DNA from: an uncultured virus (IMG/VR IMGVR_UViG_3300009551_000046) | Lineage: Duplodnaviria; Heunggongvirae; Uroviricota; Caudoviricetes | Direction: 5' to 3' (one strand) | Length of the DNA: 64,000 bases | Virus record (IMG/VR): IMGVR_UViG_3300009551_000046 | In this document: positions 1 to 64,000 of the stretch, piece by piece | How positions within the stretch are numbered: position 1 is the first letter of the stretch | Layout: the number at the start of each line of letters is the position of its first letter | Notes under the pieces: generated by a model | Databases searched by the model: none | Told to the model about the DNA's origin: nothing | What the model saw: the letters and a program-made list of their open reading frames with translations, nothing else | Program-made: the position numbers and the translations under genes

Positions 1-488
1 GCTCGGCCGAGCGGTGCCGCCGCTGATGATGAAGGCGGTAGCGGAGGCGGTCCGAGACCGGATCCTTGCGCGAGTTCCGTCCAGAAAAGCCGCGCGAGCT
101 CGAAGTTCAGCCGATCGTTGAACCAATCGCTCAATGCTGACGGATGCGGGCACCAAGCGAACTCGCCGCCGCAATGCGGCCGGAATGACAGCTTCGGCCA
201 ACTGAGGCCGAAGGCTGTCGCGTTGATCGCCCCTAAAACGATGACTTGCCGGCCGGCAAACGCGGCACGGAGAAGCCCGGCGCGGTCCCGGGCGTCATAT
301 GCACCGGGGATCTGATCGCCTCTCCCTGCCCTTCCCTGCCAGCCCGGGGGCATTTCGAGCCGCTCGAAGCGGGCAAGGAAGTCCGGCAGCGATAGGCCGC
401 ATAAAACGGCGAGCCGCGCCCCGGATTTCCCGGAGAGCGGCTCTTGAGAGGCGCACGACGTCGCCTGCCCGATGATGATAGGCTTCAC
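1..488 (-). CDS. Uracil-DNA glycosylase superfamily-like protein (3' end runs off window; not in ORF track)
   Basis: GTG at 488 overlaps the upstream stop; MKPIIIGQAT...PLSGKSGARLA...FER...VIVLG...AFG...PHPSALSDWFND; IIGQA and HPS resemble the two UDG-superfamily motifs. Confidence 0.6.
   Translation of the reverse strand, partial: MKPIIIGQATSCASQEPLSGKSGARLAVLCGLSLPDFLARFERLEMPPGWQGRAGRGDQIPGAYDARDRAGLLRAAFAGRQVIVLGAINATAFGLSWPKLSFRPHCGGEFAWCPHPSALSDWFNDRLNFELARLFWTELAQGSGLGPPPLPPSSSAAAPLGR
2..121 (+). CDS. C-terminal fragment of a DNA (cytosine-5)-methyltransferase-like protein (5' end outside window)
   Basis: Frame from nt 2 reads LGRAVPPLMMKAVAEAVRDRIL...* (TGA 119-121); GRAVPP matches C5-MTase motif X (G(N/R)AVPP). 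Confidence 0.7.
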   Translation, partial: LGRAVPPLMMKAVAEAVRDRILARVPSRKAARARSSADR

Positions 489-814
489 GCCGCGGTCTTT
501 TTTGCCGACGCCTTCCATACCGTTTCTCCCGCGTCGTTCTTCGAGGTTGCGAGCTCGTAGCCGGCTTTGTCGGCGGTCCGCTTCAGAGTGACGCGGCATT
601 TCTTCCAGCCGATCGCAGCGCAGATTTGCGCCTCGGTCGCCCCGATCGGCCGCAGCGCCATGTCGATCATGGTCGCCATCTTCGTTCCGGGCCGCAGCCC
701 GTCAGGGCGCTCGGCGGCGGTCGGCTTGTGCACCTTCGGGCGCGCCTTGGGCGGCGGCTTCTTCGTGCCCTTGCGCGGCGGAGCCGCGGCGGCGGCAGCG
801 GTTCTGTGCGGCAT
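485..814 (-). CDS. DUF3489-like small basic protein
   Basis: RPGTKMATMIDMALRPIGATEAQICAAIGW resembles DUF3489; AGGAG RBS upstream. Confidence 0.65.
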   Translation of the reverse strand: MPHRTAAAAAAPPRKGTKKPPPKARPKVHKPTAAERPDGLRPGTKMATMIDMALRPIGATEAQICAAIGWKKCRVTLKRTADKAGYELATSKNDAGETVWKASAKKTAA

Positions 815-879
815 AGTTGAACTCCTGTAGGGTTAGAGTTGTGCCCGGCCGGCAACTTGCCGACCGGGCGGGAGGTTCC

Positions 880-2094
880 TTAGACGACGGCGTCAAGGAT
901 CTTCTTGGCAACGAGTTCCTGCTCGAGTCGATCGTCGTTGTTGAGCAGGGTCCGGGCATTGGCGGTGATCGCCTGCGCCATGTCCCAGGCCGACCGCGGC
1001 GGACGGCCCTCTTCCTTCTCGCCCTGCTCAAGGATTGCCTTGGCGCGGGTGAGCGAGAACTGCCGCGACTTCAGGAACTCGACGGCCTTCTCTTGATCGT
1101 CGGCGACCTTGGCAGCCTTGGCCGCCTTGACACCGTCGATTAGCTTCTGCGCGGAGCCATCCGCGTAGCTCCGCAGGGCCGGCTGCGCCTGCTGCAGCCA
1201 ACGATCCGGAGCGAGTCGGTTGTGAGAGATCTTGATCTCGTCGAAATCTTCGACGCCCCAAAGGTTGCGGTTCATGCAGACGCCGCGCAGATAGAACGTC
1301 GCTAGCTTCAGGCTGCGGCTACCGACTTCGCTGTTCTGCACATAGAAGCCGCGGAACATCAGATCGGGCTCACCCGATGGCAGTTTTCCGACTTCGATCG
1401 GGTTGCGGTCATCGACGAGGAATATGAACACGTCGCGATCGGACGCATACAGGGTCGTCGAGTCCTTGGTCACCGGCGCATTGGGGTTATAGAGGTTCGT
1501 TGACCAATCGAGCACGCCGGGGATCTTCCAGCGCATCTCGCCGCGGCCGGATCCGGCAACCTGCCGGACAGCTTCGACGACCTCGTAATCCGGGATGCGG
1601 CCGTAGTCCGGGCCGGTCGCGGCGTAGAGTTCGGCGGCGCCGCCGTACAGCTTGATGTCCTCAACCTCGCGGGCCTGCTTCAGCCGCCAGGAAAGAACGT
1701 CGCAGACGAGCGGGCTCGGCAGTTCGCGGAGGAACGCCGCGGGCGACTTGGCGAGGGTCGCCATCTGCCCGAACGCCCAATGCGTCGGGGAGACTTCGCG
1801 GGCGTCTTTCACGTCGCCCTTGTCGATCGTCACGCCGACGGTCAGGCGGTGCATGTCCGCCTTGGTCTTGATCTCCGGCGCAATGAGCTCGAAGTCGGAT
1901 GTCTTGGCGCGGGTCTGAAATGACCCATTCCAAAACTTCAGCTTGAAGTCGTGAAGGTCGTCGAGGGAGAGGAACCGCTGATCAGCGGGCCGCGCCATCC
2001 ATTGCATCGAAACCTCGCCGTTGTGCCCGCCGCGGCTCGGATCGACGCGGAAAGGGGCTGTAGTGGTTTCGCTGCTTTTGACGGTCTGAAGCAT
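880..2094 (-). CDS. DUF932-family protein
   Basis: QWMARPADQRFLSL, TLYASDRDVFIFLVDD, RGFYVQNSEVG..., LRGVCMNRNLWG typical of alphaproteobacterial DUF932; start placed at ATG 2094 after CAGGAG. Confidence 0.8.
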   Translation of the reverse strand: MLQTVKSSETTTAPFRVDPSRGGHNGEVSMQWMARPADQRFLSLDDLHDFKLKFWNGSFQTRAKTSDFELIAPEIKTKADMHRLTVGVTIDKGDVKDAREVSPTHWAFGQMATLAKSPAAFLRELPSPLVCDVLSWRLKQAREVEDIKLYGGAAELYAATGPDYGRIPDYEVVEAVRQVAGSGRGEMRWKIPGVLDWSTNLYNPNAPVTKDSTTLYASDRDVFIFLVDDRNPIEVGKLPSGEPDLMFRGFYVQNSEVGSRSLKLATFYLRGVCMNRNLWGVEDFDEIKISHNRLAPDRWLQQAQPALRSYADGSAQKLIDGVKAAKAAKVADDQEKAVEFLKSRQFSLTRAKAILEQGEKEEGRPPRSAWDMAQAITANARTLLNNDDRLEQELVAKKILDAVV

Positions 2095-2166
2095 GAGGAA
2101 AGTTCTCCTGTTGTGAAGCGGAAGCGCTTCGGGATGCCCGGCGCTGCCGGGCACGGCCGAAAAGCT

Positions 2167-2397
2167 TCAACGATCAGTGCAGGGATAGCGGTGATCGTTG
2201 ATCAGGCCGCAGCGCGGGCACGGCGCCCGGGTGTCGACGATCGGCGTCTCGGAGAGCAAAACCTCGTGCAGCACCGGGCAGAACATCATTGCGTAGCAGG
2301 GACCGTCATGTCCCGGGTGCGGCTGCTTGGCCTCCCGTGCCTGCATCCGGGCGAGTGCGGCGACGGAGGTTTCGAACTCTCTTTGCGTCCAACCCAT
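2167..2397 (-). CDS. Small Cys/His-rich hypothetical protein
   Basis: MGWTQREF...CPRCG...; AAGGA RBS and promoter-like element upstream. Confidence 0.6.
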   Translation of the reverse strand: MGWTQREFETSVAALARMQAREAKQPHPGHDGPCYAMMFCPVLHEVLLSETPIVDTRAPCPRCGLINDHRYPCTDR

Positions 2398-2448
2398 TTG
2401 AGCGGTCCTTTTTGGCGGAACTAGGGAATATCGTCCCCAACGGGCTTG

Positions 2449-2477
2449 ATTAAGGGGTGGGAAGGGAGGATTGTCCA
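2449..2477 (-). promoter_or_regulatory. Putative sigma70 promoter for the leftward operon
   Basis: TGGACA-N17-CTTAAT on the minus strand. Confidence 0.45.
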
Positions 2478-2510
2478 CACCCCGCAATGTGGAAAAATCG
2501 GGCAGCAAAA

Positions 2511-3194
2511 ATGTCAGGAAAATCAAAGAAAAATGCGTTCCGGGTGCCTTCGGAATGGACATTTCAGACGCCGACGGCGGCGGCCGCATTCGATGCGCAT
2601 GTCCGGGAAAGCTTGCCTTGGTACGATCTCGTCACCGGCGCCGTCGTGCATATCGCCCGCGCCTTCATCCCGCATGGCGGCCTTGTGCTCGACGTCGGCG
2701 CGTCGACCGGAAATGTCGGCCGGGCGCTGAATCCGGTGCTCGACGCCAGGAGGGCGGAGTTGATCGCGATCGACAACTCGGAAGCCATGGCCGATGTCTA
2801 TTCGGGCCCCGGCGATCTCGTGATCGCGGACGCCGCGGATTATGACTTCTGGCAGCCGCGGCAGCCGGACGTCGTGATCTGCTTTTTGTCGCTGATGTTC
2901 GTCCCTACGGGGAAGCGCGAAGCGGTGATCATGCGGATGAAGCAGGCGCTGAAGCCTGGCGGGGCAATCATCATCGTCGACAAGATCGCGCCGCAGGCTG
3001 GATATGGCGGCACGGTGAACTATCGGTTGACGCTCGCAGCCAAGCACGAGGCGGGCGCGACTGCGGAGGACATCCTTCGGAAAGAGCTATCGTTGAACGG
3101 CCTGCAGCGGCCGCTTGAAAACGCAGAGCTCGACGGATTTCAGGAGTTCTTCCGTTTCGGCGACTTTGTCGGGCGCTTCTTCTGCAAACTGTGA
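2511..3194 (+). CDS. CmoA-like class I SAM-dependent enzyme (carboxy-SAM synthase-like)
   Basis: WTF...AAFDAHVRESLPWY...VLDVGASTG (SAM motif I), IDNSEAM, LKPGGAIIIVDK, C-terminal FFRFGDF parallel the CmoA layout. Confidence 0.7.
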   Translation: MSGKSKKNAFRVPSEWTFQTPTAAAAFDAHVRESLPWYDLVTGAVVHIARAFIPHGGLVLDVGASTGNVGRALNPVLDARRAELIAIDNSEAMADVYSGPGDLVIADAADYDFWQPRQPDVVICFLSLMFVPTGKREAVIMRMKQALKPGGAIIIVDKIAPQAGYGGTVNYRLTLAAKHEAGATAEDILRKELSLNGLQRPLENAELDGFQEFFRFGDFVGRFFCKL

Positions 3195-3467
3195 CCGGCC
3201 AAGGGCGCGGCAGAGTGCATCGGCATATTCGCCGAGCGCTTCGGCAAGCACCGGCCGGCCCTTCTCCGTGAGTTCGGTTGTCGTCGGATTCACGGGCCGG
3301 TTCAGTTTCAGCCACCCGAGTTGGACGCATCTCAGGACGTGACGCTGCGCGATCTCGGCGTCCCTCTTCGCGCCGATTGTTGCGTCGCGCGGGAAAGGTA
3401 TCGGCTGCGGGCCGTCGATATGGCTGATCAGCACGTTCAGGTAAACCGATGTCAGGTCTTTGTGCAT
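3087..3467 (-). CDS. Hypothetical protein (possible winged helix)
   Basis: Strong RBS (GGAAGAGGAG) before GTG/ATG; overlaps the CmoA-like gene 3' end convergently by 108 nt. Confidence 0.5.
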   Translation of the reverse strand: MHKDLTSVYLNVLISHIDGPQPIPFPRDATIGAKRDAEIAQRHVLRCVQLGWLKLNRPVNPTTTELTEKGRPVLAEALGEYADALCRALGRSQFAEEAPDKVAETEELLKSVELCVFKRPLQAVQR

Positions 3468-3534
3468 CACGCGAACTCCTCTTCCTATGTCCGGGGGAGG
3501 GACGATCATCTATTTTACGCGAGCCGTCCACCCC

Positions 3535-3563
3535 TGGACGTCAGGGGCCGATTTTCCCTATAA
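3535..3563 (+). promoter_or_regulatory. Putative sigma70 promoter
   Basis: TGGACG-N17-CTATAA upstream of the 3594 gene. Confidence 0.45.
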
Positions 3564-3593
3564 GGGGCGTTCGCCAAGGAAAGAGGGAATCCG

Positions 3594-4160
3594 ATGAGCA
3601 TGAGAACCTGCGGAGACTGTCAGCTCTGCTGCCGCGTTCTGCCGATAGCAGAGATCTCGAAGGCCGCCGGCAAGCGCTGCGGCTATCAGAAGTTCGGTGT
3701 CGGCTGCAAAGTGCACGGCACGCCGACGCAGCCGCAGTCGTGCATGGCTTGGTCGTGTTGGTGGCTGATCGACCCGAAGTTCGAGGCTCCGCGCCCGGAC
3801 CGCGCCGGCTATGTCGTCGACATGATGGCAGATTTCATTGTGCTAGGCGGTGACGTGTTCGCAGGAAAGCGGGTGCCGGCAATCCAGGTGTGGGCCGACC
3901 CGAAGCGCCCGGACGCCTGGCGGGAGCTCCTGCCCTGGATCAAAGCGACCGCGATCGGGGATGCCGAGCGGGCCGCTGTGATTCGCTTCAACTCGCGCGA
4001 CGCTGTCGTCATTCTGCCGCCGGCGCTATCTAGCACCGGCGATTGGGCCGAGACCGACACCCGCATGCTGAAGCCGATCGAGACGGAGCAGCTGCGTCGC
4101 AAGACGGCAGAGGATCAATTGAGGAAGATCGAGGAGCGAGCCCGTGAGAAAGAAGTTTGA
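3594..4160 (+). CDS. CxxCxxCC (YkgJ-like) metal/Fe-S-binding protein
   Basis: CGDCQLCC...C...C...C...C pattern. Confidence 0.7.
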   Translation: MSMRTCGDCQLCCRVLPIAEISKAAGKRCGYQKFGVGCKVHGTPTQPQSCMAWSCWWLIDPKFEAPRPDRAGYVVDMMADFIVLGGDVFAGKRVPAIQVWADPKRPDAWRELLPWIKATAIGDAERAAVIRFNSRDAVVILPPALSSTGDWAETDTRMLKPIETEQLRRKTAEDQLRKIEERAREKEV

Positions 4161-4776
4161 TCCGTATGAGGCGCTCGGCGTCGCGCGCGAAGCCGAGGAA
4201 GCGGAGATCAGGGCTGCGGCGCGCCGGGCGGCCAAGGACACACATCCGGATGCCGGCGGGGATGCCGAAGCGTTCAACGACACACGACGCGCGCTCGCGA
4301 TCCTGACGGACCCAAAGCGGCGGGCCAAGTTCGATCGGACCGGAGAGGCGGAGGACGTCGAGCCAGACAACACGGAAGCCGCGGCCATGTCGATCATTGA
4401 GGGCGAGCTCGCCGCGCTGATGAACGCCTTCCTGTCGAACGACTTCAACCCGATGCTTGACCCGCGGAAGATCGATCTCGTCAAGCATATCGAGGGCAAG
4501 ATCGGCGAACGCATAGCCGGATTGTTCAAGTTGAAGCTGCAGGCTCAAAGCCACGCAAGGGTCTTGAGGGACGTCGCGGAGCGTTTCAGCCGCAAAAAGG
4601 ACGCGGCCGGCAAGTTCAATTTCATTTCCCGCAGCCTTGAGAATCAGTCGAGGGAGATCGAGCGCAAACTCGAAGAGATCATTCTCGGCATCGACAATCT
4701 CAAGGCTGCGAAAGACATGGTATCGACATATGAATTCCGGACTGACCCGGCATATGGGGCTGCTTTCTTTCGCTAG
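4144..4776 (+). CDS. J-domain (DnaJ-like) protein
   Basis: DPYEALGV...IRAAARRAAKDTHPDAGGDAEAF...LTDPKRRAKFD with HPD motif. Confidence 0.85.
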   Translation: MRKKFDPYEALGVAREAEEAEIRAAARRAAKDTHPDAGGDAEAFNDTRRALAILTDPKRRAKFDRTGEAEDVEPDNTEAAAMSIIEGELAALMNAFLSNDFNPMLDPRKIDLVKHIEGKIGERIAGLFKLKLQAQSHARVLRDVAERFSRKKDAAGKFNFISRSLENQSREIERKLEEIILGIDNLKAAKDMVSTYEFRTDPAYGAAFFR

Positions 4777-4975
4777 CAGCCCGTAATGAGGACGCGAATC
4801 GTCACCCCCCAAATCATCACGGTCGCAAGAAACATCGCGAGCGCGATGATCTCGTGCGGTCCGAACAGGGCGATCCAATCCTTCAAGGTGTGCTTCGGGG
4901 CGGGATTCATGGTTGCGGTCCTTTTGTTGGGGGAACTGGGACATCATGCCGGGAAGGTGTTAAAGCCGGGTTAAT

Positions 4976-5052
4976 TGGCGCGTAGCTCAGATGGTTAGAG
5001 CGTCGGATTTTGATTCCGAAGGTCTCCGGTTCGAAGCCGGACGCGCCGGCCA
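4976..5052 (+). tRNA. tRNA-Gln (anticodon TTG)
   Basis: Cloverleaf: acceptor TGGCGCG/CGCGCCG, anticodon arm TCGGA-TTTTGAT-TCCGA, T loop GGTTCGAAGCC, 3' CCA. Confidence 0.9.
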
Positions 5053-5093
5053 CCCCTTGCAAGCACCGGAGGCGAGGGGCTATTTTCCCCGCC

Positions 5094-5570
5094 ATGGCAG
5101 GATCAAAGAAGGGCGAGCGCCGCGGACGGAAGCCGGGCTCGCGCAACAAGAGAACGATTGAGCAGGAGCAGCGCGCGCTGCAGGAGCTCGCCGAGCAGGC
5201 GAGGAGCTCGACTAGAGCCGGCCGCAAGATCACGATCGCGAAAGACGAGTTGCTCGAGTTGATCCCGGTCTTGAAGGGGACCGTCGCGCAATTCCAGCAG
5301 GCGGCGATCGCCGATGGCAAAGGTCTCCCCGGAGGGGACAAGTTCGACCGCAATTTGTGGAAGGACTTGAAGGAGTGGGTCGAGGTTTATGCGAACGTCT
5401 GCCGATATACGGCGGAGTTTCAAAGCCCGAAGTACCGAGCGATTGCTGTCGCCATGCAGGATCCTGGCGCGCAGCGGGCGCCTGAACCGAAGGTCATCGA
5501 AGCGCCAACGGATGCCATCGGCCGCGAACGCCTTGCGAGCGCTGCCTACCTCAAACTCGTCAAGGGCTAG
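5094..5570 (+). CDS. terS: Terminase small subunit (putative)
   Basis: Directly upstream of terL; N-terminal GRKPGSRNKRT motif typical of TerS. Confidence 0.65.
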   Translation: MAGSKKGERRGRKPGSRNKRTIEQEQRALQELAEQARSSTRAGRKITIAKDELLELIPVLKGTVAQFQQAAIADGKGLPGGDKFDRNLWKDLKEWVEVYANVCRYTAEFQSPKYRAIAVAMQDPGAQRAPEPKVIEAPTDAIGRERLASAAYLKLVKG

Positions 5571-5573
5571 GCC

Positions 5574-7268
5574 ATGGCAAAGGCGCGCGCCGCCGAAGCC
5601 GAGCCGATCGAGGATTGGGCCGCGCTGATCGACTGGAAGGCGCCGCACTATGCGGACGTCCTCGAGGAGCGCGCTCGCCGGCTGCTGCGGCTGCGGGAAA
5701 ACCCCGATCTGCTGCCGGGGCTGCGGGAGTATTACCGCGAGCATCCCGCGGACTTCATCAATGATTGGGGCATGACGTTCGATCCCCGCAATGCAGACAT
5801 CGGCTTGCCGACCGTGATGCCGTTCATCCTGTTTCAGAAGCAGCGGGATTGGGTGCAATGGGTGATCGACCGCTGGCGCGCCCGGCAGCGGGGACTGTGC
5901 GAGAAGGCGCGCGACATGGGCGTGACCTGGCTTGCCGTCGGGCTAGCAGACACGCTCTGCCTGTTTCACGAGGGAGTCGTCGTCGGCTTCGGCAGCCGCA
6001 AAGCGGAATATGTCGACGAGATCGGCACCATGAAGCCGATCCTGCCGAAAGCGCGGTTCTTTATGGAGCACCTCCCGCGCGAATTCCGCGGTGACTGGGA
6101 GGCCTGGCGGGACGCGCCGAAGAACCGGATCGGCTTCCCCGAAACCGGCTCGATCATCACCGGCGAGGCTGGCGACAACATCGGCCGCGGCGACCGAACG
6201 ACGCTCTATTTCGTCGACGAGGCGGCGCACCTTCAGCGCCCGATGCAGACGGAGGCTGCGCTGTCGCAGACGACGCGTTGCCGCATCGATATGTCGTCGG
6301 TCAACGGCATGGCCAACCCGTTCGCGCAAAACCGCTGGAAATGGAACGACGAGCGCGTGTTCATCTTCGATTGGCGCGACGATCCTCGCAAGGACGACGC
6401 TTGGTATGCCCAGCAGGTTGAGGACTTCGACCCTGTCGTCGTCGCGCAGGAAATCGACCGCGACTATTCGGCTTCGGTGTCGGGGATCGTGCTGCCGGGC
6501 GCATGGGTTCGCGCCTGCATCGACGCCTGCGAGAAGCTAGGGATTGAGCCGACCGGAACGCCGCGTATGGCGCTCGACGTTGCAGACGAAGGCATCGACA
6601 AGAACGCGGCGATCGCCGCGAAGGGCGTCGAGCTAATTCACATTGAGCAGTGGAGCGGCAGGGGCAGCGACATCTTCGCAACGGCACAGCGCGCCGTCGA
6701 AATCTGCGATCTGCTCGGAATCCCGGAGTATCGATACGACGAGGACGGGCTCGGTGCCGGCATCCGCGGCGATATGCGGATCATCAACGAGCAGCGCATC
6801 GCTCTCGGGGCGAGGCCTCGGCAGGCGATCGGATGGCGTGGCTCGAACTCTGTCGTCGATCCCGAGGGCATCGTTAGGGGCACGAAGGGGCGCGACGGCA
6901 AGGACAAGGGCCGCAAGAACAAGGACTTCTTCGCAAACCGCAAGGCGCAAGGATGGTGGAACCTGCGCATACGTGTCGAGAACACGTACAAATGGGTCGT
7001 GAAGGGGATCAAGTGCGACCCGGACGAAATCCTGTCGATCCCGTCGAACCTGCCCGAAGCTATGAAGCTGATCGCGGAATTGAGCCAGCCGACCTATGAG
7101 ACGAACGGTCTCGGGAAAATCGTCATCAACAAGAAGCCGGACGGCATGCCGTCGCCGAACATGGCGGACGACGTGATGATGCTATTCGCCCCAGGAGATC
7201 CGGTTATCACCGTGTCGCCCGATCTGCTCCGGGCAGCTGCGCAACTGCCGCGCCGCCGGCGACACTGA
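5574..7268 (+). CDS. terL: Terminase large subunit
   Basis: EKARDMGVTW (Walker A variant), YFVDEAAH (Walker B), ALDVADEGID nuclease motif, C-terminal SPNMAD. Confidence 0.92.
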   Translation: MAKARAAEAEPIEDWAALIDWKAPHYADVLEERARRLLRLRENPDLLPGLREYYREHPADFINDWGMTFDPRNADIGLPTVMPFILFQKQRDWVQWVIDRWRARQRGLCEKARDMGVTWLAVGLADTLCLFHEGVVVGFGSRKAEYVDEIGTMKPILPKARFFMEHLPREFRGDWEAWRDAPKNRIGFPETGSIITGEAGDNIGRGDRTTLYFVDEAAHLQRPMQTEAALSQTTRCRIDMSSVNGMANPFAQNRWKWNDERVFIFDWRDDPRKDDAWYAQQVEDFDPVVVAQEIDRDYSASVSGIVLPGAWVRACIDACEKLGIEPTGTPRMALDVADEGIDKNAAIAAKGVELIHIEQWSGRGSDIFATAQRAVEICDLLGIPEYRYDEDGLGAGIRGDMRIINEQRIALGARPRQAIGWRGSNSVVDPEGIVRGTKGRDGKDKGRKNKDFFANRKAQGWWNLRIRVENTYKWVVKGIKCDPDEILSIPSNLPEAMKLIAELSQPTYETNGLGKIVINKKPDGMPSPNMADDVMMLFAPGDPVITVSPDLLRAAAQLPRRRRH

Positions 7269-7269
7269 G

Positions 7270-7298
7270 TAGACAGCGAATTCGACTCATGCCATATA
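7270..7298 (+). promoter_or_regulatory. Putative sigma70 promoter of intergenic sRNA
   Basis: TAGACA(7270-75)-N17-CATATA(7293-98), an alphaproteobacterial sigma70-like arrangement. Confidence 0.55.
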
Positions 7299-7303
7299 TC
7301 GAG

Positions 7304-7404
7304 CGTCGCTGCTTCCTTCCAAGTTGCTCGACAAGTTCTCCTTTCTTGGCGGAACGGAGAGATCAGGGCGGCGCTTCAGGAAACTGGAGCGCCGTTTTGT
7401 TTTT
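7304..7404 (+). ncRNA. Candidate ~100-nt trans-acting sRNA (CCUUCC loop, UUGGCG loop, terminator)
   Basis: Promoter upstream, hairpin TTCTCCTTTC-TTGGCG-GAACGGAGAG, intrinsic terminator; no plausible + strand ORF. Confidence 0.55.
7367..7404 (+). terminator. Rho-independent terminator
   Basis: GGCGGCGCTTCAG-GAAA-CTGGAGCGCCGTT followed by TTGTTTTT. Confidence 0.8.
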
Positions 7405-7472
7405 GACCCCATGACGCGGCCTTTCCTCCCGTGGTAAGGAGTTCAAAGGTTCAAGCGCGGAAGGGGTCGACG

Positions 7473-10400
7473 ATGGCGAACGGATGGGGCGGGAAGCGTC
7501 CGAACAGCGGGCCCAAAGTAGGGGCCGACGGCAAGGCGCTGAAGCCGTACAGCCGCCGAGATCAGTCGAAAAGTTCAAGCGACAGTTCAAGGAAGCCAGC
7601 CGACGCGCAGGTGATCTCGACGAAGCCGGCGACACCGAACCGCCCGATGTTTTCGCCCGAATCCGTCGAGGCGATCATCTCGGCGTTCCGCGAACTGAAG
7701 TCGCGCCGACCGCGTCCGAGGACGCCTGAAACCAATCCGTACATGATCCGACCGGAGCTCTTCGGGCCGGTCGCAGTCGACATCAAGAAGAGGAAGCCTA
7801 CCCTCGCGATGGATGCGGATACCGGGCTCGTGAGCGCGAATTCGTTCGCTGTTCAGGCCTGGCAGAACGGCTCGCTCGGCGGCGGTGACGATGCGTCCGA
7901 AGGCATGCTGTTCCTCGGCTACCCCTATCTATCCCAGCTGACGCAGCGCCCGGAATTCCGGCTGTTCGGCGAGATCATGTCGGAAGAGATGACTCGCAAA
8001 TGGATCGAGTTTCGCGGCACCGACGATGCGAGCACGAAGGAAAACGACAAGCCGAAGCGGCGCAACGACGACGACGACGAGGCAGATCGGCGCCGGCAAA
8101 AGACGGGCGAGAAGCCGCGGTCTGATGACCGGAACAAGGAGATCGAGCGCAAGGTTCTCGAACTGAAGGATTTCGCCGAGGAGCTCAAGCTGCGCAGCGT
8201 GTTCAAGGCGGTTGCTGCGCAGGACTCCGATTTCGGAATCGCGCATCTGTATCTTGATCTGAAGGGCACCGACATCGACAACCAGCGCGACAAAGAGAAC
8301 GCGATGTCGATCGGCAACGGCCGCGACGACATTTCGAGCAGCAAGCTGACGACCGGTTGCTTGGCCGGGCTGCGAACCATCGAACCGATTTGGTGCTATC
8401 CGACGGCCTACAATGCGTCGAACCCGATTGCCCCGGATTGGTATGACCCGGCCGTCTGGTATGTGATGGGCGCCGAAATTCACAAGACGCGGCTGCTGCC
8501 ATTCATCGGCCGGCCGGTGCCCGACATCCTGAAGCCGGCTTATGCGTTCGGCGGACTATCGATGTCGCAGATGGCGCAGCCATACGTCGACATCTGGCTG
8601 CGGACCCGCGAAAGCGTTGGCGAGATCATTCATGCGTTCTCCGTCATGGTGCTATCGACGGAGCTCGGCACGACGACCCAGCCAGGCGGTGCCGGCGGAG
8701 GCAACGGCGATATTCTCGCCCGCATGATGCTTGCGAACATGCTTCGGGACAACCAAGGCATGATGGTGATCGACAAGACATCGGAGGACTTCAAGAACAT
8801 CAGCGCGCCGATCAGCGGGCTCGACGATCTGCAGGCGCAGGCGCAGGAGCATATGTTTTCGGTCGGCCGGATCCCGGCGGTGAAGTTTGCCGGCATCCAG
8901 CCGAAGGGTCTGAACGCGACATCCGACGGCGAGATGCGCGCCTTCAACGACACGGTTCACGGCCGACAAGAGCATCTCTTTCGGCAGCATCTGACGACCG
9001 TGCTCGACATCATGCAGATTTCGCTGTGGGGCAAGCGAGATCCGGACATCACGTATGACTTTCTCCCGCTGCACGAGGAGACGCCGAAAGAGAAGGCGGA
9101 GATTCGCAAGATCGAGGCGGAGACCGATCAGGTCAGGGTCGACAGCGGCGTCGTGTCGCCCGAGGAGGTGCGGGCAAAGGTCGCGGCCGATCCTGAATCC
9201 GGTTTCCAGGGGCTTGATCCGGATGACGTTCCCGATCTGCTGCAGGAGGAGCAGGAGGGGTTGATCCCGGAGGGCGCCGGCAAGGGGCTTGAGGCCGAGC
9301 TCGAGGCCGGCGGCAAGCCGCGGGAGAGTCGCACGGCGCCGAAAAAAGACGACGGCGCCGAGGATGACGATCTCGACGACGACGACGAATTCGACGGCGC
9401 CTCTGACGAATGGCAGGAGGGCAAGCATCCGCGGGACCAAGACGGCAAGTTCGCGTCGTCAGGCGGCGGCGGCGGCGGAGGTGCGGCGGCGGAGCCGTCT
9501 CCCGAGGCATCGAAAAGCGACACGCTGAAGAAGGCGAAGCAGATGATCGAGGAGCAGGATCTCGCCGATCCGCAGCAACTCGCGTCTGTGATCGAGGCTG
9601 CGGAAAAGCACGGCCTCTCCGGCGTGATCATGAAGGGGCTGAAATCCGTTCAGGAGAAGGTCGGCAAGCCGCCGGCGCCGGCAGCGGGGAAGCCGCCGGC
9701 ATCGACGACCGGAGGGCCGAACGCCGCGCCGCAGCTGCCGCTGAAGAAGCTCGACGTATCGAAGCTCGACAAGGTCGGTCAGCAGATGGGATCGAACCCG
9801 GGCGGCGTCTATGTAGACCCGGCGAATGGCGAGAAGTTCTACGTCAAGAAGCCGAAGGGCCCGGCGCAGGTGAAGAACGAAATCGCTGCCGCGAAGCTGT
9901 ACCAGCTCGCCGGTGCGCACACGTTCGAATATCTCGACGCCGGACCCGATCATGTTGCAACCAAGATCGAGGCGCTGAAAAAAAAGAACGTCAGCGAGTT
10001 GTCTCCGGAGGAGCGCAAGGAAGCACAGAGGGACTTCGCGATACACGCCTGGCTTGCGAATTGGGATGCGGTCGGCACCGGAGGCGACAACGTTGGCGTC
10101 GGCGCCGATGGCAAGGTGAAGGTGCTCGACACCGGCGGATCGCTGAAATATCGAGCGCAGGGCGAGATGAAGGACTTCGGCGCAAGTCCGAACGAACTCG
10201 TGACGCTGCGCGACCCGAAACTGAATCCCGACGCTGCGGCGCTCTTCGGCGATATGTCTGAAGCGGACATGACGGCGAGTGCGGCACGCGTAGCCGACAT
10301 CCCCAACAACGCGATCCGTGATGTCGTGAAAGCTGCCGGCGAGAGCGAAGAACTCGCCAATACGCTGATCGCACGCAAGAACTCTATCGCGCAGAAGTTC

Positions 10401-11972
10401 GATCTATGGCCTGCAGGCGACACGAACCCCGAATGGGAGGCGCTGCATCCGCGCGGTCCCGGCGGCAAGTTCGCGAAAAAGGCAGGCGCCGAGGAGCCGG
10501 CGAAGCAGGAGGCGGCGGAGCCGGAGGAGAGCACCGAGGAGATCGGCGGCAAGGTCGAGATCGACATGCTTCTCGCGAAGAAGCCGATCGCGGGATCGAA
10601 CTATCGCAAGGCGCTCCAGAAGGCGCTGAAGTCGGGCGGCCTGTCTCCGGAGCAGACGAAGACGGCCGCGGAGAACCTCTATCTGTCTTGGCACAAGACG
10701 ATGGACAACTACGCGGCCAAGGGCGATCACGACACCGCGGGCAAGATCAAGGAGAAGCTGAACAAGATCTTCGACGACTACAATCTCGACGTGACCGCTC
10801 TGTGGGAAAAATTCGAGGCGATGTCGCCCTCTAGCCCCATGATGAAGCCCGCATCGGTCGGCAAGAAGAAGGAAAAGGCGAAGAGCGAGCCTCCGCCGGC
10901 GCCGGCGCCTGCCGCGCCCGAGCCGCCGCCTGCACCGCCCCCCGCACTGGAGCCGCCGCCTGCGCCTGCGAAGCCTGAACCGGCCAAGCCGGAGAAGAGC
11001 GCGGCTGCCAAGTTCTATCCGGAGCCGACAGAGGCCGACCTTGCGAAGGCCAAGAAGACGGCTGAGCTCAAGATGGAATACGTGAAGGGCTCGAAGCCGA
11101 AGGAACCCGAGGGGGTCGCGGTCGCGAACAAATTGATCGCCGACTTCAACGAGAAGTATGCCGGCAAGGAGATCACTGATCACGATGAGCTCGTCGAGAA
11201 GGTGGCGCAGTTCAAGGGATTGAGCGACGCGATCAACGCGATGGGGGTGATGGAGGAAAAGGGTGCGCAAGAAGCAAACGCGGCAGCCCTAGCCAAGATC
11301 AAGCAGGTTCAGAAGGAAAAGGCGGAGCAGGAGGCCAAAAAAGCCGCCGAGGAAGCGGCCAAGCACGCCGAACGCAACAAGAAGTTCATGAGTGAACTCG
11401 GCATCAGCGAGAAGCAAGCCGAGGGCATGTATGGACTCGCGCAGATGCTCGGCATGTCCGGCAAGGATCTTGTCGGCGAGTTCAAGCACTACGAGGAGGA
11501 AGCAAAGGGGCTCGGCTATCCGATCTCCGGCTTCCAATGCGCGGTGATCAAGAACTACAGCGGGAGCGGCTATCAGGCGGTGAATTCTGCTCTGCGGTCC
11601 GGAGCCTGGACGCCGGCGCAGCACGCGTATGTGTCGATGGTGAACAAGGCGCTCTCCGAAATGCCGAAGCATACCGGGGTCTGCAAGCGCGGCACGGACC
11701 TCACGGCTGCGCAGATCGCTCAATACAAGCCCGGCCATATCGTCCAGGAGAACGCGTTCCTGAGCACGGCATCGACGGGGTCGGGCTTCAGCGGGAATGT
11801 CCGCTTCACGGTCACCGCGATCGGAAAGCGGGGAGCGTCGATCCAAAAGCTTTCGCTGCATCCGAGTGAAAACGAAGTGCTGTTCCAGGCGCGGACCTTC
11901 TTCAAGGTGAACAAGGTCGAGAAGAAGGACGGCTTCACCGAAATCCACATGGAAGAGTGGGAGGAGCACTGA
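7473..11972 (+). CDS. Portal protein (DUF1073-type) fused to an atypical kinase-like domain and a C-terminal ADP-ribosyltransferase
   Basis: Portal: FLGYPYLSQLTQRPEFR...EMTRKWI, VPDILKPAYAFGGLSMSQ, IPAVKFAGIQPKGLNATSDGE. Kinase: GSNPGG/YVK/NE/WD..DN/DTG. ART: KRG/FLSTA/ENE. One uninterrupted ORF. Confidence 0.85.
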   Translation: MANGWGGKRPNSGPKVGADGKALKPYSRRDQSKSSSDSSRKPADAQVISTKPATPNRPMFSPESVEAIISAFRELKSRRPRPRTPETNPYMIRPELFGPVAVDIKKRKPTLAMDADTGLVSANSFAVQAWQNGSLGGGDDASEGMLFLGYPYLSQLTQRPEFRLFGEIMSEEMTRKWIEFRGTDDASTKENDKPKRRNDDDDEADRRRQKTGEKPRSDDRNKEIERKVLELKDFAEELKLRSVFKAVAAQDSDFGIAHLYLDLKGTDIDNQRDKENAMSIGNGRDDISSSKLTTGCLAGLRTIEPIWCYPTAYNASNPIAPDWYDPAVWYVMGAEIHKTRLLPFIGRPVPDILKPAYAFGGLSMSQMAQPYVDIWLRTRESVGEIIHAFSVMVLSTELGTTTQPGGAGGGNGDILARMMLANMLRDNQGMMVIDKTSEDFKNISAPISGLDDLQAQAQEHMFSVGRIPAVKFAGIQPKGLNATSDGEMRAFNDTVHGRQEHLFRQHLTTVLDIMQISLWGKRDPDITYDFLPLHEETPKEKAEIRKIEAETDQVRVDSGVVSPEEVRAKVAADPESGFQGLDPDDVPDLLQEEQEGLIPEGAGKGLEAELEAGGKPRESRTAPKKDDGAEDDDLDDDDEFDGASDEWQEGKHPRDQDGKFASSGGGGGGGAAAEPSPEASKSDTLKKAKQMIEEQDLADPQQLASVIEAAEKHGLSGVIMKGLKSVQEKVGKPPAPAAGKPPASTTGGPNAAPQLPLKKLDVSKLDKVGQQMGSNPGGVYVDPANGEKFYVKKPKGPAQVKNEIAAAKLYQLAGAHTFEYLDAGPDHVATKIEALKKKNVSELSPEERKEAQRDFAIHAWLANWDAVGTGGDNVGVGADGKVKVLDTGGSLKYRAQGEMKDFGASPNELVTLRDPKLNPDAAALFGDMSEADMTASAARVADIPNNAIRDVVKAAGESEELANTLIARKNSIAQKFDLWPAGDTNPEWEALHPRGPGGKFAKKAGAEEPAKQEAAEPEESTEEIGGKVEIDMLLAKKPIAGSNYRKALQKALKSGGLSPEQTKTAAENLYLSWHKTMDNYAAKGDHDTAGKIKEKLNKIFDDYNLDVTALWEKFEAMSPSSPMMKPASVGKKKEKAKSEPPPAPAPAAPEPPPAPPPALEPPPAPAKPEPAKPEKSAAAKFYPEPTEADLAKAKKTAELKMEYVKGSKPKEPEGVAVANKLIADFNEKYAGKEITDHDELVEKVAQFKGLSDAINAMGVMEEKGAQEANAAALAKIKQVQKEKAEQEAKKAAEEAAKHAERNKKFMSELGISEKQAEGMYGLAQMLGMSGKDLVGEFKHYEEEAKGLGYPISGFQCAVIKNYSGSGYQAVNSALRSGAWTPAQHAYVSMVNKALSEMPKHTGVCKRGTDLTAAQIAQYKPGHIVQENAFLSTASTGSGFSGNVRFTVTAIGKRGASIQKLSLHPSENEVLFQARTFFKVNKVEKKDGFTEIHMEEWEEH

Positions 11973-12163
11973 TGTCGACCGGACCGAAGACGCGCGCGGA
12001 TGACAATTGGGGCGTCGGACAACAAGCCGACGGGTCAATCAACGTCATGACGGAGGAGCAGGCGCGCGAGGCGATGGTGCGCCGCGACGCCGAGGATGAA
12101 GCGTGGAGCAGCATGATGGACGGCGAGGATCTCGACGACATCTCCGATCTCAACGACGAGTGA
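11972..12163 (+). CDS. Small acidic protein coupled to the portal-ART gene (possible inhibitor)
   Basis: TGATG overlap, GAGGAG RBS, 63 aa, D/E-rich. Confidence 0.6.
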   Translation: MSTGPKTRADDNWGVGQQADGSINVMTEEQAREAMVRRDAEDEAWSSMMDGEDLDDISDLNDE

Positions 12164-12196
12164 TCCGCAAAAGTACGGGTGCCCACAAAATGCCCC

Positions 12197-12225
12197 TGGA
12201 CACCGATCGACGAAAGGGAAAATAA
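12197..12225 (+). promoter_or_regulatory. Putative sigma70 promoter
   Basis: TGGACA-N17-AATAAT. Confidence 0.4.
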
Positions 12226-12297
12226 TCCCTCCTGACGATGCGTCGTCCGCATAGCCGCCAAAGCGTGACGAACGGTGTTATGTCTCTCAATATGCCC

Positions 12298-12345
12298 CAG
12301 GAGGGGTGAAGGGTCGCCGACCGGTCCTTCACCCCTTTCCTGTTT
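12298..12345 (+). other. Strong intergenic hairpin (terminator or attenuator candidate)
   Basis: CAGGAGGGGTGAAGG ... CCTTCACCCCTTTCCTG inverted repeat followed by TTT. Confidence 0.45.
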
Positions 12346-12360
12346 CGGAGGTCGGAAGCG

Positions 12361-12588
12361 ATGACATCAGAGCAGAAGAAGTGGTTAGATGAGCACCGCG
12401 CCGAGGGGTATCGTGTGATCGGGACCGCGCCAGGCGGTTACCGATTCGCCCGGAGGGGCATGCTGCATGCCGACGGGCAATTCGAGCTCCAGCTCGGCGC
12501 GCGTCGTCCCGCGGTACGAGTCGGAAGTTTCGAAGTCGGTATCCTTGAGCCGATCACGCAACAGACAATGATGAGGGGGCCTTCATGA
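12361..12588 (+). CDS. Hypothetical protein
   Basis: GGAGG RBS; ATGA coupling to the next gene. Confidence 0.65.
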   Translation: MTSEQKKWLDEHRAEGYRVIGTAPGGYRFARRGMLHADGQFELQLGARRPAVRVGSFEVGILEPITQQTMMRGPS

Positions 12589-13061
12589 TGTTCGTCGGAT
12601 GGGTTGCTGTTCCGGGTGCGTTGTTCTTGTGTGCCGGTCTCTTCGCAATGAAGGTGCCGTCGGCTCGGGCGTCGTTCGGCCCGGCAAGCCTCGCCTGCGG
12701 AGCTCTCCTGTTATGGGTGTCGATCTGCATAGTTAGCGCCGCGACGGCATTCGGGCGCGATCTCAGCGGCCGCTATGCGCAATCCAACCTGAAAGGATGG
12801 TTCGATCAGCTGCGCAGCGGAAAGGGACCGTGCTGCTCTGACGCCGACGGCTATGCAATTTCCGACCCGGATTGGTCGATGGATGGCGGCAAGTACAGAG
12901 TCCGCATTGCCGGCGAGTGGCGCGACGTGCCGCCGGATGCGGTAATCACCGAGCCGAACCGGGTCGGCAAGGCGATGGTTTGGCCCCTCTTCCTTTACGA
13001 GAACGGCCAGCCGAAAGAGTTCCGAGGAATTCAGTGCTTCATGCCCGGGGCTCAAATTTAG
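12585..13061 (+). CDS. Membrane-anchored or exported Cys-containing protein
   Basis: Two hydrophobic N-terminal segments then WF...CCSDADG...VPPDAV...CFMPG. Confidence 0.65.
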   Translation: MMFVGWVAVPGALFLCAGLFAMKVPSARASFGPASLACGALLLWVSICIVSAATAFGRDLSGRYAQSNLKGWFDQLRSGKGPCCSDADGYAISDPDWSMDGGKYRVRIAGEWRDVPPDAVITEPNRVGKAMVWPLFLYENGQPKEFRGIQCFMPGAQI

Positions 13062-13100
13062 AAGTGATTTCAACGAAAGCATCCAAGCAAAGCTAAGGCA

Positions 13101-13352
13101 ATGGTGAAGCAGTCGCCGACGTCGCCCGGAGCAAGTCTAGTTATCCGCGACGTCGCGCGACAGCTGCGCGACATGCGCGAGAAGTGGAACATGAGCCGCG
13201 AAGATCTCGCGGAGGTCTCGGGTGTCTGCGCTCGCACGATCTCTGAAATCGAGAGCAACAGCCGGGCGCATGAGGCGAGCATCAGGACGATCTGCAATAT
13301 GGCTGATGCTATGGGGTGCGACATCGTCGTCGAACTCAAGTTCAGGGGCTGA
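13101..13352 (+). CDS. XRE-family HTH regulator
   Basis: LRDMREKWNMSREDLAEVSGVCARTISEIE...SIRTICNMADAMG. Confidence 0.8.
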   Translation: MVKQSPTSPGASLVIRDVARQLRDMREKWNMSREDLAEVSGVCARTISEIESNSRAHEASIRTICNMADAMGCDIVVELKFRG

Positions 13353-13354
13353 CG

Positions 13355-14155
13355 ATGCCGAAGCGACCGAAGTCGAAAGTTCTGCGGCCTGTTCACCCGA
13401 ACGCTGGGCTGCAGGCATGGTATCGGCGCCGGCTGCTCGCCCTCGTCGACGAGATGCACGATTCCTACCTCTATTGGCTCAAGGCGGCTTATGCTGCGAA
13501 CCCGCCGGCGATCGCGCAGGACGAATTGCCGTCGGCGGCACTGCAGCGCGCGCTGAAGCGACTCGTCAAACGGTGGCGGAAGAACTTCGCGACGGCGGCC
13601 GACGAGCTCGCCGTCTACTTCATGACGAAGATCGAAAAGCGCTCGCGCGCGACCCTGATGAAGATCCTCCGCGATGGCGGCTGGACGGTCGAGCTCAACA
13701 TCACGCCGGCGTTGCGCGACGTCATCCGGGCGTCGGTGATCGAGAACGTCGCGCTGATCAAGTCGATCCCGGAGCAGTTTCACACCCAAGTCGAAGGGCT
13801 CGTAATGCGGTCGGTCACCGCGGGCCGAGATCTCGCCCCGTTGACGAAGGCGCTGCAGAAGCAGTTCGGGGTCACGCGGCGCCGCGCCGAGCTCATTGCG
13901 CGCGATCAGAACAACAAGGCGACCGCGGCGATCACGCGGGCCCGCTATGTCGATCTCGGGCTTACCGAGGCGATCTGGCTGCACTCCGGCGGCGGGAAAC
14001 AGAAGCGCCCGACGCATGTCGCGAACTCCGGAAAGCGCTTCGACGTCGTCAAGGGATGGTTTGACCCGGATCCCAAGGTGCGGCGGTTCATTCACCCGGG
14101 CGAACTGATCAACTGCCGGTGCGTCTGCCGGCCGGTCGTCAAGGGGTTCTCATGA
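13355..14155 (+). CDS. Head morphogenesis protein (MuF/SPP1 gp7 family), short form without toxin domain
   Basis: RAELIARDQNNKA, W.H...RPTH, HPGELINCRC. Confidence 0.9.
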   Translation: MPKRPKSKVLRPVHPNAGLQAWYRRRLLALVDEMHDSYLYWLKAAYAANPPAIAQDELPSAALQRALKRLVKRWRKNFATAADELAVYFMTKIEKRSRATLMKILRDGGWTVELNITPALRDVIRASVIENVALIKSIPEQFHTQVEGLVMRSVTAGRDLAPLTKALQKQFGVTRRRAELIARDQNNKATAAITRARYVDLGLTEAIWLHSGGGKQKRPTHVANSGKRFDVVKGWFDPDPKVRRFIHPGELINCRCVCRPVVKGFS

Positions 14156-14442
14156 ATGAAGCTGCCATGAACATGATCGAGCAGATCAGCGAGGCGATCG
14201 GCGGCCGCAAGTATTGGGTACGGTCCCTGACCGATCCCAATTCACCGATCTGCGAACGACTCGTCGAATTTCACCTTGAGGCGACCGGCGAACTCGACGA
14301 GGACGTCCGAGGGGCGATCCTCGCCATTCTCCGGGAGCACTTGCCGACACCGCATATGTTGCGGCTGTTCCTTTCCGACGGCCGCGGGGATTATTGCGGC
14401 AAGGTCTATGCGATTCAGCAAACGGCGAAGGCGGTGTCATGA
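14152..14442 (+). CDS. Hypothetical protein
   Basis: ATGA overlaps at both ends. Confidence 0.55.
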   Translation: MNEAAMNMIEQISEAIGGRKYWVRSLTDPNSPICERLVEFHLEATGELDEDVRGAILAILREHLPTPHMLRLFLSDGRGDYCGKVYAIQQTAKAVS

Positions 14443-14666
14443 AAACTAGGGAGTTCAAGGCGCTCAAGAGCGCTTACGAAACGCCGGATGGCTGGGGGTT
14501 GTTCAGCGCCAAGACGACAATGCTTCTCGCCAAGCGGGGCTACTTCGCGGAGGCGCAGCATCCCCGTTTCGGCAAGCAATGGCGCCTGACTTCGGCCGGC
14601 CGTGAGGCCTTCGAGAAAGCTAACAGCGCCCGCGATCAGATCGCTGGACGTCCGCGCCGGGGATGA
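14439..14666 (+). CDS. Hypothetical protein (winged-helix-like)
   Basis: ATGA overlap; LAKRGY...WRLTSAGR. Confidence 0.55.
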   Translation: MKTREFKALKSAYETPDGWGLFSAKTTMLLAKRGYFAEAQHPRFGKQWRLTSAGREAFEKANSARDQIAGRPRRG

Positions 14667-14706
14667 TTATCCTCTAGCGTACCGCCAAGAACCGAGAATC
14701 GGATCG

Positions 14707-14901
14707 ATGACAGCAGAGCAGGAACAGATCGAGCGGCTTCGCATCGCTCTTCAGAAGTGCGCCGGTGCGCTCATGGCAAGCGCCGACGGTCGCGCGAACA
14801 TCACTTTCAACGGCGAGTTCTCGTATTTGGGTCGCATGACGGTCAACGAGATCCTCGACGAGGCCAACCAGGCGCTCGAGCTCACAAGGGGCGACCGTTG
14901 A
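14707..14901 (+). CDS. Hypothetical protein
   Basis: MTAEQEQIERLRIAL; coupled to the next gene. Confidence 0.5.
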   Translation: MTAEQEQIERLRIALQKCAGALMASADGRANITFNGEFSYLGRMTVNEILDEANQALELTRGDR

Positions 14902-15269
14902 AAGAGCGGTTTGTCTCGAAGGCCTTCGAGATCGTACCGGGGATGCCGGACTTCTATCGGGCAAGCTTCGGGAATTGCGTGTTTGTCCTGAAGGATGCGG
15001 CGGAGACATCCTTTCTGCTCTGCGAGCTCGACGACTGTGTTTTCATCCCGCCGCTCTATGACCCCGACGGCAACATCGATTCGGGCTGGGACGATCGCCT
15101 CGTCGGCTGCACCATTACGAACCCGCGGACGCAGCTGCTGCTGACCGCGGCCGAAGTCGATGCCCTCTCGGTCCCCAAGATCGAGAGGCCGTGCCGGATC
15201 AACAAGCGGGTGCCGTGTCACACCCCGCAGCGCTGCATTTTCGAATGCGCAAGACAGGAGGCGTCATGA
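14898..15269 (+). CDS. Hypothetical protein, paralog of 15266-15526
   Basis: TTGA overlap start; NC.F.LKD.A.T.F..C.L.DC.F.PP shared with the next gene. Confidence 0.65.
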   Translation: MKERFVSKAFEIVPGMPDFYRASFGNCVFVLKDAAETSFLLCELDDCVFIPPLYDPDGNIDSGWDDRLVGCTITNPRTQLLLTAAEVDALSVPKIERPCRINKRVPCHTPQRCIFECARQEAS

Positions 15270-15526
15270 ACGACGACATCAGGGATAGGACGATCGAGAT
15301 CGCCGAGGGCACCGCGAGCTATTATAGCGACCGGCTCGTTAACTGCCGGATCATCATGAAGGACGAGGCGGCAGACACCCGATTCTTTTCCTGCATCCTG
15401 GTCGATTGCATGTTCGACCCGCCTATCATCATCGATAGCCCTGAGGGGCGCCCGATGGTCAATCCGGTTTGGGACATCCGCCTGTTCGACAGCGTCGTGA
15501 ATTCAGGGGGAGGACAGTTCAAGTGA
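15266..15526 (+). CDS. Hypothetical protein, paralog of 14898-15269
   Basis: AGGAGG RBS, ATGA overlap. Confidence 0.7.
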   Translation: MNDDIRDRTIEIAEGTASYYSDRLVNCRIIMKDEAADTRFFSCILVDCMFDPPIIIDSPEGRPMVNPVWDIRLFDSVVNSGGGQFK

Positions 15527-15789
15527 CCGAACAGTTCAAGATCCCCGCGCCGCTTTCTTCCGGCGCTGTCGCCGTGCTCGGGCAGCTATATGTCAACGGC
15601 CCGACATGGGACGGCAACATCACGAGCAAGCCGGGCCGCGGTGAGCTCGTTGCCGCCGGGCTAGCTTGGCACGCGCACGGCTACGCCTCGCTCACACCGG
15701 AGGGCGTCTACGTCGCGGTGAATTGGGACCGCGCGCAGCTGCGGGACCGGCACGATCAGCGATGGCTCGAAAAGTTGAGGCAGTCATGA
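15523..15789 (+). CDS. Hypothetical protein
   Basis: GTGA overlap; GPTWDGNITSKPGRGELV. Confidence 0.6.
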   Translation: MTEQFKIPAPLSSGAVAVLGQLYVNGPTWDGNITSKPGRGELVAAGLAWHAHGYASLTPEGVYVAVNWDRAQLRDRHDQRWLEKLRQS

Positions 15790-16004
15790 AACCGAAACTT
15801 GCCAACCTGCAGCACGGCATCAACCTGATCCCCGAGGATCTGCATTGGCTGATCGGCAAGGGGCGCATGAACCCCGACGAGAAGCTCTACGGCTGCGTCA
15901 TCCTTGACCAAGGGGGCAACACCGTCGGCGAAGGGGAAAGCGACGACCTTATGGATGCCGTCGCCGAGGCGCTCGCCGATTTGAAGCGGAGGACCGCATC
16001 ATGA
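15786..16004 (+). CDS. Hypothetical protein
   Basis: ATGA overlap, GAGG RBS. Confidence 0.6.
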   Translation: MKPKLANLQHGINLIPEDLHWLIGKGRMNPDEKLYGCVILDQGGNTVGEGESDDLMDAVAEALADLKRRTAS

Positions 16005-16186
16005 TCCTATTGGCTGCAGCATGGCTCCTCGTCGTCCAATCTTGGACCGGACAGGACAATCGGCCGGTGCCAATCGCCCGGTATTCTACGGGCAAAAGTT
16101 GCTCGGACGCGATGATCGCAGCGACGGCGGACCGCAACCAAAGCGGGCTGCGCGTTTACGCCGCTTGCATTCCCGTCGATGAATGA
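16001..16186 (+). CDS. Small exported-type protein
   Basis: GGAGG RBS; hydrophobic N-terminus, two Cys. Confidence 0.55.
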   Translation: MILLAAAWLLVVQSWTGQDNRPVPIARYSTGKSCSDAMIAATADRNQSGLRVYAACIPVDE

Positions 16187-16470
16187 CCGCCCCTCGCATC
16201 TCCTGCTGCATCCCTTTCTGCACAAGAACCTCTAAGAACCCCCATAGATGGGGGGAATGGATATGCGGGCCCCATTGGAGCGCCGTTCCCAAGGAATTGA
16301 GGCAGAGGCGGGCGGCGGCGCGTCGGATGTCTAAAAAATATTCCCAGCTAGCGGAGGGAAAAACGTCCCCGAGGGTGTGGACGAAATGCGAGGCGGCGCG
16401 CACATTGGAGTGGAAGATTTGGGATCGCTGCCGGGCGGCGGCGATCGAGGCGGCGGGAGGCATTTCATGA
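16183..16470 (+). CDS. Cys/His zinc-binding hypothetical protein
   Basis: CCIPFC...ICGPHW. Confidence 0.6.
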   Translation: MTAPRISCCIPFCTRTSKNPHRWGEWICGPHWSAVPKELRQRRAAARRMSKKYSQLAEGKTSPRVWTKCEAARTLEWKIWDRCRAAAIEAAGGIS

Positions 16471-16928
16471 CGTCGTTCGATCCTGACATTCACGTTCCCG
16501 GCCTGTGGGGCTGCGCAAAGTGCGGCTTCACGCTGTTGCAGTCTAACCTCAATGCGAAGGACGGCAGCATCACCGCGCGCGACGAGCCGGGGGACAAGTG
16601 CCCGAATGACGGCGCGCCGCTGTGGCGGGTGACATGGCGGCAGCAAGCCGAGGAGATGGGCAGGCGCTGCGAGGAGGCGATCGAGCGGGCTGTCGCTGCA
16701 GAGGGCGACAAGGGCCGTCCGGATCCTCGGCTGCTCGGCGCCGCGCTGCTCTGGCTGCGGAACCACTACGAGTCCTCGGCGGAAACGCTGTCGCCGCTGA
16801 CGGTCGCAGTGCTCGCCCGCGCCGACGAGATCATCGCCGATTGCAAAATCGACATTTCCGACTCAATCCGGCTGCGCGAGAGTTATCCGGTGCCTGAGAT
16901 CGGGCACCCGGAGAAGGCGCAAGGGTGA
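16467..16928 (+). CDS. Zinc-ribbon hypothetical protein
   Basis: VPGLWGCAKCGF...CPNDGAPLWRVTW; GGAGG RBS. Confidence 0.65.
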   Translation: MTSFDPDIHVPGLWGCAKCGFTLLQSNLNAKDGSITARDEPGDKCPNDGAPLWRVTWRQQAEEMGRRCEEAIERAVAAEGDKGRPDPRLLGAALLWLRNHYESSAETLSPLTVAVLARADEIIADCKIDISDSIRLRESYPVPEIGHPEKAQG

Positions 16929-16932
16929 CGTC

Positions 16933-17133
16933 ATGACGATGCTTGCGGTTGCCGGCGAGTGCATTTCGGCTGGCGAGGCGGTTTGCTCGGGCGATGGCGC
17001 GACGGTCTACCGGGCGAGCGGCCTGCGGGGGCCGACCGTATCGGTGATCGTCGGCACGGCTCTTGAGGACATCCGGGAGGGGTTCCGGGTGCAGATTTCA
17101 GATGCCGGGGAAGTCAGAGAGGATGACGCGTGA
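16933..17133 (+). CDS. Hypothetical protein
   Basis: In operon orientation, 66 aa. Confidence 0.45.
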   Translation: MTMLAVAGECISAGEAVCSGDGATVYRASGLRGPTVSVIVGTALEDIREGFRVQISDAGEVREDDA

Positions 17134-17266
17134 AAACGAGATGGCGCTACAAGAAAGGTCTGAAGCCGCGGCCGGGCCGAAAGCCGAGTAGGGTCTATCG
17201 ACCATTGCATGAACGGCGCGGTCCGTGGCGACGATGGATGGGCGGGAGCTCGGAGAGGAAGGCGAC

Positions 17267-17524
17267 ATGAATTGGCTCGACATCATCGCTTGGATGCACG
17301 GCACCGGGCTCACAATCGTCCTAGCCGCGGCGCCAGGCGTCATCGGCTGGGCTTACAACGCACGCCGGCGGCAGCGGCTCGAGGACACCGGATGGAAGGT
17401 GATTCAGGAGGCCGATGCCTACGACCGGATGCTCGACGAGGGATCGAGCCCGCGGTCGCCGAACGGCGACGACTACAATGCGATGCACGCGATCCTCATG
17501 CAGATTGAGCAGGGGTTGCGGTGA
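17267..17524 (+). CDS. Small membrane protein
   Basis: GAGG RBS; one hydrophobic helix. Confidence 0.55.
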   Translation: MNWLDIIAWMHGTGLTIVLAAAPGVIGWAYNARRRQRLEDTGWKVIQEADAYDRMLDEGSSPRSPNGDDYNAMHAILMQIEQGLR

Positions 17525-17817
17525 TGACGGAGCCCGAGAGGCTCGTCGGCTGTGCCATCGTCCGGGAGGGCAAGACGCATCCTAACCCGGAAGGCCTGCG
17601 CTTCGGCCCGACATCGCATTACGAGGTTCGCGCCGGGCTGCGCGATGCCGACCCTGCGCGCTCGTGCCCGACGGACATCGAAGGCTTTCTGACGAGCGCC
17701 GGTCGGTTCGTCACCCGGGAGGAAGCGATCCCGATCGGTGTCGCGGCCGGCCAACTGCACCCGCGCTGGGCCGGCGCGCGCGGCCGCAAACTCCTCTCCT
17801 CTGATCTGAATTGGTGA
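17521..17817 (+). CDS. Conserved-type phage hypothetical protein
   Basis: EGFLTSAGRFVTREEA...AGQL...LLSSDL, a motif style common in phage ORFs. Confidence 0.65.
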   Translation: MMTEPERLVGCAIVREGKTHPNPEGLRFGPTSHYEVRAGLRDADPARSCPTDIEGFLTSAGRFVTREEAIPIGVAAGQLHPRWAGARGRKLLSSDLNW

Positions 17818-18140
17818 AGCCGATGCAGGATGCGCAGTTCTCCCCCTCTCCCGAAGCCGGCGCCGCCTATGCGGTCGCGATCGAGATGGTCGGCGGGGTG
17901 TTCGCGGTCGGCGACTGCTCGACGCGCGAGGAGTATCAGCGGATGCGCCGCATCCTCGACGGGCTGCTGCAATGGGCGGCGACCGAAGGCGGGGCGACGC
18001 GCGAGGCCTACGCATGGGGCGTGTCCAAGGTCGATGCCGATCTGCAGGCGCGGCTGCGCGTGCACGAGCATAGCCGCAACGTTCAGCGGGCGCTGCAGAC
18101 GCTGCCGCGGCCGCCAAAACCGGAGGAGACCAAGGCATGA
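17811..18140 (+). CDS. Hypothetical protein
   Basis: Coupled within operon. Confidence 0.5.
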   Translation: MVKPMQDAQFSPSPEAGAAYAVAIEMVGGVFAVGDCSTREEYQRMRRILDGLLQWAATEGGATREAYAWGVSKVDADLQARLRVHEHSRNVQRALQTLPRPPKPEETKA

Positions 18141-18601
18141 AATGGGAATATCGCGTGATCGCATGGAGCGCCGACGATGCCATCGGCGTTCCGAGGTTGT
18201 GCTTCGCAGATCGGTTGAATGAAGCGGGCGCGGAAGGCTGGGAGGTGTTCGCGGTTGTGAACGGGGGACACGGGGTCATCGCGGCCTATGCGCGCCGACC
18301 GGTGCCGGAAGTCGCGATCCCGCCGCAGCTAGAGGCTTCGCTCACCGATATGATGACCGGGCGGCTGATGCCGATGAGCGCTGTTGACGCTGAGATGGCG
18401 ATGTCCCGGAAGCCGGCCGGAGAGGGCATCCTTGCCGGGGCTCTGTCCTGGCTGCTGACCCATTACGAGCGAGGGACGCAGCCGAAAGAGCCGGTGATCG
18501 AACGGATCAGGTGCGTGCTCAAAGAGCGCGGAGGCGCCCTCGCGCACGAGATCAATGATTTCCGGCGATGGTATCCGGCCGGCAAGGAACCGAGGGGATG
18601 A
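18137..18601 (+). CDS. DUF4177-like protein
   Basis: MKWEYRVI...LNEAGAEGWEVFAV. Confidence 0.65.
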   Translation: MKWEYRVIAWSADDAIGVPRLCFADRLNEAGAEGWEVFAVVNGGHGVIAAYARRPVPEVAIPPQLEASLTDMMTGRLMPMSAVDAEMAMSRKPAGEGILAGALSWLLTHYERGTQPKEPVIERIRCVLKERGGALAHEINDFRRWYPAGKEPRG

Positions 18602-18783
18602 CGAAGCGGGAGCGGCAGCAGCGCGCCGCGCACAAGGCGCGCAAGAGCAAGGGGCGGCTGCGGCATGCCGCCCGGAAGCGCGAGACAGACGTGCGCAATG
18701 CGAAATGGTTTGCGCGCGCGACCGTGCGGAGGCACCGAATATCGATGGCGGAAGCTGTTGCGATGGGGATGTTAGGACCATGA
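18598..18783 (+). CDS. Small basic hypothetical protein
   Basis: ATGA overlaps. Confidence 0.5.
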   Translation: MTKRERQQRAAHKARKSKGRLRHAARKRETDVRNAKWFARATVRRHRISMAEAVAMGMLGP

Positions 18784-19070
18784 CATCAGTCTTCGACGGA
18801 AGGCCGATTCGCCGCATTCAGATCGGCACAGACCCGCCGCCGGCGCGTTCTCCGGCGGAGGAGCACGCACAGAGGCTTGCCGATCGGGCGGCTACAGAGA
18901 GCCGCCTGAAGGCCGCGGAGCCTATATGGAGCACGGTGCAGCAGGCGGTCTGCGGCGGCGGGGGCGGGGGCGATCCGGTCAAGGAACCGGGCCCCGCCCT
19001 TGTCAACGCGGAGAAGCCGAGCGAGGCTTCGTTCGATTGGACCGGGCACCCGGACGATTTCTGCTACTGA
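18780..19070 (+). CDS. Hypothetical protein
   Basis: ATGA overlap, AGGA RBS. Confidence 0.5.
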   Translation: MTSVFDGRPIRRIQIGTDPPPARSPAEEHAQRLADRAATESRLKAAEPIWSTVQQAVCGGGGGGDPVKEPGPALVNAEKPSEASFDWTGHPDDFCY

Positions 19071-19081
19071 GGGAGGGAAGC

Positions 19082-19414
19082 ATGCGACTGAAGCGAAACA
19101 TCAACGGTAATGGCCGCGGCAAGTACAGCCTGATTCGGAACGATCGCCTCGCCGAGCTCGACGAGGCGACACGCACCGAAGTCGAGATCCAGATCGCCGC
19201 GCTCCGCGAGCTCGGCGTCGTCACTGACGGCGAGACGGAGGGCCCCGACGAGTTCTTCGTCATCATGCTCAAGGACATCTGCGCTGCGAGCGCTCTTGTC
19301 GGTTATGCGGCTGCCGCGCGCGTTCGGTGCGACGATCCCGAATATGCCGACGACATCGAAGAGCTCGCCTCGCGCGCCGGTCACATGAGTCCGTTCTGCA
19401 AGAAGCCTGACTGA
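19082..19414 (+). CDS. Phage hypothetical protein
   Basis: GGAGG RBS; GRGKYSL...EFFVIMLKD...AL.GYA...CKKPD. Confidence 0.65.
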   Translation: MRLKRNINGNGRGKYSLIRNDRLAELDEATRTEVEIQIAALRELGVVTDGETEGPDEFFVIMLKDICAASALVGYAAAARVRCDDPEYADDIEELASRAGHMSPFCKKPD

Positions 19415-19537
19415 GGGGGAAGCCATGATGGACGTGTTGAATTGGGCGGCCGATCATCCGATCTTGGCCGTCCTTCTCGCGATTATTGTGTTCGGCAACA
19501 TGGCGAATGTGCTCGCCGTCGTGATCCGGAGGCGCTG

Positions 19538-19777
19538 ATGTCGATCGGAAGGATGTTGCTGCGGATCATCCCCGGGATCCTGCGGCGGATGTCGGTGCAG
19601 CTGCCGCCGCCGGGAACGGGCTGGGTTGAGCCCGACGACGAATACCGACGGCGCGTCCGCGCGCGGGCCGACGCGATCGCGATGCGCGCCCTTCTCGTGA
19701 AGGGTGAGGGGCTCGACCGGCTCGGCGTCGCCCTGAACCTGCCGCGGGGGCGCGCGATGCAGCGGCGGGCGTTCTGA
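19538..19777 (+). CDS. Hypothetical protein
   Basis: TGATG overlap, GGAGG RBS; EPDDEYRRR and GEGLDRLG motifs. Confidence 0.55.
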   Translation: MSIGRMLLRIIPGILRRMSVQLPPPGTGWVEPDDEYRRRVRARADAIAMRALLVKGEGLDRLGVALNLPRGRAMQRRAF

Positions 19778-19971
19778 TGAAGAGCGCAGATCGCCCGGCT
19801 CGCCATTGCGAGGAGTGCGGGCAGCCGTTCCTGCCCGCGACCGGCAACGGCAATTCGCTGACGTGCTCGGCGGTATGCGCGATCGAGCGCAGTCAGCGGC
19901 GCGCGCGCGCCTATTACCGCACCAAAAGCGAGCGTAAACGGCAGGAGGTCGCCGGTGGGCCGGAAGCCTAA
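19777..19971 (+). CDS. Zinc-finger hypothetical protein
   Basis: CEECGQPF...TCSAVC. Confidence 0.55.
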   Translation: MKSADRPARHCEECGQPFLPATGNGNSLTCSAVCAIERSQRRARAYYRTKSERKRQEVAGGPEA

Positions 19972-20233
19972 GCCGGCACCGGAGCCGATCGAGCCACCGA
20001 AGAAGCCGCCGCCGTTCATCGAATGGCCTGGCGGGACGCCCCGGCTGTGCGGCAACTGCGATCATTTCGAAGTGCCGCCGGCCGCCGGCAAGAAGGGCGG
20101 CTGTCACAACCTGATCTCGGGGACGATGTTCGTCCGTGCTGTGGACAAGGCATGCCCGAACGGGTTCTATCCGGACGTTGATAGATTCCCGCTGCACGTC
20201 CGCATGGGGATCGTTCCTGCCGCCAAGGAGTGA
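19955..20233 (+). CDS. Cys-rich hypothetical protein
   Basis: CGNCDHF...C...C; AGGAGG RBS. Confidence 0.6.
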   Translation: MGRKPKPAPEPIEPPKKPPPFIEWPGGTPRLCGNCDHFEVPPAAGKKGGCHNLISGTMFVRAVDKACPNGFYPDVDRFPLHVRMGIVPAAKE

Positions 20234-20239
20234 CCGACA

Positions 20240-20467
20240 ATGCCCGAATGGTGCGGAAGTTCTCTAGCTCACAAAGGCTGCAAATATGCTGGCGACCGCG
20301 TCGGCGAGCGGCCGACATGCGCGGCTCCGGACATCAAGCGCGCTGCATGCTGCTATTGGTCGTCAAACGCCGCGTTTATAGACTTCCGGAACGATCAGAT
20401 CAGGAAGATCTGCGATAGCGTCTATGGAAGGCCGATCGCCAAATTTTCCGACGAGATCGGGTGCTGA
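20240..20467 (+). CDS. Cys-rich hypothetical protein
   Basis: AAGGAG RBS. Confidence 0.5.
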   Translation: MPEWCGSSLAHKGCKYAGDRVGERPTCAAPDIKRAACCYWSSNAAFIDFRNDQIRKICDSVYGRPIAKFSDEIGC

Positions 20468-20468
20468 C

Positions 20469-20990
20469 GTGTACCCGACTGCCGACGAGGCCGCGCGAAT
20501 CATCATCGCAGCATTTCGCATGACGCAGGCGAATCCGCTCGACGTCGCTGCGCGGCTACCGCGCGGGCAGGCAAACCGGCATCAGCGCGCGATCACGGAG
20601 GGGCGCGGGTATGCGGCGCTTGCGATACGCAAGCTGTTTCCGAACCTGTCGTCGAAGTCGATTGCCCGCATGATCGGCCTGCCGGATGACGCCGGCTTCG
20701 TGATCAAGTCCTACCAGCATTGGCAGGCGGGCACGCTGCGATGGTACGACGAGGTCGACTTTCGCCGCATCCTGAAGAACTGCGGCGTCGGCGCGCGCGC
20801 GGCGGTGCAGATCGTCAGGGATGAAACCGCGCAAGCACCGGAGCCGCCGCGCCGTGCCGCGCCGCCGGTGACCCCGCCTGCGCAAGGCGCACGGCCGCCC
20901 GAGTTCGGTGCCAAGAAGCGACTCGAGGACGAATTGCGCGAGGCGGTGCAGAACACCGCGCGGATGCAGCAGGAGGAGCCCCGCCGATGA
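20469..20990 (+). CDS. Hypothetical protein (DnaA C-terminal HTH-like)
   Basis: R.YAALAIRKLFPNLSSKSIARMIG. Confidence 0.5.
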   Translation: MYPTADEAARIIIAAFRMTQANPLDVAARLPRGQANRHQRAITEGRGYAALAIRKLFPNLSSKSIARMIGLPDDAGFVIKSYQHWQAGTLRWYDEVDFRRILKNCGVGARAAVQIVRDETAQAPEPPRRAAPPVTPPAQGARPPEFGAKKRLEDELREAVQNTARMQQEEPRR

Positions 20991-21096
20991 CGACATTCAT
21001 GCTTCTGCTCGTTGTTGTGTGGCTCGCCTATCGGCGCTCACGCGATCGCCGCCGCCGTCTGCAACGCGAACTGCGCAGCCGCTTGCGGGGCTTCTG

Positions 21097-21846
21097 ATGG
21101 CGAAGGACAAGCCCTTCCCTACCGAGGCAGCGCTCTGCGCCGAGTTCATCGATTGGGTCGATCCGAAGGTCTGGACGGTCTACCCTGAGACGGAGGGGTG
21201 GGACATCCTGCTCGTACGACGAGAGGACGGGTTTCAGATCGGGATCGAGGCGAAGCTGCGGCTGAACGCCGAGGTCATCACCCAAGCGATCGATCAGTAC
21301 GGGGCACACCAGGCCGCGGCGCCCGGTCCAGATTGCCGGGCCGTGCTTGTGCCGAGCTCGAGCGGCTTCGCGACGATCTGTGCTTATCTCGGCGTCGTGA
21401 TCCTGCAACCGAGTTATCGGAGCATGGTGCGTGCCCGCAAGGGCCGATGGGAGTTCGTGCCGCACCTTCCCGAACTGAGGGGGCATTGGTCCGGCGATCG
21501 AGAATGGCCGGAATGGTGCCCGACGACGCGGCATCAGCTTCCCGCCTATGTCCCGGACGTCACGGCGGGCGCGCCGGCGCCGGTGCAGCTGACCGAATGG
21601 AAGATCAAGGCGATCAAGCTTGCGATCATCGTCGAGCGCCGGGGCTTCGCTATGCGCGCCGACTTCAAGCACCTCAACCTCGATCATCGCCGATGGATCG
21701 ACGGGCATTGGCTCGTCGCGACTCCTTCGGGGCTGATTCCCGGCGGCCGCTATCCGGATCTCAAAGCGCAGCACCCTCGCAATTACGAGGAGATCGCGGC
21801 CGACTTCCAGGCATGGGCGCCGAAGGATGCGGACAGGTTGCTATGA
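21097..21846 (+). CDS. PD-(D/E)XK nuclease-fold hypothetical protein
   Basis: YPE...WDILLV...IGIEAKL. Confidence 0.6.
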   Translation: MAKDKPFPTEAALCAEFIDWVDPKVWTVYPETEGWDILLVRREDGFQIGIEAKLRLNAEVITQAIDQYGAHQAAAPGPDCRAVLVPSSSGFATICAYLGVVILQPSYRSMVRARKGRWEFVPHLPELRGHWSGDREWPEWCPTTRHQLPAYVPDVTAGAPAPVQLTEWKIKAIKLAIIVERRGFAMRADFKHLNLDHRRWIDGHWLVATPSGLIPGGRYPDLKAQHPRNYEEIAADFQAWAPKDADRLL

Positions 21847-22235
21847 ATGATCTTCTTCTGATCGAAGCTCTTCGGATTAGGTCTGGAGACCTACTTACTA
21901 TCGCAGCCGCCAACGCAATTAAGCGACTTCGCCCCCGGGGGCGCGCGCGGCATCCTGTAGCCTCGCGGGCGCGCCAACACATGACGGCTGAACAGCGCAC
22001 CGAAGCGATTCGGGCATATGTCGCCGGCGAGCTGGTCAAGACGATTGCCGCCCGCTATGACCGACATCCCGGCATTATTCAGCGGCTCGTAAAGCGCGCC
22101 GGCGCGCAGCGCGGTCACAGGAATTGCCTTCATGATCGGATACGCGAGCCGAACCGGGACGCGACGCAATCTGCAGGGTCTCGCGGCAGCCGGGTGGCGG
22201 ATCCTCGTCTCGGCGAAGGGTGTTCTCCGGACTGA
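21843..22235 (+). CDS. HTH-containing hypothetical protein
   Basis: ATGA overlap; AIRAYVAGELVKTIAARYDRHPGIIQRLVKRAG; overlaps the next gene by 104 nt. Confidence 0.45.
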   Translation: MNDLLLIEALRIRSGDLLTIAAANAIKRLRPRGRARHPVASRARQHMTAEQRTEAIRAYVAGELVKTIAARYDRHPGIIQRLVKRAGAQRGHRNCLHDRIREPNRDATQSAGSRGSRVADPRLGEGCSPD

Positions 22236-22752
22236 AGGCTTTCCGTATGCGCTCGACAACGGCGCATGGTGGTCGTTCGTCAACGGCCAGCCGTTCGATG
22301 AGACCGCGTTTGCCCGGGCCTATGAGCTCCTCGGCGCCGACGCTGACTTTGTCGTGCTGCCTGACATCGTCGCCGGCGGGGTGCGATCGCTCGAATTCTC
22401 GTTGCGGTGGCTGCAGCGCCTCGGCCGCGGTCCCCTGTTCCTGCTTGCCGTGCAGGACGGCATGACGCGCGAGATGATCAAACCGCTGATCGGCGCCGGG
22501 CTCGGCATCTTTGTCGGCGGATCGACAGAATGGAAGATCGACACAATGAAGGATTGGGGCGATCTCGCCCGGGAGAGCGGAGCGTGGTGCCATGTCGGGC
22601 GGGTGAACAGCGCTCGGCGCATCCGAATTTGTCATGCTGCGGGGGTGACGAGTTTTGATGGATCAGGTCCGTCTCGTTTTTCTGCTGTCCTGCCCGGACT
22701 TGATCACGCGCGGAGGCAGCCGGATTTGTTCGGCTGCATCGATGGGGGATAA
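22132..22752 (+). CDS. TGT/DpdA-like (transglycosylase-fold) protein
   Basis: ALDNGAW, VLPDIV, AVQDG, IFVGG, HVGRVN, SFDGSG match the motif order of compact phage TGT-like TIM barrels. Confidence 0.6.
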   Translation: MIGYASRTGTRRNLQGLAAAGWRILVSAKGVLRTEGFPYALDNGAWWSFVNGQPFDETAFARAYELLGADADFVVLPDIVAGGVRSLEFSLRWLQRLGRGPLFLLAVQDGMTREMIKPLIGAGLGIFVGGSTEWKIDTMKDWGDLARESGAWCHVGRVNSARRIRICHAAGVTSFDGSGPSRFSAVLPGLDHARRQPDLFGCIDGG

Positions 22753-22816
22753 GTCTCCCCTTTCCTTTGCCACACCGCGCGCTATGTTGGGCGCGTGCAT
22801 CGGGTAGGCGCACGCG

Positions 22817-22887
22817 GCGGGGGCATGGTTCGGGCTGGGGGAGGTCATGCCCCTCGGCTAGGGGTTCGAATCCCCTCCCCCGACGCA
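22817..22887 (+). ncRNA. Degenerate tRNA-like element (possible CAT anticodon)
   Basis: Perfect T-arm AGGGG-TTCGAAT-CCCCT, acceptor GCGGGGG/CCCCCGA, imperfect anticodon arm with GTCATGC loop, short weak D-arm, ends GCA rather than CCA. Confidence 0.35.
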
Positions 22888-22914
22888 TTCCGCCAAATCA
22901 GGAGAACGTCGAAA

Positions 22915-23169
22915 ATGACTTTGGACGTGATGACGGGGTGGGTGATCATTGCGGCGATCGCGGCGTTCGTTGTGATCTACGGGATCTGTGCGGCCGCGCG
23001 CGGCGCCGCCGCTGAACGCCGAATTAAGCATGAGGAATTCAGGGCGCGGCTTCCCCTTGAGCATCAGGAGCGGCTTTCGAGCATCTCGGCGAATCGGGAT
23101 GTCGAGATGGCGAAGTCGCTGAAGGCGGAGCCGAAGCCCATGATCATGATCGAGGGTAAGGGCGAATAG
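22915..23169 (+). CDS. Small membrane protein
   Basis: AGGAG RBS; N-terminal TM helix. Confidence 0.65.
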   Translation: MTLDVMTGWVIIAAIAAFVVIYGICAAARGAAAERRIKHEEFRARLPLEHQERLSSISANRDVEMAKSLKAEPKPMIMIEGKGE

Positions 23170-23189
23170 GCGGCGCGCAGCCGTCCTGG

Positions 23190-23264
23190 GCGGGGATGGC
23201 AGAATGGTTATGCACCGGCCTTCCAAGCCGGCCATGTAGGGTTCGATTCCCTCTCCCCGCTCCA
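23190..23264 (+). tRNA. tRNA-Gly (anticodon TCC)
   Basis: Acceptor GCGGGGA/TCCCCGC, anticodon arm CCGGC-CTTCCAA-GCCGG, GGTTCGATTCC, T discriminator plus CCA. Confidence 0.9.
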
Positions 23265-23265
23265 T

Positions 23266-23341
23266 TGCACGGTAGCTCAGTCGGTAGAGCAGGGCGCTGT
23301 TAACGCCAAGGTCGCAGGTTCGAACCCTGCCCGTGCAGCCA
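23266..23341 (+). tRNA. tRNA-Asn (anticodon GTT)
   Basis: Acceptor TGCACGG/CCGTGCA, GGCG-CTGTTAA-CGCC, GGTTCGAACCC, G discriminator plus CCA. Confidence 0.92.
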
Positions 23342-23386
23342 TTCCCTTTTGACGTTCCCGTGATTTGCGTGGTATTGCACGCAACC

Positions 23387-23638
23387 ATGAGTGCAAAACT
23401 CCAACCTCTTACGGCCGGAACGGTCCCTCGGATTTCCGAGATGGGGCCGTTTCAGTTTTGGGCGCGCGAATTGATCGCCGCGACCGATGAGGACCGCACC
23501 GCCGCAGAGCAGGGGACGCTATCGCCCCAGCGGAGCGAGGAGCTCGCCGCAGCCGGGATCGCCGCGCGCGAGCGTCTCGCCGAGATGACGGTCCCCGGCT
23601 ATCAGGAATGGATGACGCACCGGAGGGCCTGCAATTGA
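23387..23638 (+). CDS. Hypothetical protein
   Basis: ORF between the tRNAs and the protease gene. Confidence 0.4.
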
Positions 23639-25251
23639 CCCGCTTCGATCGTCTGGCGCTCGACAAGAACTCCGTCCGGTCGTTCGACGTCGACGGGCGG
23701 ATGCGGGTGAAGGTCGCCAACATCTCGAAGGCGAACATCTGCCCGTACCGAGGGGACGAAATTCCCGGCTGGGAAGAGCTCGGGCTCGACCCGAAGCGCA
23801 TCTATCAGATGTTTCGCGCGCCGGAGGAGCTCAAGGCGGGCGCTCCGACGTTCAACGGGATCCAACTGCTGAAGAAGCATGTCCCGGTCGATGCCGACGA
23901 TCATCAGATGTACGACATCGTCGGATGCACCGGGACAGAAGCGAACTTCGACGGAACGTACCTGACGAACTCGCTTTCGGTTTGGACGAAAGAGGGCATC
24001 GATCTTATCGAGTCCGGCGATCAGTGCGAATTGTCCTGCGGCTATCATTACGTGCCGGACATGACACCGGGAAATTTCGGTGGTATGCACTACGACGGCG
24101 TGATGAGGAACATTGAGGGCAATCATGTCGCCCTCGTCGAAGAAGGACGGGCCGGACCCGATGTCGTCGTCGGCGACTCCGCCCTGATCAAGAGGGAAGA
24201 CGAGATGTCGAAGCCGACCCGCCTGCAGTATTCGCTCCTGATGCGCACCGCCGCGGCGATCAATCCGCTGCTCGCGACCGACGCGAAGGTCAATTACGCC
24301 CCGCTGTTCAAGGGCGTGACGACCAAGAACTTCAAGGAGCGCAAGCCCGCGCTGCTCACCGGCATCAAGACGGCGATCGCAGGCAAGACGATCGCGAAAG
24401 ACGCCTCCGTCGAACATCTGGCGCACATGCTCGATCAGTTCGAGGCGGCGCCGGCGCTAGCCGACAAGAGCATGGACGAGTCGGTTTCCGGTCCGCAGCA
24501 CCGCGCCATGGAAGCGGCCGCGCAGGGACAATCGACCCTCGGCATCCCGGAGAACGTCGGCGAGGAGTTCGCCGAGGCGGACAAGGGCAAGACGTTCGGC
24601 GACAGCCTGCGCGCCTGGGCCAAGGACAAGGGCTTCGAGCTCGCCGACGAGGACTACGCGGCCCTCGACGAGATGCACAAGTCCTGCCGCGACGAGAAGA
24701 TGCCCGACGCCGAGGACGAAGATCCCGACAAGAAGAAGGAAGAGGAAGAGGGCGCGGCCGACGGCGACGACGGCGAGGCGGAGGACGAAGCCGAGGGCGA
24801 GAAGAAGGACGACGACGAGGACGACGGCAAGAAGAAGCCGGCGGCCAAGGACAAGCAAGCCAAAGACAAGGGCAAAGGCGCTATGGACAAGAAGGTCATC
24901 ACCCAAGACGAAGTGAACCGCGCCATCGCCGCCGAGCGTGCGCGCAGCCGCGAAGCCGTCGAAGCCCGCGCCTTTGTGCGGCCGTACGTCGGCGACGTCT
25001 CCCTCGCGCTCGACAGCGCCGAGGACATCTATCGTGCGACGGCCAAGGCGCTCCGGATCGAGGACGCCGAGACGGTGCACGCCTCCGCGCTGAAGTCCCT
25101 GATCAAGGTGACCGGCGAAGCCCGCAAAAAGGCGATGGCGTCCGACAGTTCGTCGTTCTTCTCGGCCGGGCCGAACCTCGCGCAGGACGCCGCGGCGAGC
25201 GACACCTTCACCAAGATGTTCCCGGGGGCATCGCGCATCGGCGCGGTGTAA
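23608..25251 (+). CDS. Prohead protease/scaffold (DUF2213 family)
   Basis: [42 protein letters not shown], acidic scaffold-like C-terminal half. Confidence 0.88.
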
Positions 25252-25296
25252 TCGGGCGGCGTTTCACCCACAGCGGACCTTCAGGAGCAAGAGGCA

Positions 25297-26259
25297 ATGG
25301 CCCAGGGCTATCAAACTCAGGTTTACAACCAGCCGGCCCAGGCCGTCGCCGGCGACCGAGCGTCACAGAACCCGATCGCGACCTTCGATGCCGGTCCCGG
25401 CGGCCTTGTCGCTGACGCTTCGGGCGTGACGGTCGGCTACTTCGCGTGGGTGACCCCGCCGACCGATCCGAACGGACAGGGCTCGTATGCGACGCAGGTG
25501 AACGGTGCCGGCTCCGTTGCCGGCTTCCTCTACAACGCGACGCAGGCGCTCAACACCGTCTTCCTGTCGGATGCCGGCATGGTCATCCCGGCCGGCCTGC
25601 CCGTCGGTCTCGCGACGCAGGGCGACTTTTGGGTGATCAACAGCGGCGCCTCCGAGGCTATCCCGGGGCAGAAGGCCTATGCGCAGTTCGGCACCGGTGC
25701 GGTGTCGTTCGCTGCATCCGGCGCGCCGTCGACGACTTCGACCGCGACCGGCTCGACGATCGCTGCCTCGACGTTCTCCGTCACCGGTTCGATCCAGAAC
25801 GACATCCTCACGGTGTCCGCGGTCGGCTCCGGAACGGTCGTGAAGGGCGCGACGATCTCGGGCACCGGCATCACGACCGGCACCAAGATCTCGTCGCAGC
25901 TGTCCGGTACGCCCGGCGGCGTCGGCGTCTACTTGCTGTCGATCAGCCAGCAGAAGACGGTTGCCTCGACGACCGTGTCCGGCACCTATGGCACGATGAC
26001 GGTCGGCACGATGACGGTCGGCACGACCTTCCAGGTCGGACAGACGCTCGTTGCAAGCGGCTCGGTTGTCGCCGGAACGAACGTCACGCAGCTGCTGACC
26101 GGCAGCGGCGGCAACGCCTCGACGTTCGCGGTCGACAACAACACGGTTGTCGGTTCGCAGTCGATCAGCGCGGTCGGCAACGTCGAGACGAAATGGATCG
26201 CGATGAGCGCCGGGCAGCCGGGGCAGCTGGTCAAGATCTCGAGCTGGCCGCTCGGCTAA
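25297..26259 (+). CDS. Head decoration/cement protein with two inserted beta-rich repeats
   Basis: Between protease and MCP; QTQV..QPAQAVAGD.ASQNP...GDFWV...ETKW...LVKISSW. Confidence 0.75.
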   Translation: MAQGYQTQVYNQPAQAVAGDRASQNPIATFDAGPGGLVADASGVTVGYFAWVTPPTDPNGQGSYATQVNGAGSVAGFLYNATQALNTVFLSDAGMVIPAGLPVGLATQGDFWVINSGASEAIPGQKAYAQFGTGAVSFAASGAPSTTSTATGSTIAASTFSVTGSIQNDILTVSAVGSGTVVKGATISGTGITTGTKISSQLSGTPGGVGVYLLSISQQKTVASTTVSGTYGTMTVGTMTVGTTFQVGQTLVASGSVVAGTNVTQLLTGSGGNASTFAVDNNTVVGSQSISAVGNVETKWIAMSAGQPGQLVKISSWPLG

Positions 26260-26319
26260 GGCCGAGTTGCCGGCGGGGTAACGGGTAAGGCGCTCAAAAG
26301 CACACGGAGAAAGCTAGTT

Positions 26320-27474
26320 ATGGAGCCGATCAGCATCACGAGCGTCGAACAGGGCCGCTCGTTGTTCCAAGCCCACAAGGGCATGCTCGCCCAAAAGGGC
26401 GTTCACTTGCCCTTCAATATGCAGCGCTATCTCACCGACGGGGAGAAGGCGTCAGGCGTCCTCGCGATGGATGGCCTGGCCCTCGACGCGTCGCCGATCG
26501 CTGCGATGGGTGCAGTGCCGGGCCCGCTCTCAAGCGACCCGAACGCAGCCCTCCCCTGGATGCTGACGGCGGCGATCGACCCGGAAATCATCCGGGTGAT
26601 CTTCTCTCCGCTCGACTTCCCGGAGATCCTCGGCGAGCGCAAGGCGGGTGACTGGACCGATCAGACCCGGTTCTTCCCGCTCGTCGAGTCGACCGGCGAG
26701 GTGTCGAGCTACGACGACTTCGTCAACAACGGCCGGGCCGGAGCGAACTTCAACTACCCGCAACTCCAGTCCTATCTGTTCCAAACGATCTTGAGCTACG
26801 GCGAGTTGCAGATCGCGCGCGCCGGCCTCGCCAAGATCAATTGGGTCAGCGAGCTCGGCGTTGCGGCGGCGGACCTTCTGAACCGGTTTCAGAACCTGTC
26901 CTATGGGTTCGGCGTCCTCGGCCTGCAGTGCTACGGCATCATCAACAGCCCGTTCATCTCGGCGGCTCTGACGCCGGCGACGAAGGCATGGGGCGGTACC
27001 GGTTGGTTCAACAACGGCGCGCCGGCGGCAACCGCGAACGAGGTCTACAACGACATCGTCGCCATGGTCTCGCAGCTGATCTCGCAGACGAACGGTGCCC
27101 TCGACATCAAGTCGCCGATGACGCTCGCGATGTCGCCGACCTCTGAATTGGCGATGACCTTCGCGAACAGCTTCGGCGTCTATGTCGAAGCGCTGCTGAA
27201 GAAGGGCTTCCCGAACCTCAAGATCAAGACGGCGCCGCAGTACGGCCAGCAGAGCACGACGAACCCGCAGGGTTACTCGGCGGCCGGCAACGTGCTGCAG
27301 CTGATCCCGGACAAGATCCAGGGGCAGACGGTCGCTTACTGCGCCTATAACGAGAAGCTCCGCACTCACAAGATCGTGCCGGATCTCTCGTCTTGGAAGC
27401 AGAAGCAGACTTCGGGCACCTGGGGCACCGTGATCCGCATGCCCGTCGGCATCGTCACGATGATCGGCGTCTGA
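26320..27474 (+). CDS. Major capsid protein (DUF2184 type)
   Basis: IDP..I.V.F.P, GERKAGDWT, VESTGEVSSYDD, QKQTSGTWG.VIR.P; synteny. Confidence 0.88.
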   Translation: MEPISITSVEQGRSLFQAHKGMLAQKGVHLPFNMQRYLTDGEKASGVLAMDGLALDASPIAAMGAVPGPLSSDPNAALPWMLTAAIDPEIIRVIFSPLDFPEILGERKAGDWTDQTRFFPLVESTGEVSSYDDFVNNGRAGANFNYPQLQSYLFQTILSYGELQIARAGLAKINWVSELGVAAADLLNRFQNLSYGFGVLGLQCYGIINSPFISAALTPATKAWGGTGWFNNGAPAATANEVYNDIVAMVSQLISQTNGALDIKSPMTLAMSPTSELAMTFANSFGVYVEALLKKGFPNLKIKTAPQYGQQSTTNPQGYSAAGNVLQLIPDKIQGQTVAYCAYNEKLRTHKIVPDLSSWKQKQTSGTWGTVIRMPVGIVTMIGV

Positions 27475-27506
27475 TTACGAGGGGCCTGCTGCTCTATCGC
27501 AGGCAA

Positions 27507-27546
27507 TGACGGTGATGCCCGGGTTCGTCCCGGGCATCATTGTTTG
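27507..27546 (+). terminator. Hairpin/terminator after MCP
   Basis: GGTGATGCCCGGG-TTCGT-CCCGGGCATCATT followed by GTTT. Confidence 0.6.
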
Positions 27547-27633
27547 AGGGGGTGGCTGATCAGCCCCCTTGATAGGCGCCGCGTTTGCGTCCACATTCCG
27601 CCCGACGCAGAGTCCAAACACGAGGAGAACCTG

Positions 27634-28278
27634 ATGCCCCGCAAGAGCGCCCGGCAAATGCAGCTTGAAGCCGAGAACGCCGAGCTCCGCCGCCAGATCG
27701 AGGCCAATCGATCCGAACTCGGCGCGCCCGGTATCCGCGAGATCGAGAAGAAGGCAAAGTCGTCCGGAATGGTGACGGTCGCCTGCAAAATCCCCATGGG
27801 GCTGAAACTGCAGCTGCAGCACAAGCAACCGATCAAGATTCCGAGCGGCCGCGGCGGCGAGTACATCGTCGACGAGCAGTATGTCTTCGGCGGGAAGGAG
27901 TACTACGTATTCGGCCCAAGCATGCCGGCGATGGGCGGCGTCCCGAGCGGCTATCTTCTGCCGCAGAAGCTCGAGGGCGGCTTCGCGCTGACCCCGAACA
28001 TCCCGGCGGCGTTTTGGGAGCAATGGCTCGAGCAGAACAGGCTGGCCGACTTCGTCACGAGCAAGATGATCTTTGCCTATGACGATTCGAGCGCGGTCGA
28101 CGCTGCCCAGGAGCATGCCGAGCTCAAGTCCGGACTCGAGCCGATCTCGCCGGAGGTCGATGCCAAGGGCCGGCTGAAGGATCGCCGCGTACCGAAGCCG
28201 TTGAACGGCGCCGTCGGACGTGTTTCCTATGACGAGGAGCGCGCCGCGCAGCAGAAGGGCGCTGCCGCGGACGCCTAA
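27634..28278 (+). CDS. Head-associated conserved protein
   Basis: VTVACKIPMGL.L...GGFALTPNI...FWEQW...KSGLEP; GAGGAG RBS. Confidence 0.7.
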   Translation: MPRKSARQMQLEAENAELRRQIEANRSELGAPGIREIEKKAKSSGMVTVACKIPMGLKLQLQHKQPIKIPSGRGGEYIVDEQYVFGGKEYYVFGPSMPAMGGVPSGYLLPQKLEGGFALTPNIPAAFWEQWLEQNRLADFVTSKMIFAYDDSSAVDAAQEHAELKSGLEPISPEVDAKGRLKDRRVPKPLNGAVGRVSYDEERAAQQKGAAADA

Positions 28279-28299
28279 TCCAACCGGCGGAGAGCAGAG

Positions 28300-28785
28300 A
28301 TGACGACAACCCCTCCCGTGACGTTCGACTTCGCAACATGGGTGGGGTTGTTCCCCGAGTTCTCGGCGCTGACGACCGGGCAGGGGGCCGCGTATTTCAC
28401 GCGCGCGACGGCGACGATCATCGCGAATTCGGTGTCGAATCCGATCTATGGCGACGGCAACCTCGCATATCTGATCTATCTGGCGACCTCGCACGTCGCC
28501 TGGCTGAACTGCCCGAAGGACGCCGGCGGCAATCCCGCGGCTACCGGGGCTGCGGCATCCCCGCTCGTCGGGCGCGTCAGCAGCGCATCGGAGGGCTCGG
28601 TATCGGTGTCGACGGAATGGTCGTTCAACGATCCGTCAGCGCAGGCTGCTTACCTAGCGCAAACCAAGTACGGCGCGGAGTACCTAGCCGCCACCGCGCA
28701 ATACCGGACTGCCCGCTACATTGCCCGCCCGACGATTGTGTTCGGGGGGCGATTCGGCGGGTATAGGAGAGGCGGCCTACCATGA
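28300..28785 (+). CDS. Head-tail adaptor (DUF4054 family)
   Basis: TFD...FPEF...H.A.L...VGRVSSASEGSVSVS...QTKYG. Confidence 0.85.
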   Translation: MTTTPPVTFDFATWVGLFPEFSALTTGQGAAYFTRATATIIANSVSNPIYGDGNLAYLIYLATSHVAWLNCPKDAGGNPAATGAAASPLVGRVSSASEGSVSVSTEWSFNDPSAQAAYLAQTKYGAEYLAATAQYRTARYIARPTIVFGGRFGGYRRGGLP

Positions 28786-28798
28786 GGAGAAAGTCACG

Positions 28799-29158
28799 AT
28801 GGACGTTGAAGCCGTGAAGAACATGACCGGAGCCGATCTCGACAAGATCGGCGACGCACTGACCCCGCCGCTTGTCCGCGTCTCCGTCGCGCACGGGCAC
28901 GCTTTCGACGAGGACGACGACAGCTACCGCCGCCGCCTGCTCGCGCATGAGATCGGCCCGGAGGCCGCCGGCGCGATGTCGCAGCCGATGAGGATCGTCG
29001 ACGACAAGGTCGAGAAGGATGCCGGAGCCGCCGAGACTGATGCTGCAGCTGTGGCCGCCAAGGCTAAGGCGGGTGCGGATAAGAAGCCCGCAGCCGACGA
29101 CAAGGGCGATGGCGGCAAGCCCGATGAAGGCAAGGGCGCCGACGACAAGGCCAAGTAG
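28799..29158 (+). CDS. Hypothetical protein
   Basis: GAGGAG RBS; GADLDKIG...EDDDSYRRRL; A/K/D-rich tail. Confidence 0.65.
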   Translation: MDVEAVKNMTGADLDKIGDALTPPLVRVSVAHGHAFDEDDDSYRRRLLAHEIGPEAAGAMSQPMRIVDDKVEKDAGAAETDAAAVAAKAKAGADKKPAADDKGDGGKPDEGKGADDKAK

Positions 29159-29177
29159 CGAGCAACTCTTACGATCC

Positions 29178-29624
29178 GTGCCGCCGGAATGGTTCGACAT
29201 TCAGGCGGCGCGGATCCTAGTCATGATCGGAGCGATGCGGATGCCGGAATTCGGGGGGAAGAAGTTCGCAACGAACTTCAAGTTCATGATTGAGCAGACG
29301 CTCGCGAAGGCCGCAGCGGACAGCGGCCGCATCGTCCAGCAGGCGGCCGACGAGCTCGCCGACGAGATGCGCAACCAAGCCAAGGGCGCGGCGCGGGTGA
29401 TCCGCGCGGAAGCGCGGGCGGTGCGCGATGCCTTCGACCCGTACACCGGCAACAACCCGACGGAGGAGATCGACGAGGAGAAGCCGGCCGAGCCGCCGCC
29501 TCCCGTCGCAGAACCGCCGGCAGAGCCTCCTGCCGAGCCTCCGGCGCAGGAGCCGCCTGCGGCAGAGCCCGCAGCCGAGGAGCATCCTGAACCGCCGGCG
29601 GCGCCCGCAAACCCTACGCAGTGA
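29178..29624 (+). CDS. Hypothetical protein with Pro/Glu-rich tail (start uncertain)
   Basis: Open frame with host-like codon usage; AEPP repeats. Confidence 0.55.
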   Translation: MPPEWFDIQAARILVMIGAMRMPEFGGKKFATNFKFMIEQTLAKAAADSGRIVQQAADELADEMRNQAKGAARVIRAEARAVRDAFDPYTGNNPTEEIDEEKPAEPPPPVAEPPAEPPAEPPAQEPPAAEPAAEEHPEPPAAPANPTQ

Positions 29625-29702
29625 CGACCGCGGGGGCGCCTGTTGCGCACCGCGGACAGATCAGCGTGAGATCTCGGCGCCCGGTCGCCGTGAGGAGGTG
29701 AA

Positions 29703-30236
29703 ATGGCGGTAGTCAGCGGTGGCGACAAGCTGAAGGCGGCGCTCGAAGCGATCGCACGCAAGGTCGACAAGCCGGCAACCCTCCGCGTCGGCTTCCTCGA
29801 AAAGGCGACCTATCCCGACGGCAAGCCCGTCGCCATGATCGCGGCGATCCAGGAGTACGGCGCGCCGCGCGCCGGCATCCCGCCGCGGCCGTTCTTCCGC
29901 ACCATGATTGCGCAGAAGTCCGGGGAATGGCCGAAGGCGATCGCGGATCTCCTCGAGGCCAACGACTACGACATCGAAAAGGTGCTCCAGATCGCCGGCG
30001 CCGCCATCGTCGGGCAGCTGCGGCAGTCGATCATCGACACCAACGAGCCGCCGCTGTCGCAGGTGACGCTGATGATCCGGAAGATGAAGAGCGAGGGCGC
30101 GGTGATCACGAAGGCAAGCCTCGCCATCGCGAGGGCGCGTCTCGCCTCCGGCGAATCAGTCGGTGGCGTCCCGACAAAGCCCCTCGTCGAGACCGGACAC
30201 CTCCTCAATTCTGTCGACTTCGAGGTGAAGACTTGA
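29703..30236 (+). CDS. Neck/tail-completion protein
   Basis: LRVGFLE.ATYPDG..VA.IAAIQEYG...IPPRPFFR...KPLVETGHL. Confidence 0.8.
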   Translation: MAVVSGGDKLKAALEAIARKVDKPATLRVGFLEKATYPDGKPVAMIAAIQEYGAPRAGIPPRPFFRTMIAQKSGEWPKAIADLLEANDYDIEKVLQIAGAAIVGQLRQSIIDTNEPPLSQVTLMIRKMKSEGAVITKASLAIARARLASGESVGGVPTKPLVETGHLLNSVDFEVKT

Positions 30237-30288
30237 GGGGCTAGCCGCTGTATGGTGCGGCCGCGCTCTCTCAGCGGAGAGAAAACCC

Positions 30289-30651
30289 GTGTGGAGAATA
30301 ATCGCCGAGCCGTTCCGGTTACTGAAACGGATCACCAATCAACAGGATCGAATTATGGCCGAAATCAAGGACATCAAGGACGTTCTCGACGGCGTCGCTT
30401 CCGACGTCGATGTCGTGAAGGCGGGAATCGACTCGCTGAACAGCAAGATCGAGTCGCTGAACGCTTCTCTGTCGAGCTCCGGCGCTCTGTCGGCGGAGGA
30501 CGCCGCGCTGATGAACGATACGCTCACCGAGGCGAAGGGGATCAAGGGGAAGCTAGACGCGATGGCTGCGGCCTTCGCTTCGCCGGCCGCTGCTCCGGCC
30601 GCCGCAGCGCCCGACGCTCCGGCTGCGGAGGCTCCGCCATCCGGATCCTGA
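30289..30651 (+). CDS. Coiled-coil hypothetical protein
   Basis: GGAG RBS before GTG; heptad pattern. Confidence 0.6.
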   Translation: MWRIIAEPFRLLKRITNQQDRIMAEIKDIKDVLDGVASDVDVVKAGIDSLNSKIESLNASLSSSGALSAEDAALMNDTLTEAKGIKGKLDAMAAAFASPAAAPAAAAPDAPAAEAPPSGS

Positions 30652-30676
30652 CCCTCGACGAACCAATCGTGCTTTT

Positions 30677-30706
30677 GAAGGGCCGCTTCGACAAGCGGCC
30701 CTTTTT
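30677..30706 (+). terminator. Rho-independent terminator
   Basis: GAAGGGCCGCTT-CGAC-AAGCGGCCCTTTTT. Confidence 0.75.
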
Positions 30707-30768
30707 CGTGGTACGGAGGGATCAGCCGAAACCCGCCGGCATAAGCGGAGCGAAAGGAGCCTTGTGCT

Positions 30769-31416
30769 ATGGGACTCAAGCAACAGATTTCTCTATGGTC
30801 GCCGACGCTCGGGGACATCCTGTTCGGCTCGGCCCAGGCCGCCGCGATCGGGACGTCATTCGGCAATGGCGCGGCAACGGCGGGGGCCAACGCGCAGAAC
30901 TCGCTGCAGATGGGCACCTCGGGCGACATCAACGTCCAGGTCTCCTCGGCCGGCGTTCAGCCTGGCGCTACCGGCGCGGACAAGGTTCTCGCGGTCTACT
31001 CGCTTCCGGCAAACGCGTTCGACATCGCCGGCCGAGGCATCGACGTTCAGGCGCAGGGATCGTTCGGCGCAACCGCGAACAACAAGCGGATCAAGATCAT
31101 CTTCGCGCCGTCGGCGGCCGTTGTCGGCCAGACGGTGACCGGCGGAACGACGATCGCCGATACCGGTACCGTCGCAACGAACGGCGGCGGCTGGTCGATC
31201 ATGGCGAGCGTCTTCAAGTACGGTGCCGCGGGATCAAACACGCAAATCTGTCTGCATCAGCAGGCGCAGGTAGGCGCTGCTGTTTCCGCCCTGCTCGCCC
31301 CGAGCCTGACGACGGTTGCGGAAAATGCTCCGATCCTGATCGCGATCACCGGCAACGCGACGACCGCGGCGTCCGACATCGTGTTCAACTTCCTGCAGAT
31401 CACCGCGCTGAACTGA
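30769..31416 (+). CDS. Putative virion structural protein
   Basis: AAAGGAG RBS; G/A/T-rich beta-type sequence in the structural module. Confidence 0.65.
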
Positions 31417-31435
31417 CGTCGGCGAGGGGGCGACG

Positions 31436-32032
31436 ATGAACCTGCATTCGATCGTCGCCCCGCTCGTCGGGGCGATCAATCCGCCGCAGCTTGTGACGGT
31501 TCAGCAGTCGATCGGGAACACGACGGCTGCGGACGGAACGCCGGTGCCGGCTTACGCGACCCCGGGCGCGATCACGGCGTCGATCGCCGGAACGGTCCTG
31601 ACGGTCTCTGCAATCGCTAGCGGGCTCCTGCAGCCAGGACAAACGCTGTCCGACGCAGGAAACACCGTCCTCCCGGGGACGCTTATCACCGGCCAGCTGA
31701 CGGGCCCCAATGGGGGTGCCGGCACCTATTCGATCTCCCGGGATCAGAACGTCGCGTCCGAGACGATGTCGACGACGCTGCAGTTCTCCGCGCAGGTGCA
31801 GCCGGTGTCCGGCGACGATCTGCGGCACATGGACTCGCTGAACATCCAAGGGCAGCACAAGGCCATGTATTTCAGCGGCGCGCTGCTGCCGGCCGTGCGC
31901 GTCGCGTTGGTCGGCGGGGATCTCGTGACCTTGCCCGACGGCTCGGTATGGCTCGTCACGCAAAGCGCCGAGCCGTTTGCCGATACCGCGGGGTGGTCTA
32001 AGGTGATCATCACGCTTCAAAACGGGTCGTGA
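31436..32032 (+). CDS. Head closure protein with inserted beta-rich repeat
   Basis: MNLHSIV...AINP...AQVQP.S..DL.H.D.LNIQG...GGDLV...WLV....E.F...W.K. Confidence 0.75.
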
Positions 32033-32047
32033 GGGGAGAAGTTCAAG

Positions 32048-32434
32048 ATGACGAAGTTCAAGGCGCTCTTTTCGCTCGCGGTCGCTGCGCTGCTCTGCTC
32101 GGCGCCGGCGCGCGCCGACATGATCCCGGGTGTCGCCGTGACGCCGGTCGGGTATTGCCAGATCGCGGCCGCGACGCTCGCCGCGGCGACGCCGCTATCG
32201 TCCTGCTCCGGCGGCATCCCGGCAGGCGCGAACCTCGCGCTACTGCAGGCGGAGACGCAGAACATCCGGTGGCGCGACGACGGCACGGCGCCGACGACGA
32301 CCGTTGGCATGATCCTGATTCAGGGCGCGCATCAGCCGACGCTCTACGCCGGGACGCTGTCGAAGCTGCAGTTCATTGATGCGACCGCCGGCGGCATCCT
32401 GAACGTGACCTTCTATCGCGCCGCAGCGCCGTAG
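32048..32434 (+). CDS. Signal-peptide-bearing small beta protein
   Basis: MTKFKALFSLAVAALLCSAPARA|D; IRWRDDGTAPT. Confidence 0.7.
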   Translation: MTKFKALFSLAVAALLCSAPARADMIPGVAVTPVGYCQIAAATLAAATPLSSCSGGIPAGANLALLQAETQNIRWRDDGTAPTTTVGMILIQGAHQPTLYAGTLSKLQFIDATAGGILNVTFYRAAAP

Positions 32435-32443
32435 GGCTCCGAG

Positions 32444-33439
32444 ATGCCGCTACCCGCCTCGATCTCGCCGACGCAATCGAACGCCCTCGAGGCGTTGCGC
32501 TCCGTGCTGCTGTCCTGGCTGCCGGGCACGGTCGGACAAGATCCCGCGGTGTTTCAGGGGCGAATCACCGGCAACATCTTGACCGTCACTGCCCTTCCCG
32601 GGCTGCCGGCCGGCGGCATCCAAGGATCGATCGCGATGAACAGCCCGGTGCTCGGCGCGGCGCCGGGCACATTCATCATCTCCCAGCTGACCGGCACCGC
32701 GGGGGGCGTCGGGACGTATCAGGTAACAGGAAGCCCGCAACAGGTGACGAACGCCCGGACCATGGCAACGGGCGTCTCCGTTGTTGCCGGCCAAGCGAAC
32801 CGGGTGCCGGAGCCGAACAATCCGTGGTTCGTCGTCATGACGCCGATCCTGACGAAGCGGCTGTCGACGAATCTCGTCACCTCCGGCGACGTCAAGTTCA
32901 CGGGATCGATCGCCGGCACGACGCTCACGGTGTCCGCTGTCGGCCATGGTGTGATCGATGCCGGCTCGCAGCTGTTCGGCGTCAACGTCGTGTCCCCGAC
33001 GCAGATCCTGCGGCAGCTGACTGGCGCCGCGGGCGGCCCCGGGACGTATCAGATTTCGACGACGCAGACGCTGTCGTCGCAGACGCTGTCGGCCGGCCGG
33101 AAAAAGCTGCAGCTGAACATCCAGGAGAATATCCAACTCGATTTTCACGCGCCGGATTACACGTCAGGGGATTTCGCGCATACCGTGTCCGCCCTGATGC
33201 GCGATGAATACGGGACGGCGGCATTCAAGGCGCTGCCGGCGCCTCAGAATCAGGTGACCCCGCTGTTCGCGGACGATCCGCATCAGATGCCGATGACGAA
33301 TGCGGAAATTCAGTACGAAAACAGGTTCGTTCTCGACTGCAATCTGCAGGTCAACGAGATCGTCGTCGTTCCGCAGGAGTACGCCGACGCGGTCGTCGTC
33401 GGGCTGATCGAGGTCGATTCGCACTATCCGCCGCACTGA
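32444..33439 (+). CDS. Tail terminator/neck protein with two inserted beta-rich repeats
   Basis: VVAGQANRVPEP...FVVMTP...RLSTN...QLDFH...PLFADDP.Q.P..N.E.QYE.R. Confidence 0.75.
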   Translation: MPLPASISPTQSNALEALRSVLLSWLPGTVGQDPAVFQGRITGNILTVTALPGLPAGGIQGSIAMNSPVLGAAPGTFIISQLTGTAGGVGTYQVTGSPQQVTNARTMATGVSVVAGQANRVPEPNNPWFVVMTPILTKRLSTNLVTSGDVKFTGSIAGTTLTVSAVGHGVIDAGSQLFGVNVVSPTQILRQLTGAAGGPGTYQISTTQTLSSQTLSAGRKKLQLNIQENIQLDFHAPDYTSGDFAHTVSALMRDEYGTAAFKALPAPQNQVTPLFADDPHQMPMTNAEIQYENRFVLDCNLQVNEIVVVPQEYADAVVVGLIEVDSHYPPH

Positions 33440-33522
33440 TCGCGCGCCGTTGTGGACATCCGGGTTTCATGGCATAAGCGGGGCTGTCGATTAGCTCCGC
33501 GAAACCAAGGAGAAGCCGCGCG

Positions 33523-35508
33523 ATGGCTACCATTCCCGCAAGAGACATCGTTTCGGTAAACCCGGGCGTATTGCCGGCCGGCGGCTCCGCCCTCGATATG
33601 ATCGGGCTTTTCCTGACGTCGAACACCCGGGCCCCGATCGGCCAGGTGCTAGCCTTTGCCAGTCAGGCGGATGTCGCAACCTACTTCGGCGCCTCGGCGC
33701 TCGAGGCCTCGCTCGCGACGATCTATTTCAACGGCTTCGACAATTCGCACAAGAAGCCGGGCTCGCTGCTCTTCGCGCAGTACAATCAGGGCTCCGTCTC
33801 GGCGTTCCTCCGCAGCGGGTCGGTCGCGGGCCTGTCGCTCGCGCAGCTGCAGGCGATCAACGGCACGCTGAACATCACGATCGACGGCTATCCCCGCTCG
33901 ATCGCGGCGCTCAACCTGTCCGCGGCGACGAGTTTCTCGGCAGCGGCCGGTCTGATCCAGACCGCGCTGAACGCCGGCGGCGCCAATCCGACCGTCGCAT
34001 CCGTCACCGGTGCGGTCACGGCCGGAACCTTCACCATCACGGGATCGATCGCCGGCAACCTCCTGACGGTCTCGGCCGTCGGTTCGGGCACGGTTGTCGC
34101 CGGCGGCACGATCACCGGCACCGGTGTCGCGGCGAACACGATCGTCACCGGTCAGATCTCCGGCACGACCGGCGGCGTCGGCGTCTACACGGTCAACAAC
34201 AACCAAGTCGCAGGGTCGACGTCGCTGTCCGGCACGTACGGCATCCTGACGGTGACCGTCGTCGGCTCCGGAACGCTGTCGGTCGGCCAGACGGTTTCGG
34301 GCGGCACGATCGCGGCCGGAACGCAGATCACGCAACTCGGCACCGGCACCGGCGGCCTCGGCACCTATTTCCTGAGCACGAACACGACTTCGGTCTCGGG
34401 CGCCGTTACCGCGGTCGGCACCTCCGCGACCGTGACGTACGACTCGGTTTCCGGCGGCTTCATTGTCACCTCGGGCGTTCTGATCGGCCCGTCCTCGTCG
34501 ATCGCGTACGCGACCGGAACGACGGCTGATCCGCTGAACATGCGGCAAGCCGACGGCGCGGTGATCTCGCAGGGCTCCGCCGGGCAGACGCCGAGCGCGT
34601 TCATGAATTCGGTCGTCGCGGTCACCCAAAATTAGACGACCTTCATGTCGCTGTTCGACCCCGACTACGGGACCGGCAACGTGCAAAAGCAGGCGTTCGC
34701 TGCATGGGTGAACGGGACGAACAACGGCTATATGTACGTCGGGTGGGACACCGACATCACCGCGACGAACACGTTGCCGGCGAGCTCGAGCCTCGGCCAG
34801 ATCCTCGCGTCGAACAATTCGTCGGGCACCTATATCCATTGGGCGCCGGACTCGACGCAGGGTCCGATCAAGGCGGCCTTCATCTGCGGCGCGACCGCCT
34901 CGATCGACTTCACGCAACGGAACGGGCGCATCACCTTCGCGTTCCGCTCTCAGACCGGGCTCTTCGCGGACGTCACCAACCAGACGATCGCGCACAATCT
35001 CGGCGGCGATCCGCAGTCGATCGGTTCGCGCGGCAACTACTATAATTTCTACGGCGCGTATGCGACGCGGAACGATCAGTTCGTCTTCGAGAACCGCGGC
35101 TTCGTCTCGGGGCCGTTCCTGTGGGCGGACAGCTACGTCAATCAGATTTGGCTGAACAACGCCCTGCAGCTGGCGCTGATGCAGCTGCTGACGACCGTCT
35201 ACTCGATCCCCTACAACACGCAGGGATACGCGCTGATCGAGGCGGCCTGTCTCGATCCGATCAATGCCGCGCTCAACTTCGGCGCGATCCGGGCCGGGAT
35301 CACGCTGTCGGCGTCTCAGATCGCAGAGGTCAACGCGGATGCCGGCATTGACATCGCGACTACGATCTCGGCGCGCGGCTGGTATCTGCAGGTGCTCGAC
35401 GCGCAGCCGCAGGTTCGGGCCGCCCGCGCGTCGCCGCCGTGCACCCTCTGGTACACCGACGGTCAGTCGGTGCAGGCGATCAACCTCGCGAGCATCGAAA
35501 TCCAATAA
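33523..35508 (+). pseudogene. Tail sheath protein (DUF3383 type) interrupted by in-frame TAG at 34633-34635
   Basis: TIPA..IVSVNPGVL.AGG N-terminus and WYTDGQSVQAINLASIEIQ C-terminus in one frame; junction VTQN*TTFMSLFDPD. Confidence 0.8.
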
Positions 35509-35539
35509 CGGCGCCGGCGCGCGCAGGAGGACATGAACT

Positions 35540-35974
35540 ATGGCTTCGATCACTTCCGCGAACGCTGTGATCATGCTGGCGGTGCCGGGCGTCTTCAACG
35601 CGCCGACGCCGCTGCAGCAGTTCTCAGCCGAGGACATCTTCACCAACGACGCGATCCAAGCGGCGGAAACCGCGATGGGTGTCGACGGCTTCCTCGCCGC
35701 CGGCTTCGTGTTCAACCCGGTGACATGGTCGGTGTCGCTGATGGCGGACTCGCCGTCGAACGACTTCTTCGATCAGTGGTATCAGGCGAACCGAAAGGCG
35801 GTCGACGTCTACCGCTGCAACGGCTCCGTCTGGCTGCCGAGCCTCGGCAAGAAGTACGACATGCAGAGGGGCGCGCTCACGACCTACCGGGTGATGCCGG
35901 ATGCCGCCAAGACGCTGCGGTCCCGGACCTTCGGCATCATCTGGCAAGCCGTCTCTCCGGCCGTTCTCGGCTAA
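35540..35974 (+). CDS. Tail tube protein
   Basis: SITSANAV..L.V...MGVDG.L.AGFV...L.ADSPS...F; follows the sheath gene. Confidence 0.8.
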   Translation: MASITSANAVIMLAVPGVFNAPTPLQQFSAEDIFTNDAIQAAETAMGVDGFLAAGFVFNPVTWSVSLMADSPSNDFFDQWYQANRKAVDVYRCNGSVWLPSLGKKYDMQRGALTTYRVMPDAAKTLRSRTFGIIWQAVSPAVLG

Positions 35975-36005
35975 CCTGATCCCGTATCCGCCAAGGAGGT
36001 AAGAC

Positions 36006-36437
36006 ATGCGAAAGACTGAGATCTTCGTCGTCCCGAAAGAGGCCGGCAACCGTGACAGCGGCAAGCGCTTCCTGATCACAGAGATGCCGGCCATGAAGGC
36101 GGAGCGCTGGGCAATGCGGGCGCTGCTAGCCATCTCCCGTTCAGGCGTCGACATCGGCGTGCACAAGAACGCGGGCTTCGCCGGCATCGCGATCGCCGGC
36201 CTGAAGGCGCTCGAAAACCTCAACTTCGAGGAGGCGCGGCCGCTGCTCGACGAGATGCTCGAGTGCGTTCAGGTGATGCCTGACCCGAAGAATCCGGAGG
36301 TTGTTCGCCCGCTCATGCTCAATGAGATGGAAGGCGACGACTTCGAGGAGGTCGCGACGATCCTGAAGATTCGGGAGCGGATTTTCATGTTGCACGCTGC
36401 TTTTTTTTTGAAAGAGAAGCAGTCGAAGAAAGGCTGA
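36006..36437 (+). CDS. Tail assembly chaperone (gpG-like)
   Basis: RDSGKRFLITEMPA..AERWAMRA; ends AFFLK at a T9 run. Confidence 0.8.
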   Translation: MRKTEIFVVPKEAGNRDSGKRFLITEMPAMKAERWAMRALLAISRSGVDIGVHKNAGFAGIAIAGLKALENLNFEEARPLLDEMLECVQVMPDPKNPEVVRPLMLNEMEGDDFEEVATILKIRERIFMLHAAFFLKEKQSKKG

Positions 36438-36655
36438 ACGCCGGCCTTGAGGATGACATCCCGGGGCTCGTCGATTACGAGAACGTCCCCGGCGTGATCG
36501 GGGCTGTCATCTCTGCCGGGCGGGCGACGCTGCACGAGTGCGAGACCGTCTATTCCATCGGGGATGTCTATCTTATGATGGAAATCGTCTCGGTCGATGC
36601 CCACAACAAGAAGCTCGCCGAGGAGTTCTATAGGCAAAAGAGCGAGAGAAGATAG
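36401..36655 (+). CDS. -1 frameshift extension of the tail chaperone (gpT-like; not in ORF track)
   Basis: -1 frame after T9 (36401-09) open to TAG 36655: ...DYENVPGVIGAVISAGRATLHECETVYSIGDVYLMMEIVSVDAHN...; no early ATG. Confidence 0.75.
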   Translation, partial: FFFEREAVEERLNAGLEDDIPGLVDYENVPGVIGAVISAGRATLHECETVYSIGDVYLMMEIVSVDAHNKKLAEEFYRQKSERR

Positions 36656-36666
36656 GGGCCCGGTTT

Positions 36667-38613
36667 ATGGCGACGATCATCGACAGCCTTGTCGTCGAAC
36701 TTGGTCTTGATGCCTCGAAATTCGAGAAGGGGCAGCGCCAGGCCGTCGAGAGCCTGCGCAAGTTCGAGAAGGACGCGACCAAGCACACTGGCAACGCGCT
36801 CGAAGGCTTCGACAAGCTTTCCGCTTCATTCAAAGAGCTACAGGGCCGGCTGCTCGCGATTGGCGCGCTGATCGCGGCCGGCCTCGGCTTCAACCGGCTG
36901 ATGCAGGACGCGACGAAGCTGAACTCCGAGCTCGGCTATATGTCGAAGCAGATCGGGGTTTCCGCGCAGGAATTCTCGAAGTGGCAGCTTGCCGGCGCGA
37001 CCGTCGGCGCGACCGCTCAAGACATCGCCTCAAGCTTTTCTGTGATTCAGAAGAGCATGGCGGACATGCAACTCGGCAAGGGATCATTCCTGCACGAGTT
37101 CGCGCGCACGACTCATGTCATGGGGCAGGGCCCGGCGGTCGAGCTCTACGATCAGAAAGGGCAGGCGCGCAAATCAAGCGACATCCTTGTCGACATCTCG
37201 AAATGGTACGCGGCGCAGCAAGACAAGAACGTCGCGACACGGCTGATGGAGCAAATCGGCTTCGGCAAGGGCATGATCAACATGATCGGCCTCGGCCCGG
37301 AGGAGCTCCAGAAGCGGCTGAAGGAAGCCGAGGCATTTGCGCCGAGCGACGAGCAGATCAAGAAGTTTCAGGCGCTGCAGGAGCAGTTCGGCAAGCTTGC
37401 GGTCGTCGTCGAAGCGCTGACGCGCGCGTTCGCGGAGAAGCTTGCGCCGATCCTGACGAAGATCCTGAAACTGATCAACGAGGTGCTGTCGCGCTGGTAC
37501 AGCGGCGAGAATCCGGCCGATGCCGCGGCTGATTCGCTCGCCAAAGGCGGCATGAAAGAGCTCACCCCGAACCCGGAGAAGCCGGGGCTGTTCTCGCGCG
37601 GGTGGAGCTGGCTGAAGAAGAAAACCGGCTTCGGCGGCACGGAGGAGGGCGGCGGATCAGCGCCCGGCGGCGCGACATCGGGGACATCGGCGTCAGATGC
37701 CGCGTCCCCAATGGGGACATCCAACGGGACGCTTGCGGAGCAGAGGAAGTCGTTTCAGGAGCAGCTGAAGAACAATCCCGAGCTCCGCGAGAAGATCCTG
37801 CGCATCATGTACAACGAGCAGGGGAAGAACCCGGAGGGGACGCAGGCGATCGCCGAATCAATGATGAACCGCGCCCTTGTACGGGGCACGAGCCTCGAAA
37901 AGGAAGCGAGGTGGGCTCAGAGCGAAGGCGGCTATTACGATCAGGGCAACATGGGGCGCGGGGCGCTCGAAAACCCGCAGGTCCGGGATCTGCTAGAGAA
38001 ATCGCTCGATCGCGCGCTTGCCGGCGGCAATGTCAGCAATTACGCGACGGACAACGCCTCGTCGTGGCTCGCGGAAAAGCACAAGGTAACGGGGCAGTTC
38101 ATCCCGACGCGAGACAAGTTGCACGGCGAGACGTTCTTTTCTCCGGACACCCGCATTTCGTCGCACATGACCCGATGGCTAGCCTGGAAAGAGCGGGCTG
38201 AAGCGATGGAACGGACGCGCAAGGCGAGCACCGGCGGCGGTGGCACCGGCGGCTCTAAGGGCGATGATCTGACGCCGAGCGAAAGACAGCTGATGGACCT
38301 TGTTAAGCCCGGTCCGCGGCGGCCTGTCGTGCCGGGCAGCGGCGTCCCGAGTGCCGACGGTCCAGGAACGCCGGCTGATGGGGCCGCGGCGCGATCGTTC
38401 GATCGATGGAAGAACCTCGGCATCGGCGCGCAGGGGGCCGTTGCGCGCGGCGGCGACTCGAACGTGTCGAACACGACGACGAACAGCACGCATATCGGCA
38501 CGATGAACGTGACGCCGCCGCCTGGCGGAGACCCCGGGGAGTACGGCGCCGGGATCCGCAGCGAGCTCCGCCGGTTCGACAACGTCCAGAATGCGAATAC
38601 AGGGTTGAGGTGA
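36667..38613 (+). CDS. Tape measure protein with putative cell-wall hydrolase domain
   Basis: MATIIDSLVVELGLD N-terminus, helical body; IMYNEQG...QAIAESMMNRA resembles SleB-like hydrolases. Confidence 0.8.
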   Translation: MATIIDSLVVELGLDASKFEKGQRQAVESLRKFEKDATKHTGNALEGFDKLSASFKELQGRLLAIGALIAAGLGFNRLMQDATKLNSELGYMSKQIGVSAQEFSKWQLAGATVGATAQDIASSFSVIQKSMADMQLGKGSFLHEFARTTHVMGQGPAVELYDQKGQARKSSDILVDISKWYAAQQDKNVATRLMEQIGFGKGMINMIGLGPEELQKRLKEAEAFAPSDEQIKKFQALQEQFGKLAVVVEALTRAFAEKLAPILTKILKLINEVLSRWYSGENPADAAADSLAKGGMKELTPNPEKPGLFSRGWSWLKKKTGFGGTEEGGGSAPGGATSGTSASDAASPMGTSNGTLAEQRKSFQEQLKNNPELREKILRIMYNEQGKNPEGTQAIAESMMNRALVRGTSLEKEARWAQSEGGYYDQGNMGRGALENPQVRDLLEKSLDRALAGGNVSNYATDNASSWLAEKHKVTGQFIPTRDKLHGETFFSPDTRISSHMTRWLAWKERAEAMERTRKASTGGGGTGGSKGDDLTPSERQLMDLVKPGPRRPVVPGSGVPSADGPGTPADGAAARSFDRWKNLGIGAQGAVARGGDSNVSNTTTNSTHIGTMNVTPPPGGDPGEYGAGIRSELRRFDNVQNANTGLR

Positions 38614-38614
38614 C

Positions 38615-39211
38615 ATGGCGCTTCCGGCAGGAATTCCGAACCTCCTCGGCGACGTCGCGGGCTTGTTTCTCGCGCCGACCGAATTGCTGACGTTCGACTC
38701 CTTCATCGGCTATGGGCTCGGAGCCCCGCCGGAGTGGGGCGTTTTCTTAAACGGGGTGCCCGTCATCCTCGCCGACACGGTCACAAGCTTCGGGTTTAAG
38801 CAGGCATGGTCGGTCTCGGATTACCCCGTCGAGCGGGGCGGCTTCGAGAGCTATGACAAGGTGAACTCGCCGTACATCGCGCAGGTTCAATTCGTGTCGG
38901 GCGGCAGCGAGGCGAAGCGACAGGCGCTGCTCGACTCGATCGCGGCGATCGGCGACACGCTGACCCTTTACGACGTCATCACGCCGGAGGCGATCTATGT
39001 CGGAGTCAACGTCACGGCCTACGATTATCGCCGGACCGCTGTGAATGGGCTGGGGCTGATGATCGTCGACGTCACGCTGCTCGAGATCCGCGAGGAGGGG
39101 ACGACGGATTTCAAGAACACGAAGTCGCCGAGCGGGTATGCTGCGGACTCGGCGGGCAATGTTCAGTCGCCGGAGATCGTCGATCAACTTGCGCAAGCCG
39201 GAGTCGGATGA
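38615..39211 (+). CDS. Baseplate/tube-initiator protein
   Basis: SDYPVERGGFESYDKV..P...YDVITPE. Confidence 0.7.
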   Translation: MALPAGIPNLLGDVAGLFLAPTELLTFDSFIGYGLGAPPEWGVFLNGVPVILADTVTSFGFKQAWSVSDYPVERGGFESYDKVNSPYIAQVQFVSGGSEAKRQALLDSIAAIGDTLTLYDVITPEAIYVGVNVTAYDYRRTAVNGLGLMIVDVTLLEIREEGTTDFKNTKSPSGYAADSAGNVQSPEIVDQLAQAGVG

Positions 39212-39543
39212 TGAACCTTGTTCCGCTGCAATCGGTCCCTTCTCAGAAGCTGAAGACGGTTCTCGGAAATCAGATCGTCGAGATCAGCCTACGCCAGCTG
39301 CGCTATGGCCTGTTCATTGACGTCTACGTGAACGGAGCGCTCGAAATCGGCGGGGTGATCTGCGAGAACCTGAACCGAATCATCCGCAGCGCGTATCTGA
39401 ACACTGAAGCCGGATTCTCCGGAGACTTCGTCTTCCAGGACACGCAAGGGACCGATAATCCCTATTACACTGGTCTCGGGACGCGGTTTCAGTTGCTCTA
39501 CTTGTCGCAGGATGACCTTTCCGGGCTTGGGCTTGCAGGATGA
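39208..39543 (+). CDS. Baseplate protein
   Basis: VPLQ.VPSQ...F.DTQG..NP.Y.GLG.RF.L.Y. Confidence 0.7.
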   Translation: MMNLVPLQSVPSQKLKTVLGNQIVEISLRQLRYGLFIDVYVNGALEIGGVICENLNRIIRSAYLNTEAGFSGDFVFQDTQGTDNPYYTGLGTRFQLLYLSQDDLSGLGLAG

Positions 39544-40400
39544 CATACGCGCGCCGCTACATCGACGTGACTTTCGAGGGGCCGGCAACGGTCAAATTCA
39601 ACGCGCGCGGGAAGTTCGCGCTGCGGACGGCTGCCCGGATCATCAAGGCTGGCGGGTACAATCTCGGCTCGCTCGAGCTCGACATCCGCGGGCTGTCGCT
39701 TCAGCACATCAACCAGCTATCGACGTTCGGCACGCGGTTTCATCCGAACTACAACTATTCGATCACGGTCGAGGCCGGCGACGAGATCAACGGCATGTCG
39801 ACGGTGTTCGTCGGTCAGATCCAGCAGGCATGGGGGGACATGCGGGCCATGCCCGATTGTCCCTTTCACGTCATGGCAATTTCGGGCGGCTCGGCAACGA
39901 CCATGCGGGCGCCCCCTTCGAGCTATCAGGGGCCGACCGAGGCGTCGACGATCCTGAAAAAGCTCGCCGGCCAGGCCGGGCTGTCCTTCGAGGACAACGG
40001 TGTAAAGAGCAAGCTTGCCGACCCCTATTTTTGGGGGTCGCCATGGAAGCAGATCAAGGAGGTGATCAACGCGGCGCGGATCGATGGCTTCATCGACAAC
40101 AAGACGCTCGCGGTCTGGCCCCGCAACGGATCGAGGGGAGGCGACGATCTCTTCATCTCGCCGCAGACCGGGATGCGCGATTACCCGTCGTTCACGGAAT
40201 ACGGTGTTCAAGTTCGAACGGAGTTCAAGCGAGCGATCAATTACGGGGGCATGATGACGATCCAGAGCGACATCAAGCCCGCCTGCGGAAAGTGGCGGAT
40301 CATCCGCATCGACTATGACCTTCAGGCGAACACGCCGCGAGGCAATTGGTTCGCTGTTCTAGACGGCGCACAAATCGGCGCCCCGGTGACCCTGCAATGA
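39540..40400 (+). CDS. Baseplate hub protein
   Basis: Synteny; LA...G..FE.NGV...L.DPY..GS...Q. Confidence 0.7.
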   Translation: MTYARRYIDVTFEGPATVKFNARGKFALRTAARIIKAGGYNLGSLELDIRGLSLQHINQLSTFGTRFHPNYNYSITVEAGDEINGMSTVFVGQIQQAWGDMRAMPDCPFHVMAISGGSATTMRAPPSSYQGPTEASTILKKLAGQAGLSFEDNGVKSKLADPYFWGSPWKQIKEVINAARIDGFIDNKTLAVWPRNGSRGGDDLFISPQTGMRDYPSFTEYGVQVRTEFKRAINYGGMMTIQSDIKPACGKWRIIRIDYDLQANTPRGNWFAVLDGAQIGAPVTLQ

Positions 40401-41020
40401 CCAACGATCCGTCCTACGGCCACAATTACGCGAACGATCCGCTCACGAATTTCAATTCGATGCGGTTCGCAATCGACATGGCGTCGGATGCGAAGATGAA
40501 CTGCACGATTGTTCAAGTGAAGAAGGTCAAGACGGACGGAGGCGTCGCGCCGATCGGCCGCGTCGAGGTGCAACCGCTTGTGCAGATGGTCGACGGCGTC
40601 GGAAAGACGGTCGATCACGTCAGCGTCTACAACCTGCCATATATCCGGATGGTCGGCGGGAAAAGCGCGGTGATCATCGACCCGAAAGCCGGGGACATCG
40701 GCATCGTCGTCGTCGCGGACCGCGACATCTCGGGCGTCAAGAACTCGAAGAAGGTATCGCCTCCTGGATCGGCGCGTTCGAACAACATTGCCGACGGCAT
40801 CTTCATCGGCTGCTGCCTCTCGAATAAGCCCGAAAATTACATCCGGTTCGTCGACGATTCGACGATCGAGCTCACGCCGGACAAGGGGGTGACGTCGATC
40901 TGGCTGCGGCCGAACCGGATCGACCTCGGGATGAAGGACGCGCCGCATGCGGTCGTGACGGTTGACGGGCCGTCGACGAAGGTGTTTGCCGTCATCAGCG
41001 AATCCGGATCTCAGGACTGA
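40397..41020 (+). CDS. Baseplate central spike (Gp138 N-terminal-like)
   Basis: V.VQPLV...LPY.R..GG..AVIIDP..GDIG....DRDIS.VK. Confidence 0.75.
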   Translation: MTNDPSYGHNYANDPLTNFNSMRFAIDMASDAKMNCTIVQVKKVKTDGGVAPIGRVEVQPLVQMVDGVGKTVDHVSVYNLPYIRMVGGKSAVIIDPKAGDIGIVVVADRDISGVKNSKKVSPPGSARSNNIADGIFIGCCLSNKPENYIRFVDDSTIELTPDKGVTSIWLRPNRIDLGMKDAPHAVVTVDGPSTKVFAVISESGSQD

Positions 41021-41023
41021 ACG

Positions 41024-41377
41024 ATGCCCTCAACCCTGCTGCTCAATCCCGAAACCTGGGATCTCATGGTCACCGCTTCCGGCGACATCGCCGTCGCGGC
41101 GGAGCCGTATGCGCTTGCGCAGGACGCCGCGAGCGCGATCAAGCTATTCCAGGGGGAGGATTACTACGACACAACCCGCGGCGTCCCCTATTGGGAGACG
41201 ATCCTCGGCCATTGGCCGTCGGTGTCCGTCATGAAGGCGTATTTCGTCCGGGCTGCGCTCACGGTGCCGAACGTCGTCGCTGCGCAGGCCTTCATCGAAT
41301 CCATTGAAGATCGGCGTCCGAAAGGGCAGGTTCAGGTCACAGACAGGGCTGGAGCTCTGACAACCGTGGGGTTCTGA
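41024..41377 (+). CDS. Baseplate wedge/sheath initiator
   Basis: TLLL...WDL.V..SGDIAVA..PYALAQD.ASAIKLF.GE.YYDT..GVPY. Confidence 0.75.
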   Translation: MPSTLLLNPETWDLMVTASGDIAVAAEPYALAQDAASAIKLFQGEDYYDTTRGVPYWETILGHWPSVSVMKAYFVRAALTVPNVVAAQAFIESIEDRRPKGQVQVTDRAGALTTVGF

Positions 41378-41380
41378 TCA

Positions 41381-42802
41381 ATGGCCGTTCCTCAACCGAC
41401 CTTCGGACCGAACGGGTTCATCACGCCGGCGGAAGCGGACATCCTTGTCGCGGTCAAGGAGGACGTCAACACGGCTTTCGGCGGCGTCCTCAACATGGCC
41501 GACGAGACGCCGCAGGGGCAGCTATCGGTCAGCATGGCGGCCGCGATCGGCAACAAGAACGACGCCTTCGTGTTCCTGTCGCAGCAGTTCGACCCAGCCT
41601 ACAACAGCGGGCGCTATCAAGACGCCATCGCGCGCATCTATTTCATCGAACGGTTCGGTGCGCAGCCGACATCGGTGATTTGCACATGCTCCGGGCTGCA
41701 GGGGGTCATCATCCCCGCCGGCTCGCTTGCACTCGGCCAGGACGGCAACCAATACGTCGCGACGGAGAGCGGCACGATCGGGATCAGCGGCACCGTCGAC
41801 ATGAACTTCGCGTGCACGACGAACGGCCCGATCCCCTGTCCGGCGGGCAACGTCAACGGGATTTTTCAGGCGATCAATGGCTGGGACTCGATCACGAACG
41901 CGACGGAGGGGGTTCTCGGCCGCGACACGGAAACGCGTCAGCAATTCGAGGAGCGCCGGTTTGCGTCGGTAGCGAAGAACTCCGTCGGTTCGCTGCCGGC
42001 GATCCGCGGCACGGTGCTCGCGCTCGACGGCGTTCTCGACTGCTACGTGACGGAGAACGTGCAGCCGACGCAGCAGACGATCCGCGGCGTCCTGCTCGGC
42101 CCGAAATCGCTCTATGTCGCCGCGGTCGGCGGGGACTCGAATGCGATCGCGCGCGCGATCTGGACGAAGAAGGCGCCGGGCTGCGGCTACAACGGAAACA
42201 CCAACGTCACGGTCTACGACACGAACTCGGGATATTTTCCGCCGTTACCGGCTTATGCCGTCGCGTTTCAGCGGCCGCCGTCCCTGTCGATCCTGTTCAA
42301 GGTCGATATTCAGAACAACGCGCAGGTGCCGTCCGATGCGGTCGCGCAGGTGCAGACCGCGATCATCGCGTCTTTCGCCGGCACCGATGGCAGCCAGCGC
42401 GTCACGATTGGCAGCGAGATCTTCGCCGCGCAGTTCTATAGCGCGGTCCGCGCGCTCGGCAGCTGGGCGCAGCTGAAGTCGCTCAAGATCGGCTCGAATC
42501 AGGCACCGGATGCCGTCGTCACCGGATCGATCGCGGCCGCGGTGATGACGGTGACGGCAGTCACTTCGGGCGTAATCGTCGCCGGCGGCACGGTCTCGGG
42601 CGCCGGTGTTCTCGACGGCACGAGGATCATCAGCCAGCTGACGGGGACGCCTGGCGGCATCGGCACCTATTCCGTGACGCTGTCGCAGACCGTGACGCTG
42701 CATCCCCTCACGATGGCATCCCCGACGCTCGACACGATCACGCCGACGATTGACGTCGTCCCCGCGGTCGTCGCAGCCAACATTCAGGTGACCTTCACAT
42801 GA
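41381..42802 (+). CDS. Baseplate J/gp47-family protein with inserted beta-rich repeat
   Basis: TPQGQL, QDAIARIYFIER, GRDTETR..FE.RR. Confidence 0.85.
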   Translation: MAVPQPTFGPNGFITPAEADILVAVKEDVNTAFGGVLNMADETPQGQLSVSMAAAIGNKNDAFVFLSQQFDPAYNSGRYQDAIARIYFIERFGAQPTSVICTCSGLQGVIIPAGSLALGQDGNQYVATESGTIGISGTVDMNFACTTNGPIPCPAGNVNGIFQAINGWDSITNATEGVLGRDTETRQQFEERRFASVAKNSVGSLPAIRGTVLALDGVLDCYVTENVQPTQQTIRGVLLGPKSLYVAAVGGDSNAIARAIWTKKAPGCGYNGNTNVTVYDTNSGYFPPLPAYAVAFQRPPSLSILFKVDIQNNAQVPSDAVAQVQTAIIASFAGTDGSQRVTIGSEIFAAQFYSAVRALGSWAQLKSLKIGSNQAPDAVVTGSIAAAVMTVTAVTSGVIVAGGTVSGAGVLDGTRIISQLTGTPGGIGTYSVTLSQTVTLHPLTMASPTLDTITPTIDVVPAVVAANIQVTFT

Positions 42803-43563
42803 CCGACACGGGGCCTCCCTATCCGCCTCCGCCGGCGGCGGGGTCGAACGCGATCGGTGTCTTTGCGATCGGCGAAAGCCCGCTCGGCAGCATCCCGCCG
42901 TTCGACATTTGGGAAACGGTGATCAGCCAGTACGCGAACAGCCCGTCGCTGACGGAGTTGATCACGAACTTCGGCCAATACCTCGATCCGACGATCAATA
43001 TCGAGGATTTCTTCGACTTCATGATGAACGTCGACACGGCGGTCGGCTACGGTCTCGACGTGTGGGGGCGCATCGTCGGCGTCGGGCGGCTGCTCAACCT
43101 GCCGACGCCGAGCAGGTTCTTCGGCTTCGCGGAGGGACAGCCGGATTATGACGGCTTCAACCAGTCGCCATTCTTCAACGGGCAGGAGCTCACGCAGGTT
43201 TATCGGCTCGCCGACATCCCGTACCGGAAACTGATCCTTGCAAAGGCGCTGTCGAACATCTGTGATGGCTCGATCCCGGCTATCAACCAGCTGCTGATCA
43301 ATCTCTTCGTCACGCCGGGCCGCGGCAATGCCTTTGTGACGGAGGGGTATCCGGGAGTCGCGTTCTTCGGGTTTCAGGAGTCTGTCACCGCGTTCGGCTT
43401 CAACCAAGCCCCGTTCTATAATGGGTCGCCGGCGATCGAGAACATGGTCATCACCTATACGTTCATGTTCAAATTGTCGCCCGTGGAGGAAGCTATTGTC
43501 TATCAGTCGAATGTGTTACCGAAGCCTTCGGGCGTTCGACTGAACGTCGTTCAGATTTATTGA
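42799..43563 (+). CDS. Baseplate wedge protein (DUF2612 family)
   Basis: TVISQYANSP, DTAVGYGLDVWGRIVGV.R, YRKLILAKALSNI, LPKPSGV. Confidence 0.85.
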   Translation: MTDTGPPYPPPPAAGSNAIGVFAIGESPLGSIPPFDIWETVISQYANSPSLTELITNFGQYLDPTINIEDFFDFMMNVDTAVGYGLDVWGRIVGVGRLLNLPTPSRFFGFAEGQPDYDGFNQSPFFNGQELTQVYRLADIPYRKLILAKALSNICDGSIPAINQLLINLFVTPGRGNAFVTEGYPGVAFFGFQESVTAFGFNQAPFYNGSPAIENMVITYTFMFKLSPVEEAIVYQSNVLPKPSGVRLNVVQIY

Positions 43564-43579
43564 GGGGGAGCCTTCAACG

Positions 43580-44827
43580 ATGCAAGCCTCGGACATCCCG
43601 ACGAAGTTTCAGATCCCGTTCGCGAACAGCGCAGGCGTCGGGTACATCCGCAACATTCCGCAGGCGTCGCAAATCGGCATCGTCGATGGCGCCGCATCCC
43701 TCACGGACGGCTTTCCTCCGCTGAACTTCCTTCCCCTCGGGGCCGGTGGGGTTCCGCCGTTCGGCCAGGACTTCAACGGCCTGCTGAAGCAGATGACGCA
43801 ATGGTCGCGGTGGCAGGGCGCCGGCGGCATGGTGCGTTTCGACGCGACGCTCTGTACCGCCATGGGCGGCTATCCGCAGGGCGCGATCGTTGCGGCGACG
43901 AACGGCCTCGGGTTCTGGTACAGCCTTCTCGACAACAATCTCAACAACCCGGACACCGCGACGAACCCGCTCGCTTCCGGATGGCTTGGCTTCTTCGCGC
44001 CGGTGCAGTTCCTCACGGCGAACGCGAACTATTACGTCAATCCGGCGACCGGAAGCGATTCCTATGACGGCACGGCAGCGGTCGTAGGCGGCGGTCACGG
44101 GCCATGGGCGACGCTGCAGAAGGCGATGAACTTCATTACGCAGTTCAACTTGAACGGCTTCAACATCGCGATCAATTGCGCCGATAACCCCAACTATGCG
44201 CCGTTGACGTTGTATCCGATCCCGGGCTCCGGCAACGTGAATTGGGTCGGTAACTCGACGACCCCGGGCAATTGCAAGATCGTCGCCGTCTCTGTCAGCG
44301 CGATCAGCGCGCAGTATTGCGGCCAATCTCACACCTTCAATGGATTCGCTTGTCAGGCGACCGGTGCCTATACTAACGATCCGATGATCGGCCTTCATGT
44401 CGTCGGATCCGGAACGAAGATCCAGGCATCGAACATGAGCTGGGGTGCCTGCCTCGGAGGTCACTATTCCGCAGAGCAGGGCGCATCGCTCAATATCGCC
44501 GGGATCGAGATCGTGACCGGAGGATGCGCGGGGTCCGTTGGCGGCAACGGTGCGCACGCGAACGTGTCCAATGGCGCTGTGCTTCAGACACCCGCTGCGA
44601 TCCAAACGACTGTCACAACGGCGGTGTCGTTTGCGGCAGGATGGTTCTCGGCAAGCGGTGTCGCCCTCGGCCAGATCCTGTATGCGCCGCTCACCGGCGG
44701 CGGCAACGTCACAGGTCAGCGCTATCAGGTGAACACGAACGCCGTGATCAACACGAATGGCGGCGGCGCGACCTATTATCCCGGCACGGTTGCGGGGACT
44801 ACGTCGACAGGGGGGCAGTATGTTTGA
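43580..44827 (+). CDS. Tail fibre protein
   Basis: IPFA...GAASLTDGFPPL...GGVPP.GQDFNG anchor; YYVN..TGSD..DG...PWATLQKA beta-helix-type start. Confidence 0.8.
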   Translation: MQASDIPTKFQIPFANSAGVGYIRNIPQASQIGIVDGAASLTDGFPPLNFLPLGAGGVPPFGQDFNGLLKQMTQWSRWQGAGGMVRFDATLCTAMGGYPQGAIVAATNGLGFWYSLLDNNLNNPDTATNPLASGWLGFFAPVQFLTANANYYVNPATGSDSYDGTAAVVGGGHGPWATLQKAMNFITQFNLNGFNIAINCADNPNYAPLTLYPIPGSGNVNWVGNSTTPGNCKIVAVSVSAISAQYCGQSHTFNGFACQATGAYTNDPMIGLHVVGSGTKIQASNMSWGACLGGHYSAEQGASLNIAGIEIVTGGCAGSVGGNGAHANVSNGAVLQTPAAIQTTVTTAVSFAAGWFSASGVALGQILYAPLTGGGNVTGQRYQVNTNAVINTNGGGATYYPGTVAGTTSTGGQYV

Positions 44828-46112
44828 TCGGTTCTTTGCACGGACTGCTCTCGCGGCAGCACTATCGCTTATCGCTTCGCCTGCGCTCGCCGGCAGCAAC
44901 CCCGGATGGACGCACGGCTATGTTCCGACCGCGGCGCAATGGAATGCGGAGTTCGCGTCGAAGCAAGACGATCTCGGGTATGTCCCGATCAACAAGGCTG
45001 GCGATTCGATGTTCGGTCGCCTCGGCTTGTTCGCAGCGACGGCCGATTCGTCCGGATTGAACATCGGCGTCGGCGTCACGCCGACGGCGCCCAAGAATGG
45101 CGACGTCTGGATGACGACGCTCGGCGTGTTCTATCGCAACAACGGCGTGACGGTCGGGCCGCTGTTCGGCACGAGCGCAGCGTCGGCGCTGTCGAAAGTC
45201 GACGACACGAACGTCACCGCGACGCTCTCCGGGACACCGGGGACGGCGCTTCTGCAGCCAGTGACGATCACCTTCGGATGGACCGGAACGCTCGCTGCGG
45301 CGCGCCTGAACGCGAACGTCGTGCAGGCGATTACGAACGACACCAACGTCCACGGGTCGATCGCTGCGCAGAACCTGACTCTCTCATGGGCGGGACAACT
45401 CTCGATCGCGCGGGGCGGCACCGGGGCGAGCACGGTCGACGGCGCGACCCAGGCGCTGTTGCCGCCTCAGTCGCGAACAGGCGGCATCGTCTATTGGGAC
45501 AACACGGGGGGACGGTGGACGTCTCTTGCCGGCAACAATGCCGGAACAAGGCTCCTGCAGGAGGACGCGACCGGAACCCCATCGTGGGTAGTCGCCGGCA
45601 CCGGAACGGTGACTTCCGTCAGCTGCTTCGGCACTGCGATCACGGCTAGCGGAACGTGCATCACGACGGGGCAGATCCCCGGGACGGCGACTAACGACAA
45701 TGCGACGGCGGGCAATGTCGGAGAATACAAGTCGGCGATCGTCCTATCCGCCGGTGCAGTCAACCTCACAAGCGGAACCGCAGTAGACATTACGGCGCTA
45801 TCCTTGACGGCGGGTGATTGGGATGTCTCGGGCCTCTGCGCGACCCAGCCTACTGGCGCGGTTGTGACGACTGTTCTGATCTGCAACATCACGACAACGG
45901 CAAACACCCTGAACAATGCGCCGAGCGATGGCGGAGCGATGGCGTTCAACAATGCGACGCAGACCGCGGGCGGCGGTCAGGCGATCACAACGGACGTCGC
46001 TCGCGTCTCGATCGCAGGAACCGTGACGTATCACTTGGTCACGCAGACGACGTGGTCCGGCGGTACGAGTTTGGGCGGATACGGCAAACTCAGAGCGCGC
46101 AGGGTCCGCTAG
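44820..46112 (+). CDS. Tail-fibre-like protein with signal-peptide-like N-terminus
   Basis: MFDRFFARTALAAALSLIASPALA|G; DTNV repeats, LSIARGGTGA, GTATNDNA.AG.VGEY. Confidence 0.7.
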   Translation: MFDRFFARTALAAALSLIASPALAGSNPGWTHGYVPTAAQWNAEFASKQDDLGYVPINKAGDSMFGRLGLFAATADSSGLNIGVGVTPTAPKNGDVWMTTLGVFYRNNGVTVGPLFGTSAASALSKVDDTNVTATLSGTPGTALLQPVTITFGWTGTLAAARLNANVVQAITNDTNVHGSIAAQNLTLSWAGQLSIARGGTGASTVDGATQALLPPQSRTGGIVYWDNTGGRWTSLAGNNAGTRLLQEDATGTPSWVVAGTGTVTSVSCFGTAITASGTCITTGQIPGTATNDNATAGNVGEYKSAIVLSAGAVNLTSGTAVDITALSLTAGDWDVSGLCATQPTGAVVTTVLICNITTTANTLNNAPSDGGAMAFNNATQTAGGGQAITTDVARVSIAGTVTYHLVTQTTWSGGTSLGGYGKLRARRVR

Positions 46113-46189
46113 GGCTATTTTGCCCCTTGTGAACCGAGGTGCCCCGGGCGATAAGTTCCCCTGTTAGGAACGATACAGGGAACATACTG

Positions 46190-47398
46190 ATGCGCAGATT
46201 TCTGATGGTTGTGGCGACGATCCTCGCCGCGGCCTGTTTTTCGGATGCCAGCGCTCGCGCGGTCATTCCGGTCAGTTCGACGACGACACTCCCGCTTGCT
46301 TGTGACGGCGACATCGCCGCATCCGGCGGCTACATGCAATTGACTCTGCCGACGGCACCGATCGTCGACAGATGCGACATCTTCCTGATGAACATTGACT
46401 CGACGTCGGGCAAGTTTCTGATCGGCTTCCCCTCGGACGTCAATCCGAAGCTCTATCCGAACACGGGCGTCGGCGTGACATCCGTTGGCGGTCAATGGGT
46501 CTCGAAGAGCAAGCCGGGGCGCTTCCGCATCCCAGGCGGGACCATGATCTATGTCTCGGATATGGGGAACGACAACAACGACGGCTTGTCGCCGGCGACG
46601 CCGCTCCGCCATAACTACAAGGCGGTGCTCGTCGTTCAGTCGGATCTCGATACGAATCAGACGACGCCGTTCATCGCATTGAAGGCGGGGTCCGTATTCG
46701 CGGATGATCCGATCAACCTCGGCGGCCAGCCGACCGGCGGCAACCTGATCGGATTGACGATCTATGGCGGTCCCGGGGTCGCGACGATCACGAACGGAGA
46801 TTACGGCGCGATCAACGTCGGGGACAACGCGGAGCTCGATTACGAACTCCCCGCGGGAACGGAGCTCCGCCTTCAGGGCAACTACAACGACCGCTTCGGG
46901 CAGGCATCAGGCATCTATCAGCACAACAACGGTCTGTGGGATGGCAACCTGTCGTCGACGTCGACGGGGGTGCTCACGATCATCGGGAACGGCCCCAATA
47001 CAGCGGCCTTCTTCTTCGATGGTCCAACGCCAGGTGCGGCAGCCGACAAGATTTTCCAAATCGGAGGACAGTTCGGCGACGTCTGGCATATGGACGAAGG
47101 CGGCGGCCGGTTCACCCTTTCGGCGAAGTTCCGTCCGATCACCTTCAACGGCCGACCCTGTTACATCACTCGCTATGTCGCCGTGCTCGGCAACGGACAA
47201 CTTCTGCTCGGGCCGCCCGATCAGTTCCCGAGCGGGAATCCTGCTGCTCCCAACTATGTGCCCGGGACCGTCTATGGAAATCCTGTCCAGCCGTCTATTG
47301 TCGCCGGCACCGCGCTCATTGTAAGCGGCGGCATCACCGTCGAGGGCGGACCGATTACGCAGCTGCAAAGCGGAAAGGTCTACTCGACTAAGCAATGA
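46190..47398 (+). CDS. Signal-peptide-bearing beta-helix-like protein
   Basis: MRRFLMVVATILAAACFSDASARA|V; IYVSDMGNDNNDGLSPATP. Confidence 0.65.
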   Translation: MRRFLMVVATILAAACFSDASARAVIPVSSTTTLPLACDGDIAASGGYMQLTLPTAPIVDRCDIFLMNIDSTSGKFLIGFPSDVNPKLYPNTGVGVTSVGGQWVSKSKPGRFRIPGGTMIYVSDMGNDNNDGLSPATPLRHNYKAVLVVQSDLDTNQTTPFIALKAGSVFADDPINLGGQPTGGNLIGLTIYGGPGVATITNGDYGAINVGDNAELDYELPAGTELRLQGNYNDRFGQASGIYQHNNGLWDGNLSSTSTGVLTIIGNGPNTAAFFFDGPTPGAAADKIFQIGGQFGDVWHMDEGGGRFTLSAKFRPITFNGRPCYITRYVAVLGNGQLLLGPPDQFPSGNPAAPNYVPGTVYGNPVQPSIVAGTALIVSGGITVEGGPITQLQSGKVYSTKQ

Positions 47399-47438
47399 TC
47401 TAAGGCTCTGACGAGCCCAACATCAGGAGATCCGAGCC

Positions 47439-48371
47439 ATGGTTGCTACGAAAAATCAAATCCTAGTCTCGGCTCTCCTGACTTCAAACGCGGAGCGGTG
47501 GCCGAGAGCTCAGATCACGAGATCAGGGTTCTCCGCTGTTGCTACGCGGCTTGTCGCGGCGAAGGCGCGCTACAAAGCCGTCGAGACGAAAACCGGCGTG
47601 CCCTGGCCGGTGATCGCGGTGATCCACGAGCGGGAAAGCACACAGAATTGGGCGAAGTCGCTTGCGCAGGGTGATCGGTGGGACCACGAGTCAACGCATG
47701 TTCCGGCCGGCCGCGGCCCATTTGCTTCATGGGAAGAGGCTGCGATCGACGCGCTCGTGAACTGCGGACCTTATGCCGCGCGCTGGAAGGATTGGTCTAT
47801 CGGCGGGATCCTGACGCTGCTCGAGCAGTACAACGGCCTCGGCTATGCCCGCATGGGGAAGCCGAGCCCGTACATTTGGGCCGGGACAAATCAGTATGTC
47901 CGCGGGAAATATGTTCACGACGGCGTCTACGATCCCGACGAGGAGGACAAGCAACTCGGATGCGCCGGCCTTCTGATGGCGATCGCGGCGCTCGATCCGA
48001 GTGTCTCGTTTGCCGCGCCGCTACCGACGTCGCCGGTTGCGCCGTCGCCGGTGCCGGCCAAGGATGCGGTCTGGTTGCAGAGCACGCTGAACAGGCTCGG
48101 CGCCGATCCGCAGCTGACTGTCGACGGCTTCCTCGGCCCGGCGACTCGCAATGCGGTGCGGGCGTTCCAACTCGCAAAGGGTCTTGCCGTAGACGGTATC
48201 GCCGGACCGCAGACCATTGATGCTCTTGACAAGTCCACAACTGCCGGGCTCAAGGTGGAGACGCCAAAAGTCCCGCCGGACATTGTCCTGCCGCCGCCGG
48301 GAACGAAGGCGCGAACCGATCTTGCCCCGACATTTTGGGGGCGGGTCTTGGATCTCTTCAGGGGGCACTGA
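47439..48371 (+). CDS. Endolysin (lysozyme-like, COG5526 type) with C-terminal peptidoglycan-binding domain
   Basis: GVPWPVIAVIHERES, LEQYNGLGY, PSPYIWAGT; LQ..LN.LG...VDG.LGP.T..AV.AFQ...L.VDGIAGP.T. Confidence 0.88.
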   Translation: MVATKNQILVSALLTSNAERWPRAQITRSGFSAVATRLVAAKARYKAVETKTGVPWPVIAVIHERESTQNWAKSLAQGDRWDHESTHVPAGRGPFASWEEAAIDALVNCGPYAARWKDWSIGGILTLLEQYNGLGYARMGKPSPYIWAGTNQYVRGKYVHDGVYDPDEEDKQLGCAGLLMAIAALDPSVSFAAPLPTSPVAPSPVPAKDAVWLQSTLNRLGADPQLTVDGFLGPATRNAVRAFQLAKGLAVDGIAGPQTIDALDKSTTAGLKVETPKVPPDIVLPPPGTKARTDLAPTFWGRVLDLFRGH

Positions 48372-48374
48372 CCG

Positions 48375-48635
48375 ATGACGAAGAACCTGACGGCACCCGT
48401 GATCATCACGATCATCGTCCTCGTCGGGTTCACGTCGTTGTCGATCATGGCGATGAAGCCGCAGGCGGCCGGCGTCGAGAAGGACGTCGTCCTGTACCTG
48501 CTCGGCGCCTGGCAGTCTCTCGCATCGGCCGCGGTCATGTATTGGGTCGGCTCGAGCGCCGGCTCGAAGGGCAAGGACGACGTCATCAGGGCAATGACGG
48601 GCGGCGCGCCTGCGGCTGACGAGGTGAAGCAATGA
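48375..48635 (+). CDS. Holin-like membrane protein
   Basis: Two TM helices, YWVGSSAGSK.KD. Confidence 0.65.
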   Translation: MTKNLTAPVIITIIVLVGFTSLSIMAMKPQAAGVEKDVVLYLLGAWQSLASAAVMYWVGSSAGSKGKDDVIRAMTGGAPAADEVKQ

Positions 48636-49150
48636 TCGCGCTCCTTACCGCCCTGCCGGCGATCCTCGGCGCCCTCACCGGCATGGTGCCGGCGCTTGTG
48701 CAGCTGTTCACGCTGAAGGCCAACAATGCGCAGCAACTCGCAATGGCTCAACTCCAGTTGCAGGCTCAGAAGGAAGGCGTCGCGCTACAGATTGATCTCG
48801 CGGCTGCTGAAGCTGATTCTCGACAGGCAGACCGTCTTTATGGTTTTGGTGCTGGCCCTACTGGCATCAAATTTGTCGACGCGTTGGCAGTATTTGTGCG
48901 CCCCTACATCACCCTCGTTTTCTTTCATATCTGGCTTCTGCTCGAAGCCGGCCTCTTCGTCTACGGGGTGAACAACGGCTACGATCTCGGCCAACTCGTG
49001 AAGTTGTTGTGGCCGCCGGAGACCGCCGCTATCTTCGGCGCGATCATGGGCTTTTGGTTCGGTGATCGGATGTTGCTTCGAGGTTCCGAACGAATGGCGG
49101 CGACGCTCGCTGTCGCGGCGCCTCTGAAGGCGGCGAAAGCAGGAGGTTGA
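48632..49150 (+). CDS. Holin-like (3TM family) protein
   Basis: VRPYIT...IMGFWFGDR. Confidence 0.65.
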   Translation: MIALLTALPAILGALTGMVPALVQLFTLKANNAQQLAMAQLQLQAQKEGVALQIDLAAAEADSRQADRLYGFGAGPTGIKFVDALAVFVRPYITLVFFHIWLLLEAGLFVYGVNNGYDLGQLVKLLWPPETAAIFGAIMGFWFGDRMLLRGSERMAATLAVAAPLKAAKAGG

Positions 49151-49152
49151 TA

Positions 49153-49320
49153 ATGGGCTTCTTTACCGGAACGATGCTTGGATTTGCCGCCGGCGGCGCC
49201 GTGATTTGGTTCTTCAAGGAGAAGATCCAAGGCCTTGTGATCGGAGCGAACGCTCTCTCCGCCAAGCTGCACGCGAAAGCAGATGCCGTCGCTGCTGCGG
49301 CGAAAACGCTGAAGGGCTGA
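49153..49320 (+). CDS. Small membrane protein (lysis module; not in ORF track)
   Basis: AGGAGG RBS; MGFFTGTMLGFAAGGAVIWFFKEK..., 55 aa. Confidence 0.6.
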   Translation: MGFFTGTMLGFAAGGAVIWFFKEKIQGLVIGANALSAKLHAKADAVAAAAKTLKG

Positions 49321-49406
49321 TCGGCGCCGGACCTCTCTGCCCTAGTTCTGCGTTGATACGGCGGAGGCAGGGCTTCGCCGTATTACACCGGAGGCAAGGA
49401 TGCGAA

Positions 49407-49652
49407 ATGGTGCCGGAAATGACTGCAGCCACGGCGGCGGGGATCGATTGGTTCGACTTTGTCAGAAACGGCGGGAACATAGCCTCCCCCCTCCTGCTTG
49501 CTGCCCTTATCTGGATGAACTCCGAGCGAAATCGACTGCTCTCCGAGCTCGAGAAAAGGGAAGAGAAACTCGAGAGTCTAGCCGAGCGGTGGCTTGTTGT
49601 GGTAACGGAACTCCGGACGTTCCTGTTCAGCGAACGAAGGGGTTCGCAATGA
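49407..49652 (+). CDS. Small TM plus coiled-coil protein
   Basis: PLLLAALIWM then ERNRLLSELEKREEKLE. Confidence 0.55.
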   Translation: MVPEMTAATAAGIDWFDFVRNGGNIASPLLLAALIWMNSERNRLLSELEKREEKLESLAERWLVVVTELRTFLFSERRGSQ

Positions 49653-49828
49653 ATGCGCTCGAAAGTCTGGCATCCTACCTGCTGCCGAAGCGGCAGCGTG
49701 TCCGCGGGCATTCGAGCGTAGAGCGAGCTCTAGACGCGACCGACGACTTGATCGCGAAACTCCGGGATTCGTTCCACATTGAGCGGGATCGGCAGAAGGC
49801 AGCGATCGAGGCTCGACATCGTCTTTAG
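49649..49828 (+). CDS. Hypothetical protein
   Basis: ATGA overlap. Confidence 0.45.
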   Translation: MNALESLASYLLPKRQRVRGHSSVERALDATDDLIAKLRDSFHIERDRQKAAIEARHRL

Positions 49829-49869
49829 GGGCTGCTACAGGTTGCGCGTGCGGTGGCGTCTCGGCGTTA

Positions 49870-49940
49870 CCGCTGCCCTCCTTGGGCGTTTCCTCCCTAT
49901 GACTAAGGCCGCCCCGGCAACGGACGCGGCCTTTTCTTTT
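49870..49940 (+). ncRNA. suhB/MmgR (alpha-r8)-like sRNA including its terminator
   Basis: CCCTCCTTGGGCGTTTCCTCCCTATGACT followed by AAGGCCGC...GCGGCCTT-TTCTTTT, matching the suhB-family pattern as I recall it. Confidence 0.7.
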
Positions 49941-49942
49941 GG

Positions 49943-50242
49943 TCAGAGGATCATCTCCTCGCAGATGTACACAACCGCGCTCCAAGGCCGCCGGAAGCCC
50001 GGCCGGCTGCAGATCTCGCAGCGGACATAGACCGCGGTACAGGCGCGGCGACCGCCCGTCTTGGTCGGGAAGTCGATGTAGACGTCCCTCCTGCCGGTCT
50101 CTTTCCACTCGTGCCGATGTTCCACGTGAAACATCCCTATCGGACGCAATTTCCCATGACGTCGAGGCGGTCCCCAATGGTCACGCATGGCGGCCCGTCC
50201 TGCGGCGGCCGCGTCGAATAGCCGTAGAGCGCCCCGAGGCAT
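49943..50242 (-). CDS. Hypothetical protein (start uncertain)
   Basis: HEW...RCEICSRPG; last gene of the leftward operon. Confidence 0.4.
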   Translation of the reverse strand: MPRGALRLFDAAAAGRAAMRDHWGPPRRHGKLRPIGMFHVEHRHEWKETGRRDVYIDFPTKTGGRRACTAVYVRCEICSRPGFRRPWSAVVYICEEMIL

Positions 50243-50329
50243 AGGGCGACGACGGCGGTAGCGGCTGCGATCCAGTCTCTTGCGGTCATCATAGATTTGG
50301 TCCTTCCATCGCTTCAGGGGTTGGCGGCA

Positions 50330-50869
50330 TCACCCGGCGCAGTTCGGGATCTCGCGGTTTGGAAACCATGGGGCGACCCATGGCGTAATCGGGACATCGT
50401 ACCCGGTCATCTGCGGATGCTTCGGGTGCCCGTCGTCGTTGACACCGATCGTGTAGAGCAGCCGGCCGACGTCGTCGGCAATCCGGACGACGTCCTTCCA
50501 TCTGCCGCGCAGCGCCTCGGGAAGCTTTGCTAGAGCACCCCAACCAGCGACAACGCGGTCGGCCTGCAGCATCATCGCGCGCAGATGTGCGTCGTTCTCC
50601 GGACCGATGGGATCGCGCGCAGAGCGGAGCCCGGAGACCTCTTTCGAGCGGAAGGCAAACTTGTTGCCGACGAGGATTCGGCCGTAGCCGGCGCGCTCGG
50701 CGAACCCGACGCACTTCTTGATCGTCTGGTCGTCGGTCTCGGCGTCGGCCGTCGAGGCGTTCACCATGACGAACATCAGGGTCGCGTCGCGCGCCGAGGA
50801 GGGGCCGAAGACGCGCTCTAGCCGGTAGCGGTACAGCCCGCAAGGGGAGATGACGGCGGAGCGCTTCAT
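50330..50869 (-). CDS. DUF1643 protein
   Basis: SPCGLYRYRL.R...VMVNASTADAETDDQTIKKC...N.FAFRS...P.GPEND.HL...WG...G.PKHP. Confidence 0.88.
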   Translation of the reverse strand: MKRSAVISPCGLYRYRLERVFGPSSARDATLMFVMVNASTADAETDDQTIKKCVGFAERAGYGRILVGNKFAFRSKEVSGLRSARDPIGPENDAHLRAMMLQADRVVAGWGALAKLPEALRGRWKDVVRIADDVGRLLYTIGVNDDGHPKHPQMTGYDVPITPWVAPWFPNREIPNCAG

Positions 50870-51705
50870 GTCGGGAATTGGCGGACGATCGGGCGCCCGT
50901 CCGGGAAGGGCTTCTTGCCGGCGTTCTGCTTCAGGAAGTAGGCGACACCGGCAAGCTCACAGTCTAGCCGGACGTTCGACTCCCACTCCGGAAGCATTTC
51001 CCGATAGCCGTGACCGCTCTCCCCGCCGCAGATCAGCCAGTGCAAGCCTTCGACAAAACGATACCCGTCCGGGTCGGCGTAGAGGCGCAACGGTCCTAGC
51101 GCCGGCTCATAGGAGCAGAAGCGGACGGCCGCGGGAATGTCACGGATGATCGGCCATCGGCGATCGAAATGCTCCTGATCCTCGGCGGTGAAGCCGAGCC
51201 AGACGTTCGTCCAAGGCCATTGTCGAGCGAGCCCGGCAACGCTGACCGCCTTCGTGAGCATCTTCTCGATATTCTCCGGGCGCTTCGTGAGCAGGAGCCA
51301 ATCGAGCTCCTGAGTCCGCGAAATCATCTCGAAAAGATCATACCGCCATTCCGCCGGGACTTGATTGTCGAACACGTCGGCGAGCGAGGCGCAGAAGACG
51401 CGCGGGCGCCCGGGCTCCGGAGCACGTTCAGACGGGTGTAGCCGCTCCTCAACCGAGCGGCGCGCCTCCCATGCCTGCCGCTCCGCGCGTGCCCTCCGCG
51501 CCCATTGCAGCGGCTTCTTCCAGTTCGCCTCCGACGTCCGCCGGTAGTCGCCGGCCTGGCCGGGCTCGCCCCATTGCTTAACCCATCCGCGAAACTTGTT
51601 CTGCGCGGCGGCATAGCAGTTATCGCAGCCGGGGCTGATCTTCGTGCATCCGATCCATGGGTTGAACGTGAAGTCGCACCATTCAATTGCGGTCTTATCG
51701 CCCAT
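50866..51705 (-). CDS. Phage Gp37/Gp68 (DUF5131, radical-SAM-like) protein
   Basis: IEWCD.TFNPWIGCTKISPGCDNCYA, VFCASLADVF, LLLTKRP, WLICGGESG. Confidence 0.9.
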   Translation of the reverse strand: MGDKTAIEWCDFTFNPWIGCTKISPGCDNCYAAAQNKFRGWVKQWGEPGQAGDYRRTSEANWKKPLQWARRARAERQAWEARRSVEERLHPSERAPEPGRPRVFCASLADVFDNQVPAEWRYDLFEMISRTQELDWLLLTKRPENIEKMLTKAVSVAGLARQWPWTNVWLGFTAEDQEHFDRRWPIIRDIPAAVRFCSYEPALGPLRLYADPDGYRFVEGLHWLICGGESGHGYREMLPEWESNVRLDCELAGVAYFLKQNAGKKPFPDGRPIVRQFPT

Positions 51706-51755
51706 CAGCGAATCTCCCCTGCAGGCTTTGTTGAGTCCTTCGAGCGCGCTCGCGT

Positions 51756-52295
51756 TCAGTCGCCCCGCTTTGGGCGCGACAGCGCCGGGATCATGCTGCG
51801 GAATTTGGTGCGCCACCAATACGGGCGCGAGTGCTTGCGGGATTCCTCCTCGCAATCTCCGAACCACTTTCCATCCGCATCAGGCGCAGCGCCGAATAGC
51901 CATTCAAGAGCGACGCGAGGAACAGCGACGGTGTCCGCCTGTGATTGCTCAGTGCGCGAAAATGCACGGGAGATCAGCTTATCTGCCGTTTTGGTAGATG
52001 GGACGGCGGTGCTCTCTGTGGCATGTTGCCAAACAACATCGACAAGCCGTCGCAGATCACGCAGCTGATCTAGTTGCTCGACCGCCGAAGGAAGCGGCTT
52101 GGCGACCCCAAGTCTTGAAATCGGATCGTCCTCTGGCGCTGTCTGCGGTTCAGTGCCGGCCGACATGATGCGGATAAAGGATTGTGCCACCTCGCCGGCC
52201 GGATAGGCTGCTCGCGTATCGGCCGACCACTTCTCGACTTCATCCTCAATCGCTTCGCGCAACACCGCCGCACTATCGGCAGACTTCTTGCTCAT
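51756..52295 (-). CDS. Hypothetical protein
   Basis: ATGA overlap with upstream gene; GGAG RBS. Confidence 0.55.
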   Translation of the reverse strand: MSKKSADSAAVLREAIEDEVEKWSADTRAAYPAGEVAQSFIRIMSAGTEPQTAPEDDPISRLGVAKPLPSAVEQLDQLRDLRRLVDVVWQHATESTAVPSTKTADKLISRAFSRTEQSQADTVAVPRVALEWLFGAAPDADGKWFGDCEEESRKHSRPYWWRTKFRSMIPALSRPKRGD

Positions 52296-52744
52296 GTCAT
52301 AGACTCCCATTTGATCAGAAGGCCGTTGAACTCGCCGAGGCCGTGCTCCTGTTTCCAAAATTCGTGCATGTCCTCGGCGTGCTCAAAACCGTCGAGTTGG
52401 GCAAGCTCTCGCATGCCTCCCGGATATTCGGCACTGCCGACTCCGACATGCTTGCCATCGACCTCCGTCGGCATGGAATGCTCTTTGACGACGATGCGGA
52501 TCGGAAGGACGGCGGTGCAGCGCCCCTCCCCGATCTTCTCGCATTGCTTCGTCCGCATGCCGTAATAGAGTTGCACCGCCTCGCCCGGGCGCGCGTGCCG
52601 GCGCCTGCCGATCGCGCGGATCGTCTGCCGCTTCGGTAGAGATGAGACGGCTAGATCACCGTCAATATCATCGATCGAATAGGGCAACCCAAGCCCAAGA
52701 CGTATCGGCACGATGAAGCGCTTCTTGAAACTGTAGGCGGGCAT
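52292..52744 (-). CDS. ASCH/PUA-like protein
   Basis: F...I...KRQTIR...RPGE.VQLYYGMRTKQC...AQLDGF...M.EFW. Confidence 0.75.
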   Translation of the reverse strand: MPAYSFKKRFIVPIRLGLGLPYSIDDIDGDLAVSSLPKRQTIRAIGRRRHARPGEAVQLYYGMRTKQCEKIGEGRCTAVLPIRIVVKEHSMPTEVDGKHVGVGSAEYPGGMRELAQLDGFEHAEDMHEFWKQEHGLGEFNGLLIKWESMT

Positions 52745-52956
52745 CAGCGCTTCTCACACTTTCGGCCGATGAACAGATCGGTGAACTTCGTCGAGCCGAG
52801 CTCCGGCAAACCATGTGCGATCATGTCTGCGCGGAAGAGCTCGACGGAGGTCGCGAGAACCCGCTGGCATGCCTCGTAGGTCGGCTCCGGCTTGCCTTCG
52901 ATCGGCCTGCCGCTGCAAAGCGCCTCGTATGTACAGATCAGAATCGGAATCCACAT
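52744..52956 (-). CDS. Hypothetical protein
   Basis: GGAGG RBS; MWIPILIC. Confidence 0.55.
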   Translation of the reverse strand: MWIPILICTYEALCSGRPIEGKPEPTYEACQRVLATSVELFRADMIAHGLPELGSTKFTDLFIGRKCEKR

Positions 52957-52958
52957 GG

Positions 52959-53606
52959 TTACCTCCATTCTTTCTTGATCATCTTGTCGTTGAACAGCTT
53001 CACCCAATCCGACATCCAATCAGTGTCGGGCGAAAGGGTGCCGTCGCAGATCATGTCGATGCAGCTACGGATCCTCGCGAGCGCGAGCTCGTCGCTGATT
53101 TCGATGAACTGCGCGGCAAAGTTCACCGGAGACATCCAGTGCCCCTCCGGGATGCCGTTCTCGATCATGCGGTTGCGATCCTTATTCGGATCAAGCGCGT
53201 AGACGTGCATCTCATGCGTCGCGCCGTCGACGTGAAACTTTGTCGGGCGGCTGTCGGGCATCGGGCGGAGATGAATCAGAATGATCGAATACGAATGCCA
53301 GATCGGATGCGCCCAAGGCGCTTCAACAACCCAATGCGCGAGACCGGCGTCATCTTCAGGGCGAACACCCATCAGCCTACGGCCGGCATCAAAATCGGCA
53401 AGCCAGGCGCGCCCCTTTAGCCCCGAGACGTCCGGCTGCTTTGTGACGACGTCCTTGATCTCAGACTGCGCATCGGGGCCGCCAATCGCGCGGGCGTTGC
53501 CGGCGCCGGTGCCGAGGACGGTCATCGTCCCGCCGTCCAAGATCAGGTTCACCTTGTCTTTGTCGCGCATCACTTTCTCCTCTTCGGGAATGACCGCTTC
53601 GGCCAT
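52959..53606 (-). CDS. Hypothetical protein
   Basis: W.VEAPWAHP.WHSY...HLRP...GATHE...ALDP...LSPDTD. Confidence 0.7.
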   Translation of the reverse strand: MAEAVIPEEEKVMRDKDKVNLILDGGTMTVLGTGAGNARAIGGPDAQSEIKDVVTKQPDVSGLKGRAWLADFDAGRRLMGVRPEDDAGLAHWVVEAPWAHPIWHSYSIILIHLRPMPDSRPTKFHVDGATHEMHVYALDPNKDRNRMIENGIPEGHWMSPVNFAAQFIEISDELALARIRSCIDMICDGTLSPDTDWMSDWVKLFNDKMIKKEWR

Positions 53607-54100
53607 CTTGTTTCGCCGGCCTTCATCTTCTTCTTCGACTTGGCGAAGCCGACAGATCGCCATTTCGAGGGATTCTTTTTCAGATCCTTTGCAGCGGCTG
53701 CTTTCTTCTGCCGGCGGCGTTCCCGCTTGATCAGCGTGATGTCGGAGAACTGTCCGTGATCGCCGCGGATGCGCGTCTTGACGTCGTGAGAGCCGTCGTG
53801 CTCGGCGCCGTGCGGCCGATAGGCGAGATATTCGGGATCGTTGGCTGCAGGCGTGTAGACGGTGCTCTTTCCCTCGCCGGTGCGCTCGCGCAGCGCAAGC
53901 GCGGGATCATGGTCAAGGCGGAGATCCTCCGGCAGACACATCAGGGCGTCGGCAAGCTGCCGCATTAGGAGCGCGTGTAGCCTGCCGAGACCGCGCGGTC
54001 TCGCCGTGATCACTGCATTCGGAAACATCTCTCCGAGTTGCCGGAGCAGAACCCGGCACTTCACCTCGAGCGGGATCGGCGGGCGGAAAAGTCGTGCCAT
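53570..54100 (-). CDS. HNH-like endonuclease
   Basis: LDHDPALALR...ANDP.YL...HDVKT. Confidence 0.55.
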   Translation of the reverse strand: MARLFRPPIPLEVKCRVLLRQLGEMFPNAVITARPRGLGRLHALLMRQLADALMCLPEDLRLDHDPALALRERTGEGKSTVYTPAANDPEYLAYRPHGAEHDGSHDVKTRIRGDHGQFSDITLIKRERRRQKKAAAAKDLKKNPSKWRSVGFAKSKKKMKAGETRWPKRSFPKRRK

Positions 54101-54858
54101 CAGAAGAGCTCCAGCTGCCCCAACGGGCCGGCCGCGACGGGTTTCGGCGCCGCTGCAAACGACTTCGGATAGAGCGCGGCCGCCGGCGTCGGCGTCGCCG
54201 AATGCTGCGCAAGGGTCAGTGTGTTGCCGTGCACGAAGATCCCCGAACTATCGGTCAGCGCGGCCTGCAGATAGGCGCCATGCAGCGCGCGCGCATCGAC
54301 ATCGACGGCCAGCCAATGCACCTCGCGCGCGATGTCGAACCCGCGCTCACGGAGCACGAGGTTCGTTGCGAGGATCATCGCGCCGACGCCGCAGGACGGC
54401 TCCTGAATCGTGATATAGCGCTTGCCGTCGCGCAGCGCCTCGTCGCGGGTATGCGGGATCGCGAGCATCGCCATGACGCGGCAAAGGTCGAACGGGGTGA
54501 AGCATTGCCCCATGCCGGCATCGGCCGCGACTTCGTTGAACACCGGGCCGATGAAGTCGACGGGCTCGGAGCCGAGCGCGAGCGCAGTCGCGCCGAGCAT
54601 GACGGCAAGATCGTGCATCGTTTCCTGCGGCTTCCGGCAGGCCTTCACGATCCGCATATATTCGGCTTCGTTGTCGTCGAAGGCTTTGCCGGCGAGCAGC
54701 TTGCCGCGCACGGAGCGAAAGCCGGCCTCGAGGAAATGGCGCACGACTTCGCCGGCGCGCCATCCCTCGCGGTGCCCGATGTCGCGGAACGCCTCATAGA
54801 AATGGTCGAACGGCTTCCGGTGCGCGTCGGTCGTCAGGCGGACGTCACGCTTTTTCAT
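54100..54858 (-). CDS. N6-adenine MTase-like protein lacking motif IV
   Basis: GQCFTP..LC..MA, EPSCGVGAM, VDVD...AYLQ, VHGNTL; no NPP(Y/F); C-terminal QLELF. Confidence 0.7.
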   Translation of the reverse strand: MKKRDVRLTTDAHRKPFDHFYEAFRDIGHREGWRAGEVVRHFLEAGFRSVRGKLLAGKAFDDNEAEYMRIVKACRKPQETMHDLAVMLGATALALGSEPVDFIGPVFNEVAADAGMGQCFTPFDLCRVMAMLAIPHTRDEALRDGKRYITIQEPSCGVGAMILATNLVLRERGFDIAREVHWLAVDVDARALHGAYLQAALTDSSGIFVHGNTLTLAQHSATPTPAAALYPKSFAAAPKPVAAGPLGQLELF

Positions 54859-54861
54859 CGG

Positions 54862-55047
54862 CTAGACCCGCCCGTTGATGACTGCGTTATGCGCTCCGCC
54901 GTCCCTGTAACGCTCGGCTGCCGATCGGCAGCGTGCAGCGTATGCAAGCAGCATCTCGCGGCGCGGACTGTCCGCATCCTTAGCTTCTCGCTCCGACGTC
55001 TCGGCGTCGGAGATCAAGTCGGCAAGCGCGGCTTCATCAAGGGTCAT
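54862..55047 (-). CDS. Hypothetical protein
   Basis: AAGGA RBS, ATGA overlap. Confidence 0.55.
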   Translation of the reverse strand: MTLDEAALADLISDAETSEREAKDADSPRREMLLAYAARCRSAAERYRDGGAHNAVINGRV

Positions 55048-55196
55048 TTCGCAGTGTCCTTGGCGGATCGAAGGATGCGGAGCACCTCTTCGCGGGCTTC
55101 GTCATTGGTCGGCTCGCGGCCGAGGCGGGCGGCGAGTCGGTTCCAGATCGTATCCGGATTGTCGTTGCGCCAAGTGATCCGGACTTCGAGCGGCAT
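55044..55196 (-). CDS. Small hypothetical protein (not in ORF track)
   Basis: MPLEVRITWRNDNPDTIWNRLAARLGREPTNDEAREEVLRILRSAKDTAK*, 50 aa. Confidence 0.55.
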   Translation of the reverse strand: MPLEVRITWRNDNPDTIWNRLAARLGREPTNDEAREEVLRILRSAKDTAK

Positions 55197-55201
55197 AGGA
55201 A

Positions 55202-55414
55202 TTATGCCTTCTGCTCGGCGCTCGCGCGGATGACGAGGTCGCAGGCGTGCTGCGCAGCCTCGGCGGTCTTGAACAGGCGCCGGCGCCGCCCATTGGGCGT
55301 GTGCAGAAACTTGCCGTTGACCATGGCGCCGTAGCTGAAGCGGCCATGACCGAAATCGACCGGGCCGGTGTGATCCGGGTTGTTGAAGGCTTGACGCGCG
55401 GTGATCGTTTCCAT
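55202..55414 (-). CDS. Hypothetical protein
   Basis: AGAGGA RBS. Confidence 0.6.
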   Translation of the reverse strand: METITARQAFNNPDHTGPVDFGHGRFSYGAMVNGKFLHTPNGRRRRLFKTAEAAQHACDLVIRASAEQKA

Positions 55415-55450
55415 TGGTCGTTCCTCTTTGGCGGAAAGGGAGAGGCGACG

Positions 55451-55645
55451 TCAGACCGACGTCGCGCGTTTTCGGGATTGACGATCTTGCAGGATCTGCG
55501 CGATGTCGCGCAGCTGATCATGGGTCGTTTGGCTGTCGTATAGGAACCAAACGATGCGCGTCGCGATCTCCTCGCTTCCCGCAAAGTCGGTCAGCATGTC
55601 CGCAGTTCGCTCGTGCTGACCTTTCAAAGTGCCGCCTGAATACAT
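55451..55645 (-). CDS. Hypothetical protein
   Basis: GGAG RBS. Confidence 0.5.
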   Translation of the reverse strand: MYSGGTLKGQHERTADMLTDFAGSEEIATRIVWFLYDSQTTHDQLRDIAQILQDRQSRKRATSV

Positions 55646-55715
55646 GGCGAGTCTCCGTTTTCTTGGCGTACCGCATCAAGCGGTGGAGAAGCGCAGATGT
55701 CCACACCCCGGAGGC

Positions 55716-55952
55716 CTACTTTTTCGGGTGCCGCCGGATCTCCCGGGCCGTCGGGTTCTGCCGCTTGTCGGTCTTTCGCGCCTTCGGCGGCTTCGGCTTA
55801 ATCGCCGCGATCTTCTCCCGGAGCTCAGAGGAAGAAACCTTCGCCTTCGCCTCCCGCTCCGCCGCCTTCTGATCGCGCTCGGCGCGCTCGGCGCGGGCCT
55901 CCCGCTGTTCGAGGAGCCACCGCTCCTTTGGCCCCATTTTGGAGTCGGACAT
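55716..55952 (-). CDS. Small basic coiled-coil protein
   Basis: CAGGAG RBS; MSDSKMGPKERWLLEQRE. Confidence 0.55.
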   Translation of the reverse strand: MSDSKMGPKERWLLEQREARAERAERDQKAAEREAKAKVSSSELREKIAAIKPKPPKARKTDKRQNPTAREIRRHPKK

Positions 55953-56436
55953 CGCGCTCTCCTGCAGTCTCTTCGGGTTGGGGATCGCCAAGGACGGAGC
56001 AGGCGAACCGGATGATCCGTGACGAGCCGAGGCCTCGAACTCCGTCCCACGGTTTCAGGTAATCCGCGCCGGCGTGCCGGGTGCGGTTGTGAAAGCTGAC
56101 TTGGCCGAACTCCGGGAGATCAATGTAGAGGACATACTCAAAGCCGACGGCGGCTCGGTCATATCCCCATCCCCAGGCGATTCCTTCCTGCTCGGCGAAC
56201 TTTGCGAGGATGTCGGAAAGCAACCCGATCGACCAATCCTTGCGCTCGTATGCCTGCCGCTTGTAGGAACCGTTCTTGTTGCCGCCGCGGTATTTCTTCG
56301 CCCGCTCGGAGTTCTTGCAGGCGCGCAGCAGGTTCAGCGCGATCTCGCCGCGCGGGCCAATGGCGCGGAGACGGTTGTAAACCGCGATCGTCGCGTCGGC
56401 ATCGGAGCCGTTATAGGCATCGTTGACAGAGCTCAT
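55825..56436 (-). CDS. Hypothetical protein
   Basis: ATGA overlap; A.NL.RA.K.S.RAK.YRG...AY.RK...WGW...VLYIDLP..GQVSFH. Confidence 0.7.
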   Translation of the reverse strand: MSSVNDAYNGSDADATIAVYNRLRAIGPRGEIALNLLRACKNSERAKKYRGGNKNGSYKRQAYERKDWSIGLLSDILAKFAEQEGIAWGWGYDRAAVGFEYVLYIDLPEFGQVSFHNRTRHAGADYLKPWDGVRGLGSSRIIRFACSVLGDPQPEETAGERDVRLQNGAKGAVAPRTAGGPRRARRARSEGGGAGGEGEGFFL

Positions 56437-58142
56437 GTCAGCACCTCGCGCGCCCAATCTGAAACCTGTACGCGGCCGGCGCCGGACCGCTGCAGCACGT
56501 CGATCGCGGTCAGGCTGCCGACGATATTGTTGAAATTGCCGCTTCCGGCTTGATACCCGGAGGCGCCGGCGAGATCGGAACGGGTCATGTTGCCGCGCCC
56601 CATGCTCAGGGCGGCATCCAAAACCCGCAGCTGCGGCGTCTCAAGGATCGAGCGCAGCTGGTCGCGAGCAGCCTCGGGCCCGATCGCCGAAACCTCGCAG
56701 ATAAGCGCAAGCCGGCCAGGCGTCGGGATGCGGACCCTTTCCCCGCTCACGAGACCGCCGACGATGTTGTTGAAGTTCCCGGAACCGGCCTTGTAACCGG
56801 CCGCGGCGGCAACCTGCTCTCGCGTCGGCTCATTGTGTCCGACCGATCGCCAAAAGGCGAGGGATTGGAGCACCCGGAGGGCGGGCTTTGTCAGGCCGTC
56901 GGGCGTCGGCGCCGGAAGGGGGCGAGCCGTGGCAGGCCGGGGCACCGGTGCGGCGGCCGGCGCGGGCCGCTGTGTCGGGTAGGGGGCGGCTGCGCGCGTC
57001 TGTACGGGCTCCGTAGCAGCTGCGGCCCAAAGCGAAAACTGTCCGGCGGCATTGGCGGCGTCATGAGCGATTGTTCCGACCCTTTGAAATGCCGCGATGA
57101 TCGGATCGCATTTCGCTGCGACCTCGCGCATCGCCCGCTCGTAACCATCGGAGCGGCCGTTCTGATAGGCGGTTTCGATCGCCTGCAGATCGGGCTTCCC
57201 AGCAGTCGCCTTCAGCCGAGAGATCTCTGCTCGCAATGCCTTCGGGTCGTTGGCCTTGGTCTCCGCCTCGACGGCGGCGAGGCGTTCCCGCAGCTTCCCG
57301 AGATCGACGGCGCCGAGCACCGCGTTCGGGCGCGTCTCGCCGCGCTTCGGCGCCCGCGACGAGTCAAACGTCGCCTTGGCCGGAAAGCTGACCGTTTTCA
57401 GGATTTCACGAGCCGGAAACCAGATCATGCCGTCTCCGCGGGAGAGGCTCGGCAGCGAGGCGATCATCTTCCGGCCCTCGATCTTGTCGGCCTGGCCGTC
57501 GATCCAGCCGCCGATCGCGTCACGGTCCTGCGACGCGGTCAGTTTCATCGCGACGATCCCGTCGGATTGGCTCAGAACATCCTTCGAGAGTACGGCCGGG
57601 CGTTGCGTGATCAGCCATGGAACGAAGCCGCGGGCGCGGCCGCGGCGAACAAGCGTTTCCATCATGCCGAGAAGTTTCGCGGCGTCGCCGTCCTTGTCGA
57701 GCAGGCGCTGCGGCGCCCACATATCGGCTTCGTCGAAAACGACGTGCAGCTGCTCGCCGTTGATGCCGCGGTACAGCGCGGTCAGGAAGGCGAGCATGAA
57801 CCGGCGCTCGCCGGCCTTCGTGCCGATCCTGCTCAGATCAAGGATGCAGCTTTGCGCCATGCCGGCGACAGCCTCGCCGATCACGGCGCCGGCGGTTTCG
57901 GTCAGCGCGAGGTCACCATGATCACCGCCGAAGATCGGCAGATCGAAAGCAGGCGTCTTGCCGTCGGCGTGCAGCCGCAGCCCCCACCACACGCCGAGCG
58001 GATCGACGATGACGACTCGAGAACCCATGTCGAGCAGCATCTCGACGGCGAGCATTGCCGTGTACGTCTTGCCGCTGCCGGACATGCCGACAATCGAGAT
58101 GCGGTCGTCGAGCGCGGCCGTTGGGATCGGAAACATCTTCAT
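56433..58142 (-). CDS. HerA/DUF87-like P-loop ATPase with C-terminal tandem wHTH-like repeats
   Basis: GMSGSGKT, VDPLG.WWGL, VFDEAD, RRGRARG, ITQRPA. Confidence 0.85.
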   Translation of the reverse strand: MKMFPIPTAALDDRISIVGMSGSGKTYTAMLAVEMLLDMGSRVVIVDPLGVWWGLRLHADGKTPAFDLPIFGGDHGDLALTETAGAVIGEAVAGMAQSCILDLSRIGTKAGERRFMLAFLTALYRGINGEQLHVVFDEADMWAPQRLLDKDGDAAKLLGMMETLVRRGRARGFVPWLITQRPAVLSKDVLSQSDGIVAMKLTASQDRDAIGGWIDGQADKIEGRKMIASLPSLSRGDGMIWFPAREILKTVSFPAKATFDSSRAPKRGETRPNAVLGAVDLGKLRERLAAVEAETKANDPKALRAEISRLKATAGKPDLQAIETAYQNGRSDGYERAMREVAAKCDPIIAAFQRVGTIAHDAANAAGQFSLWAAAATEPVQTRAAAPYPTQRPAPAAAPVPRPATARPLPAPTPDGLTKPALRVLQSLAFWRSVGHNEPTREQVAAAAGYKAGSGNFNNIVGGLVSGERVRIPTPGRLALICEVSAIGPEAARDQLRSILETPQLRVLDAALSMGRGNMTRSDLAGASGYQAGSGNFNNIVGSLTAIDVLQRSGAGRVQVSDWAREVLT

Positions 58143-58468
58143 GAATTGCCCCTCTGTTCAAAATGTTCGAGAGCCGCGCGGATCGTTTTCCAGCGGCCGA
58201 TGACGAGCTCGGCAACGGCACGAAGGCTGCCGGGTTCATAGCCGCTCGGCGTCTTGCGCCGCTCGGCGTTGGCGATTTCCTTTTCGATCTTCAGCGCGGT
58301 GTCGGATGCCCGGCCCGGCGCGTCGGCGCGCAGATCCGCGGCGATCGCCTTCAGGATCAGGTACGTGTCGCGCTCTCCCTCGATCGACGACGACCGGGCG
58401 GGGCGCCATTGCGTGATGAAGTGCTCGACGACTTCGATCTTCTCCTGCTTTGTGAATTCACCGGCCAT
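58139..58468 (-). CDS. Hypothetical protein
   Basis: Coupled in operon. Confidence 0.6.
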   Translation of the reverse strand: MAGEFTKQEKIEVVEHFITQWRPARSSSIEGERDTYLILKAIAADLRADAPGRASDTALKIEKEIANAERRKTPSGYEPGSLRAVAELVIGRWKTIRAALEHFEQRGNS

Positions 58469-58982
58469 GGCGCTTTGCTTCCTTTTCCAACTGCGGACGC
58501 GTCGTCCGGGACATTGAGGCGATCATGTCGAGCACGTCCTGTTTCGACTTCTCGAACGTCTCTTTTTTCATCGCCGCGTGAGATTGCGACTCGGCCTCCC
58601 AAACGATCAGCGTGTTTTCCTTCAAAGCCATCACTGCGTAGGGACTCATGCGCCGGATGTCGGCTGCAAGCTTGCGGGCCTCTTTCGAGTTCGCGAGGAC
58701 ATAGTTCGTTTCCGTGCAGAACCCACACTGCACAAGACACCAATGCCTGAGGTGCTCGGCGGTCGGAAACTTCTTCGCGTTCTCCTCCGAGAGGTTATTG
58801 AAGCCCTCGGCGATCGCCGCGAAATAGTGATTGTGCGAGGCGCGTGACCGCTCCTCGACGGGCAACATCGGATAGACTTCGCCGACCGTGTATTCGCGCG
58901 AGCAGTAATGCTTGAAGGACGGCTCCGGCCGAAAGACGTCGCCGTCCCATTTCAGGAACACCGGGCGCGGGCGCCGAGCCAT
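58458..58982 (-). CDS. NinB-like recombination-associated protein
   Basis: RSRASHNHYFA.I...AEHLRHWCL...ESQS..AM.KE.F..SK..VL; next to exonuclease and SSAP genes. Confidence 0.55.
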   Translation of the reverse strand: MARRPRPVFLKWDGDVFRPEPSFKHYCSREYTVGEVYPMLPVEERSRASHNHYFAAIAEGFNNLSEENAKKFPTAEHLRHWCLVQCGFCTETNYVLANSKEARKLAADIRRMSPYAVMALKENTLIVWEAESQSHAAMKKETFEKSKQDVLDMIASMSRTTRPQLEKEAKRHGR

Positions 58983-59410
58983 CAGCGGAGCCTTGCCTTG
59001 ATCATCTCGCTAGCGGCTTTAAAGGCAAGCCATGCCATCTCTTCGGAAGAGAGCGGCTCGCTGCACGAGTTCTGAGAGACGATGCCGGCTAGCGCCTGTC
59101 CGGCATACCAATCCCGGAGCGACATGCCGCGTTGCCCGGGGGCATTGTCAGTTTGATAGTCCTCACGGGGAAAGGCGGGGCCGCCATCATGCAGCGGCGT
59201 TCCCGGGCTGCGCGCCTTCTCCGCGACGATGCCAGCCATGGTGTTTTCAAGGTCGGGATACAGAACCCGGTAAAGTTCGCCGTTGACCGCGATCAGAAAC
59301 TTGCGCTGATCGTCCGGCTCTCCCTCGCGAAAGATGATGCCGATGAACTCGTAGCCCCCGACGACGTGACGCTCGACAACGATCATGTTGTCGTCAACCT
59401 TGGCGCTCAT
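58982..59410 (-). CDS. Phage hypothetical protein (GGPAFP...GMSLRDWYA motif)
   Basis: DGGPAFP...GMSLRDWYAGQAL...A..M.KAR. Confidence 0.7.
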   Translation of the reverse strand: MSAKVDDNMIVVERHVVGGYEFIGIIFREGEPDDQRKFLIAVNGELYRVLYPDLENTMAGIVAEKARSPGTPLHDGGPAFPREDYQTDNAPGQRGMSLRDWYAGQALAGIVSQNSCSEPLSSEEMAWLAFKAASEMIKARLR

Positions 59411-60144
59411 GCACCCATCCTCCTGATTTTCTCGACGAGCATTCGCGTCTCGTATTCGAATGTCTCAACCGCGCGCGCGATCTCGCGGATGAACGTCTCG
59501 TCGCGGCGGACCGTGAACACCGGATTCACCGGCATGCCGCGGTAGTAGAGGAGGAGATCAACCTCCTCCAAATCGGCAATCCACATCGTTCCGTGCACTT
59601 GGGCGCGGTGCTCCGGCGGCATCCCGGCTCCGGCGAGCAGGCGCTCGATCATCAGATCGGGTGCCATGGTCTTGATCTCGAGCGCCTTCTTCTCGCCGAT
59701 CATCCCGTCGGGAGAGCATCCAGCCCACCCGCCGCTCGGCAGTCGCCGGCGGATGAAGCCGACGCGGCGGACGTCAACGAAGTGTCGGCGCTCGTAATAG
59801 GCGCGCGCCTCGGGCTCCATTTCGTTGCCGCGCGTCATCGCCGCAGTCTTGATCTTGCCCTCGGCGATCTCGCCGGTCAGGATCTCACCGGCGAGCAACC
59901 GCAGCAGCCGGGAGCGGGTCTTGCTCTCCTCGTCGTCGCGGCCGGTCGCCATCATGACGCGGAAGTTTGACGCCGTCGGCACGCCGAGTCGGATCGTGAA
60001 CCATTCCTCGCTGCCCTGCTCGACGTCGTCGAACACCTCGACGGTCGCAGGGGCGACCGGCGGCGGGGGCGCCTTGGCCGGCGGCGGCGACACTGCCGGG
60101 ACGTGCCTACGGGGCGGCGGAGCGGCAACCGGGCGCCTAGCCAT
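59407..60144 (-). CDS. YqaJ/lambda-type exonuclease
   Basis: EQGSEEW...R.G.PTAS, M.RG.E.EP.AR, GCSPDG, LEIK, QVHG.MW. Confidence 0.9.
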   Translation of the reverse strand: MARRPVAAPPPRRHVPAVSPPPAKAPPPPVAPATVEVFDDVEQGSEEWFTIRLGVPTASNFRVMMATGRDDEESKTRSRLLRLLAGEILTGEIAEGKIKTAAMTRGNEMEPEARAYYERRHFVDVRRVGFIRRRLPSGGWAGCSPDGMIGEKKALEIKTMAPDLMIERLLAGAGMPPEHRAQVHGTMWIADLEEVDLLLYYRGMPVNPVFTVRRDETFIREIARAVETFEYETRMLVEKIRRMGA

Positions 60145-61072
60145 GCTTCTTGGCCTCCTGCTCGCGCCGCTTTTTGAAGGCCGCGATGTCCTTCTTGGCG
60201 CCGGCGAACTGCTTTGCCGGCAGATCGACTAGCCGATCAATCCTGTATTTCTCGCAGAACTTGTCCTCCGGAAGCTGGGCATCGGCGATCGTAAGGCGGA
60301 GCTCCTCGGCTTCGGCGGCAGAGATCGTCGCCGATTCATCCGGCTGCTCGTGATCCTGCTGCTGCGCTTCTTTCCGCTTGAACCCGTCATTGTCTAGATC
60401 TCGGGGATCCTCGCTGACAATGTCGAGCATCAAGATCAGATTGTAGCGCTTGCCGTAACTCGCGCCGCTGCCGAAGCCCTGCTGATTGTTCTTCTTGCCG
60501 GAGACCTCTGCGGAAAGCGGAAACCGCGACGCCATGTTGTGACCGTCGACGTGAGTCAGATAGCCGACGACGTCGGCCTTCGAGCCGTCGGCGGAGGGCT
60601 CGATCACGTTGTTGAAGGTGAAGCCGTGCTCTTTGAGCAGCGGGCGGCAGACGCTCATGAGATTCGGATAGGTCGAGTAGCGGGTCTTGAGGCGGGCGTT
60701 TCCGCGCGAAGTGACGCCGTCGCCGTGATCAATGATGCCGTCGCGGTTGATAGACGGCAGCTTGAACTGCAGCGCATTGAACGCGCGCGTGAATGACTTG
60801 CGGGCCTCGCGGTCCTCAATGTCCTTTTGCATCTCGTAGAGCTCGCGCATCTTGGCGGGATCGCAGCGCGGGTCGAGCGCAGCCGTCATGATGACTTCGA
60901 TCATGCTGCGCGGTGCCTGCGGAGCGGCCGGTTGCCGGTGCGCGATGGCCCGACTCTGTGTCGGCTTCTCAGCCTTCGCCGGCAGTTTCTCGGCCTTCGC
61001 CGGCTGCGCGGCCGGTTGCTTGGCGGGCTCGAAGAGCTCGGGTTCGGCTGTCTTGGTCTTGGGGCGTGCCAT
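60137..61072 (-). CDS. ERF-family single-strand annealing protein
   Basis: Y......VCRPLLKEHG...LTH.DGH...QGFGSGASYGKRYNL; AGGAGG RBS before ATG 61072. Confidence 0.85.
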   Translation of the reverse strand: MARPKTKTAEPELFEPAKQPAAQPAKAEKLPAKAEKPTQSRAIAHRQPAAPQAPRSMIEVIMTAALDPRCDPAKMRELYEMQKDIEDREARKSFTRAFNALQFKLPSINRDGIIDHGDGVTSRGNARLKTRYSTYPNLMSVCRPLLKEHGFTFNNVIEPSADGSKADVVGYLTHVDGHNMASRFPLSAEVSGKKNNQQGFGSGASYGKRYNLILMLDIVSEDPRDLDNDGFKRKEAQQQDHEQPDESATISAAEAEELRLTIADAQLPEDKFCEKYRIDRLVDLPAKQFAGAKKDIAAFKKRREQEAKKHG

Positions 61073-61170
61073 GGTTCCTCCTGCGGGACCGCAATTCATG
61101 GAGCATCCCCCGTCCGGCCAGCAGTCGCCGCACGGGGGATGCGATCGTTTTCCGAAGCGCTCGACGTACA

Positions 61171-61521
61171 TCACAGATCGACGTCGTCGAAGATTGAGCG
61201 GTTGCCCTTGTCATCAAGCAATGTGCCATCCGGGGCAAACACCGGGCTTCCATTCGGATGCCGGCTAGCCGCGTCCGCTGCATATTCGGCGCGAGCCGTC
61301 TCGCCGTAGTCGGGCGGCTCGTCAACGGCGCCGTGAGTGTTGCGGGCGAACGCCGGGCATGTCTGCTCGGCGGTCGTGTATTTCTTGGCATGCGGGCCGT
61401 CGCCGAGGCAGAGCGCCTCGGTGTCGCCGCGGGGATTGTCGGTGCCGCCGCCAGCCCGAGCGATCATCTCAGACCAATAGCGGCAGCCTTCGCAAACCTG
61501 ATCTCCGGCATAACGTCCCAT
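61171..61521 (-). CDS. Cys-rich hypothetical protein
   Basis: CEGCRYWSE...ALC...C. Confidence 0.6.
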   Translation of the reverse strand: MGRYAGDQVCEGCRYWSEMIARAGGGTDNPRGDTEALCLGDGPHAKKYTTAEQTCPAFARNTHGAVDEPPDYGETARAEYAADAASRHPNGSPVFAPDGTLLDDKGNRSIFDDVDL

Positions 61522-62408
61522 CAGCGCACCAACGATTTTGGACGCTTGCCGAAGCGGGCGCCCTTGATCTGCACCGACGGATCGTCCGAATAGCCGACGC
61601 TCTTCGCATAGGCACGGACGGCGGTCTCGAGCGCGGCGGCTGGAAGATAGGGCCGAAGCTTTTCGAGCTCGAGCACGTTGCGATCGGTGACTTCGGCGAA
61701 AGGTTCGGTCCCCATCGTCGCGAGGGCGCCGGATGCCGTTCGCTGCCGCATGATGTCGGCCGGCCGAGCAAGTGTGTCGATATAGGCATCTTCCGCCTTG
61801 GCCGCGGTGACGACGGCTTCGACGGTCGCCGAGCTCGCCTGCTCTTCCTTCACCTCCGCGACCGACTCCTTCGCAGCCTGCGTTTCCGGCTTCCGTGCCC
61901 GCTCGGCGGCCAGGCGCGCGGCTTCCGCCTCGGCGCGGGCGCGGGCTTCCGCCTCCGCTGCCTCGCGGGCCTTGCGCGCGGCTTCCGCCGCCTCGGCGCG
62001 CCGCCGCTCCTGCTCGGCGATCAGAAGCCGGGTGTCATAGTCGGTCAGCAGCCGGTTCAGCCGGTCGGCAATGCCTTCGGCCGCCGCCTTCTTCTGCCCG
62101 CGACTGATGCGCTCCATAAGCCCGAAGAACACAGAGTCCGCGGCGCGGCCGCGCTCAAGGTGCGGCGCCTTCTCCGCCTCGTGAACACCCTTCACGCGCT
62201 TGTAGGCTTCGCGCATTTCCTTGATCAGGCCGGTGACGATGTCCTTCACCTCCTGCGAGTCGACGACTTCGATCGGCTCGCCCTTGGCGAGGAGCTCGGC
62301 GACGGCGTTTTCCAGATAGCTGTAGTCGCGGAGCAGGCGTTCCCGCTCCTCGCCGAAATAGTCGATCGTCGCGGCGTTGTCGCCGATGCCGGGAGTTCTG
62401 TCATTCAT
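61521..62408 (-). CDS. Coiled-coil phage protein of the recombination module
   Basis: GIGDN N-terminus, EKAPHL..GRA.D..F, long E/A/R helix. Confidence 0.7.
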   Translation of the reverse strand: MNDRTPGIGDNAATIDYFGEERERLLRDYSYLENAVAELLAKGEPIEVVDSQEVKDIVTGLIKEMREAYKRVKGVHEAEKAPHLERGRAADSVFFGLMERISRGQKKAAAEGIADRLNRLLTDYDTRLLIAEQERRRAEAAEAARKAREAAEAEARARAEAEAARLAAERARKPETQAAKESVAEVKEEQASSATVEAVVTAAKAEDAYIDTLARPADIMRQRTASGALATMGTEPFAEVTDRNVLELEKLRPYLPAAALETAVRAYAKSVGYSDDPSVQIKGARFGKRPKSLVR

Positions 62409-62437
62409 TGGCGGAGTCCTTCAGGGGTTGCGCGAGA

Positions 62438-62782
62438 TCAGAGGATCTCGACTTGGGGGTAGCCGGAATTGGCGGAGCGGACGAACTTCGCCCGCAACAC
62501 CTTGTTGTTGCCGATCTTCAGCGCGGCATCGAACGTGATGCCGGCGTCGGTGCAGGCGTTGCCGAAGGTCAGCGCCTCGGCATCGATCCGCTTCGCGACC
62601 TCGACGTTCTCCCGCTTCGAGAGATAGCCGACGTGCTCGCCGCCGACATAGACGGCGACCGCAAAGGCGTCGTGCGGGTTGTTCGGCTCGCGGACAAGAA
62701 GCGCGTCGATGCCGGCAATGACGCCGGGAAGGTACGGTTCAAGCCCGCGGAATTTCTGTCCGACGATGTTGAACCGCGCCAT
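62438..62782 (-). CDS. HIRAN domain protein
   Basis: IVGQKFR...LVREPNNPHDAFAVAVY...HVGYL. Confidence 0.85.
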   Translation of the reverse strand: MARFNIVGQKFRGLEPYLPGVIAGIDALLVREPNNPHDAFAVAVYVGGEHVGYLSKRENVEVAKRIDAEALTFGNACTDAGITFDAALKIGNNKVLRAKFVRSANSGYPQVEIL

Positions 62783-63165
62783 CAGGACACCTCGCCCTGA
62801 TCATCCTCGGTGCCGTCGGAGCGGAGCTCCGGCAGCGGTGTCGCGGGCTCCGGCGGCGCTTCCGGAATGACAAGCTGAAGCCCATGCGCGTAGTACGTTC
62901 CCATCGCGCCATCGGAATGCTTTACCCATATGGCGTCGTCGCAGATCCCTCGGATTATCCCAATCGGAATGTTGGTGCCGATCGCCGCGACGGTCTCGCC
63001 GATATGAAACGTGCGCTGAACGATAGTAACGTCGGCCATGGGAACGACGATGTCCCGGAAACCGATCTTGATATGAACGTCGGTATCGCCGGGGTCGAAG
63101 TCGAAACGGACCGTGCCGCGGACGGTGACGATGTCACCTTCGCGGAATGGAATTGCTGTGCTCAT
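62782..63165 (-). CDS. Hypothetical protein (tandem SH3/KOW-like)
   Basis: FREGDIV...FHIGETV repeats. Confidence 0.6.
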   Translation of the reverse strand: MSTAIPFREGDIVTVRGTVRFDFDPGDTDVHIKIGFRDIVVPMADVTIVQRTFHIGETVAAIGTNIPIGIIRGICDDAIWVKHSDGAMGTYYAHGLQLVIPEAPPEPATPLPELRSDGTEDDQGEVS

Positions 63166-63199
63166 TGTGTCGGTTCTCCGGTGCGGCTCTCAGTGAAGC

Positions 63200-63448
63200 C
63201 TAAATGGCGCGGACGCCGCAGTTTTCCGCGCGCAATCTCTCGGTAACGCGGCGCTTCAGCGCGTCGCGCAGTTTCTTGACGGGGACGCCGGCTTTCCGCG
63301 CCTCCTGCTTCAGGTAGCGGTCAAGCGTCTCGCGCTCGATCCAGTCGGCGACGGCTGCGCAGGCGGCGGCTTCGTCGCCTTCGCCCTCGTTGCTGCGCAG
63401 CCAAAGCAGCGCAGTCGCGATCTGATCGTCGGTCGGCCGCGGCATCAT
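63200..63448 (-). CDS. Hypothetical protein
   Basis: ATGA overlap. Confidence 0.55.
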   Translation of the reverse strand: MMPRPTDDQIATALLWLRSNEGEGDEAAACAAVADWIERETLDRYLKQEARKAGVPVKKLRDALKRRVTERLRAENCGVRAI

Positions 63449-64000
63449 CGCCCCCGCGTGTTGCGCTTGGCGCGCTTCTTGCGGGGCTTTAATCGGCCAT
63501 TTGCATCCATCCCCGCGTCGGCCAAGCACTCTTCGACCGAAATGGATTCGTCATCATCGATCGGCGTTCCGGGTTCATCGAACATCGAAACGTCCCGCGT
63601 GTTGCGCTTAGCGGGCTTCTTGCGGGCCGGCTTGGGGTCGTCCTGCTGCGGGAAAAAGTCGTCCTCCGGCAGATGTCCGGTCGCGAACAAATGCGCATCC
63701 TCTTCGGGGGGCAGTCGGTCAAGGTATCGATCCGACGGCATGTCATGCAGCGCCCGCTCGAAATTGGACACGTAATGGCGCCGCTGTCGCGGCCGGCCGG
63801 CATAAGGCGCCTGCGGCTGAAGGGTCGCCATCGCGTGCCAAACTCGCATATAGGCATCGTGCAGCGGGCGGTCCTTCACCGAGTCCTTGAAGTTAGAATA
63901 GTCGACGCCGAAAATGTGCTCGCTGATCACGAGCGCGACGCGGCTGCGTTTGATCGCCGCCCGGTAGTGATAATCGGACGCGGTGAACTGCTGAACCTGC
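63445..64000 (-). CDS. Hypothetical protein, 5' end outside window
   Basis: Frame open to window edge; VDYSNFKDSV.D..LHDAY..VW. Confidence 0.6.
   Translation of the reverse strand, partial: QVQQFTASDYHYRAAIKRSRVALVISEHIFGVDYSNFKDSVKDRPLHDAYMRVWHAMATLQPQAPYAGRPRQRRHYVSNFERALHDMPSDRYLDRLPPEEDAHLFATGHLPEDDFFPQQDDPKPARKKPAKRNTRDVSMFDEPGTPIDDDESISVEECLADAGMDANGRLKPRKKRAKRNTRGR

Follow-up and report, generated by a model that had tools for sequence, protein, structure and literature searches.

A short start-linked leader word 5' of the Shine-Dalgarno sequence at about eleven genes of an uncultured soil phage

The stoperators of mycobacteriophage L5 and cluster A are repressor-bound DNA sites that act on transcription, and they are not known to keep a fixed distance from a Shine-Dalgarno (SD) sequence. 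In phage T4 a single phage reader, RegA, acts on initiation regions, its sites being AU-rich and overlapping the start codon. What defines a trans-acting sRNA regulon is a conserved sRNA whose targets are known from experiment; such sRNAs, like loop-presented antisense RNAs, usually have their seed in or near a hairpin loop, along with an anti-SD stretch rich in C and U, and end in a Rho-independent terminator. The epsilon element of T7 gene 10 is a translational enhancer that pairs with 16S rRNA outside the anti-SD. The start-associated sequence (SAS) of cluster K mycobacteriophages is an asymmetric word found at 11-19 copies per genome, nearly all in one orientation directly before starts, mostly at non-structural genes of unrelated families, and seldom met in the host or other phages (PMC3203893). 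It is 13 bp long (GGGATAGGAGCCC), includes the SD core AGGAG, ends 3-7 bp from the start and is conserved across three subclusters; its reader, whether RNA or protein, is given there as not known (Pope et al. 2011, PMC3203893).

The window analysed here is a whole stretch of 64,000 nucleotides of DNA from an uncultured soil phage; it is GC-rich, and its nearest DNA signals are alphaproteobacterial. The sequence (T)TCCGCCAA was found just 5' of the ribosome-binding site at about 11 genes, mostly small and of no recognised function, and the fuller consensus of this leader word was (G)TTCCGCCAA(G/A). Its core, CCGCCAA, is a short word. A common layout was shared by 11 sites, in which the motif was followed by an A/G-rich spacer of 0-7 nt, the SD sequence and a start codon 11-19 nt past the motif. 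Eight of these sites had exact CCGCCAA (14682, 18111, 20220, 22890 and 35988 on the plus strand; 2412, 55060 and 55428 on the minus strand), two had CGCCAA and one had a one-mismatch variant (CCCCCAA). The sequence-only reading had placed the motif against the SD of about 10 genes on both strands, and the ten motif strings that it quoted were all present, in position and on the strand given. In PHROGs and Pfam scans, the genes behind the 11 sites, which lay on both strands, comprised ten small ORFans and one tail assembly chaperone.

2412..2418, minus strand: canonical site, GTTCCGCCAA-aaaGGAcc; ATG 2397, 14 nt past the motif; 76-aa ORF 2397-2167
3572..3577, plus strand: CGCCAA site (one C short), gttCGCCAAggaaagaggg; ATG 3594, 16 nt past the motif; 188 aa
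4927..4933, minus strand: CCCCCAA one-mismatch variant, GTTCCCCCAAcaaaaGGACCGC; ATG 4910, 16 nt past the motif; 45-aa ORF
14682..14688, plus strand: canonical site; ATG 14707, 18 nt past the motif; 64 aa
18111..18117, plus strand: canonical site within the 3' end of the preceding gene; ATG 18137, 19 nt past the motif; 154 aa
20220..20226, plus strand: canonical site within the final codons of the preceding gene (..GCC AAG GAG TGA); ATG 20240, 13 nt past the motif; 75-aa ORF, added by hand
22890..22896, plus strand: canonical site, TTCCGCCAAatcaGGAGAAC; ATG 22915, 18 nt past the motif; 84 aa; a tRNA-Ser-like T-arm remnant lies 5'
35988..35994, plus strand: canonical site, TCCGCCAAGGAGG; ATG 36006, 11 nt past the motif; tail assembly chaperone, phrog_1932
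55060..55066, minus strand: canonical site within the 3' end of the preceding gene; ATG 55047, 12 nt past the motif; 61-aa ORF, added by hand; ATGA overlap
55428..55434, minus strand: canonical site, TTCCGCCAAagaGGAAC; ATG 55414, 13 nt past the motif; 70 aa
55663..55668, minus strand: CGCCAA site, taCGCCAAgaaaacGGAGA; ATG 55645, 17 nt past the motif; 64 aa

Three of the sites (18111, 20220 and 55060) were operon-internal and lay in the last codons of the preceding gene.

Counted on both strands of the whole window, CCGCCAA occurred 25 times, against an expectation of 13.65 (sd 3.77, maximum 23) from whole-window dinucleotide shuffles, of which 0/100 reached 25. The gene starts are those of the 93 genes given by our own crude automatic caller. 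In the -40..+3 windows at these starts, the top 6-mer was CGCCAA (12 of its 58 copies, binomial p = 5e-8) and the top 7-mer was CCGCCAA (7 of 25 copies, p = 3e-6), which ranked above every SD word. When each upstream window was shuffled 1000 times with its own dinucleotides preserved, a mean of 0.38 copies was obtained for the 93 genes compared to 7 observed, and for a set of 97 genes, which included four small ORFs added by hand for following a motif, a mean of 0.44 compared to 11 observed; 0/1000 shuffles reached the observed count in either set. The reverse complement, TTGGCGG, was found 0 times in the same windows, as opposed to 11 sense copies of CCGCCAA. The full pattern of motif, SD and start was found at 6 of the 25 copies, whereas composition-matched permuted words gave at most 2. 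The excess over background, both in the window and at starts, that the sequence-only reading had looked to as its check was therefore present, and CCGCCAA is a genuine signal of gene starts, belonging to a kind about which little is understood.

The 25 copies were classed as eight sense copies 5' of an SD, three start-proximal but atypical copies, three other non-coding copies, eight sense coding copies and three antisense copies. All eight sense coding copies were in the frame xCC-GCC-AAx; the earlier caution that GCC-AAG (Ala-Lys) is common in this genome explains the coding copies, but fails for the start-linked ones. The atypical and other non-coding copies were as follows.

62408..62414, minus strand: atypical copy, CCGCCAATG, overlapping the ATG of a 295-aa gene, 3' of the SD
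50878..50884, minus strand: atypical copy 8 nt before ATG 50869 (DUF1643 protein), with no SD between
50321, minus strand: start-proximal atypical copy, 28 nt from the ATG
7346 (minus strand), 12255 and 21907 (plus strand): other non-coding copies in the classification
12197..12345, plus strand: promoter-like TGGACA-N18-AATAAT (12197-12226) with the sense motif at 12255-12261
Same region, plus strand: 9-codon ORF with its ATG 18 nt past the motif at 12255-12261, and a terminator-like hairpin (12303-12345), upstream of an ORF starting at 12361
7346..7352, minus strand: non-coding copy; the minus strand reads GTTCCGCCAAgaaaGGAGAAC-TTG with a 15-codon ORF, and the plus strand carries the anti-motif UUGGCGG

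The copy at 62408 had been reported as lying between the SD and the start; it was indeed found there, overlapping the ATG, and is probably a different element from the leader motif. The copy at 50878 is possibly a chance occurrence. The copy at 7346 was the only non-coding one without a plausible gene (no ORF of at least 25 codons was listed from its TTG).

The word was then compared with other DNA. Start-linked copies (motif, SD and start) made up 7 of 402 in 1.32 Mb from 80 Hyphomicrobiales loci, taken as comparison DNA, compared to 6 of 25 in the window (Fisher p = 3e-5), which argues against a general trait of that clade. Upstream k-mer enrichment was tested in 73 loci of 15 kb or more, one of them the phage's own contig, from about 115 that had been fetched (head-morphogenesis protein at most 64% identical), and in none of the 72 from relatives was the motif enriched. 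Nor was there any start-linkage in the approximately 115 loci of distant relatives, and CCGCCAA was absent from the three nearest terminase relatives (71-75% identical, contigs of 3.5-5.4 kb). The closest relatives found had 75% (terminase) and 64% (head morphogenesis) protein identity, and neither set carried the word. The leader word is private to this phage among the DNA compared.

The reading that we prefer, at a probability of about 0.4, is that (G)TTCCGCCAA(G/A) is an mRNA-leader cis element that marks about 11 initiation regions as a co-regulated set via a trans-acting reader. The word, placed directly 5' of the SD, would tag these translation initiation regions (TIRs) as one set, and a trans-acting reader would bind it in single-stranded form and thereby alter ribosome access, the word being next to the SD. 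What the analysis demonstrates is the enrichment of the word, its orientation, its fixed distance to the start and its restriction to this phage; we infer that it acts on RNA, that a reader exists and that translation is affected. The comparison with relatives lends this reading no support. Candidates for the reader are a protein of the phage or its host, an RNA, or a contact on the ribosome just beyond where the 16S rRNA ends at its 3' side, and a protein and an sRNA stand equal among them. No RNA-binding protein was recognised among the 93 (PHROGs) and 68 (Pfam) proteins scanned in the window, which is possibly not the whole genome.

It is somewhat unlikely that the word is functionless, a remnant of the repeated copying of a leader/RBS cassette before newly gained small genes, to which tRNA-Ser-like recombination may have contributed and gene-end Ala-Lys codons may have added copies. 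Similarity does extend past the core between the sites at 2412 (GTTCCGCCAA-AAAGGACCGC) and 4927 (GTTCCCCCAACAAAAGGACCGC), and TTCCGCCAA-N4-GGAGAAC is alike at 7346 and 22890. Since some leaders are clearly paralogous (the pair 2412/4927 and the group 7346/22890/55668), part of the signal is shared descent. Small ORFans, which account for 10 of the 11 genes, are typical accessory cargo, three of the sites double as GCC-AAG codons, and the word is conserved in no relative examined. However, the core is exact, and outside it most leaders are no more alike than background: mean flank identity in register across sites was 0.33-0.46, with a core of 7-10 nt kept, which favours constraint on the core over recent copying. 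Recent copying should have left longer identities, yet no direct-repeat family fell on the leaders among the 20 largest families. The copies are also spread on both strands over 53 kb, and by a rough estimate the three sites that double as codons still exceed the codon-frequency prediction.

A further alternative, which we consider unlikely, is that the reader is an antisense sRNA made from 7305-7405 on the plus strand, whether driven by its own promoter or carried as the 3' UTR of the terminase mRNA, that would pair with motif and SD and so block ribosome binding at every member of the set.

7305..7405, plus strand: candidate RNA of about 100 nt (predicted), with a 5' hairpin bearing a CU-rich loop, a middle hairpin and a terminator
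7270-7299, plus strand: promoter-like TAGACA-N18-ATATAT, 5' of the candidate RNA
7364-7405, plus strand: terminator with a 16-bp stem (7364-7399) and a U-run, at the 3' end of the candidate RNA

The sequence-only reading had put a candidate sRNA at 7304-7404, and this region does carry an exact reverse complement of the motif (7346-7352), with an anti-SD run, UCUCCUUUCU, adjoining it on its 5' side, between the promoter-like site and the terminator. UUGGCGG is predicted at the tip of the middle hairpin; UGGC forms the apical loop there in the minimum-energy structure, the mean paired probability of UUGGCGG being 0.39. The fold was more stable than all of 200 shuffles (z = -3.7), although the terminator supplies most of this stability and may simply end the terminase transcript. 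Contiguous Watson-Crick complementarity of 7-10 nt across the motif was found at 11 of the 12 other sites, the exception being the variant at 4927 on the minus strand, where the sole 7-nt match falls outside the motif. Such complementarity is automatic for a motif copy in reverse orientation and so is not independent evidence. Duplex energies averaged -24.0 kcal/mol over the 16 motif-bearing TIRs and -18.2 over the 81 others; the separation of targets was nevertheless poor, with several non-motif TIRs among the best 10 duplexes, because the anti-SD run pairs with any SD. Furthermore, since the spacing of motif and SD ranges over 0-7 nt, extended pairing would vary by site. The 7346 copy was the most consensus-like of 13 sites (flank identity 0.458 compared to 0.33-0.43; chance of top rank 1/13), and four cluster K1 phages likewise have a lone SAS in opposite orientation away from a gene start (PMC3203893). 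The 7305-7405 region gave no family match in an Rfam search, a search for RNA runs listed none, and in the three nearest relatives the sequence that follows the terminase gene lacks the candidate element. The 7346 sequence could alternatively be one more minus-strand motif copy followed by a 15-codon mini-ORF.

The word may instead be a DNA site for a phage regulator at or just past promoters, an operator or roadblock similar to the oriented 13-bp stoperators of cluster A, but we regard this as distinctly unlikely. The intergenic promoter-like sequences had the pattern T[GA]GAC[AG]-N16-19 followed by a -10-like hexamer. In addition to the promoter-like sites at 7270-7299 and 12197-12226, the following sites were found near motif copies.

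2449..2477, minus strand: promoter-like ggtgTGGACA-N17-CTTAAT; the 2412 site follows after 30 nt
55675..55703, minus strand: promoter-like ggtgTGGACA-N17-CTTGAT, ending 6 nt upstream of CGCCAA at 55668
3535..3563, plus strand: promoter-like TGGACG-N17-CTATAA; CGCCAA at 3572 follows after 8 nt
14645-14673, plus strand: promoter-like site ending 8 nt 5' of the motif at 14682

An exact 10-mer, GGTGTGGACA, was common to the promoter-like site at 2449-2477 and to 55698-55707. All 5 intergenic promoter-like sequences were followed by a copy within 6-48 bp, one of them reversed (7346), and among the 31 unannotated gaps that are 50 nt or longer 10 held a copy, including 5/5 gaps with a promoter-like site (hypergeometric p 0.0015). 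A predicted HTH_3 protein encoded at 13101-13352 is a candidate binder. On the other hand, the distances from predicted promoter to sense copy were 6, 8, 8, 28, 30 and 48 nt, an eight-fold variation, whereas the distance from motif to start stayed at 11-19 nt at 11/11 sites; the word therefore tracks the start codon and not the promoter. No promoter-like sequence lay immediately before any of the three operon-internal sites: at 18111 and 55060 the scan passed none, and the match nearest to 20220 was in coding sequence, at 20142, ending 48 nt upstream. A DNA site would not require the 11:0 orientation split or the constant place 5' of the SD, a conserved core of 7-9 bp is short for a specific DNA-binding protein, and 11 further copies are in coding DNA, where they match the codon usage prediction. 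This pattern, strictly sense and tied to the start, with a promoter distance of 6-48 nt, fits the post-transcriptional element that had been proposed earlier.

The 3' end of tRNA-Ser(UGA) is also TTCCGCCA, so the tag matches it letter for letter and the candidate RNA at 7305-7405 could also pair with the free acceptor end of that tRNA. It is highly improbable that the approximately 100-nt phage RNA (7305-7405), with its UUGGCGG hairpin tip and anti-SD, is a master antisense regulator of about 11 starts tagged (T)TCCGCCAA that also pairs with the free acceptor end of tRNA-Ser(UGA), an arrangement that, if true, would make the regulon's translation depend on how the host tRNA-Ser pool stands, in a T-box-like logic in trans.

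Among the known systems, the stoperators resemble the leader word in being short, asymmetric and present in many copies, which follow the direction of transcription and occupy short gaps between genes on both genome arms, and differ in that the word here keeps a tight start-codon register and that no lysogeny module was seen in the window. As with RegA, a single phage-encoded reader acting over the initiation regions of unrelated phage mRNAs would apply to the preferred reading, whereas no RegA-like protein was recognised in the PHROGs and Pfam scans of the window. The candidate at 7305-7405 has the usual build of the sRNAs that define trans-acting regulons, although it is predicted only and is without a homologue. 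T7 epsilon, too, is a word in a phage leader immediately before the SD, but the word here would fall past the 3' end of the 16S tail (...CACCTCCTTT). Complementarity to 16S rRNA was looked for and not found, UUGGCGG being absent from the 16S rRNA of 4/4 Hyphomicrobiales genomes checked; the 6-mer TGGCGG alone occurs in those 16S genes, at two internal places.

Compared to the SAS, the word here is 7-10 nt long and unrelated to GGGATAGGAGCCC, stands 5' of a separate SD (0-7 nt spacer), ends 11-19 nt from the start, was seen with no ESAS-type inverted repeats, and occurs in a phage of a different host group, given its nearest DNA signals. The likeness is that of a short asymmetric word in about a dozen or more copies, in sense orientation and start-linked, here at 11 sites, mostly at non-structural genes from unrelated families, together with a lone reversed copy away from a gene start, here at 7346. 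By functional analogy, and without homology, the leader word belongs with the cluster K SAS.

Genes were called with a purpose-written simple caller based on codon usage and RBS, which returned 93 genes; a second set of 97 genes comprised these and four small ORFs included manually for lying downstream of a motif. Every string quoted in the sequence-only reading was present in the window, and CCGCCAA occurred 25 times, compared with 13.65 ± 3.77 in whole-window shuffles, none of 100 of which reached 25. Eleven copies were coding, eight of them sense (frame xCC-GCC-AAx) and three antisense to genes. A further eight lay 5' of a Shine-Dalgarno (SD) sequence with the start codon 11-19 nt past the motif, three were start-proximal and atypical (62408, which overlaps the ATG, 50878 and 50321) and three were other non-coding copies (7346, 12255 and 21907). 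The same layout was found at three imperfect-core sites, CGCCAA at 3572 and 55668 and CCCCCAA at 4927. The claim that the word is tied to the SD of about ten genes on both strands was borne out, with 11 sites sharing one layout.

Positional enrichment near starts was assessed by shuffling each upstream window separately, which keeps local dinucleotide content. Seven copies were observed against 0.38 expected for the 93 genes and 11 against 0.44 for the 97-gene set; neither count was reached in any of 1000 shuffles. In an unbiased k-mer test of the -40..+3 windows, CGCCAA was the top 6-mer (12/58 copies, p = 5e-8) and CCGCCAA the top 7-mer (7/25, p = 3e-6), above all SD words, and these windows held no copy of the reverse complement. 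The earlier caution about Ala-Lys codons applied to the eight sense coding copies, although start-window enrichment was still well above the local shuffles. The CCGCCAA start signal is thus real and statistically robust.

Aligned on the core, the sites gave the consensus ttCCGCCAAggA.ggAgga, with no conserved positions further upstream of the core in the alignment. The layout consisted of the word, an A/G-rich spacer of 0-7 nt, the SD (GGAG, GAGG or AGGA) and ATG, and the distances from word end to start at the eleven sites were 14, 16, 16, 18, 19, 13, 18, 11, 12, 13 and 17 nt. The sites spanned 53 kb on both strands, and three of them (18111, 20220 and 55060) lay within the final codons of the preceding gene. 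Ten of the 11 downstream genes encoded proteins of 45-188 aa without a PHROG or Pfam family; the eleventh encoded the tail assembly chaperone.

The G+C content was 62-66% along the whole 64 kb, and the window is phage DNA end to end. Plus-strand genes between 2.5 and 49.3 kb were assigned through PHROGs to terminase, a 1499-aa portal fusion, major head protein, sheath, tape measure, baseplate, fibres and endolysin, and minus-strand genes between 49.9 and 64 kb to recombination (Erf, YqaJ-type exonuclease and NinB-like; PHROGs, Pfam). Three tRNA genes were present. The tRNA-Gln gene adjoins the genes for both a DnaJ-domain protein (4144-4776, +; PF00226, 9.6e-13) and a class I methyltransferase, a tRNA methyltransferase in PHROGs (2487-3194, +). 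A 36.5-kb IMG/VR contig represents the same phage. Among public runs, one rhizosphere metagenome only was a full match, and four root and soil metagenome runs yielded only short contig pieces, at low depth, of this phage or one nearly identical to it. Four further features are as follows.

7473-11972, + strand: 1499-aa portal fusion (PHROGs), an unusually large fusion.
33523-35508, + strand: tail sheath in two adjacent ORFs (370 and 287 aa) 9 nt apart, matching the N-terminal and C-terminal parts of phrog_205.
25781-25893, 31571-31616, 32898-32988, 34037-34332 and 42519-42609, + strand: coding repeat of about 90 nt, 60-80% identical (phrog_21413/38233).
49868-49946, + strand: full-length match to the suhB/mmgR sRNA (Rfam RF00519, 59 bits, E = 1e-9).

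In the portal fusion, a portal domain (phrog_146) is joined to a minor head or MuF-like region, and the C-terminus matches a head maturation protease family (phrog_595). The two-ORF sheath may mean that the gene is split, or may reflect a frameshift or a sequencing problem. The repeat lies in five structural genes (minor head protein, two unnamed, the N-terminal sheath ORF and the baseplate wedge protein) and looks like a shared surface-domain module. The suhB/mmgR match carries the conserved UUUCCUCCCU run and a terminator and is located at the junction between the plus-strand lysis genes and the minus-strand block. The suhB/mmgR family is alphaproteobacterial, and the match resembles a host sRNA copied into the phage. 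The 25-nt core of the match was found in at least 120 Hyphomicrobiales contigs, and the best host match among the matches listed scored 51 of 79.

The most likely reading, to which we give a probability of roughly 0.4, is that CCGCCAA is an mRNA-level start-associated element. The word would act in the mRNA, as its sense orientation is strict (11 to 0), and such a role would fit both the narrow word-to-start distance (11-19 nt) and the sites internal to operons.

The alternative that inert copied leader cassettes explain the word appears somewhat unlikely. Paralogous leaders extending past the core were seen for 2412 with 4927 and for 7346 with 22890 and 55668, and flank similarity was generally at background (0.33-0.46). 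Comparison with other genomes placed the start-linked word in this phage alone. In Hyphomicrobiales DNA, 7 of 402 CCGCCAA copies were start-linked (followed by an SD and a start), compared with 6 of 25 in the window (Fisher p = 3e-5); this set of 80 diverse loci around mmgR genes (1.32 Mb) serves only as a proxy for the true host, and in it permuted words of matched composition behaved as CCGCCAA did. A megablast of 20 kb against GenBank phages returned no close relatives. The capsid protein was at most 45% identical to any record, and the tail-chaperone query matched the phage's own IMG/VR contig and one relative at 49%, and nothing else. The head-morphogenesis protein had relatives at 80 viral and 36 genome loci, the best non-self match being 64% identical; 73 of these loci were at least 15 kb, one of them the phage's own contig, and in the other 72 neither enrichment of CGCCAA nor an evident private word was seen. 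The three nearest terminase relatives, from metagenomes (71-75% identical, contigs of 3.5-5.4 kb), had no CCGCCAA copy and lacked the element at 7.3 kb. In IMG/VR, the leader pattern of 2412 and 4927 was found in the phage's own contig only; TTCCGCCAA-N3-5-GGAGAAC was found at 78 loci, was matched twice only in that contig, and two or more start-linked copies occurred at the phage's own locus only. As far as testable, the start-linked word is a habit of neither the host clade nor the phage family. With the word thus confined to this phage, conservation is unusable as evidence for or against function.

A candidate sRNA at 7304-7404 had been put forward as the reader of the word, and this proposal stood in part: the anti-motif (UUGGCGG), a promoter-like site and a terminator were all present, but the candidate RNA had no Rfam match and the element was absent from the nearest relatives. 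Several observations argue for antisense reading by this RNA. The copy at 7346-7352, in the 204-nt gap from terminase to portal, was the only one on the strand opposite its neighbours, was the most consensus-like of the 13 sites and had at most a 15-codon TTG ORF downstream; the plus strand there reads as the anti-motif. The anti-motif lay 46 nt past the promoter-like TAGACA-N18-ATATAT, and directly downstream was a terminator of 16-bp stem and U-run, stronger than any other detected in the first 20 kb. The 101-nt stretch was predicted to form three hairpins (z = -3.7), the middle one with a UGGC loop that would place the anti-motif at the tip, with an anti-SD run as the 5' arm. Of the 12 other sites, 11 showed contiguous complementarity of 7-10 nt across the motif, the exception being 4927 (-), whose longest match lay outside it. 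In PMC3203893, four K1 mycobacteriophages are also described as having a single reverse-oriented start-associated sequence (SAS) away from gene starts. However, any reverse copy of the word gives complementarity automatically, and duplex energies did not cleanly part the motif-bearing translation initiation regions (TIRs) from other TIRs. We consider this reader unlikely.

A promoter scan (T[GA]GAC[AG]-N16-19 plus a -10-like hexamer) gave 11 candidates among 77 hexamer matches. All five non-coding candidates (2472-, 3535+, 7270+, 12197+ and 55698-) had a copy of the word downstream, and candidates at gene ends (14645+ and 20142+) likewise preceded one. The word was present in 10 of the 31 unannotated gaps of at least 50 nt, including all five with a promoter-like site (hypergeometric p = 0.0015). 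This association would be consistent with a DNA operator, for which the HTH protein encoded at 13101-13352 is a candidate binder. However, sense copies of the word lay 6, 8, 8, 28, 30 and 48 nt past the -10, and the reverse copy at 7346 lay 46 nt past it, whereas the spacing to the start codon stayed at 11-19 nt, and an operator is distinctly improbable. A fixed promoter element was rejected, as there was no fixed register and no conserved column upstream. Because the promoter distance varies whereas the start distance does not, the word would be part of the leader RNA, in line with an mRNA-level element; on the simplest view, genes carrying the motif are often promoter-proximal. Predicted transcription starts at 3572, 14682 and 55668 were 1-3 nt ahead of the word, so these mRNAs would begin with it.

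The 10-mer GGTGTGGACA occurred in exactly two copies, 2472-2481 (-) and 55698-55707 (-). In both copies the 10-mer spans the -35 of a promoter-like site, upstream of a block of minus-strand genes, and a CCAC-rich run some 15 nt downstream can base-pair with it; the two are likely to be co-regulated early promoters or operator sites. One of the non-coding candidates heads a compact unit.

12197-12345, + strand: promoter-like TGGACA-N18-AATAAT, sense CCGCCAA, a 9-codon ORF and a terminator-like hairpin.

The predicted hairpin is of about 13 bp and is followed by UUUCCUGUUU (fold z = -2.4). The unit, for which there was no Rfam match, lies directly upstream of an ORF at 12361 and the head genes, and its layout resembles an attenuator or antitermination control site.

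The 3' ends of tRNA-Ser genes (genomes G002-G005, loci L322-L333) were compared with the motif sites. Several tRNA genes ended in ...TCCGCCA in all four Hyphomicrobiales genomes; ARAGORN called tRNA-Ser at five of six loci checked, and the UGA isoacceptor ended in ...CCCCTTCCGCCA or ...CCCCATCCGCCA. The extended word (T/A)TCCGCCA thus matches exactly the acceptor 3' strand, discriminator G73 and CCA of tRNA-Ser(UGA). The attB of an Acetobacter prophage, at a tRNA-Ser 3' end, is this same sequence (PMC8566455). For a 6-8-mer the identity may be coincidence and is no basis for the main reading, and it is most improbable that the candidate sRNA reads both the tagged starts and this acceptor end. 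A tRNA-like fold at the sites was rejected, since a T-arm-like neighbour was present at 22890 only and, by eye, the other sites had no 5' partner for TTCC.

22796-22896, + strand: tRNA-like remnant with long hairpin GGGGCAUG...CAUGCCCC, T-arm GGGGTTCGAATCCCC, 8-nt insertion and TTCCGCCA.

The T-arm here is tRNA-Ser-like and upstream of the word at 22890, and the insertion is relative to tRNA-Ser. ARAGORN called no tRNA in this interval, which may represent a degenerate tRNA-Ser gene or a site resembling attP.

Other readers were dismissed: 16S rRNA, as UUGGCGG was absent from the 16S genes of all four Hyphomicrobiales genomes and, with the SD paired, the word would lie past the 3' tail ...CACCTCCTTT; and the phage mmgR-like sRNA, as contiguous complementarity of at least 8 nt was found at only two of 12 sites and covered CCAAGGAG(G), mostly SD. 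SD pairing to upstream bases showed a weak trend, with a probability of 0.51 in 16 motif TIRs compared with 0.32 in 68 others (p = 0.039, uncorrected). An SD-hiding self-hairpin was rejected as the main explanation, since total SD pairing and minimum free energy did not differ between motif and other TIRs and neither a consistent stem nor covariation was seen by eye. A protein may also be the reader; no RNA-binding protein was recognisable among the window proteins (PHROGs, Pfam).

A limited literature search, which is not proof that it is unpublished, found no description of the motif as a start signal. The closest known system is the SAS of cluster K mycobacteriophages, as described in PMC3203893. 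SAS resemble this word in copy number, orientation and rarity elsewhere; both are located at the starts of unrelated non-structural genes, and the reader of neither has been identified. They differ in sequence and length, and the word lies 5' of a separate SD whereas SAS contain the SD; SAS are conserved across related phages, and this word was start-linked only in this phage among the loci compared. On that description, CCGCCAA works like SAS and is outside the SAS family by sequence and exact architecture. The kind of signal is therefore already known and unexplained, and the CCGCCAA instance is new. SAS have been known since 2011, and here a short, clean example comes from another phage and host group. 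Mutations in the word would leave ribosome pairing intact, as it is separate from the SD, and the complementary small RNA, with its promoter-like site and terminator, is a concrete, testable candidate for the reader. If the word proves inert, it would be a caution about the spread of leader cassettes in phage genomes. If a reader is found, it would show how phages switch scattered small accessory genes on or off jointly, and could give the first mechanism for the whole SAS class.

What the first reader, a model, noticed from the sequence alone, without database searches (positions are those of the whole stretch)
7270..7404. Self-contained sRNA between terL and portal, complementary to many phage ribosome-binding sites
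Seen: a promoter (TAGACA-17-CATATA), then about 100 nt with a CCUUCC-loop hairpin, a hairpin UUCUCCUUUC-UUGGCG-GAACGGAGAG, and a U-tailed terminator. The segment 7335-7354 (GUUCUCCUUUCUUGGCGGAA) is the reverse complement of UUCCGCCAAGAAAGGAGAAC. That pairs in register with the 22915 start region (9 bp, 3 mismatches, 8 bp), the 14707 region (10 bp plus GAGAA), and the 2397 and 55414 regions (9-10 bp, a bulge, 6 bp). Known: UUGGCG/CGCCAA loop kissing initiates pairing in several plasmid and phage antisense systems (e.g. IncI-alpha Inc/repZ). Inference: a trans-acting, multi-target phage sRNA that occludes SDs of early, accessory and tail-chaperone genes, acting as an RNA-based regulon or timing switch. 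I do not recognise it as a named family. Its terminator also uncouples terL from the toxic portal fusion.
Basis: partly seen in the sequence, partly recalled or inferred. Interest (0 to 1): 0.85.

Follow-up and report, generated by a model that had tools for sequence, protein, structure and literature searches.

The report
Mirror copy of phage gene-start tag
Between two DNA-packaging genes, an uncultured soil phage carries a short terminator-capped stretch whose RNA is the mirror image of a private tag that sits in front of several of its small genes, so it may switch those genes off together, but no transcript and no related phage with the element have been seen.

Summary
The 204-nt gap between terL (5574-7268) and the portal-ADP-ribosyltransferase gene (ATG 7473) has two modest hairpins, then the longest-stemmed intrinsic terminator among the 51 terminator-like sites scanned. 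The claimed complementarities are real and non-random.

The new point is that hairpin 2, read on the minus strand, is one copy of a dispersed ~40-nt gene-start leader. The leader is a CU-rich stretch, TTCCGCCAA, then a purine-rich ribosome site. In sense orientation it precedes at least five small ORFan genes (2397-, 4910-, 14707+, 22915+, 55414-). The terL-portal copy is the only strong copy with no coding-like ORF behind it, and it is reversed relative to the late genes around it. Late plus-strand RNA ending at the terminator therefore carries an antisense of that leader. Predicted binding to phage start regions exceeds that of the phage's own MmgR-like anti-SD sRNA.

Against a function: there is no Rfam family, no homologue beyond one identical contig, no RNA data, a weak promoter, and unremarkable hairpins. 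An empty leftover leader copy beside an ordinary terL terminator is a serious rival.

The closest known system is the start-associated sequences of Cluster K mycobacteriophages, some of which also have one reversed copy. Trans-antisense reading: about 0.4.

The parts
5574..7268 (+). terL (large terminase), 564 aa; its message runs into the element
   Evidence: ORF. phrog_5989 terminase large subunit. 242 relatives in viral contigs. Phage TerL hits.
7270..7298 (+). Weak promoter-like site: TAGACA, 17 nt, CATATA (shifted by one base: GTAGAC, 17 nt, CCATAT)
   Evidence: Sequence. Not called by the scan. Matches 9 of 12 positions of a recalled rhizobial consensus, one of 57 such sites in 144 kb.
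7299..7331 (+). Hairpin 1, with an 11-nt CU-rich loop GCUUCCUUCCA
   Evidence: Alone, z is -1.9 on plus and -1.7 on minus. The loop complement is not repeated in the genome.
7336..7361 (+). Hairpin 2. Its minus-strand reading (7371..7322) is a copy of the dispersed gene-start leader (CU-rich stretch, TTCCGCCAA at 7354..7346, then GAAAGGAGAAC)
   Evidence: A leave-one-out nhmmer model of the other five copies finds it at E 6.7e-4.
7364..7404 (+). Intrinsic terminator: 16-bp stem, GAAA loop, U4GU5 tail. It works on the plus strand only
   Evidence: Strand asymmetry of the fold: plus z -3.18 with 0 of 200 shuffles, minus z -1.61.
7403..7472 (+). Structured leader of the portal gene that buries its ribosome site (GGAAGGGG, 7459-7466)
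   Evidence: MFE structure. Sequence.
7473..11972 (+). Portal protein fused to a C-terminal ADP-ribosyltransferase domain
   Evidence: PF06381 at 2.9e-66 and PF03496 at 8e-09. phrog_146. My query began 9 nt upstream of the ATG.
2167..2440 (-). Leader copy (2438..2390) plus a 76-aa ORFan starting at 2397
   Evidence: GC3 is 0.79.
4773..4955 (-). Leader copy (TTCCCCCAA variant, 4952..4906) plus a 45-aa membrane-like ORFan starting at 4910
14660..14901 (+). Leader copy (TACCGCCAA) plus a 64-aa ORFan starting at 14707
22868..23169 (+). Leader copy (17 of 20 identical to the reversed 7335-7354) plus an 84-aa ORFan starting at 22915
55202..55456 (-). Leader copy plus a 70-aa ORFan starting at 55414
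35964..36437 (+). Weaker leader copy (CCTGATC..ATCCGCCAAGGAGG) before the tail assembly chaperone gene (36006)
   Evidence: E 0.53; phrog_1932.
3548..4160 (+). Weak leader-like copy (CGTTCGCCAAGGAAAGAGG) before the 188-aa gene at 3594
   Evidence: 5 of 300 shuffles reach the score.

Best explanation
The plus-strand RNA that ends at the terminator (7364-7404) acts as a trans antisense ('anti-leader') RNA. That RNA is either the 3' end of the terL message or a ~100-nt transcript from the weak promoter-like site at 7270-7298.

Hairpin 2 of this RNA (7336-7361) is the exact mirror of a private gene-start leader that this phage places before at least five small ORFan genes: a CU-rich stretch, UUCCGCCAA, then the ribosome-binding site.

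Proposed steps:
1. The open apex of hairpin 2 (UUGGC...) meets the GCCAA stretch. In the target leaders this stretch tends to sit in a small loop closed by UCC/GGA pairs that include the ribosome site.
2. Pairing spreads over 17-20 nt across the Shine-Dalgarno sequence.
3. Translation of those genes is blocked together, at the time when the packaging genes are transcribed.

Shown here: the repeat family, its tie to start codons, the reversed orientation of this one copy, the lack of a coding ORF behind it, the plus-strand terminator, and favourable computed binding.

Inferred: that the RNA accumulates, that it pairs in the cell, that pairing represses, and the timing.
For: 1. The motif is tied to gene starts and is private to this phage.
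- CCGCCAA occurs 28 times in 72 kb on both strands. Seven of these lie within 35 nt upstream of an automatically called start on the same strand, against 2.9% expected (P 1e-5).
- Three of the 4 exact TTCCGCCAA copies are at starts. The fourth is the reversed copy in the element.
- CCGCCA and CGCCAA are the top hexamers upstream of SD-ATG sites here (13-14 of 281). In 765 kb of related phage loci they make up 1.1-1.3%.

2. The element's copy belongs to the family. A leave-one-out profile finds it at E 6.7e-4. It is the most consensus-like copy, with a mean of 25.0 of 54 identities to the others against 20.4-23.2 for the rest.

3. It heads no gene. The minus-strand ORFs behind it (15 or 41 aa) have GC3 of 0.60-0.61 with GC1 below GC2. 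The other copies' genes have GC3 of 0.78-0.82. These ORFs have no Pfam or PHROG hit.

4. Plus-strand features. The terminator has a U tail on the plus strand only. The fold has z -3.18 on plus and -1.61 on minus. The element lies directly behind terL, so it is transcribed whenever terL is.

5. Computed binding, with opening costs included.
- Eight of 107 start windows bind at -15 kcal/mol or better, against 1 of 300 and 0 of 200 random windows.
- The phage's own generic anti-SD sRNA (the MmgR-like one) reaches -15 on 0 of 107 windows.
- The four best non-self duplex sites for hairpin 2 in the whole genome are all gene starts in sense orientation.

6. The element is an insertion. In 19 of 25 terL relatives the next long ORF starts within 70 nt of the terL stop. 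The other 6 have insertions of 190-1275 nt.

7. A parallel that I checked myself. Cluster K mycobacteriophage Anaya has 16 forward start-associated sequences and one reversed copy. The reversed copy sits in the 10-nt apical loop of a hairpin in a 385-nt non-coding gap. The gap region is kept in 138 records.
Against: - No transcript evidence of any kind was obtained.
- There is no homologue of the element other than one identical contig. None was found in 80 viral and 80 metagenome terL loci, and the three closest terL relatives (71-75% identity) have other DNA at this place. Conservation and covariation therefore cannot be tested.
- The promoter is weak and ambiguous.
- Hairpins 1 and 2 are not more stable than shuffles, and without the terminator they show no strand bias.
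- The CU-rich part of hairpin 2 is in a stem. Only UGGC is predicted open.
- Complementarity to the leaders is exactly what a leftover reversed leader copy would also show.
- A relative (L090) has a small minus-strand protein gene at this same junction. This makes a decayed minus-strand gene start plausible.
- In Cluster K the parallel is not general. SirPhilip keeps 15 forward start-associated sequences with no reversed copy in the 49.9 kb searched. In 4 of 10 sampled phages the homologous hairpin has another loop. Only 2 of the 20 pairs of that hairpin show compensatory change.
- One weak target (36006, tail assembly chaperone) is a late gene, which does not fit a simple late-shuts-off-early logic.
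Confidence: 0.4

Rival explanations
1. This is a leftover reversed leader copy beside an ordinary terL terminator. A small minus-strand accessory gene once sat between terL and the portal gene, as in a relative. Its coding part was lost, perhaps by recombination between repeated leaders, and its leader stayed. Any pairing of the terL 3' end with other leaders is an unselected side effect.
For: - The copy is in the same sense layout as all other copies: a stem-loop upstream, a CU-rich stretch, TTCCGCCAA, a ribosome site, then a start-like TTG 11 nt on.
- The terL-portal junction takes insertions in 6 of 25 relatives.
- L090 has a 34-aa hydrophobic minus-strand ORF exactly here.
- This phage has another minus-strand leader plus a 45-aa ORF inside the rightward cluster, at 4773-4955.
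- Repeated regulatory cassettes before ORFans are known to drive gain and loss of such genes in T4-type phages (PMC2839356, abstract and section 13).
- Hairpins 1 and 2 are statistically unremarkable.
Against: - The copy is the most consensus-like of the family rather than decayed.
- It is flanked within 3 nt by a strong plus-strand terminator and lies in RNA that must be made with terL. With a computed binding of -15 to -19 kcal/mol, pairing would be hard to avoid, so it would be exposed to selection.
- No remnant of a coding frame is seen behind it.
Confidence: 0.3
2. The shared TTCCGCCAA motif is a binding site for a protein or another factor, either a translational operator on the mRNAs or a DNA site. 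Under this reading the terL-portal gap is mainly cis-acting: a terminator or attenuator that sets the terL-to-portal ratio, plus a structured portal leader that hides the portal ribosome site. The reversed motif copy is a decoy or has no role.
For: [quoted passage not shown] The question was still open in 2025 (PMC12699233 passages).
- SirPhilip has the start motif without any reversed copy.
- A strong terminator directly upstream of an essential gene, together with a fold that buries the portal ribosome site, suggests cis control.
Against: - No candidate binding protein was identified.
- Most relatives have no gap at all at this junction, so the element is not part of the ancestral terL-portal control.
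- This reading gives no reason for a perfect reversed copy of the leader to sit here.
Confidence: 0.12
3. The element is a working minus-strand unit. The leader copy drives translation of a micro-ORF (TTG 7334, 15 aa) or heads a minus-strand transcript that is antisense to the 3' end of terL.
For: - The orientation and layout match the other leaders, with TTG 11 nt after the motif.
- A 9-of-12 promoter-like site exists on the minus strand at 7323.
- An SD-like GGGAGGAAAGG lies 7 nt before the ATG of the 41-aa minus ORF at 7412.
Against: - There is no coding signature (GC3 0.60-0.61, GC1 below GC2) and no family hit.
- No promoter-like site lies upstream of the leader on the minus strand, even at relaxed thresholds.
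- The minus strand has no terminator, and its fold is not better than shuffles.
Confidence: 0.08

Closest known systems
[quoted passage not shown] 2011, PMC3203893, passages read; PMC12699233, passages read)
   Same: - A short motif private to the phage overlaps or abuts the ribosome-binding site a few bases before the start codons of many unrelated, mostly non-structural genes.
- Nearly all copies lie in one orientation relative to the gene.
- Four K1 phages each have a single reversed copy that is not at a gene start.
- The function is unknown, and the authors left open both RNA and protein factors.
- My own check in Anaya found 16 forward copies and 1 reversed copy. The reversed copy sits in a hairpin loop in a non-coding gap.
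   Different: - The motif sequence is unrelated: TTCCGCCAA upstream of the SD here, against a 13-mer that contains the SD there.
- The host lineage differs: probably an alphaproteobacterium, judged from the MmgR-like RNA, against mycobacteria.
- There are fewer copies here: about 5 strong and a few weak, against 15-17 there.
- The reversed copy here lies behind terL next to a strong terminator.
- In Cluster K the reversed copy is not universal (SirPhilip has 0).
c4 antisense RNA of phages P1/P7 (recalled; Rfam C4 family)
   Same: It is a phage-made antisense RNA. It is not transcribed opposite its target. It pairs through short hairpin-presented stretches with the ribosome-binding region of phage genes and blocks translation.
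   Different: - There is no Rfam C4 hit here.
- c4 acts on one downstream operon from the same transcript. This element would act on several dispersed genes on both strands.
Inc RNA / RNAI of I-complex plasmids (ColIb-P9; UUGGCG loop motif). Passages on RNAI read in PMC10724649; the Asano 1998 title seen only in its reference list
   Same: - A hairpin antisense RNA forms a loop-loop 'kissing' contact with a target hairpin, and inter-strand pairing then blocks translation.
- The hexamer UUGGCG is present at the apex of hairpin 2 (7346-7351).
   Different: - Those RNAs are cis-encoded, transcribed opposite their single target.
- Here the predicted open loop is only UGGC.
- There is no sequence or Rfam relation.
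Alphaproteobacterial anti-SD sRNAs (MmgR/alpha-r8, NfeR1/alpha-r14, AbcR1/2; PMC7143759 passages; PMC12559287 passages)
   Same: - About 80-120 nt long, with two or three hairpins and a terminator.
- CU-rich anti-SD motifs pair with the ribosome sites of many mRNAs.
- This phage itself carries a member of that family at 49868-49946 (59.1 bits against RF00519).
   Different: - The element matches none of those families, even at E up to 10.
- Its specificity comes from the private UUGGCGGAA stretch, not from a generic CCUCC-type motif.
- Its main CU stretch is in a stem.
PeSL regulatory cassettes of T4-type phages (PMC2839356 abstract and section 13; PMC4122927 abstract)
   Same: - Repeated intergenic cassettes with a stem-loop and a ribosome site lie directly before ORFan genes.
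- They are associated with gene gain and loss, which gives a route to an empty cassette.
   Different: - PeSLs contain a strong sigma-70 promoter.
- Here only 2 of 8 leader copies have even a relaxed promoter-like match upstream.

Membership tests
Rfam RF00519 (suhB/MmgR, alpha-r8) and clan CL00108 | Covariance-model match at or above the gathering score | tested here: not met
   cmscan of 7150-7550 at E up to 10 gave only a 24-nt hairpin match to the Moco riboswitch model (E 0.31) and no suhB-clan hit. The true family member in the window is at 49868-49946.
Alphaproteobacterial anti-SD sRNA (as a kind, not a family) | Hairpins plus a Rho-independent terminator, with CU-rich motifs displayed unpaired | tested here: inconclusive
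   The terminator and two hairpins are present. Hairpin 1's loop is CU-rich and unpaired. Hairpin 2's CU stretch is paired.
Any other Rfam family, including phage C4 antisense RNA | Covariance-model match | tested here: not met
   Searches gave no hit.
I-complex Inc RNA / RNAI | Encoded opposite its own single target (cis-antisense) | tested here: not met
   The complementary sites are 5 to 48 kb away on both strands.
I-complex Inc RNA / RNAI | UUGGCG displayed in the hairpin loop | tested here: inconclusive
   The hexamer is at 7346-7351, but the MFE and centroid structures leave only UGGC open.
Start-associated sequence system (Cluster K type) | A private short motif within a few to about 20 nt upstream of the start codons of many unrelated genes, far above chance | tested here: met
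Start-associated sequence system (Cluster K type) | One orientation relative to genes, with a rare reversed copy not at a gene start | tested here: met
   Three of the 4 exact TTCCGCCAA copies precede starts. The fourth (7346-7354, minus) has no coding ORF behind it.
Start-associated sequence system (Cluster K type) | The Cluster K 13-mer consensus itself | tested here: not met
   The motif is different, so this is an analogue and not a member.
PeSL cassette | A strong sigma-70-like promoter inside each cassette | tested here: not met
   Only 2 of 8 copies have a relaxed promoter-like match upstream. The scans find no excess of promoter-like sites.
Intrinsic (Rho-independent) terminator | A G+C-rich stem-loop followed directly by a U tract on the transcribed strand | tested here: met
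   Sixteen pairs, 9 of them G-C, with the tail TTTTGTTTTT on the plus strand only.
Independent sRNA gene | Its own promoter and a discrete transcript | not testable with these tools
   Only a weak motif match is available. No RNA data could be obtained.

The most novel reading that the evidence does not exclude
Phages that tag a set of their own genes with a private start-associated leader also encode, as a single reversed copy shown in a hairpin on a transcribed strand, the antisense RNA that reads that tag. This would be a phage-internal RNA regulon that shuts a whole set of accessory genes at once. Here it would be coupled to late (packaging) transcription. If true, it would give a mechanism for the start-associated sequences of Cluster K mycobacteriophages, unexplained since 2011, at least in the lineages that keep the reversed copy. 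Going by unchecked notes of this scan, the layout may recur in unrelated uncultured phages.
Probability: 0.35. Interest if true: 0.8.

Novelty: new variant of a known kind. Interest (0 to 1): 0.6.

Why it matters
If the plus-strand RNA really silences the leader-tagged genes, one short RNA made with the packaging genes would switch off a dispersed set of small accessory proteins by reading a shared tag next to their ribosome sites. I did not find this kind of phage-internal, multi-target control described. A search for 'phage-encoded' + 'small RNA' + 'anti-Shine-Dalgarno' returned one unrelated paper. The 2025 paper on start-associated sequences contains neither 'antisense' nor 'small RNA'.

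It would also turn an open puzzle in culturable mycobacteriophages into a direct experiment. The question is why a private motif sits at many gene starts, with one reversed copy elsewhere.

If instead the copy is a leftover, the finding still documents a start-associated motif system outside the actinobacteriophages.

Tried and rejected
- **Rfam.** The whole window at gathering thresholds and 7150-7550 at E up to 10 gave no family for the element.
- **Homologues through terL.** The 80 best of 242 viral-contig loci and the 80 best of 164 metagenome loci were compared with the 195-nt gap 7269-7463 by blastn. Only the identical contig L001 matched. All other hits had E of 0.15 or worse.
- **Homologues through the portal.** Residues 1-700 found only the same contig, plus an 18-residue N-terminal match in an unrelated Oscillospiraceae record.
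- **Exact DNA patterns in viral contigs.** Only chance hits came back: 1 and 3 non-self loci, with no further similarity.
- **Published phages.** Only the terL coding part matched.
- **G001.** It proved to be the other half of the same phage, identical to window 44001-64000, and not a relative. I used it only to extend the working sequence to 72,034 nt.
- **Relatives of a virus record.** These cannot be drawn.
- **Sequencing runs.** No RNA holder is listed. Contigs of four other DNA runs laid on 6500-8300 did not cover 7232-7475, so they gave no variants.
- **Coding readings of the gap.** The plus and minus 41-aa ORFs have no Pfam or PHROG hit and no coding composition.
- **A second repeat family for hairpin 1's loop.** Not supported.
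- **A shared promoter in the leader copies.** Not supported.
- **Chance as an explanation of the complementarity.** Rejected.
- **Generic anti-SD content as the whole explanation.** Rejected by the MmgR-like control.
- **Literature.** 'UUGGCG' + 'antisense RNA' + 'loop' returned 0 papers in the held library. 'MmgR' + 'phage' returned 8 papers, none of which, by title and the passages read, reports a phage-borne copy.
- **Earlier notes of this scan.** By place and by sequence there was nothing.
Full report
**Context.** The whole window is one phage.
- It holds terS-like and terL genes and a portal-ADP-ribosyltransferase fusion.
- It holds an accessory block with an HTH gene and a Mu F-like gene.
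- It holds three tRNAs.
- It holds head, sheath-like, baseplate and lysis genes, then leftward recombination and helicase genes.
- G+C is about 63%.
- The same phage is present as two identical viral-contig fragments: L001 for the left part, and G001 for window ~36.4-72 kb. I used the second fragment to extend the working sequence to 72,034 nt.
- terL is 5574-7268. The portal ATG is at 7473, with GGAAGGGG at 7459-7466. The gap is 204 nt.

**The observation.**
- Folding 7300-7404 as RNA gives hairpin 1 (7299-7331, loop GCUUCCUUCCA).
- It gives hairpin 2 (7336-7361: UUCUCC/GGAGAG, an inner UUCU/GGAA stem, loop UGGC).
- It gives a 16-bp terminator with a U4GU5 tail. The energy is -46.1 kcal/mol, z is -3.18, and 0 of 200 shuffles fold as well.
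- The opposite strand folds at -32.4 kcal/mol with z -1.61.
- This asymmetry comes from the terminator. Hairpins 1 and 2 alone are unremarkable on both strands (z -0.6 and -0.9).
- The terminator has the longest stem of the 51 terminator-like sites listed in 60 kb.
- The promoter-like site is weak. The scan does not call it. It matches 9 of 12 positions of a rhizobial consensus that I recalled from memory. There are 57 equally good sites in 144 kb, including one on the minus strand at 7323.

**Complementarity.** The four pairings are as described and are not chance.
- The 20-mer complementary to 7335-7354 has one non-self match with up to 3 mismatches (22888-22907). None of 100 shuffles produced any match.

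**What the complementarity really is.** Searching the 9-mer TTCCGCCAA showed 4 exact copies. Three lie directly upstream of start codons in sense orientation. The fourth is the minus-strand reading of hairpin 2.
- An ungapped alignment of six copies shows a common layout. First comes an upstream stem-loop, then a CU-rich stretch often preceded by TGAT, then TTCCGCCAA, then a purine-rich ribosome site and a start codon 11-18 nt after the motif.
- In sense orientation the copies precede small genes at 2397(-), 4910(-), 14707(+), 22915(+) and 55414(-).
- These genes encode 45-84 aa and have coding composition (GC3 0.78-0.82). None has a Pfam or PHROG family.
- Weaker copies precede the tail assembly chaperone gene (36006) and the gene at 3594.
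- A profile built from the other five copies finds the terL-portal copy at E 6.7e-4 in 144 kb.
- That copy is slightly the most consensus-like member.
- The motif is start-associated. Seven of 28 CCGCCAA occurrences lie within 35 nt upstream of an automatically called start, against 2.9% expected. My gene calls are crude and miss some starts seen by eye.
- The motif is private to this phage. It gives the top hexamers upstream of SD-ATG sites here, about four times more frequent than in 765 kb of related phage loci.
- The leader copies do not share a promoter.
- In several leaders the UCC of the motif can pair with the GGA of the ribosome site, leaving GCCAA in a small loop. These are short helices, and I give this only as a tendency.

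**Which strand matters at the terL-portal copy.**
- The minus-strand ORFs behind the copy (15 aa from TTG 7334, or the 41-aa frame from 7412) lack coding composition (GC3 0.60-0.61, GC1 below GC2). They have no family.
- No promoter-like site lies upstream on the minus strand, and there is no minus-strand terminator.
- On the plus strand the copy sits 3 nt before a strong terminator and about 70 nt behind the terL stop. The antisense of the leader is therefore necessarily part of any terL message that reaches the terminator.

**Computed binding.** Heterodimer free energies, which include the cost of opening both RNAs, gave these results.
- The 7300-7404 RNA binds 8 of 107 start windows at -15 kcal/mol or better.
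- The same threshold is reached by 1 of 300 random windows in one run and 0 of 200 in another.
- Three of the eight (19082, 17267, 58468) bind through hairpin 1's generic CU loop rather than hairpin 2.
- As a control, the phage's own MmgR-like sRNA reaches -15 on 0 of 107 start windows. The effect is therefore more than generic anti-SD content.

**Comparative evidence.** None was obtainable for the element.
- Only the identical contig holds it.
- The three closest terL relatives (71-75% identity) have other DNA behind terL. One of them (L090) has a 34-aa hydrophobic ORF on the minus strand at this junction.
- In 19 of 25 relatives the next long plus-strand ORF starts within 70 nt of the terL stop. 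Six carry insertions of 190-1275 nt. I did not verify that each of those ORFs is a portal gene.
- The element is thus a lineage-specific insertion at a junction that accepts accessory DNA.
- No RNA data could be obtained (see Tried and rejected).

**Comparison with known systems.** The leader family resembles the start-associated sequences of Cluster K mycobacteriophages.
- Those are a private 13-mer at the ribosome site of many non-structural genes, in one orientation.
- Whether the factor is RNA or protein was left open (PMC3203893, passages). A 2025 paper still calls for functional tests (PMC12699233, passages).

I tested the parallel myself.
- Anaya has 16 forward sites and 1 reversed site.
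- The reversed site lies in the 385-nt gap between gp96 and gp97, in the 10-nt apical loop of a hairpin (plus-strand z -2.43).
- The region is kept in 138 records.
- In a 10-phage sample the hairpin is kept, but only 2 of 20 pairs show compensatory change.
- In that sample the loop is the reversed motif in 6 of 10 phages.
- SirPhilip has 15 forward sites and no reversed one in the 49.9 kb searched.
- A reversed copy is therefore recurrent but not obligatory. This parallel raises the plausibility of an anti-leader RNA only modestly.

PeSL cassettes of T4-type phages (PMC2839356 abstract and section 13; PMC4122927 abstract) show how repeated cassettes before ORFans come and go. That supports the leftover rival. 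The leaders here lack the promoter that defines PeSLs.

The element is not a member of any Rfam family. It is not cis-encoded as the I-complex Inc RNAs are. The UUGGCG motif of those RNAs is a lead only (title seen in a reference list).

**Earlier notes of this scan.** A word search returned eight notes on other uncultured phages that describe the same layout. Each has a private start tag plus one reversed copy, often in a hairpin or before a terminator, and once just ahead of a portal gene. These are unchecked AI notes on other genomes. I could not test them here and do not count them as evidence.

**Verdict.**
The 'multi-target seed' is a reversed copy of a start-associated leader family.
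- The best-supported mechanism is a late plus-strand anti-leader RNA (about 0.4).
- A leftover leader copy beside an ordinary terL terminator is close behind (about 0.3).
- A protein or cis-control reading is at about 0.12.
- A working minus-strand unit is at about 0.08.

Noticed in passing
window 49868-49946 (+): A full-length match to Rfam RF00519 (suhB/MmgR, the alpha-r8 family; 59.1 bits against a gathering score of 41). It has two CU-rich motifs and a terminator. It lies inside the phage genome, between the lysis genes and the leftward early genes. A phage-borne copy of this host sRNA family points to an alphaproteobacterial host. I found no report of one in the 8 papers that contain both 'MmgR' and 'phage'.
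   Followed up: partly
window 12197-12360 (+): The best sigma-70-like promoter match in the window (TGGACA, 18 nt, AATAAT; 10 of 12). About 120 nt of structured RNA follows, ending in a long hairpin with a U-rich tail just before the gene at 12361. The stretch contains a sense-oriented CCGCCAA at 12255. It could be a leader/attenuator or another small RNA (fold z -1.62).
   Followed up: partly
window 22860-22885 (+): A tRNA-like 3' part (a T-arm-like GGTTCGAATCC hairpin) lies directly upstream of the leader of gene 22915. Neither ARAGORN nor Rfam calls it a tRNA.
   Followed up: no
window 7473-11972 (+) and 13355-14155 (+): The portal protein carries a C-terminal ADP-ribosyltransferase domain (PF03496, residues ~1346-1496 of my query). 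A separate Mu F-like gene lies 1.4 kb downstream.
   Followed up: no
window 4773-4955 (-): A 45-aa membrane-like ORF with its own leader copy lies on the minus strand inside the rightward cluster, between a DnaJ-domain gene and tRNA-Gln. It overlaps a 62-aa plus-strand ORF that shares its third codon positions. GC1 above GC2 favours the minus-strand frame.
   Followed up: partly
window 33523-34635 and 34645-35508 (+): Two adjacent ORFs match the N-terminal part (profile 3-180) and the C-terminal part (233-490) of the same Pfam family, DUF3383. This is either a split or frameshifted sheath-like gene, or a natural two-gene form.
   Followed up: no
window 30691-30724 (-), in the gap 30652-30768: A weak leader-like copy in reversed orientation (nhmmer E 0.44) lies next to a plus-strand hairpin with a U tail, between two rightward genes. 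It could be a second, degenerate reversed copy or simply chance.
   Followed up: no
L090 ~2250-2360 (minus strand of the locus): A terL relative (75% identity) carries a 34-aa hydrophobic ORF on the opposite strand exactly between terL and the portal gene.
   Followed up: no
L082 1511-1564 / L083: The first 18 residues of the portal protein (MANGWGGK...) match at 83% the N-terminus of an unrelated protein in an Oscillospiraceae record.
   Followed up: no
L172 39850-39905 (Mycobacterium phage Anaya, record 59849-59904): The single reversed start-associated sequence of Anaya lies in the apical loop of a hairpin in a non-coding gap. The region is conserved in 138 Cluster K records. Some records annotate a hypothetical protein across it.
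   Followed up: partly

Follow-up and report, generated by a model that had tools for sequence, protein, structure and literature searches.

The stretch of DNA analysed here (the window) comprises 64,000 nucleotides of an uncultured virus (IMG/VR IMGVR_UViG_3300009551_000046). Positions 7473..11972 on the plus strand are occupied by one ORF, P0001, which encodes a portal-kinase-like-ADP-ribosyltransferase (ART) polyprotein of 1499 aa plus stop. Translation of this interval revealed no internal stop. ORF finding gave 7431..11972 (+), with a GTG start and 1513 aa, as the longest call; the ATG at 7473 is nevertheless the likelier start, because GGAAGGGG sits 6-13 nt 5' of it and alignments of homologs begin at its residue 1. 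The IMG/VR contig L001 showed 100% identity over residues 1-1499, and Logan contigs of run X1 spanning 7400-8531 and 8502-12100 showed 0 differences and 0 gaps. The three assemblies are identical base for base, with the reservation that X1 may be the source sample and possibly not independent of the window. GC3 is 0.80 throughout the ORF. An intact single portal-cargo ORF of a soil phage is thereby confirmed, and the preliminary description, which had placed portal and cargo in one 1499-aa ORF, was correct in this respect: no stop interrupts it, three assemblies agree, and 54 of 98 cargo homologs have the same layout. The elements it had named (portal, acidic linker, kinase motifs, Pro-rich spacer and ART motifs) were likewise each found where it had put them.

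A portal is the ring by which DNA passes into and out of the capsid. The N-terminal ~100 residues (7473..7772, +) form a low-complexity stretch, with P at 14%, S at 13% and R at 11%, and lie ahead of the portal fold, outside the PF06381 match. For the portal of phage Pa193, the first 93 residues are described as not seen in the structure (PMC11456595, available in part). The portal domain itself (PF06381, Phage_portal_3, formerly DUF1073) covers residues 151-553 (7923..9131, +) with E 2.9e-66 and 224 bits against a Pfam gathering score of 33.8. Matches to the portal family phrog_146 (E 5e-94) and, over residues 291-610, to the structurally proven portal gp19 of E217 (8fvh, 9b41; E ~1e-33) bear out the initial assignment of this domain; the Pam3 portal was detected with E 2.6e-8. 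In the 48 other ORFs scanned a portal family was never the best PHROG match, and the MuF ORF gave a weak secondary match to portal phrog_2662 (E 7.1e-8). The 64-kb window, outside which ~8 kb of the ~72-kb genome falls, yielded no portal besides P0001, which adjoins the large terminase gene.

This terminase gene (5574..7268, +; phrog_5989 E 4.5e-6) lies directly upstream and shares 71.6% nt identity with that of Burkholderia phage Magia. On the other side, a small acidic ORF of 68 aa (11957..12163, +) begins within the 3' end of the portal ORF. Its homologs follow directly after the ART stop in the contigs L004, L005 and L006, and in L006 the homolog makes up the N-terminal part of a longer ORF (538 aa) that has two copies of the HPR motif described below and a weak ART-PolyVal match. 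A 158-aa ORF and an HTH ORF downstream are missing from relatives. Among the neighbouring genes scanned there was no recognisable immunity gene or ADP-ribosylhydrolase. The MuF head-morphogenesis gene (13316..14155, +; phrog_324 E 3.7e-79) encodes 279 aa with PF04233 at residues 158-271 (E 3.8e-11), and the domain scan revealed no other domain, in agreement with its earlier reading as the short, cargo-free form. P0001 lacks PF04233 and therefore does not belong to the MuF polymorphic toxins, which are defined by an N-terminal MuF domain; here MuF is a separate gene. A prohead protease/scaffold candidate (DUF2213) is encoded at 23608..25251 (+; PF09979 E 4.1e-47; phrog_2229 head maturation protease E 1.1e-118).

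The kinase-like domain comprises residues ~760-985 (9750..10427, +; ~225 aa), as delimited by an alignment of homologs (A1) and an AF2 model. Its motifs are GSNPGG (773-778), FYVKK (789-793), NE (802-803), NWD (863-865), DN (872-873) and LDTGG (885-889), and K792, E803, N863, D865, N873, D886, G888, G889 and R968 are invariant in the 20 homologs of A1. Comparison of the model (pLDDT 91.7) with known structures revealed CtkA (3akj), the cell-translocating kinase of Helicobacter pylori, as the best fold match (Z 14.0, rmsd 3.5, 198 aa), with further matches to CotH (Z 12.2), MavQ (11.6), PI4KIIa (11.4) and HipA (10.9). The best 50 matches listed comprise kinases and kinase-like enzymes throughout, with at least 44 chains at Z >= 8. 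Foldseek also placed CtkA on top (E 1.9e-5), and among the matches listed it returned kinases or phosphotransferases with E <= 1.2e-4. The domain is thus predicted to have a bilobal kinase fold of the PKL superfamily, which supports the kinase call made from motifs. In the model, K792, E803, D865, N873 and D886 fall on the secondary-structure elements where a kinase fold would place them; K792 would be the beta3 Lys, E803 the alphaC Glu, D865/N873 the catalytic D..N pair and D886 the metal-binding D. Since both protein kinases and lipid kinases (MavQ, PI4K) occur among the fold neighbours, the fold leaves the substrate undecided.

This domain matched no Pfam, NCBIfam or PADLOC model, and the literature yielded no published description of it; its family comprises at least 5,881 clusters. 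HipA_C (PF07804) was considered and rejected, with weak matches in 4 of 20 members (best E 0.0026) and none in the domain of the window. Kinase-PolyVal, which we take to be Pfam PF18762, was rejected as well, with no match at E <= 1 or E <= 10. In the parts of Iyer et al. 2017 available to us, Kinase-PolyVal is described as a kinase whose C-terminal subdomain is absent and which occurs chiefly in Verrucomicrobia-Chlamydia and Bacteroidetes (PMC5512222), whereas in the model of the P0001 domain the C-terminal part is retained and is helical, with helices spanning model residues 159-226. The order of Gly-loop, Lys, Glu, D..N and D is kept as in CtkA and in HipA/PI4K/CotH; identity to these proteins, however, is at most 19%, and no family model exceeds its threshold.

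At the C-terminus, an ART of the R-S-ExE type (11409..11969, +) is recognised by PF03496 (ADPrib_exo_Tox; residues 1343-1493, 35.5 bits, cutoff 23.4) and by PF01129 (22.6 bits, cutoff 22.3). The motifs KRG (1405-1407), FLSTAS (1429-1434) and ENE (1466-1468) supply the putative catalytic residues R1406, S1431, E1466 and E1468, which correspond to the invariant R402, S427, E462 and E464 of an alignment of 23 sequences (A2). Tre1 of the Serratia proteamaculans T6SS is closest both by sequence (6dre, E 2.6e-13) and by fold (6drh_B, Z 19.4, rmsd 2.6 A, 178 aa, 27% identity), and R1406, S1431-T-A-S and E1466-N-E1468 align with its YRG, STS and EAE. Further fold matches were XopAI (Z 19.0), HopU1 (17.3) and Vis (15.8). 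Family model, catalytic motifs and predicted fold agree in identifying an R-S-E ART, as had been proposed.

Past the C-terminal helices of the portal, an acidic, Gly-rich linker without a family match covers residues 611-646 (9303..9410, +); D+E amount to 28% and G to 17% of residues 590-690. It leads to a first joint motif, W-x-E-x-x-H-P-R-x-x-x-G-K-F, at residues 647-660 (9411..9452, +), and a spacer at 661-759 (9453..9749, +), which consists of a Gly run, a ~50-residue stretch and a Pro/Ala-rich stretch. The spacer has no Pfam match and a single weak match to phrog_38358 (E 0.0023, residues 652-698). A second joint motif, W-E-A-L-H-P-R-G-P-G-G-K-F, lies at residues 988-1000 (10434..10472, +) and is probably flexible, because the model pLDDT is 50-62 there. 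A conserved ~14-residue HPR motif, [WF]xExxHPRxxxGKF, thus stands on both sides of the kinase cassette. In the relative P0028 residues 661-988 are missing and one motif is retained, and 57 of the 147 portal HSPs against relatives terminate at residues 650-665; judged from these alignments, the motif sits where homology with relatives breaks. No published description of the motif was found, in a comparison that covered the available text of Iyer et al.

Between the second motif and the ART, a helical bundle at residues 1025-1117 (10545..10823, +; AF2 pLDDT ~88-94) is kept in 14 homologs and gave generic helical fold matches only (Z up to 9.1). It is followed by a Pro/Ala-rich linker predicted to be disordered (residues 1128-1173; 10854..10991, +; pLDDT under 50), with 46% P in residues 1140-1185, and by a helical region at 1177-1312 (11001..11408, +) including one ~73-residue helix (model helix H233-305). 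This region is conserved jointly with the ART, homologs aligning from ~residues 1150-1186 to 1499.

A search for relatives revealed 362 long portals (824-2624 aa) at E <= 1e-20. Portals 70-81% identical to P0001 carry NUDIX, Acb1, a Zeta-toxin kinase, a histidine phosphatase, an ART only or no cargo; the portal of L010 (67% identical) has none. The cargo of the 29 relatives scanned contained PF03496 in 22, NUDIX in nine, Acb1 in four and DRAT in one; Zeta_toxin/AAA_33, His_Phos_1, ART-PolyVal or ddrB-ParB were found in others. These alignments show the cargo to be modular and, as far as sequences tell, rapidly swapped among relatives, including the anti-CBASS nuclease Acb1, whose presence in four relatives gives it an anti-defence flavour. 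From the cargo side, 54 of the 98 homologs have PF06381 in the same polypeptide, on ~70-kb phage contigs, whereas eight have these kinase-like and ART modules on a PF04233 MuF protein, a known anchor inside the head; the contrast that the preliminary description drew between portal and MuF loading is therefore real in comparative terms.

P0001 carries a kinase-like domain and an ART on a portal, between terminase and MuF, and is thus a polyvalent protein. It resembles the polyvalent proteins with portal or MuF anchors (Iyer, Burroughs, Anand, de Souza, Aravind 2017), which combine several effector domains and a head component in one polypeptide. The novelty that the preliminary description implied for portal-borne effectors was overstated. 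As far as the available text of these papers goes, PBECR, 2H, InPase, NUDIX and ART domains fused to portal domains are on record and their injection has been proposed (Iyer et al. 2017, PMC5512222; 2022, PMC9503650), and the concept is also embodied in the portal-InPase of PB1/E217. The Pbunavirus portals gp18/gp19 of PB1, E217 and Pa193 belong to the PF06381 family and have a C-terminal extension, with an enzyme domain known in PB1 (PF18823 InPase, E 2.2e-43), and the gene order portal-MuF-protease-capsid is common to Pbunavirus and the window. In contrast to the PB1 portal (769 aa, one small cargo domain, no HPR motif), the cargo of P0001 extends over 850 aa and contains two enzymes. T4 Alt reaches the head as a protein of its own, directed there by a capsid-targeting sequence at its N-terminus, whereas the ART of P0001 is part of the portal polypeptide. 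Alt is described as an ART held in the head, injected with the DNA and modifying host proteins (PMC5512222, PMC9503650). MuF-fused polymorphic toxins of temperate phages, as presented in the available text of Jamet et al. 2017 (PMC5576092), share variable C-terminal domains on a conserved head protein, but P0001 has the portal as its anchor, and the MuF protein of this phage carries no cargo.

We consider it probable that P0001 is a polyvalent effector packaged into the virion with the portal as anchor, and that its cassettes are freed by proteolysis and ejected alongside the DNA, in the service of host takeover or counter-defence. It is extremely improbable that the long ORF arose in assembly or annotation by the joining of a normal portal gene to a separate cargo gene: one metagenomic source and the end of the L010 portal at ~residue 640 equivalent would fit such a fusion, but the agreement of window, L001 and the X1 contigs (X1 may be the same sample), the continuous layout in the 54 homologs and the even GC3 speak against it. 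A phage-borne polymorphic toxin, with a growth-inhibiting ART and kinase that kill or arrest competitors or the host, would draw on Tre1 as nearest ART, on C-terminal placement behind a conserved joint motif as in polymorphic toxins, and on MuF-ART toxins with immunity proteins (PMC5576092, PMC11699363, in the parts available). That the closest ART fold relatives (Tre1, HopU1, Vis) are antibacterial or host-targeting toxins counts against the effector explanation. Yet Tre1 is PAAR-linked and has an immunity partner, of which none is recognisable near P0001; no immunity gene is conserved downstream, where the 158-aa and HTH ORFs are missing from relatives, the small acidic ORF acts in L006 as an anchor module rather than an inhibitor, and relatives bear the non-toxins Acb1 and NUDIX. 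We regard this explanation as quite improbable.

Less remote, though still unlikely, is packaged cargo that never leaves. It would act within the capsid or in the cell that makes the virions, perhaps modifying phage or host proteins late in infection, or would serve as internal protein mass of the head. The cargo is covalently joined to a protein that remains in the virion and would therefore have no exit unless cut. The extensions of the E217 and Pa193 portals (residues 529-765), as far as the available accounts go, have no density (PMC10329688, PMC11456595), which also fits retention. In the relative P0008 the first HPR motif (residue 720) comes after Acb1 (residues 562-706), and cleavage at the motif would therefore keep Acb1 on the portal. 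Acb1, NUDIX and ART cargo, however, would be most sensible where host signalling molecules or targets are, the same modules occur on MuF, for which delivery has been proposed (PMC5512222, available in part), and rapid cargo exchange among close portals resembles an arms-race effector and not a structural part.

In the preferred reading as a portal-anchored effector, P0001 is the portal protein of the phage, and its C-terminal extension consists of two exchangeable cassettes, one an atypical protein-kinase-like enzyme and the other a mono-ADP-ribosyltransferase of the arginine (R-S-ExE) type, connected by flexible linkers with a conserved HPR joint motif in each. In E217 and Pa193 the C-terminal barrel of the portal projects into the head, according to the available text (PMC10329688, PMC11456595). 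Because head assembly starts from the portal, every subunit would bring its cargo into the procapsid, in up to 12 copies. Presence in virions and copy number, as well as cleavage, ejection and substrates of the cargo, are points that we infer. Most likely, the cargo would be released by proteolysis during head maturation, a step in which the portal polyprotein would have to be a substrate of the DUF2213 candidate, and then be expelled along with the DNA. It would act before any phage gene expression, in host takeover or counter-defence.

The portal polyprotein P0001 is encoded in a single reading frame, which runs without interruption from 7431 or 7473 to 11972 on the + strand of the window (GC 63%, zero N). 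Since GGAAGGGG precedes the ATG at 7473 and homolog alignments begin at residue 1 of P0001, the 1499-aa form was used. The portal family PF06381 matched residues 151-553 (E 2.9e-66), the PHROG annotated as portal protein (phrog_146) matched with E 5e-94, and solved portals of the Pbunavirus phage E217 matched across residues 291-610 with E of about 1e-33. The large terminase gene (5574-7268) lies directly upstream; downstream follow a short MuF gene (13316-14155), a DUF2213 protease/scaffold gene (23608-25251) and, farther on, the genes for major capsid protein, sheath, tape measure and baseplate. The MuF ORF bears PF04233 alone, as expected for the short, toxin-free form described for it in the preliminary description, and gave one weak secondary match to the portal family phrog_2662 (E 7.1e-8). 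For none of the 48 other scanned ORFs of the window was a portal family the top PHROG match, and we therefore regard P0001 as the functional portal of this contractile-tailed phage. A 1119-aa profile, phrog_30637, matched the portal with its first 306 positions (P0001 residues 332-664) and residues 15-229 of the DUF2213 protease (23608-25251) with its positions 729-941; since it spans both, portal and prohead protease are combined in a single protein in some phages.

The fusion of portal and cargo could in principle be an assembly artefact. The P0001 protein is encoded on a 72,121-base contig, and the IMG/VR contig L001 showed identity to P0001 across all 1499 residues. Logan contigs of sequencing run X1 spanned 7400-8531 and 8502-12100 with zero differences; X1 is possibly the source sample, so that these contigs represent an independent assembly and not an independent sample. 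Runs from three other studies (X2-X4) contributed pieces of 151-322 nt only, difference-free except one, none of which spans a domain junction. Apparent joints at 7772>12063, 8931>10901 and 10524>11976 had sides of just 21-23 nt and were treated as foreign sequence. The stronger argument against an artefact, over the agreement of assemblies, is the conservation of the layout in dozens of relatives. Among cultured phages, megablast with 5000-25000 of the window revealed as sole match the terminase stretch of Burkholderia phage Magia, and tblastn with the whole P0001 matched the portal part alone, with 0 of 757 records reaching a coverage of at least 80%.

The preliminary description had read P0001 as a portal followed by a kinase-like domain and an ADP-ribosyltransferase (ART); sequence matches and predicted folds bear out these three assignments, and every motif it listed is present in P0001 where it had been placed. 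The kinase-like domain (residues ~760-985) is a mobile module common to most cargo homologs. An alignment of 20 diverse copies showed ten invariant residues (G773, K792, E803, N863, D865, N873, D886, G888, G889 and R968). AlphaFold2 gave a confident model (pLDDT 91.7, pTM 0.86), in which the lysine lies at a strand end, the glutamate in the next helix, the D..N pair in a loop and the last aspartate after a short hairpin. In this model the invariant residues occupy the positions expected in a kinase, and we infer their roles. In a VIA-align superposition on 48,161 chains, which supported the kinase fold, the model came closest to Helicobacter pylori CtkA (Z 14.0, rmsd 3.5, 198 aa, 19% identity), followed by CotH (12.2), MavQ (11.6), actin-fragmin kinase (11.4), PI4KIIalpha (11.4), HipA (10.9) and Fam20C (10.7). 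Foldseek also detected CtkA (E 1.9e-5).

No curated model for this domain was found in Pfam, NCBIfam or PADLOC, and no PHROG covers residues 760-985; HipA_C matched weakly in 4 of the 20 aligned members, and a profile search of the PDB revealed weak partial matches only (LepB 4jw1, E 0.018). A profile search of 1.84 billion representatives detected at least 5,881 kinase-like proteins at E <= 1e-3 (a lower bound, counted as clusters at 50% identity), 3,233 of them at E <= 1e-30. The 127 newly listed proteins range from 290 to 7,004 aa (median 1,403). Neighbours in the ESM Atlas were clusters without names, mostly viral, one of which carries PI3_PI4_kinase on 16% of its members. The module is thus very widespread yet uncurated, and merits curation and biochemistry.

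At the C-terminus, PF03496 (35.5 bits, cutoff 23.4) and PF01129 matched residues 1343-1497, and phmmer detected Tre1 (6dre; E 2.6e-13), Vis (6.3e-10) and ExoT. R1406, S1431 and E1466/E1468 align with YRG, STS and EAE of Tre1, and these four residues are unchanged across 23 sequences. In the model of residues 1005-1499 (pLDDT 80.3), a helical bundle (1025-1117) is followed by a disordered proline-rich linker (1128-1173), a helical region with one helix of ~73 residues and, last, the ART domain (1313-1499). The predicted ART fold held when superposed on Tre1 (Z 19.4, rmsd 2.6, 178 aa, 27% identity), and further superpositions were found with XopAI (Z 19.0), HopU1 (17.3) and Vis (15.8). In the C2/C3 group, ARTs of the ExE type usually modify arginine. 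For the helical bundle, the structure search gave generic helical matches only (Z up to 9.1).

A search with residues 640-1499 revealed 98 proteins, of which 54 (the query counted) bear PF06381, eight PF04233 and one PF04860. Scanning 29 portal-bearing relatives with Pfam identified PF03496 in 22, NUDIX in nine, the anti-CBASS nuclease Acb1 in four and DRAT in one. A search with the portal part only detected 362 long relatives (824-2624 aa) at E <= 1e-20, whose cargo includes Zeta_toxin/AAA_33, His_Phos_1, ART-PolyVal and ddrB-ParB. These searches among PF06381 portals, of the kind suggested in the preliminary description, revealed C-terminal cargo that varies among relatives (NUDIX, Acb1, Zeta, ART and others). 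The cargo differs greatly even among portals 70-81% identical to that of P0001: P0099-P0111 (~1083 aa) have no Pfam cargo, P0028 carries the ART only, P0114 NUDIX and Zeta, and P0121 a histidine phosphatase. In L010 (2-1651), a portal ORF with 67% identity stops near the position of residue 640 in P0001, free of cargo, and is followed by an unrelated 244-aa gene; within the clade, this locus could serve as a natural control without cargo. In phage PB1, the portal (769 aa) combines PF06381 with the InPase domain PF18823. In cultured phages, kinase-like and ART modules were found in other large proteins near head genes, for example ORF50 of Morganella phage Mecenats66, which lies beside a NUDIX gene and upstream of terminase and portal. 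Several relatives contain inteins (Hint_2 / Intein_splicing) inserted into the portal domain near the position of P0001 residues 461-463 (L006 1269-8945; P0130, P0131, P0145, P0147, P0150, P0159, P0161, P0165, P0167 and P0173).

A motif of ~14 residues, [WF]xExxHPRxxxGKF, occurs twice in P0001 (residues 647-660 and 988-1000) and nowhere else in the 64-kb window in any frame. Among the 98 cargo homologs, 37 have two copies, 18 one and one three. Portal alignments of P0001 to relatives comprised 147 HSPs, 57 of which terminate at residues 650-665. P0028 has one motif copy, around which it aligns first to residues 14-660 and next to 989-1499; it equals P0001 minus the kinase cassette. In P0084 the motif follows the MuF domain, and in L006 it follows a small acidic module at the N-terminus, a homolog of the 68-aa ORF (11957-12163). 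The motif falls in low-confidence, flexible stretches of the models and is not obligatory, lying within 60 residues of 39 of 277 kinase-like domains. Comparison of the two motif-coding stretches revealed microhomology only at the DNA level (9 and 13 identical bases). We read the motif as a probable site of cassette exchange. A broader reading, in which it would be the universal joint of a plug-and-play scheme for capsid loading, both a cassette-swap junction behind portal, MuF or acidic module and a maturation cut site, seems rather unlikely to us. In P0008 Acb1, not the portal, precedes the first motif, so that simple cutting at the motif would leave Acb1 unfreed.

The 68-aa acidic ORF (11957-12163, +) overlaps the stop of the portal gene. 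Homologs were found directly after the ART in three relatives (L004 1678-1962, L005 9367-9591 and L006 8945-10561); a small acidic ORF thus follows the ART in 4/4 loci that encode one, and none is present in the nearly identical pair L007 and L009. An ART immunity protein was considered for this ORF and dropped, because the L006 homolog forms the N-terminal end of a longer ORF with cargo of its own: after the acidic segment, this 538-aa ORF contains two HPR motifs and then a match to ART-PolyVal that is weak (E 9.2e-6) and stays below the cutoff. The small acidic module looks like a third kind of anchor, which would be cargo-free in the window phage. The 158-aa and HTH ORFs downstream of the portal gene showed no conservation in relatives.

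Further features were observed in the window. Between MuF and prohead protease, 14155-23608 comprises ~9.5 kb of small + strand ORFs, eight of which were sampled with PHROGs and Pfam, with 20908-21846 as sole match (phrog_15779, unknown function, E 2.1e-41); the corresponding interval in L005 is ~1.3 kb. This region is a putative accessory-gene island inside the head module. The tail sheath phrog_205 extends over two adjacent ORFs, 33523-34635 (profile positions 10-159) and 34645-35508 (191-430), and in the former a module of ~90 aa also matches phrog_38233, a tail-fibre family; the sheath would be either split or interrupted by an inserted domain. A module of ~70-90 aa (phrog_38233 / phrog_21413 stretch) recurs in four structural proteins (31436-32032, 32444-33439, 33523-34635 and 41381-42802) and possibly represents a decoration or Ig-like domain that these proteins share. 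In the recombination/replication block, a 569-aa ORF (56433-58142, -) matches the C-terminal part only of a large-terminase PHROG (positions 316-505 of 555, E 7.3e-20); its product is a putative second protein of the terminase-nuclease type, encoded at a distance from the packaging genes.

P0001 displays the fused architecture, intact catalytic motifs and a single-portal context, and cargo is polymorphic across relatives, with a known family of anti-defence enzymes among it. According to sections of two structural reports on the E217 and Pa193 portals, the C-terminal barrel points into the head, and residues 529-765 are without density (PMC10329688, PMC11456595); the cargo would therefore sit inside the capsid. 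Up to 12 copies would be packaged, the linkers would be cut by the DUF2213 protease or another activity, and the freed enzymes would exit with the DNA and modify host targets early in infection. Such delivery is a plausible hypothesis backed by comparative evidence, and its general form is already published: passages of Iyer et al. 2017 (PMC5512222) describe PBECR, 2H and InPase joined to portal or MuF domains, and suggest that such proteins are injected. Together with Iyer et al. 2022 (PMC9503650), that work covers portal fusions of PBECR, 2H, InPase, NUDIX and ART domains. According to a passage of a 2026 preprint, proteomics detected a large polyvalent protein in virions of phi24B, and the title of a 2025 preprint announces an ejectosome protein inhibiting CBASS. 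In the literature searched, which left out most subscription journals, neither an experimental test of portal-borne cargo nor a description of the kinase-like domain or the joint motif was found.

If the broader reading of the joint motif were true, any protein positioned behind it would enter the virion, in up to 12 copies, and then be injected; in phage heads, the motif would correspond to the VENN or DPxGL junctions known from polymorphic toxins, and the kinase-like domain would represent a large class of injected phage effectors that has gone unstudied. Such a simple, conserved joint might also help to load selected proteins into capsids. The architecture raises a structural question, namely the fate of ~1 MDa of tethered protein (12 x ~850 aa) at the portal crown, and the clade offers a natural experiment, with near-identical portals that carry different cargo or none. 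If delivery is real, these phages would put enzymes into the cell ahead of any phage gene expression, and in relatives the delivered set would include the anti-CBASS Acb1, at the time when abortive-infection and signalling defences trigger.
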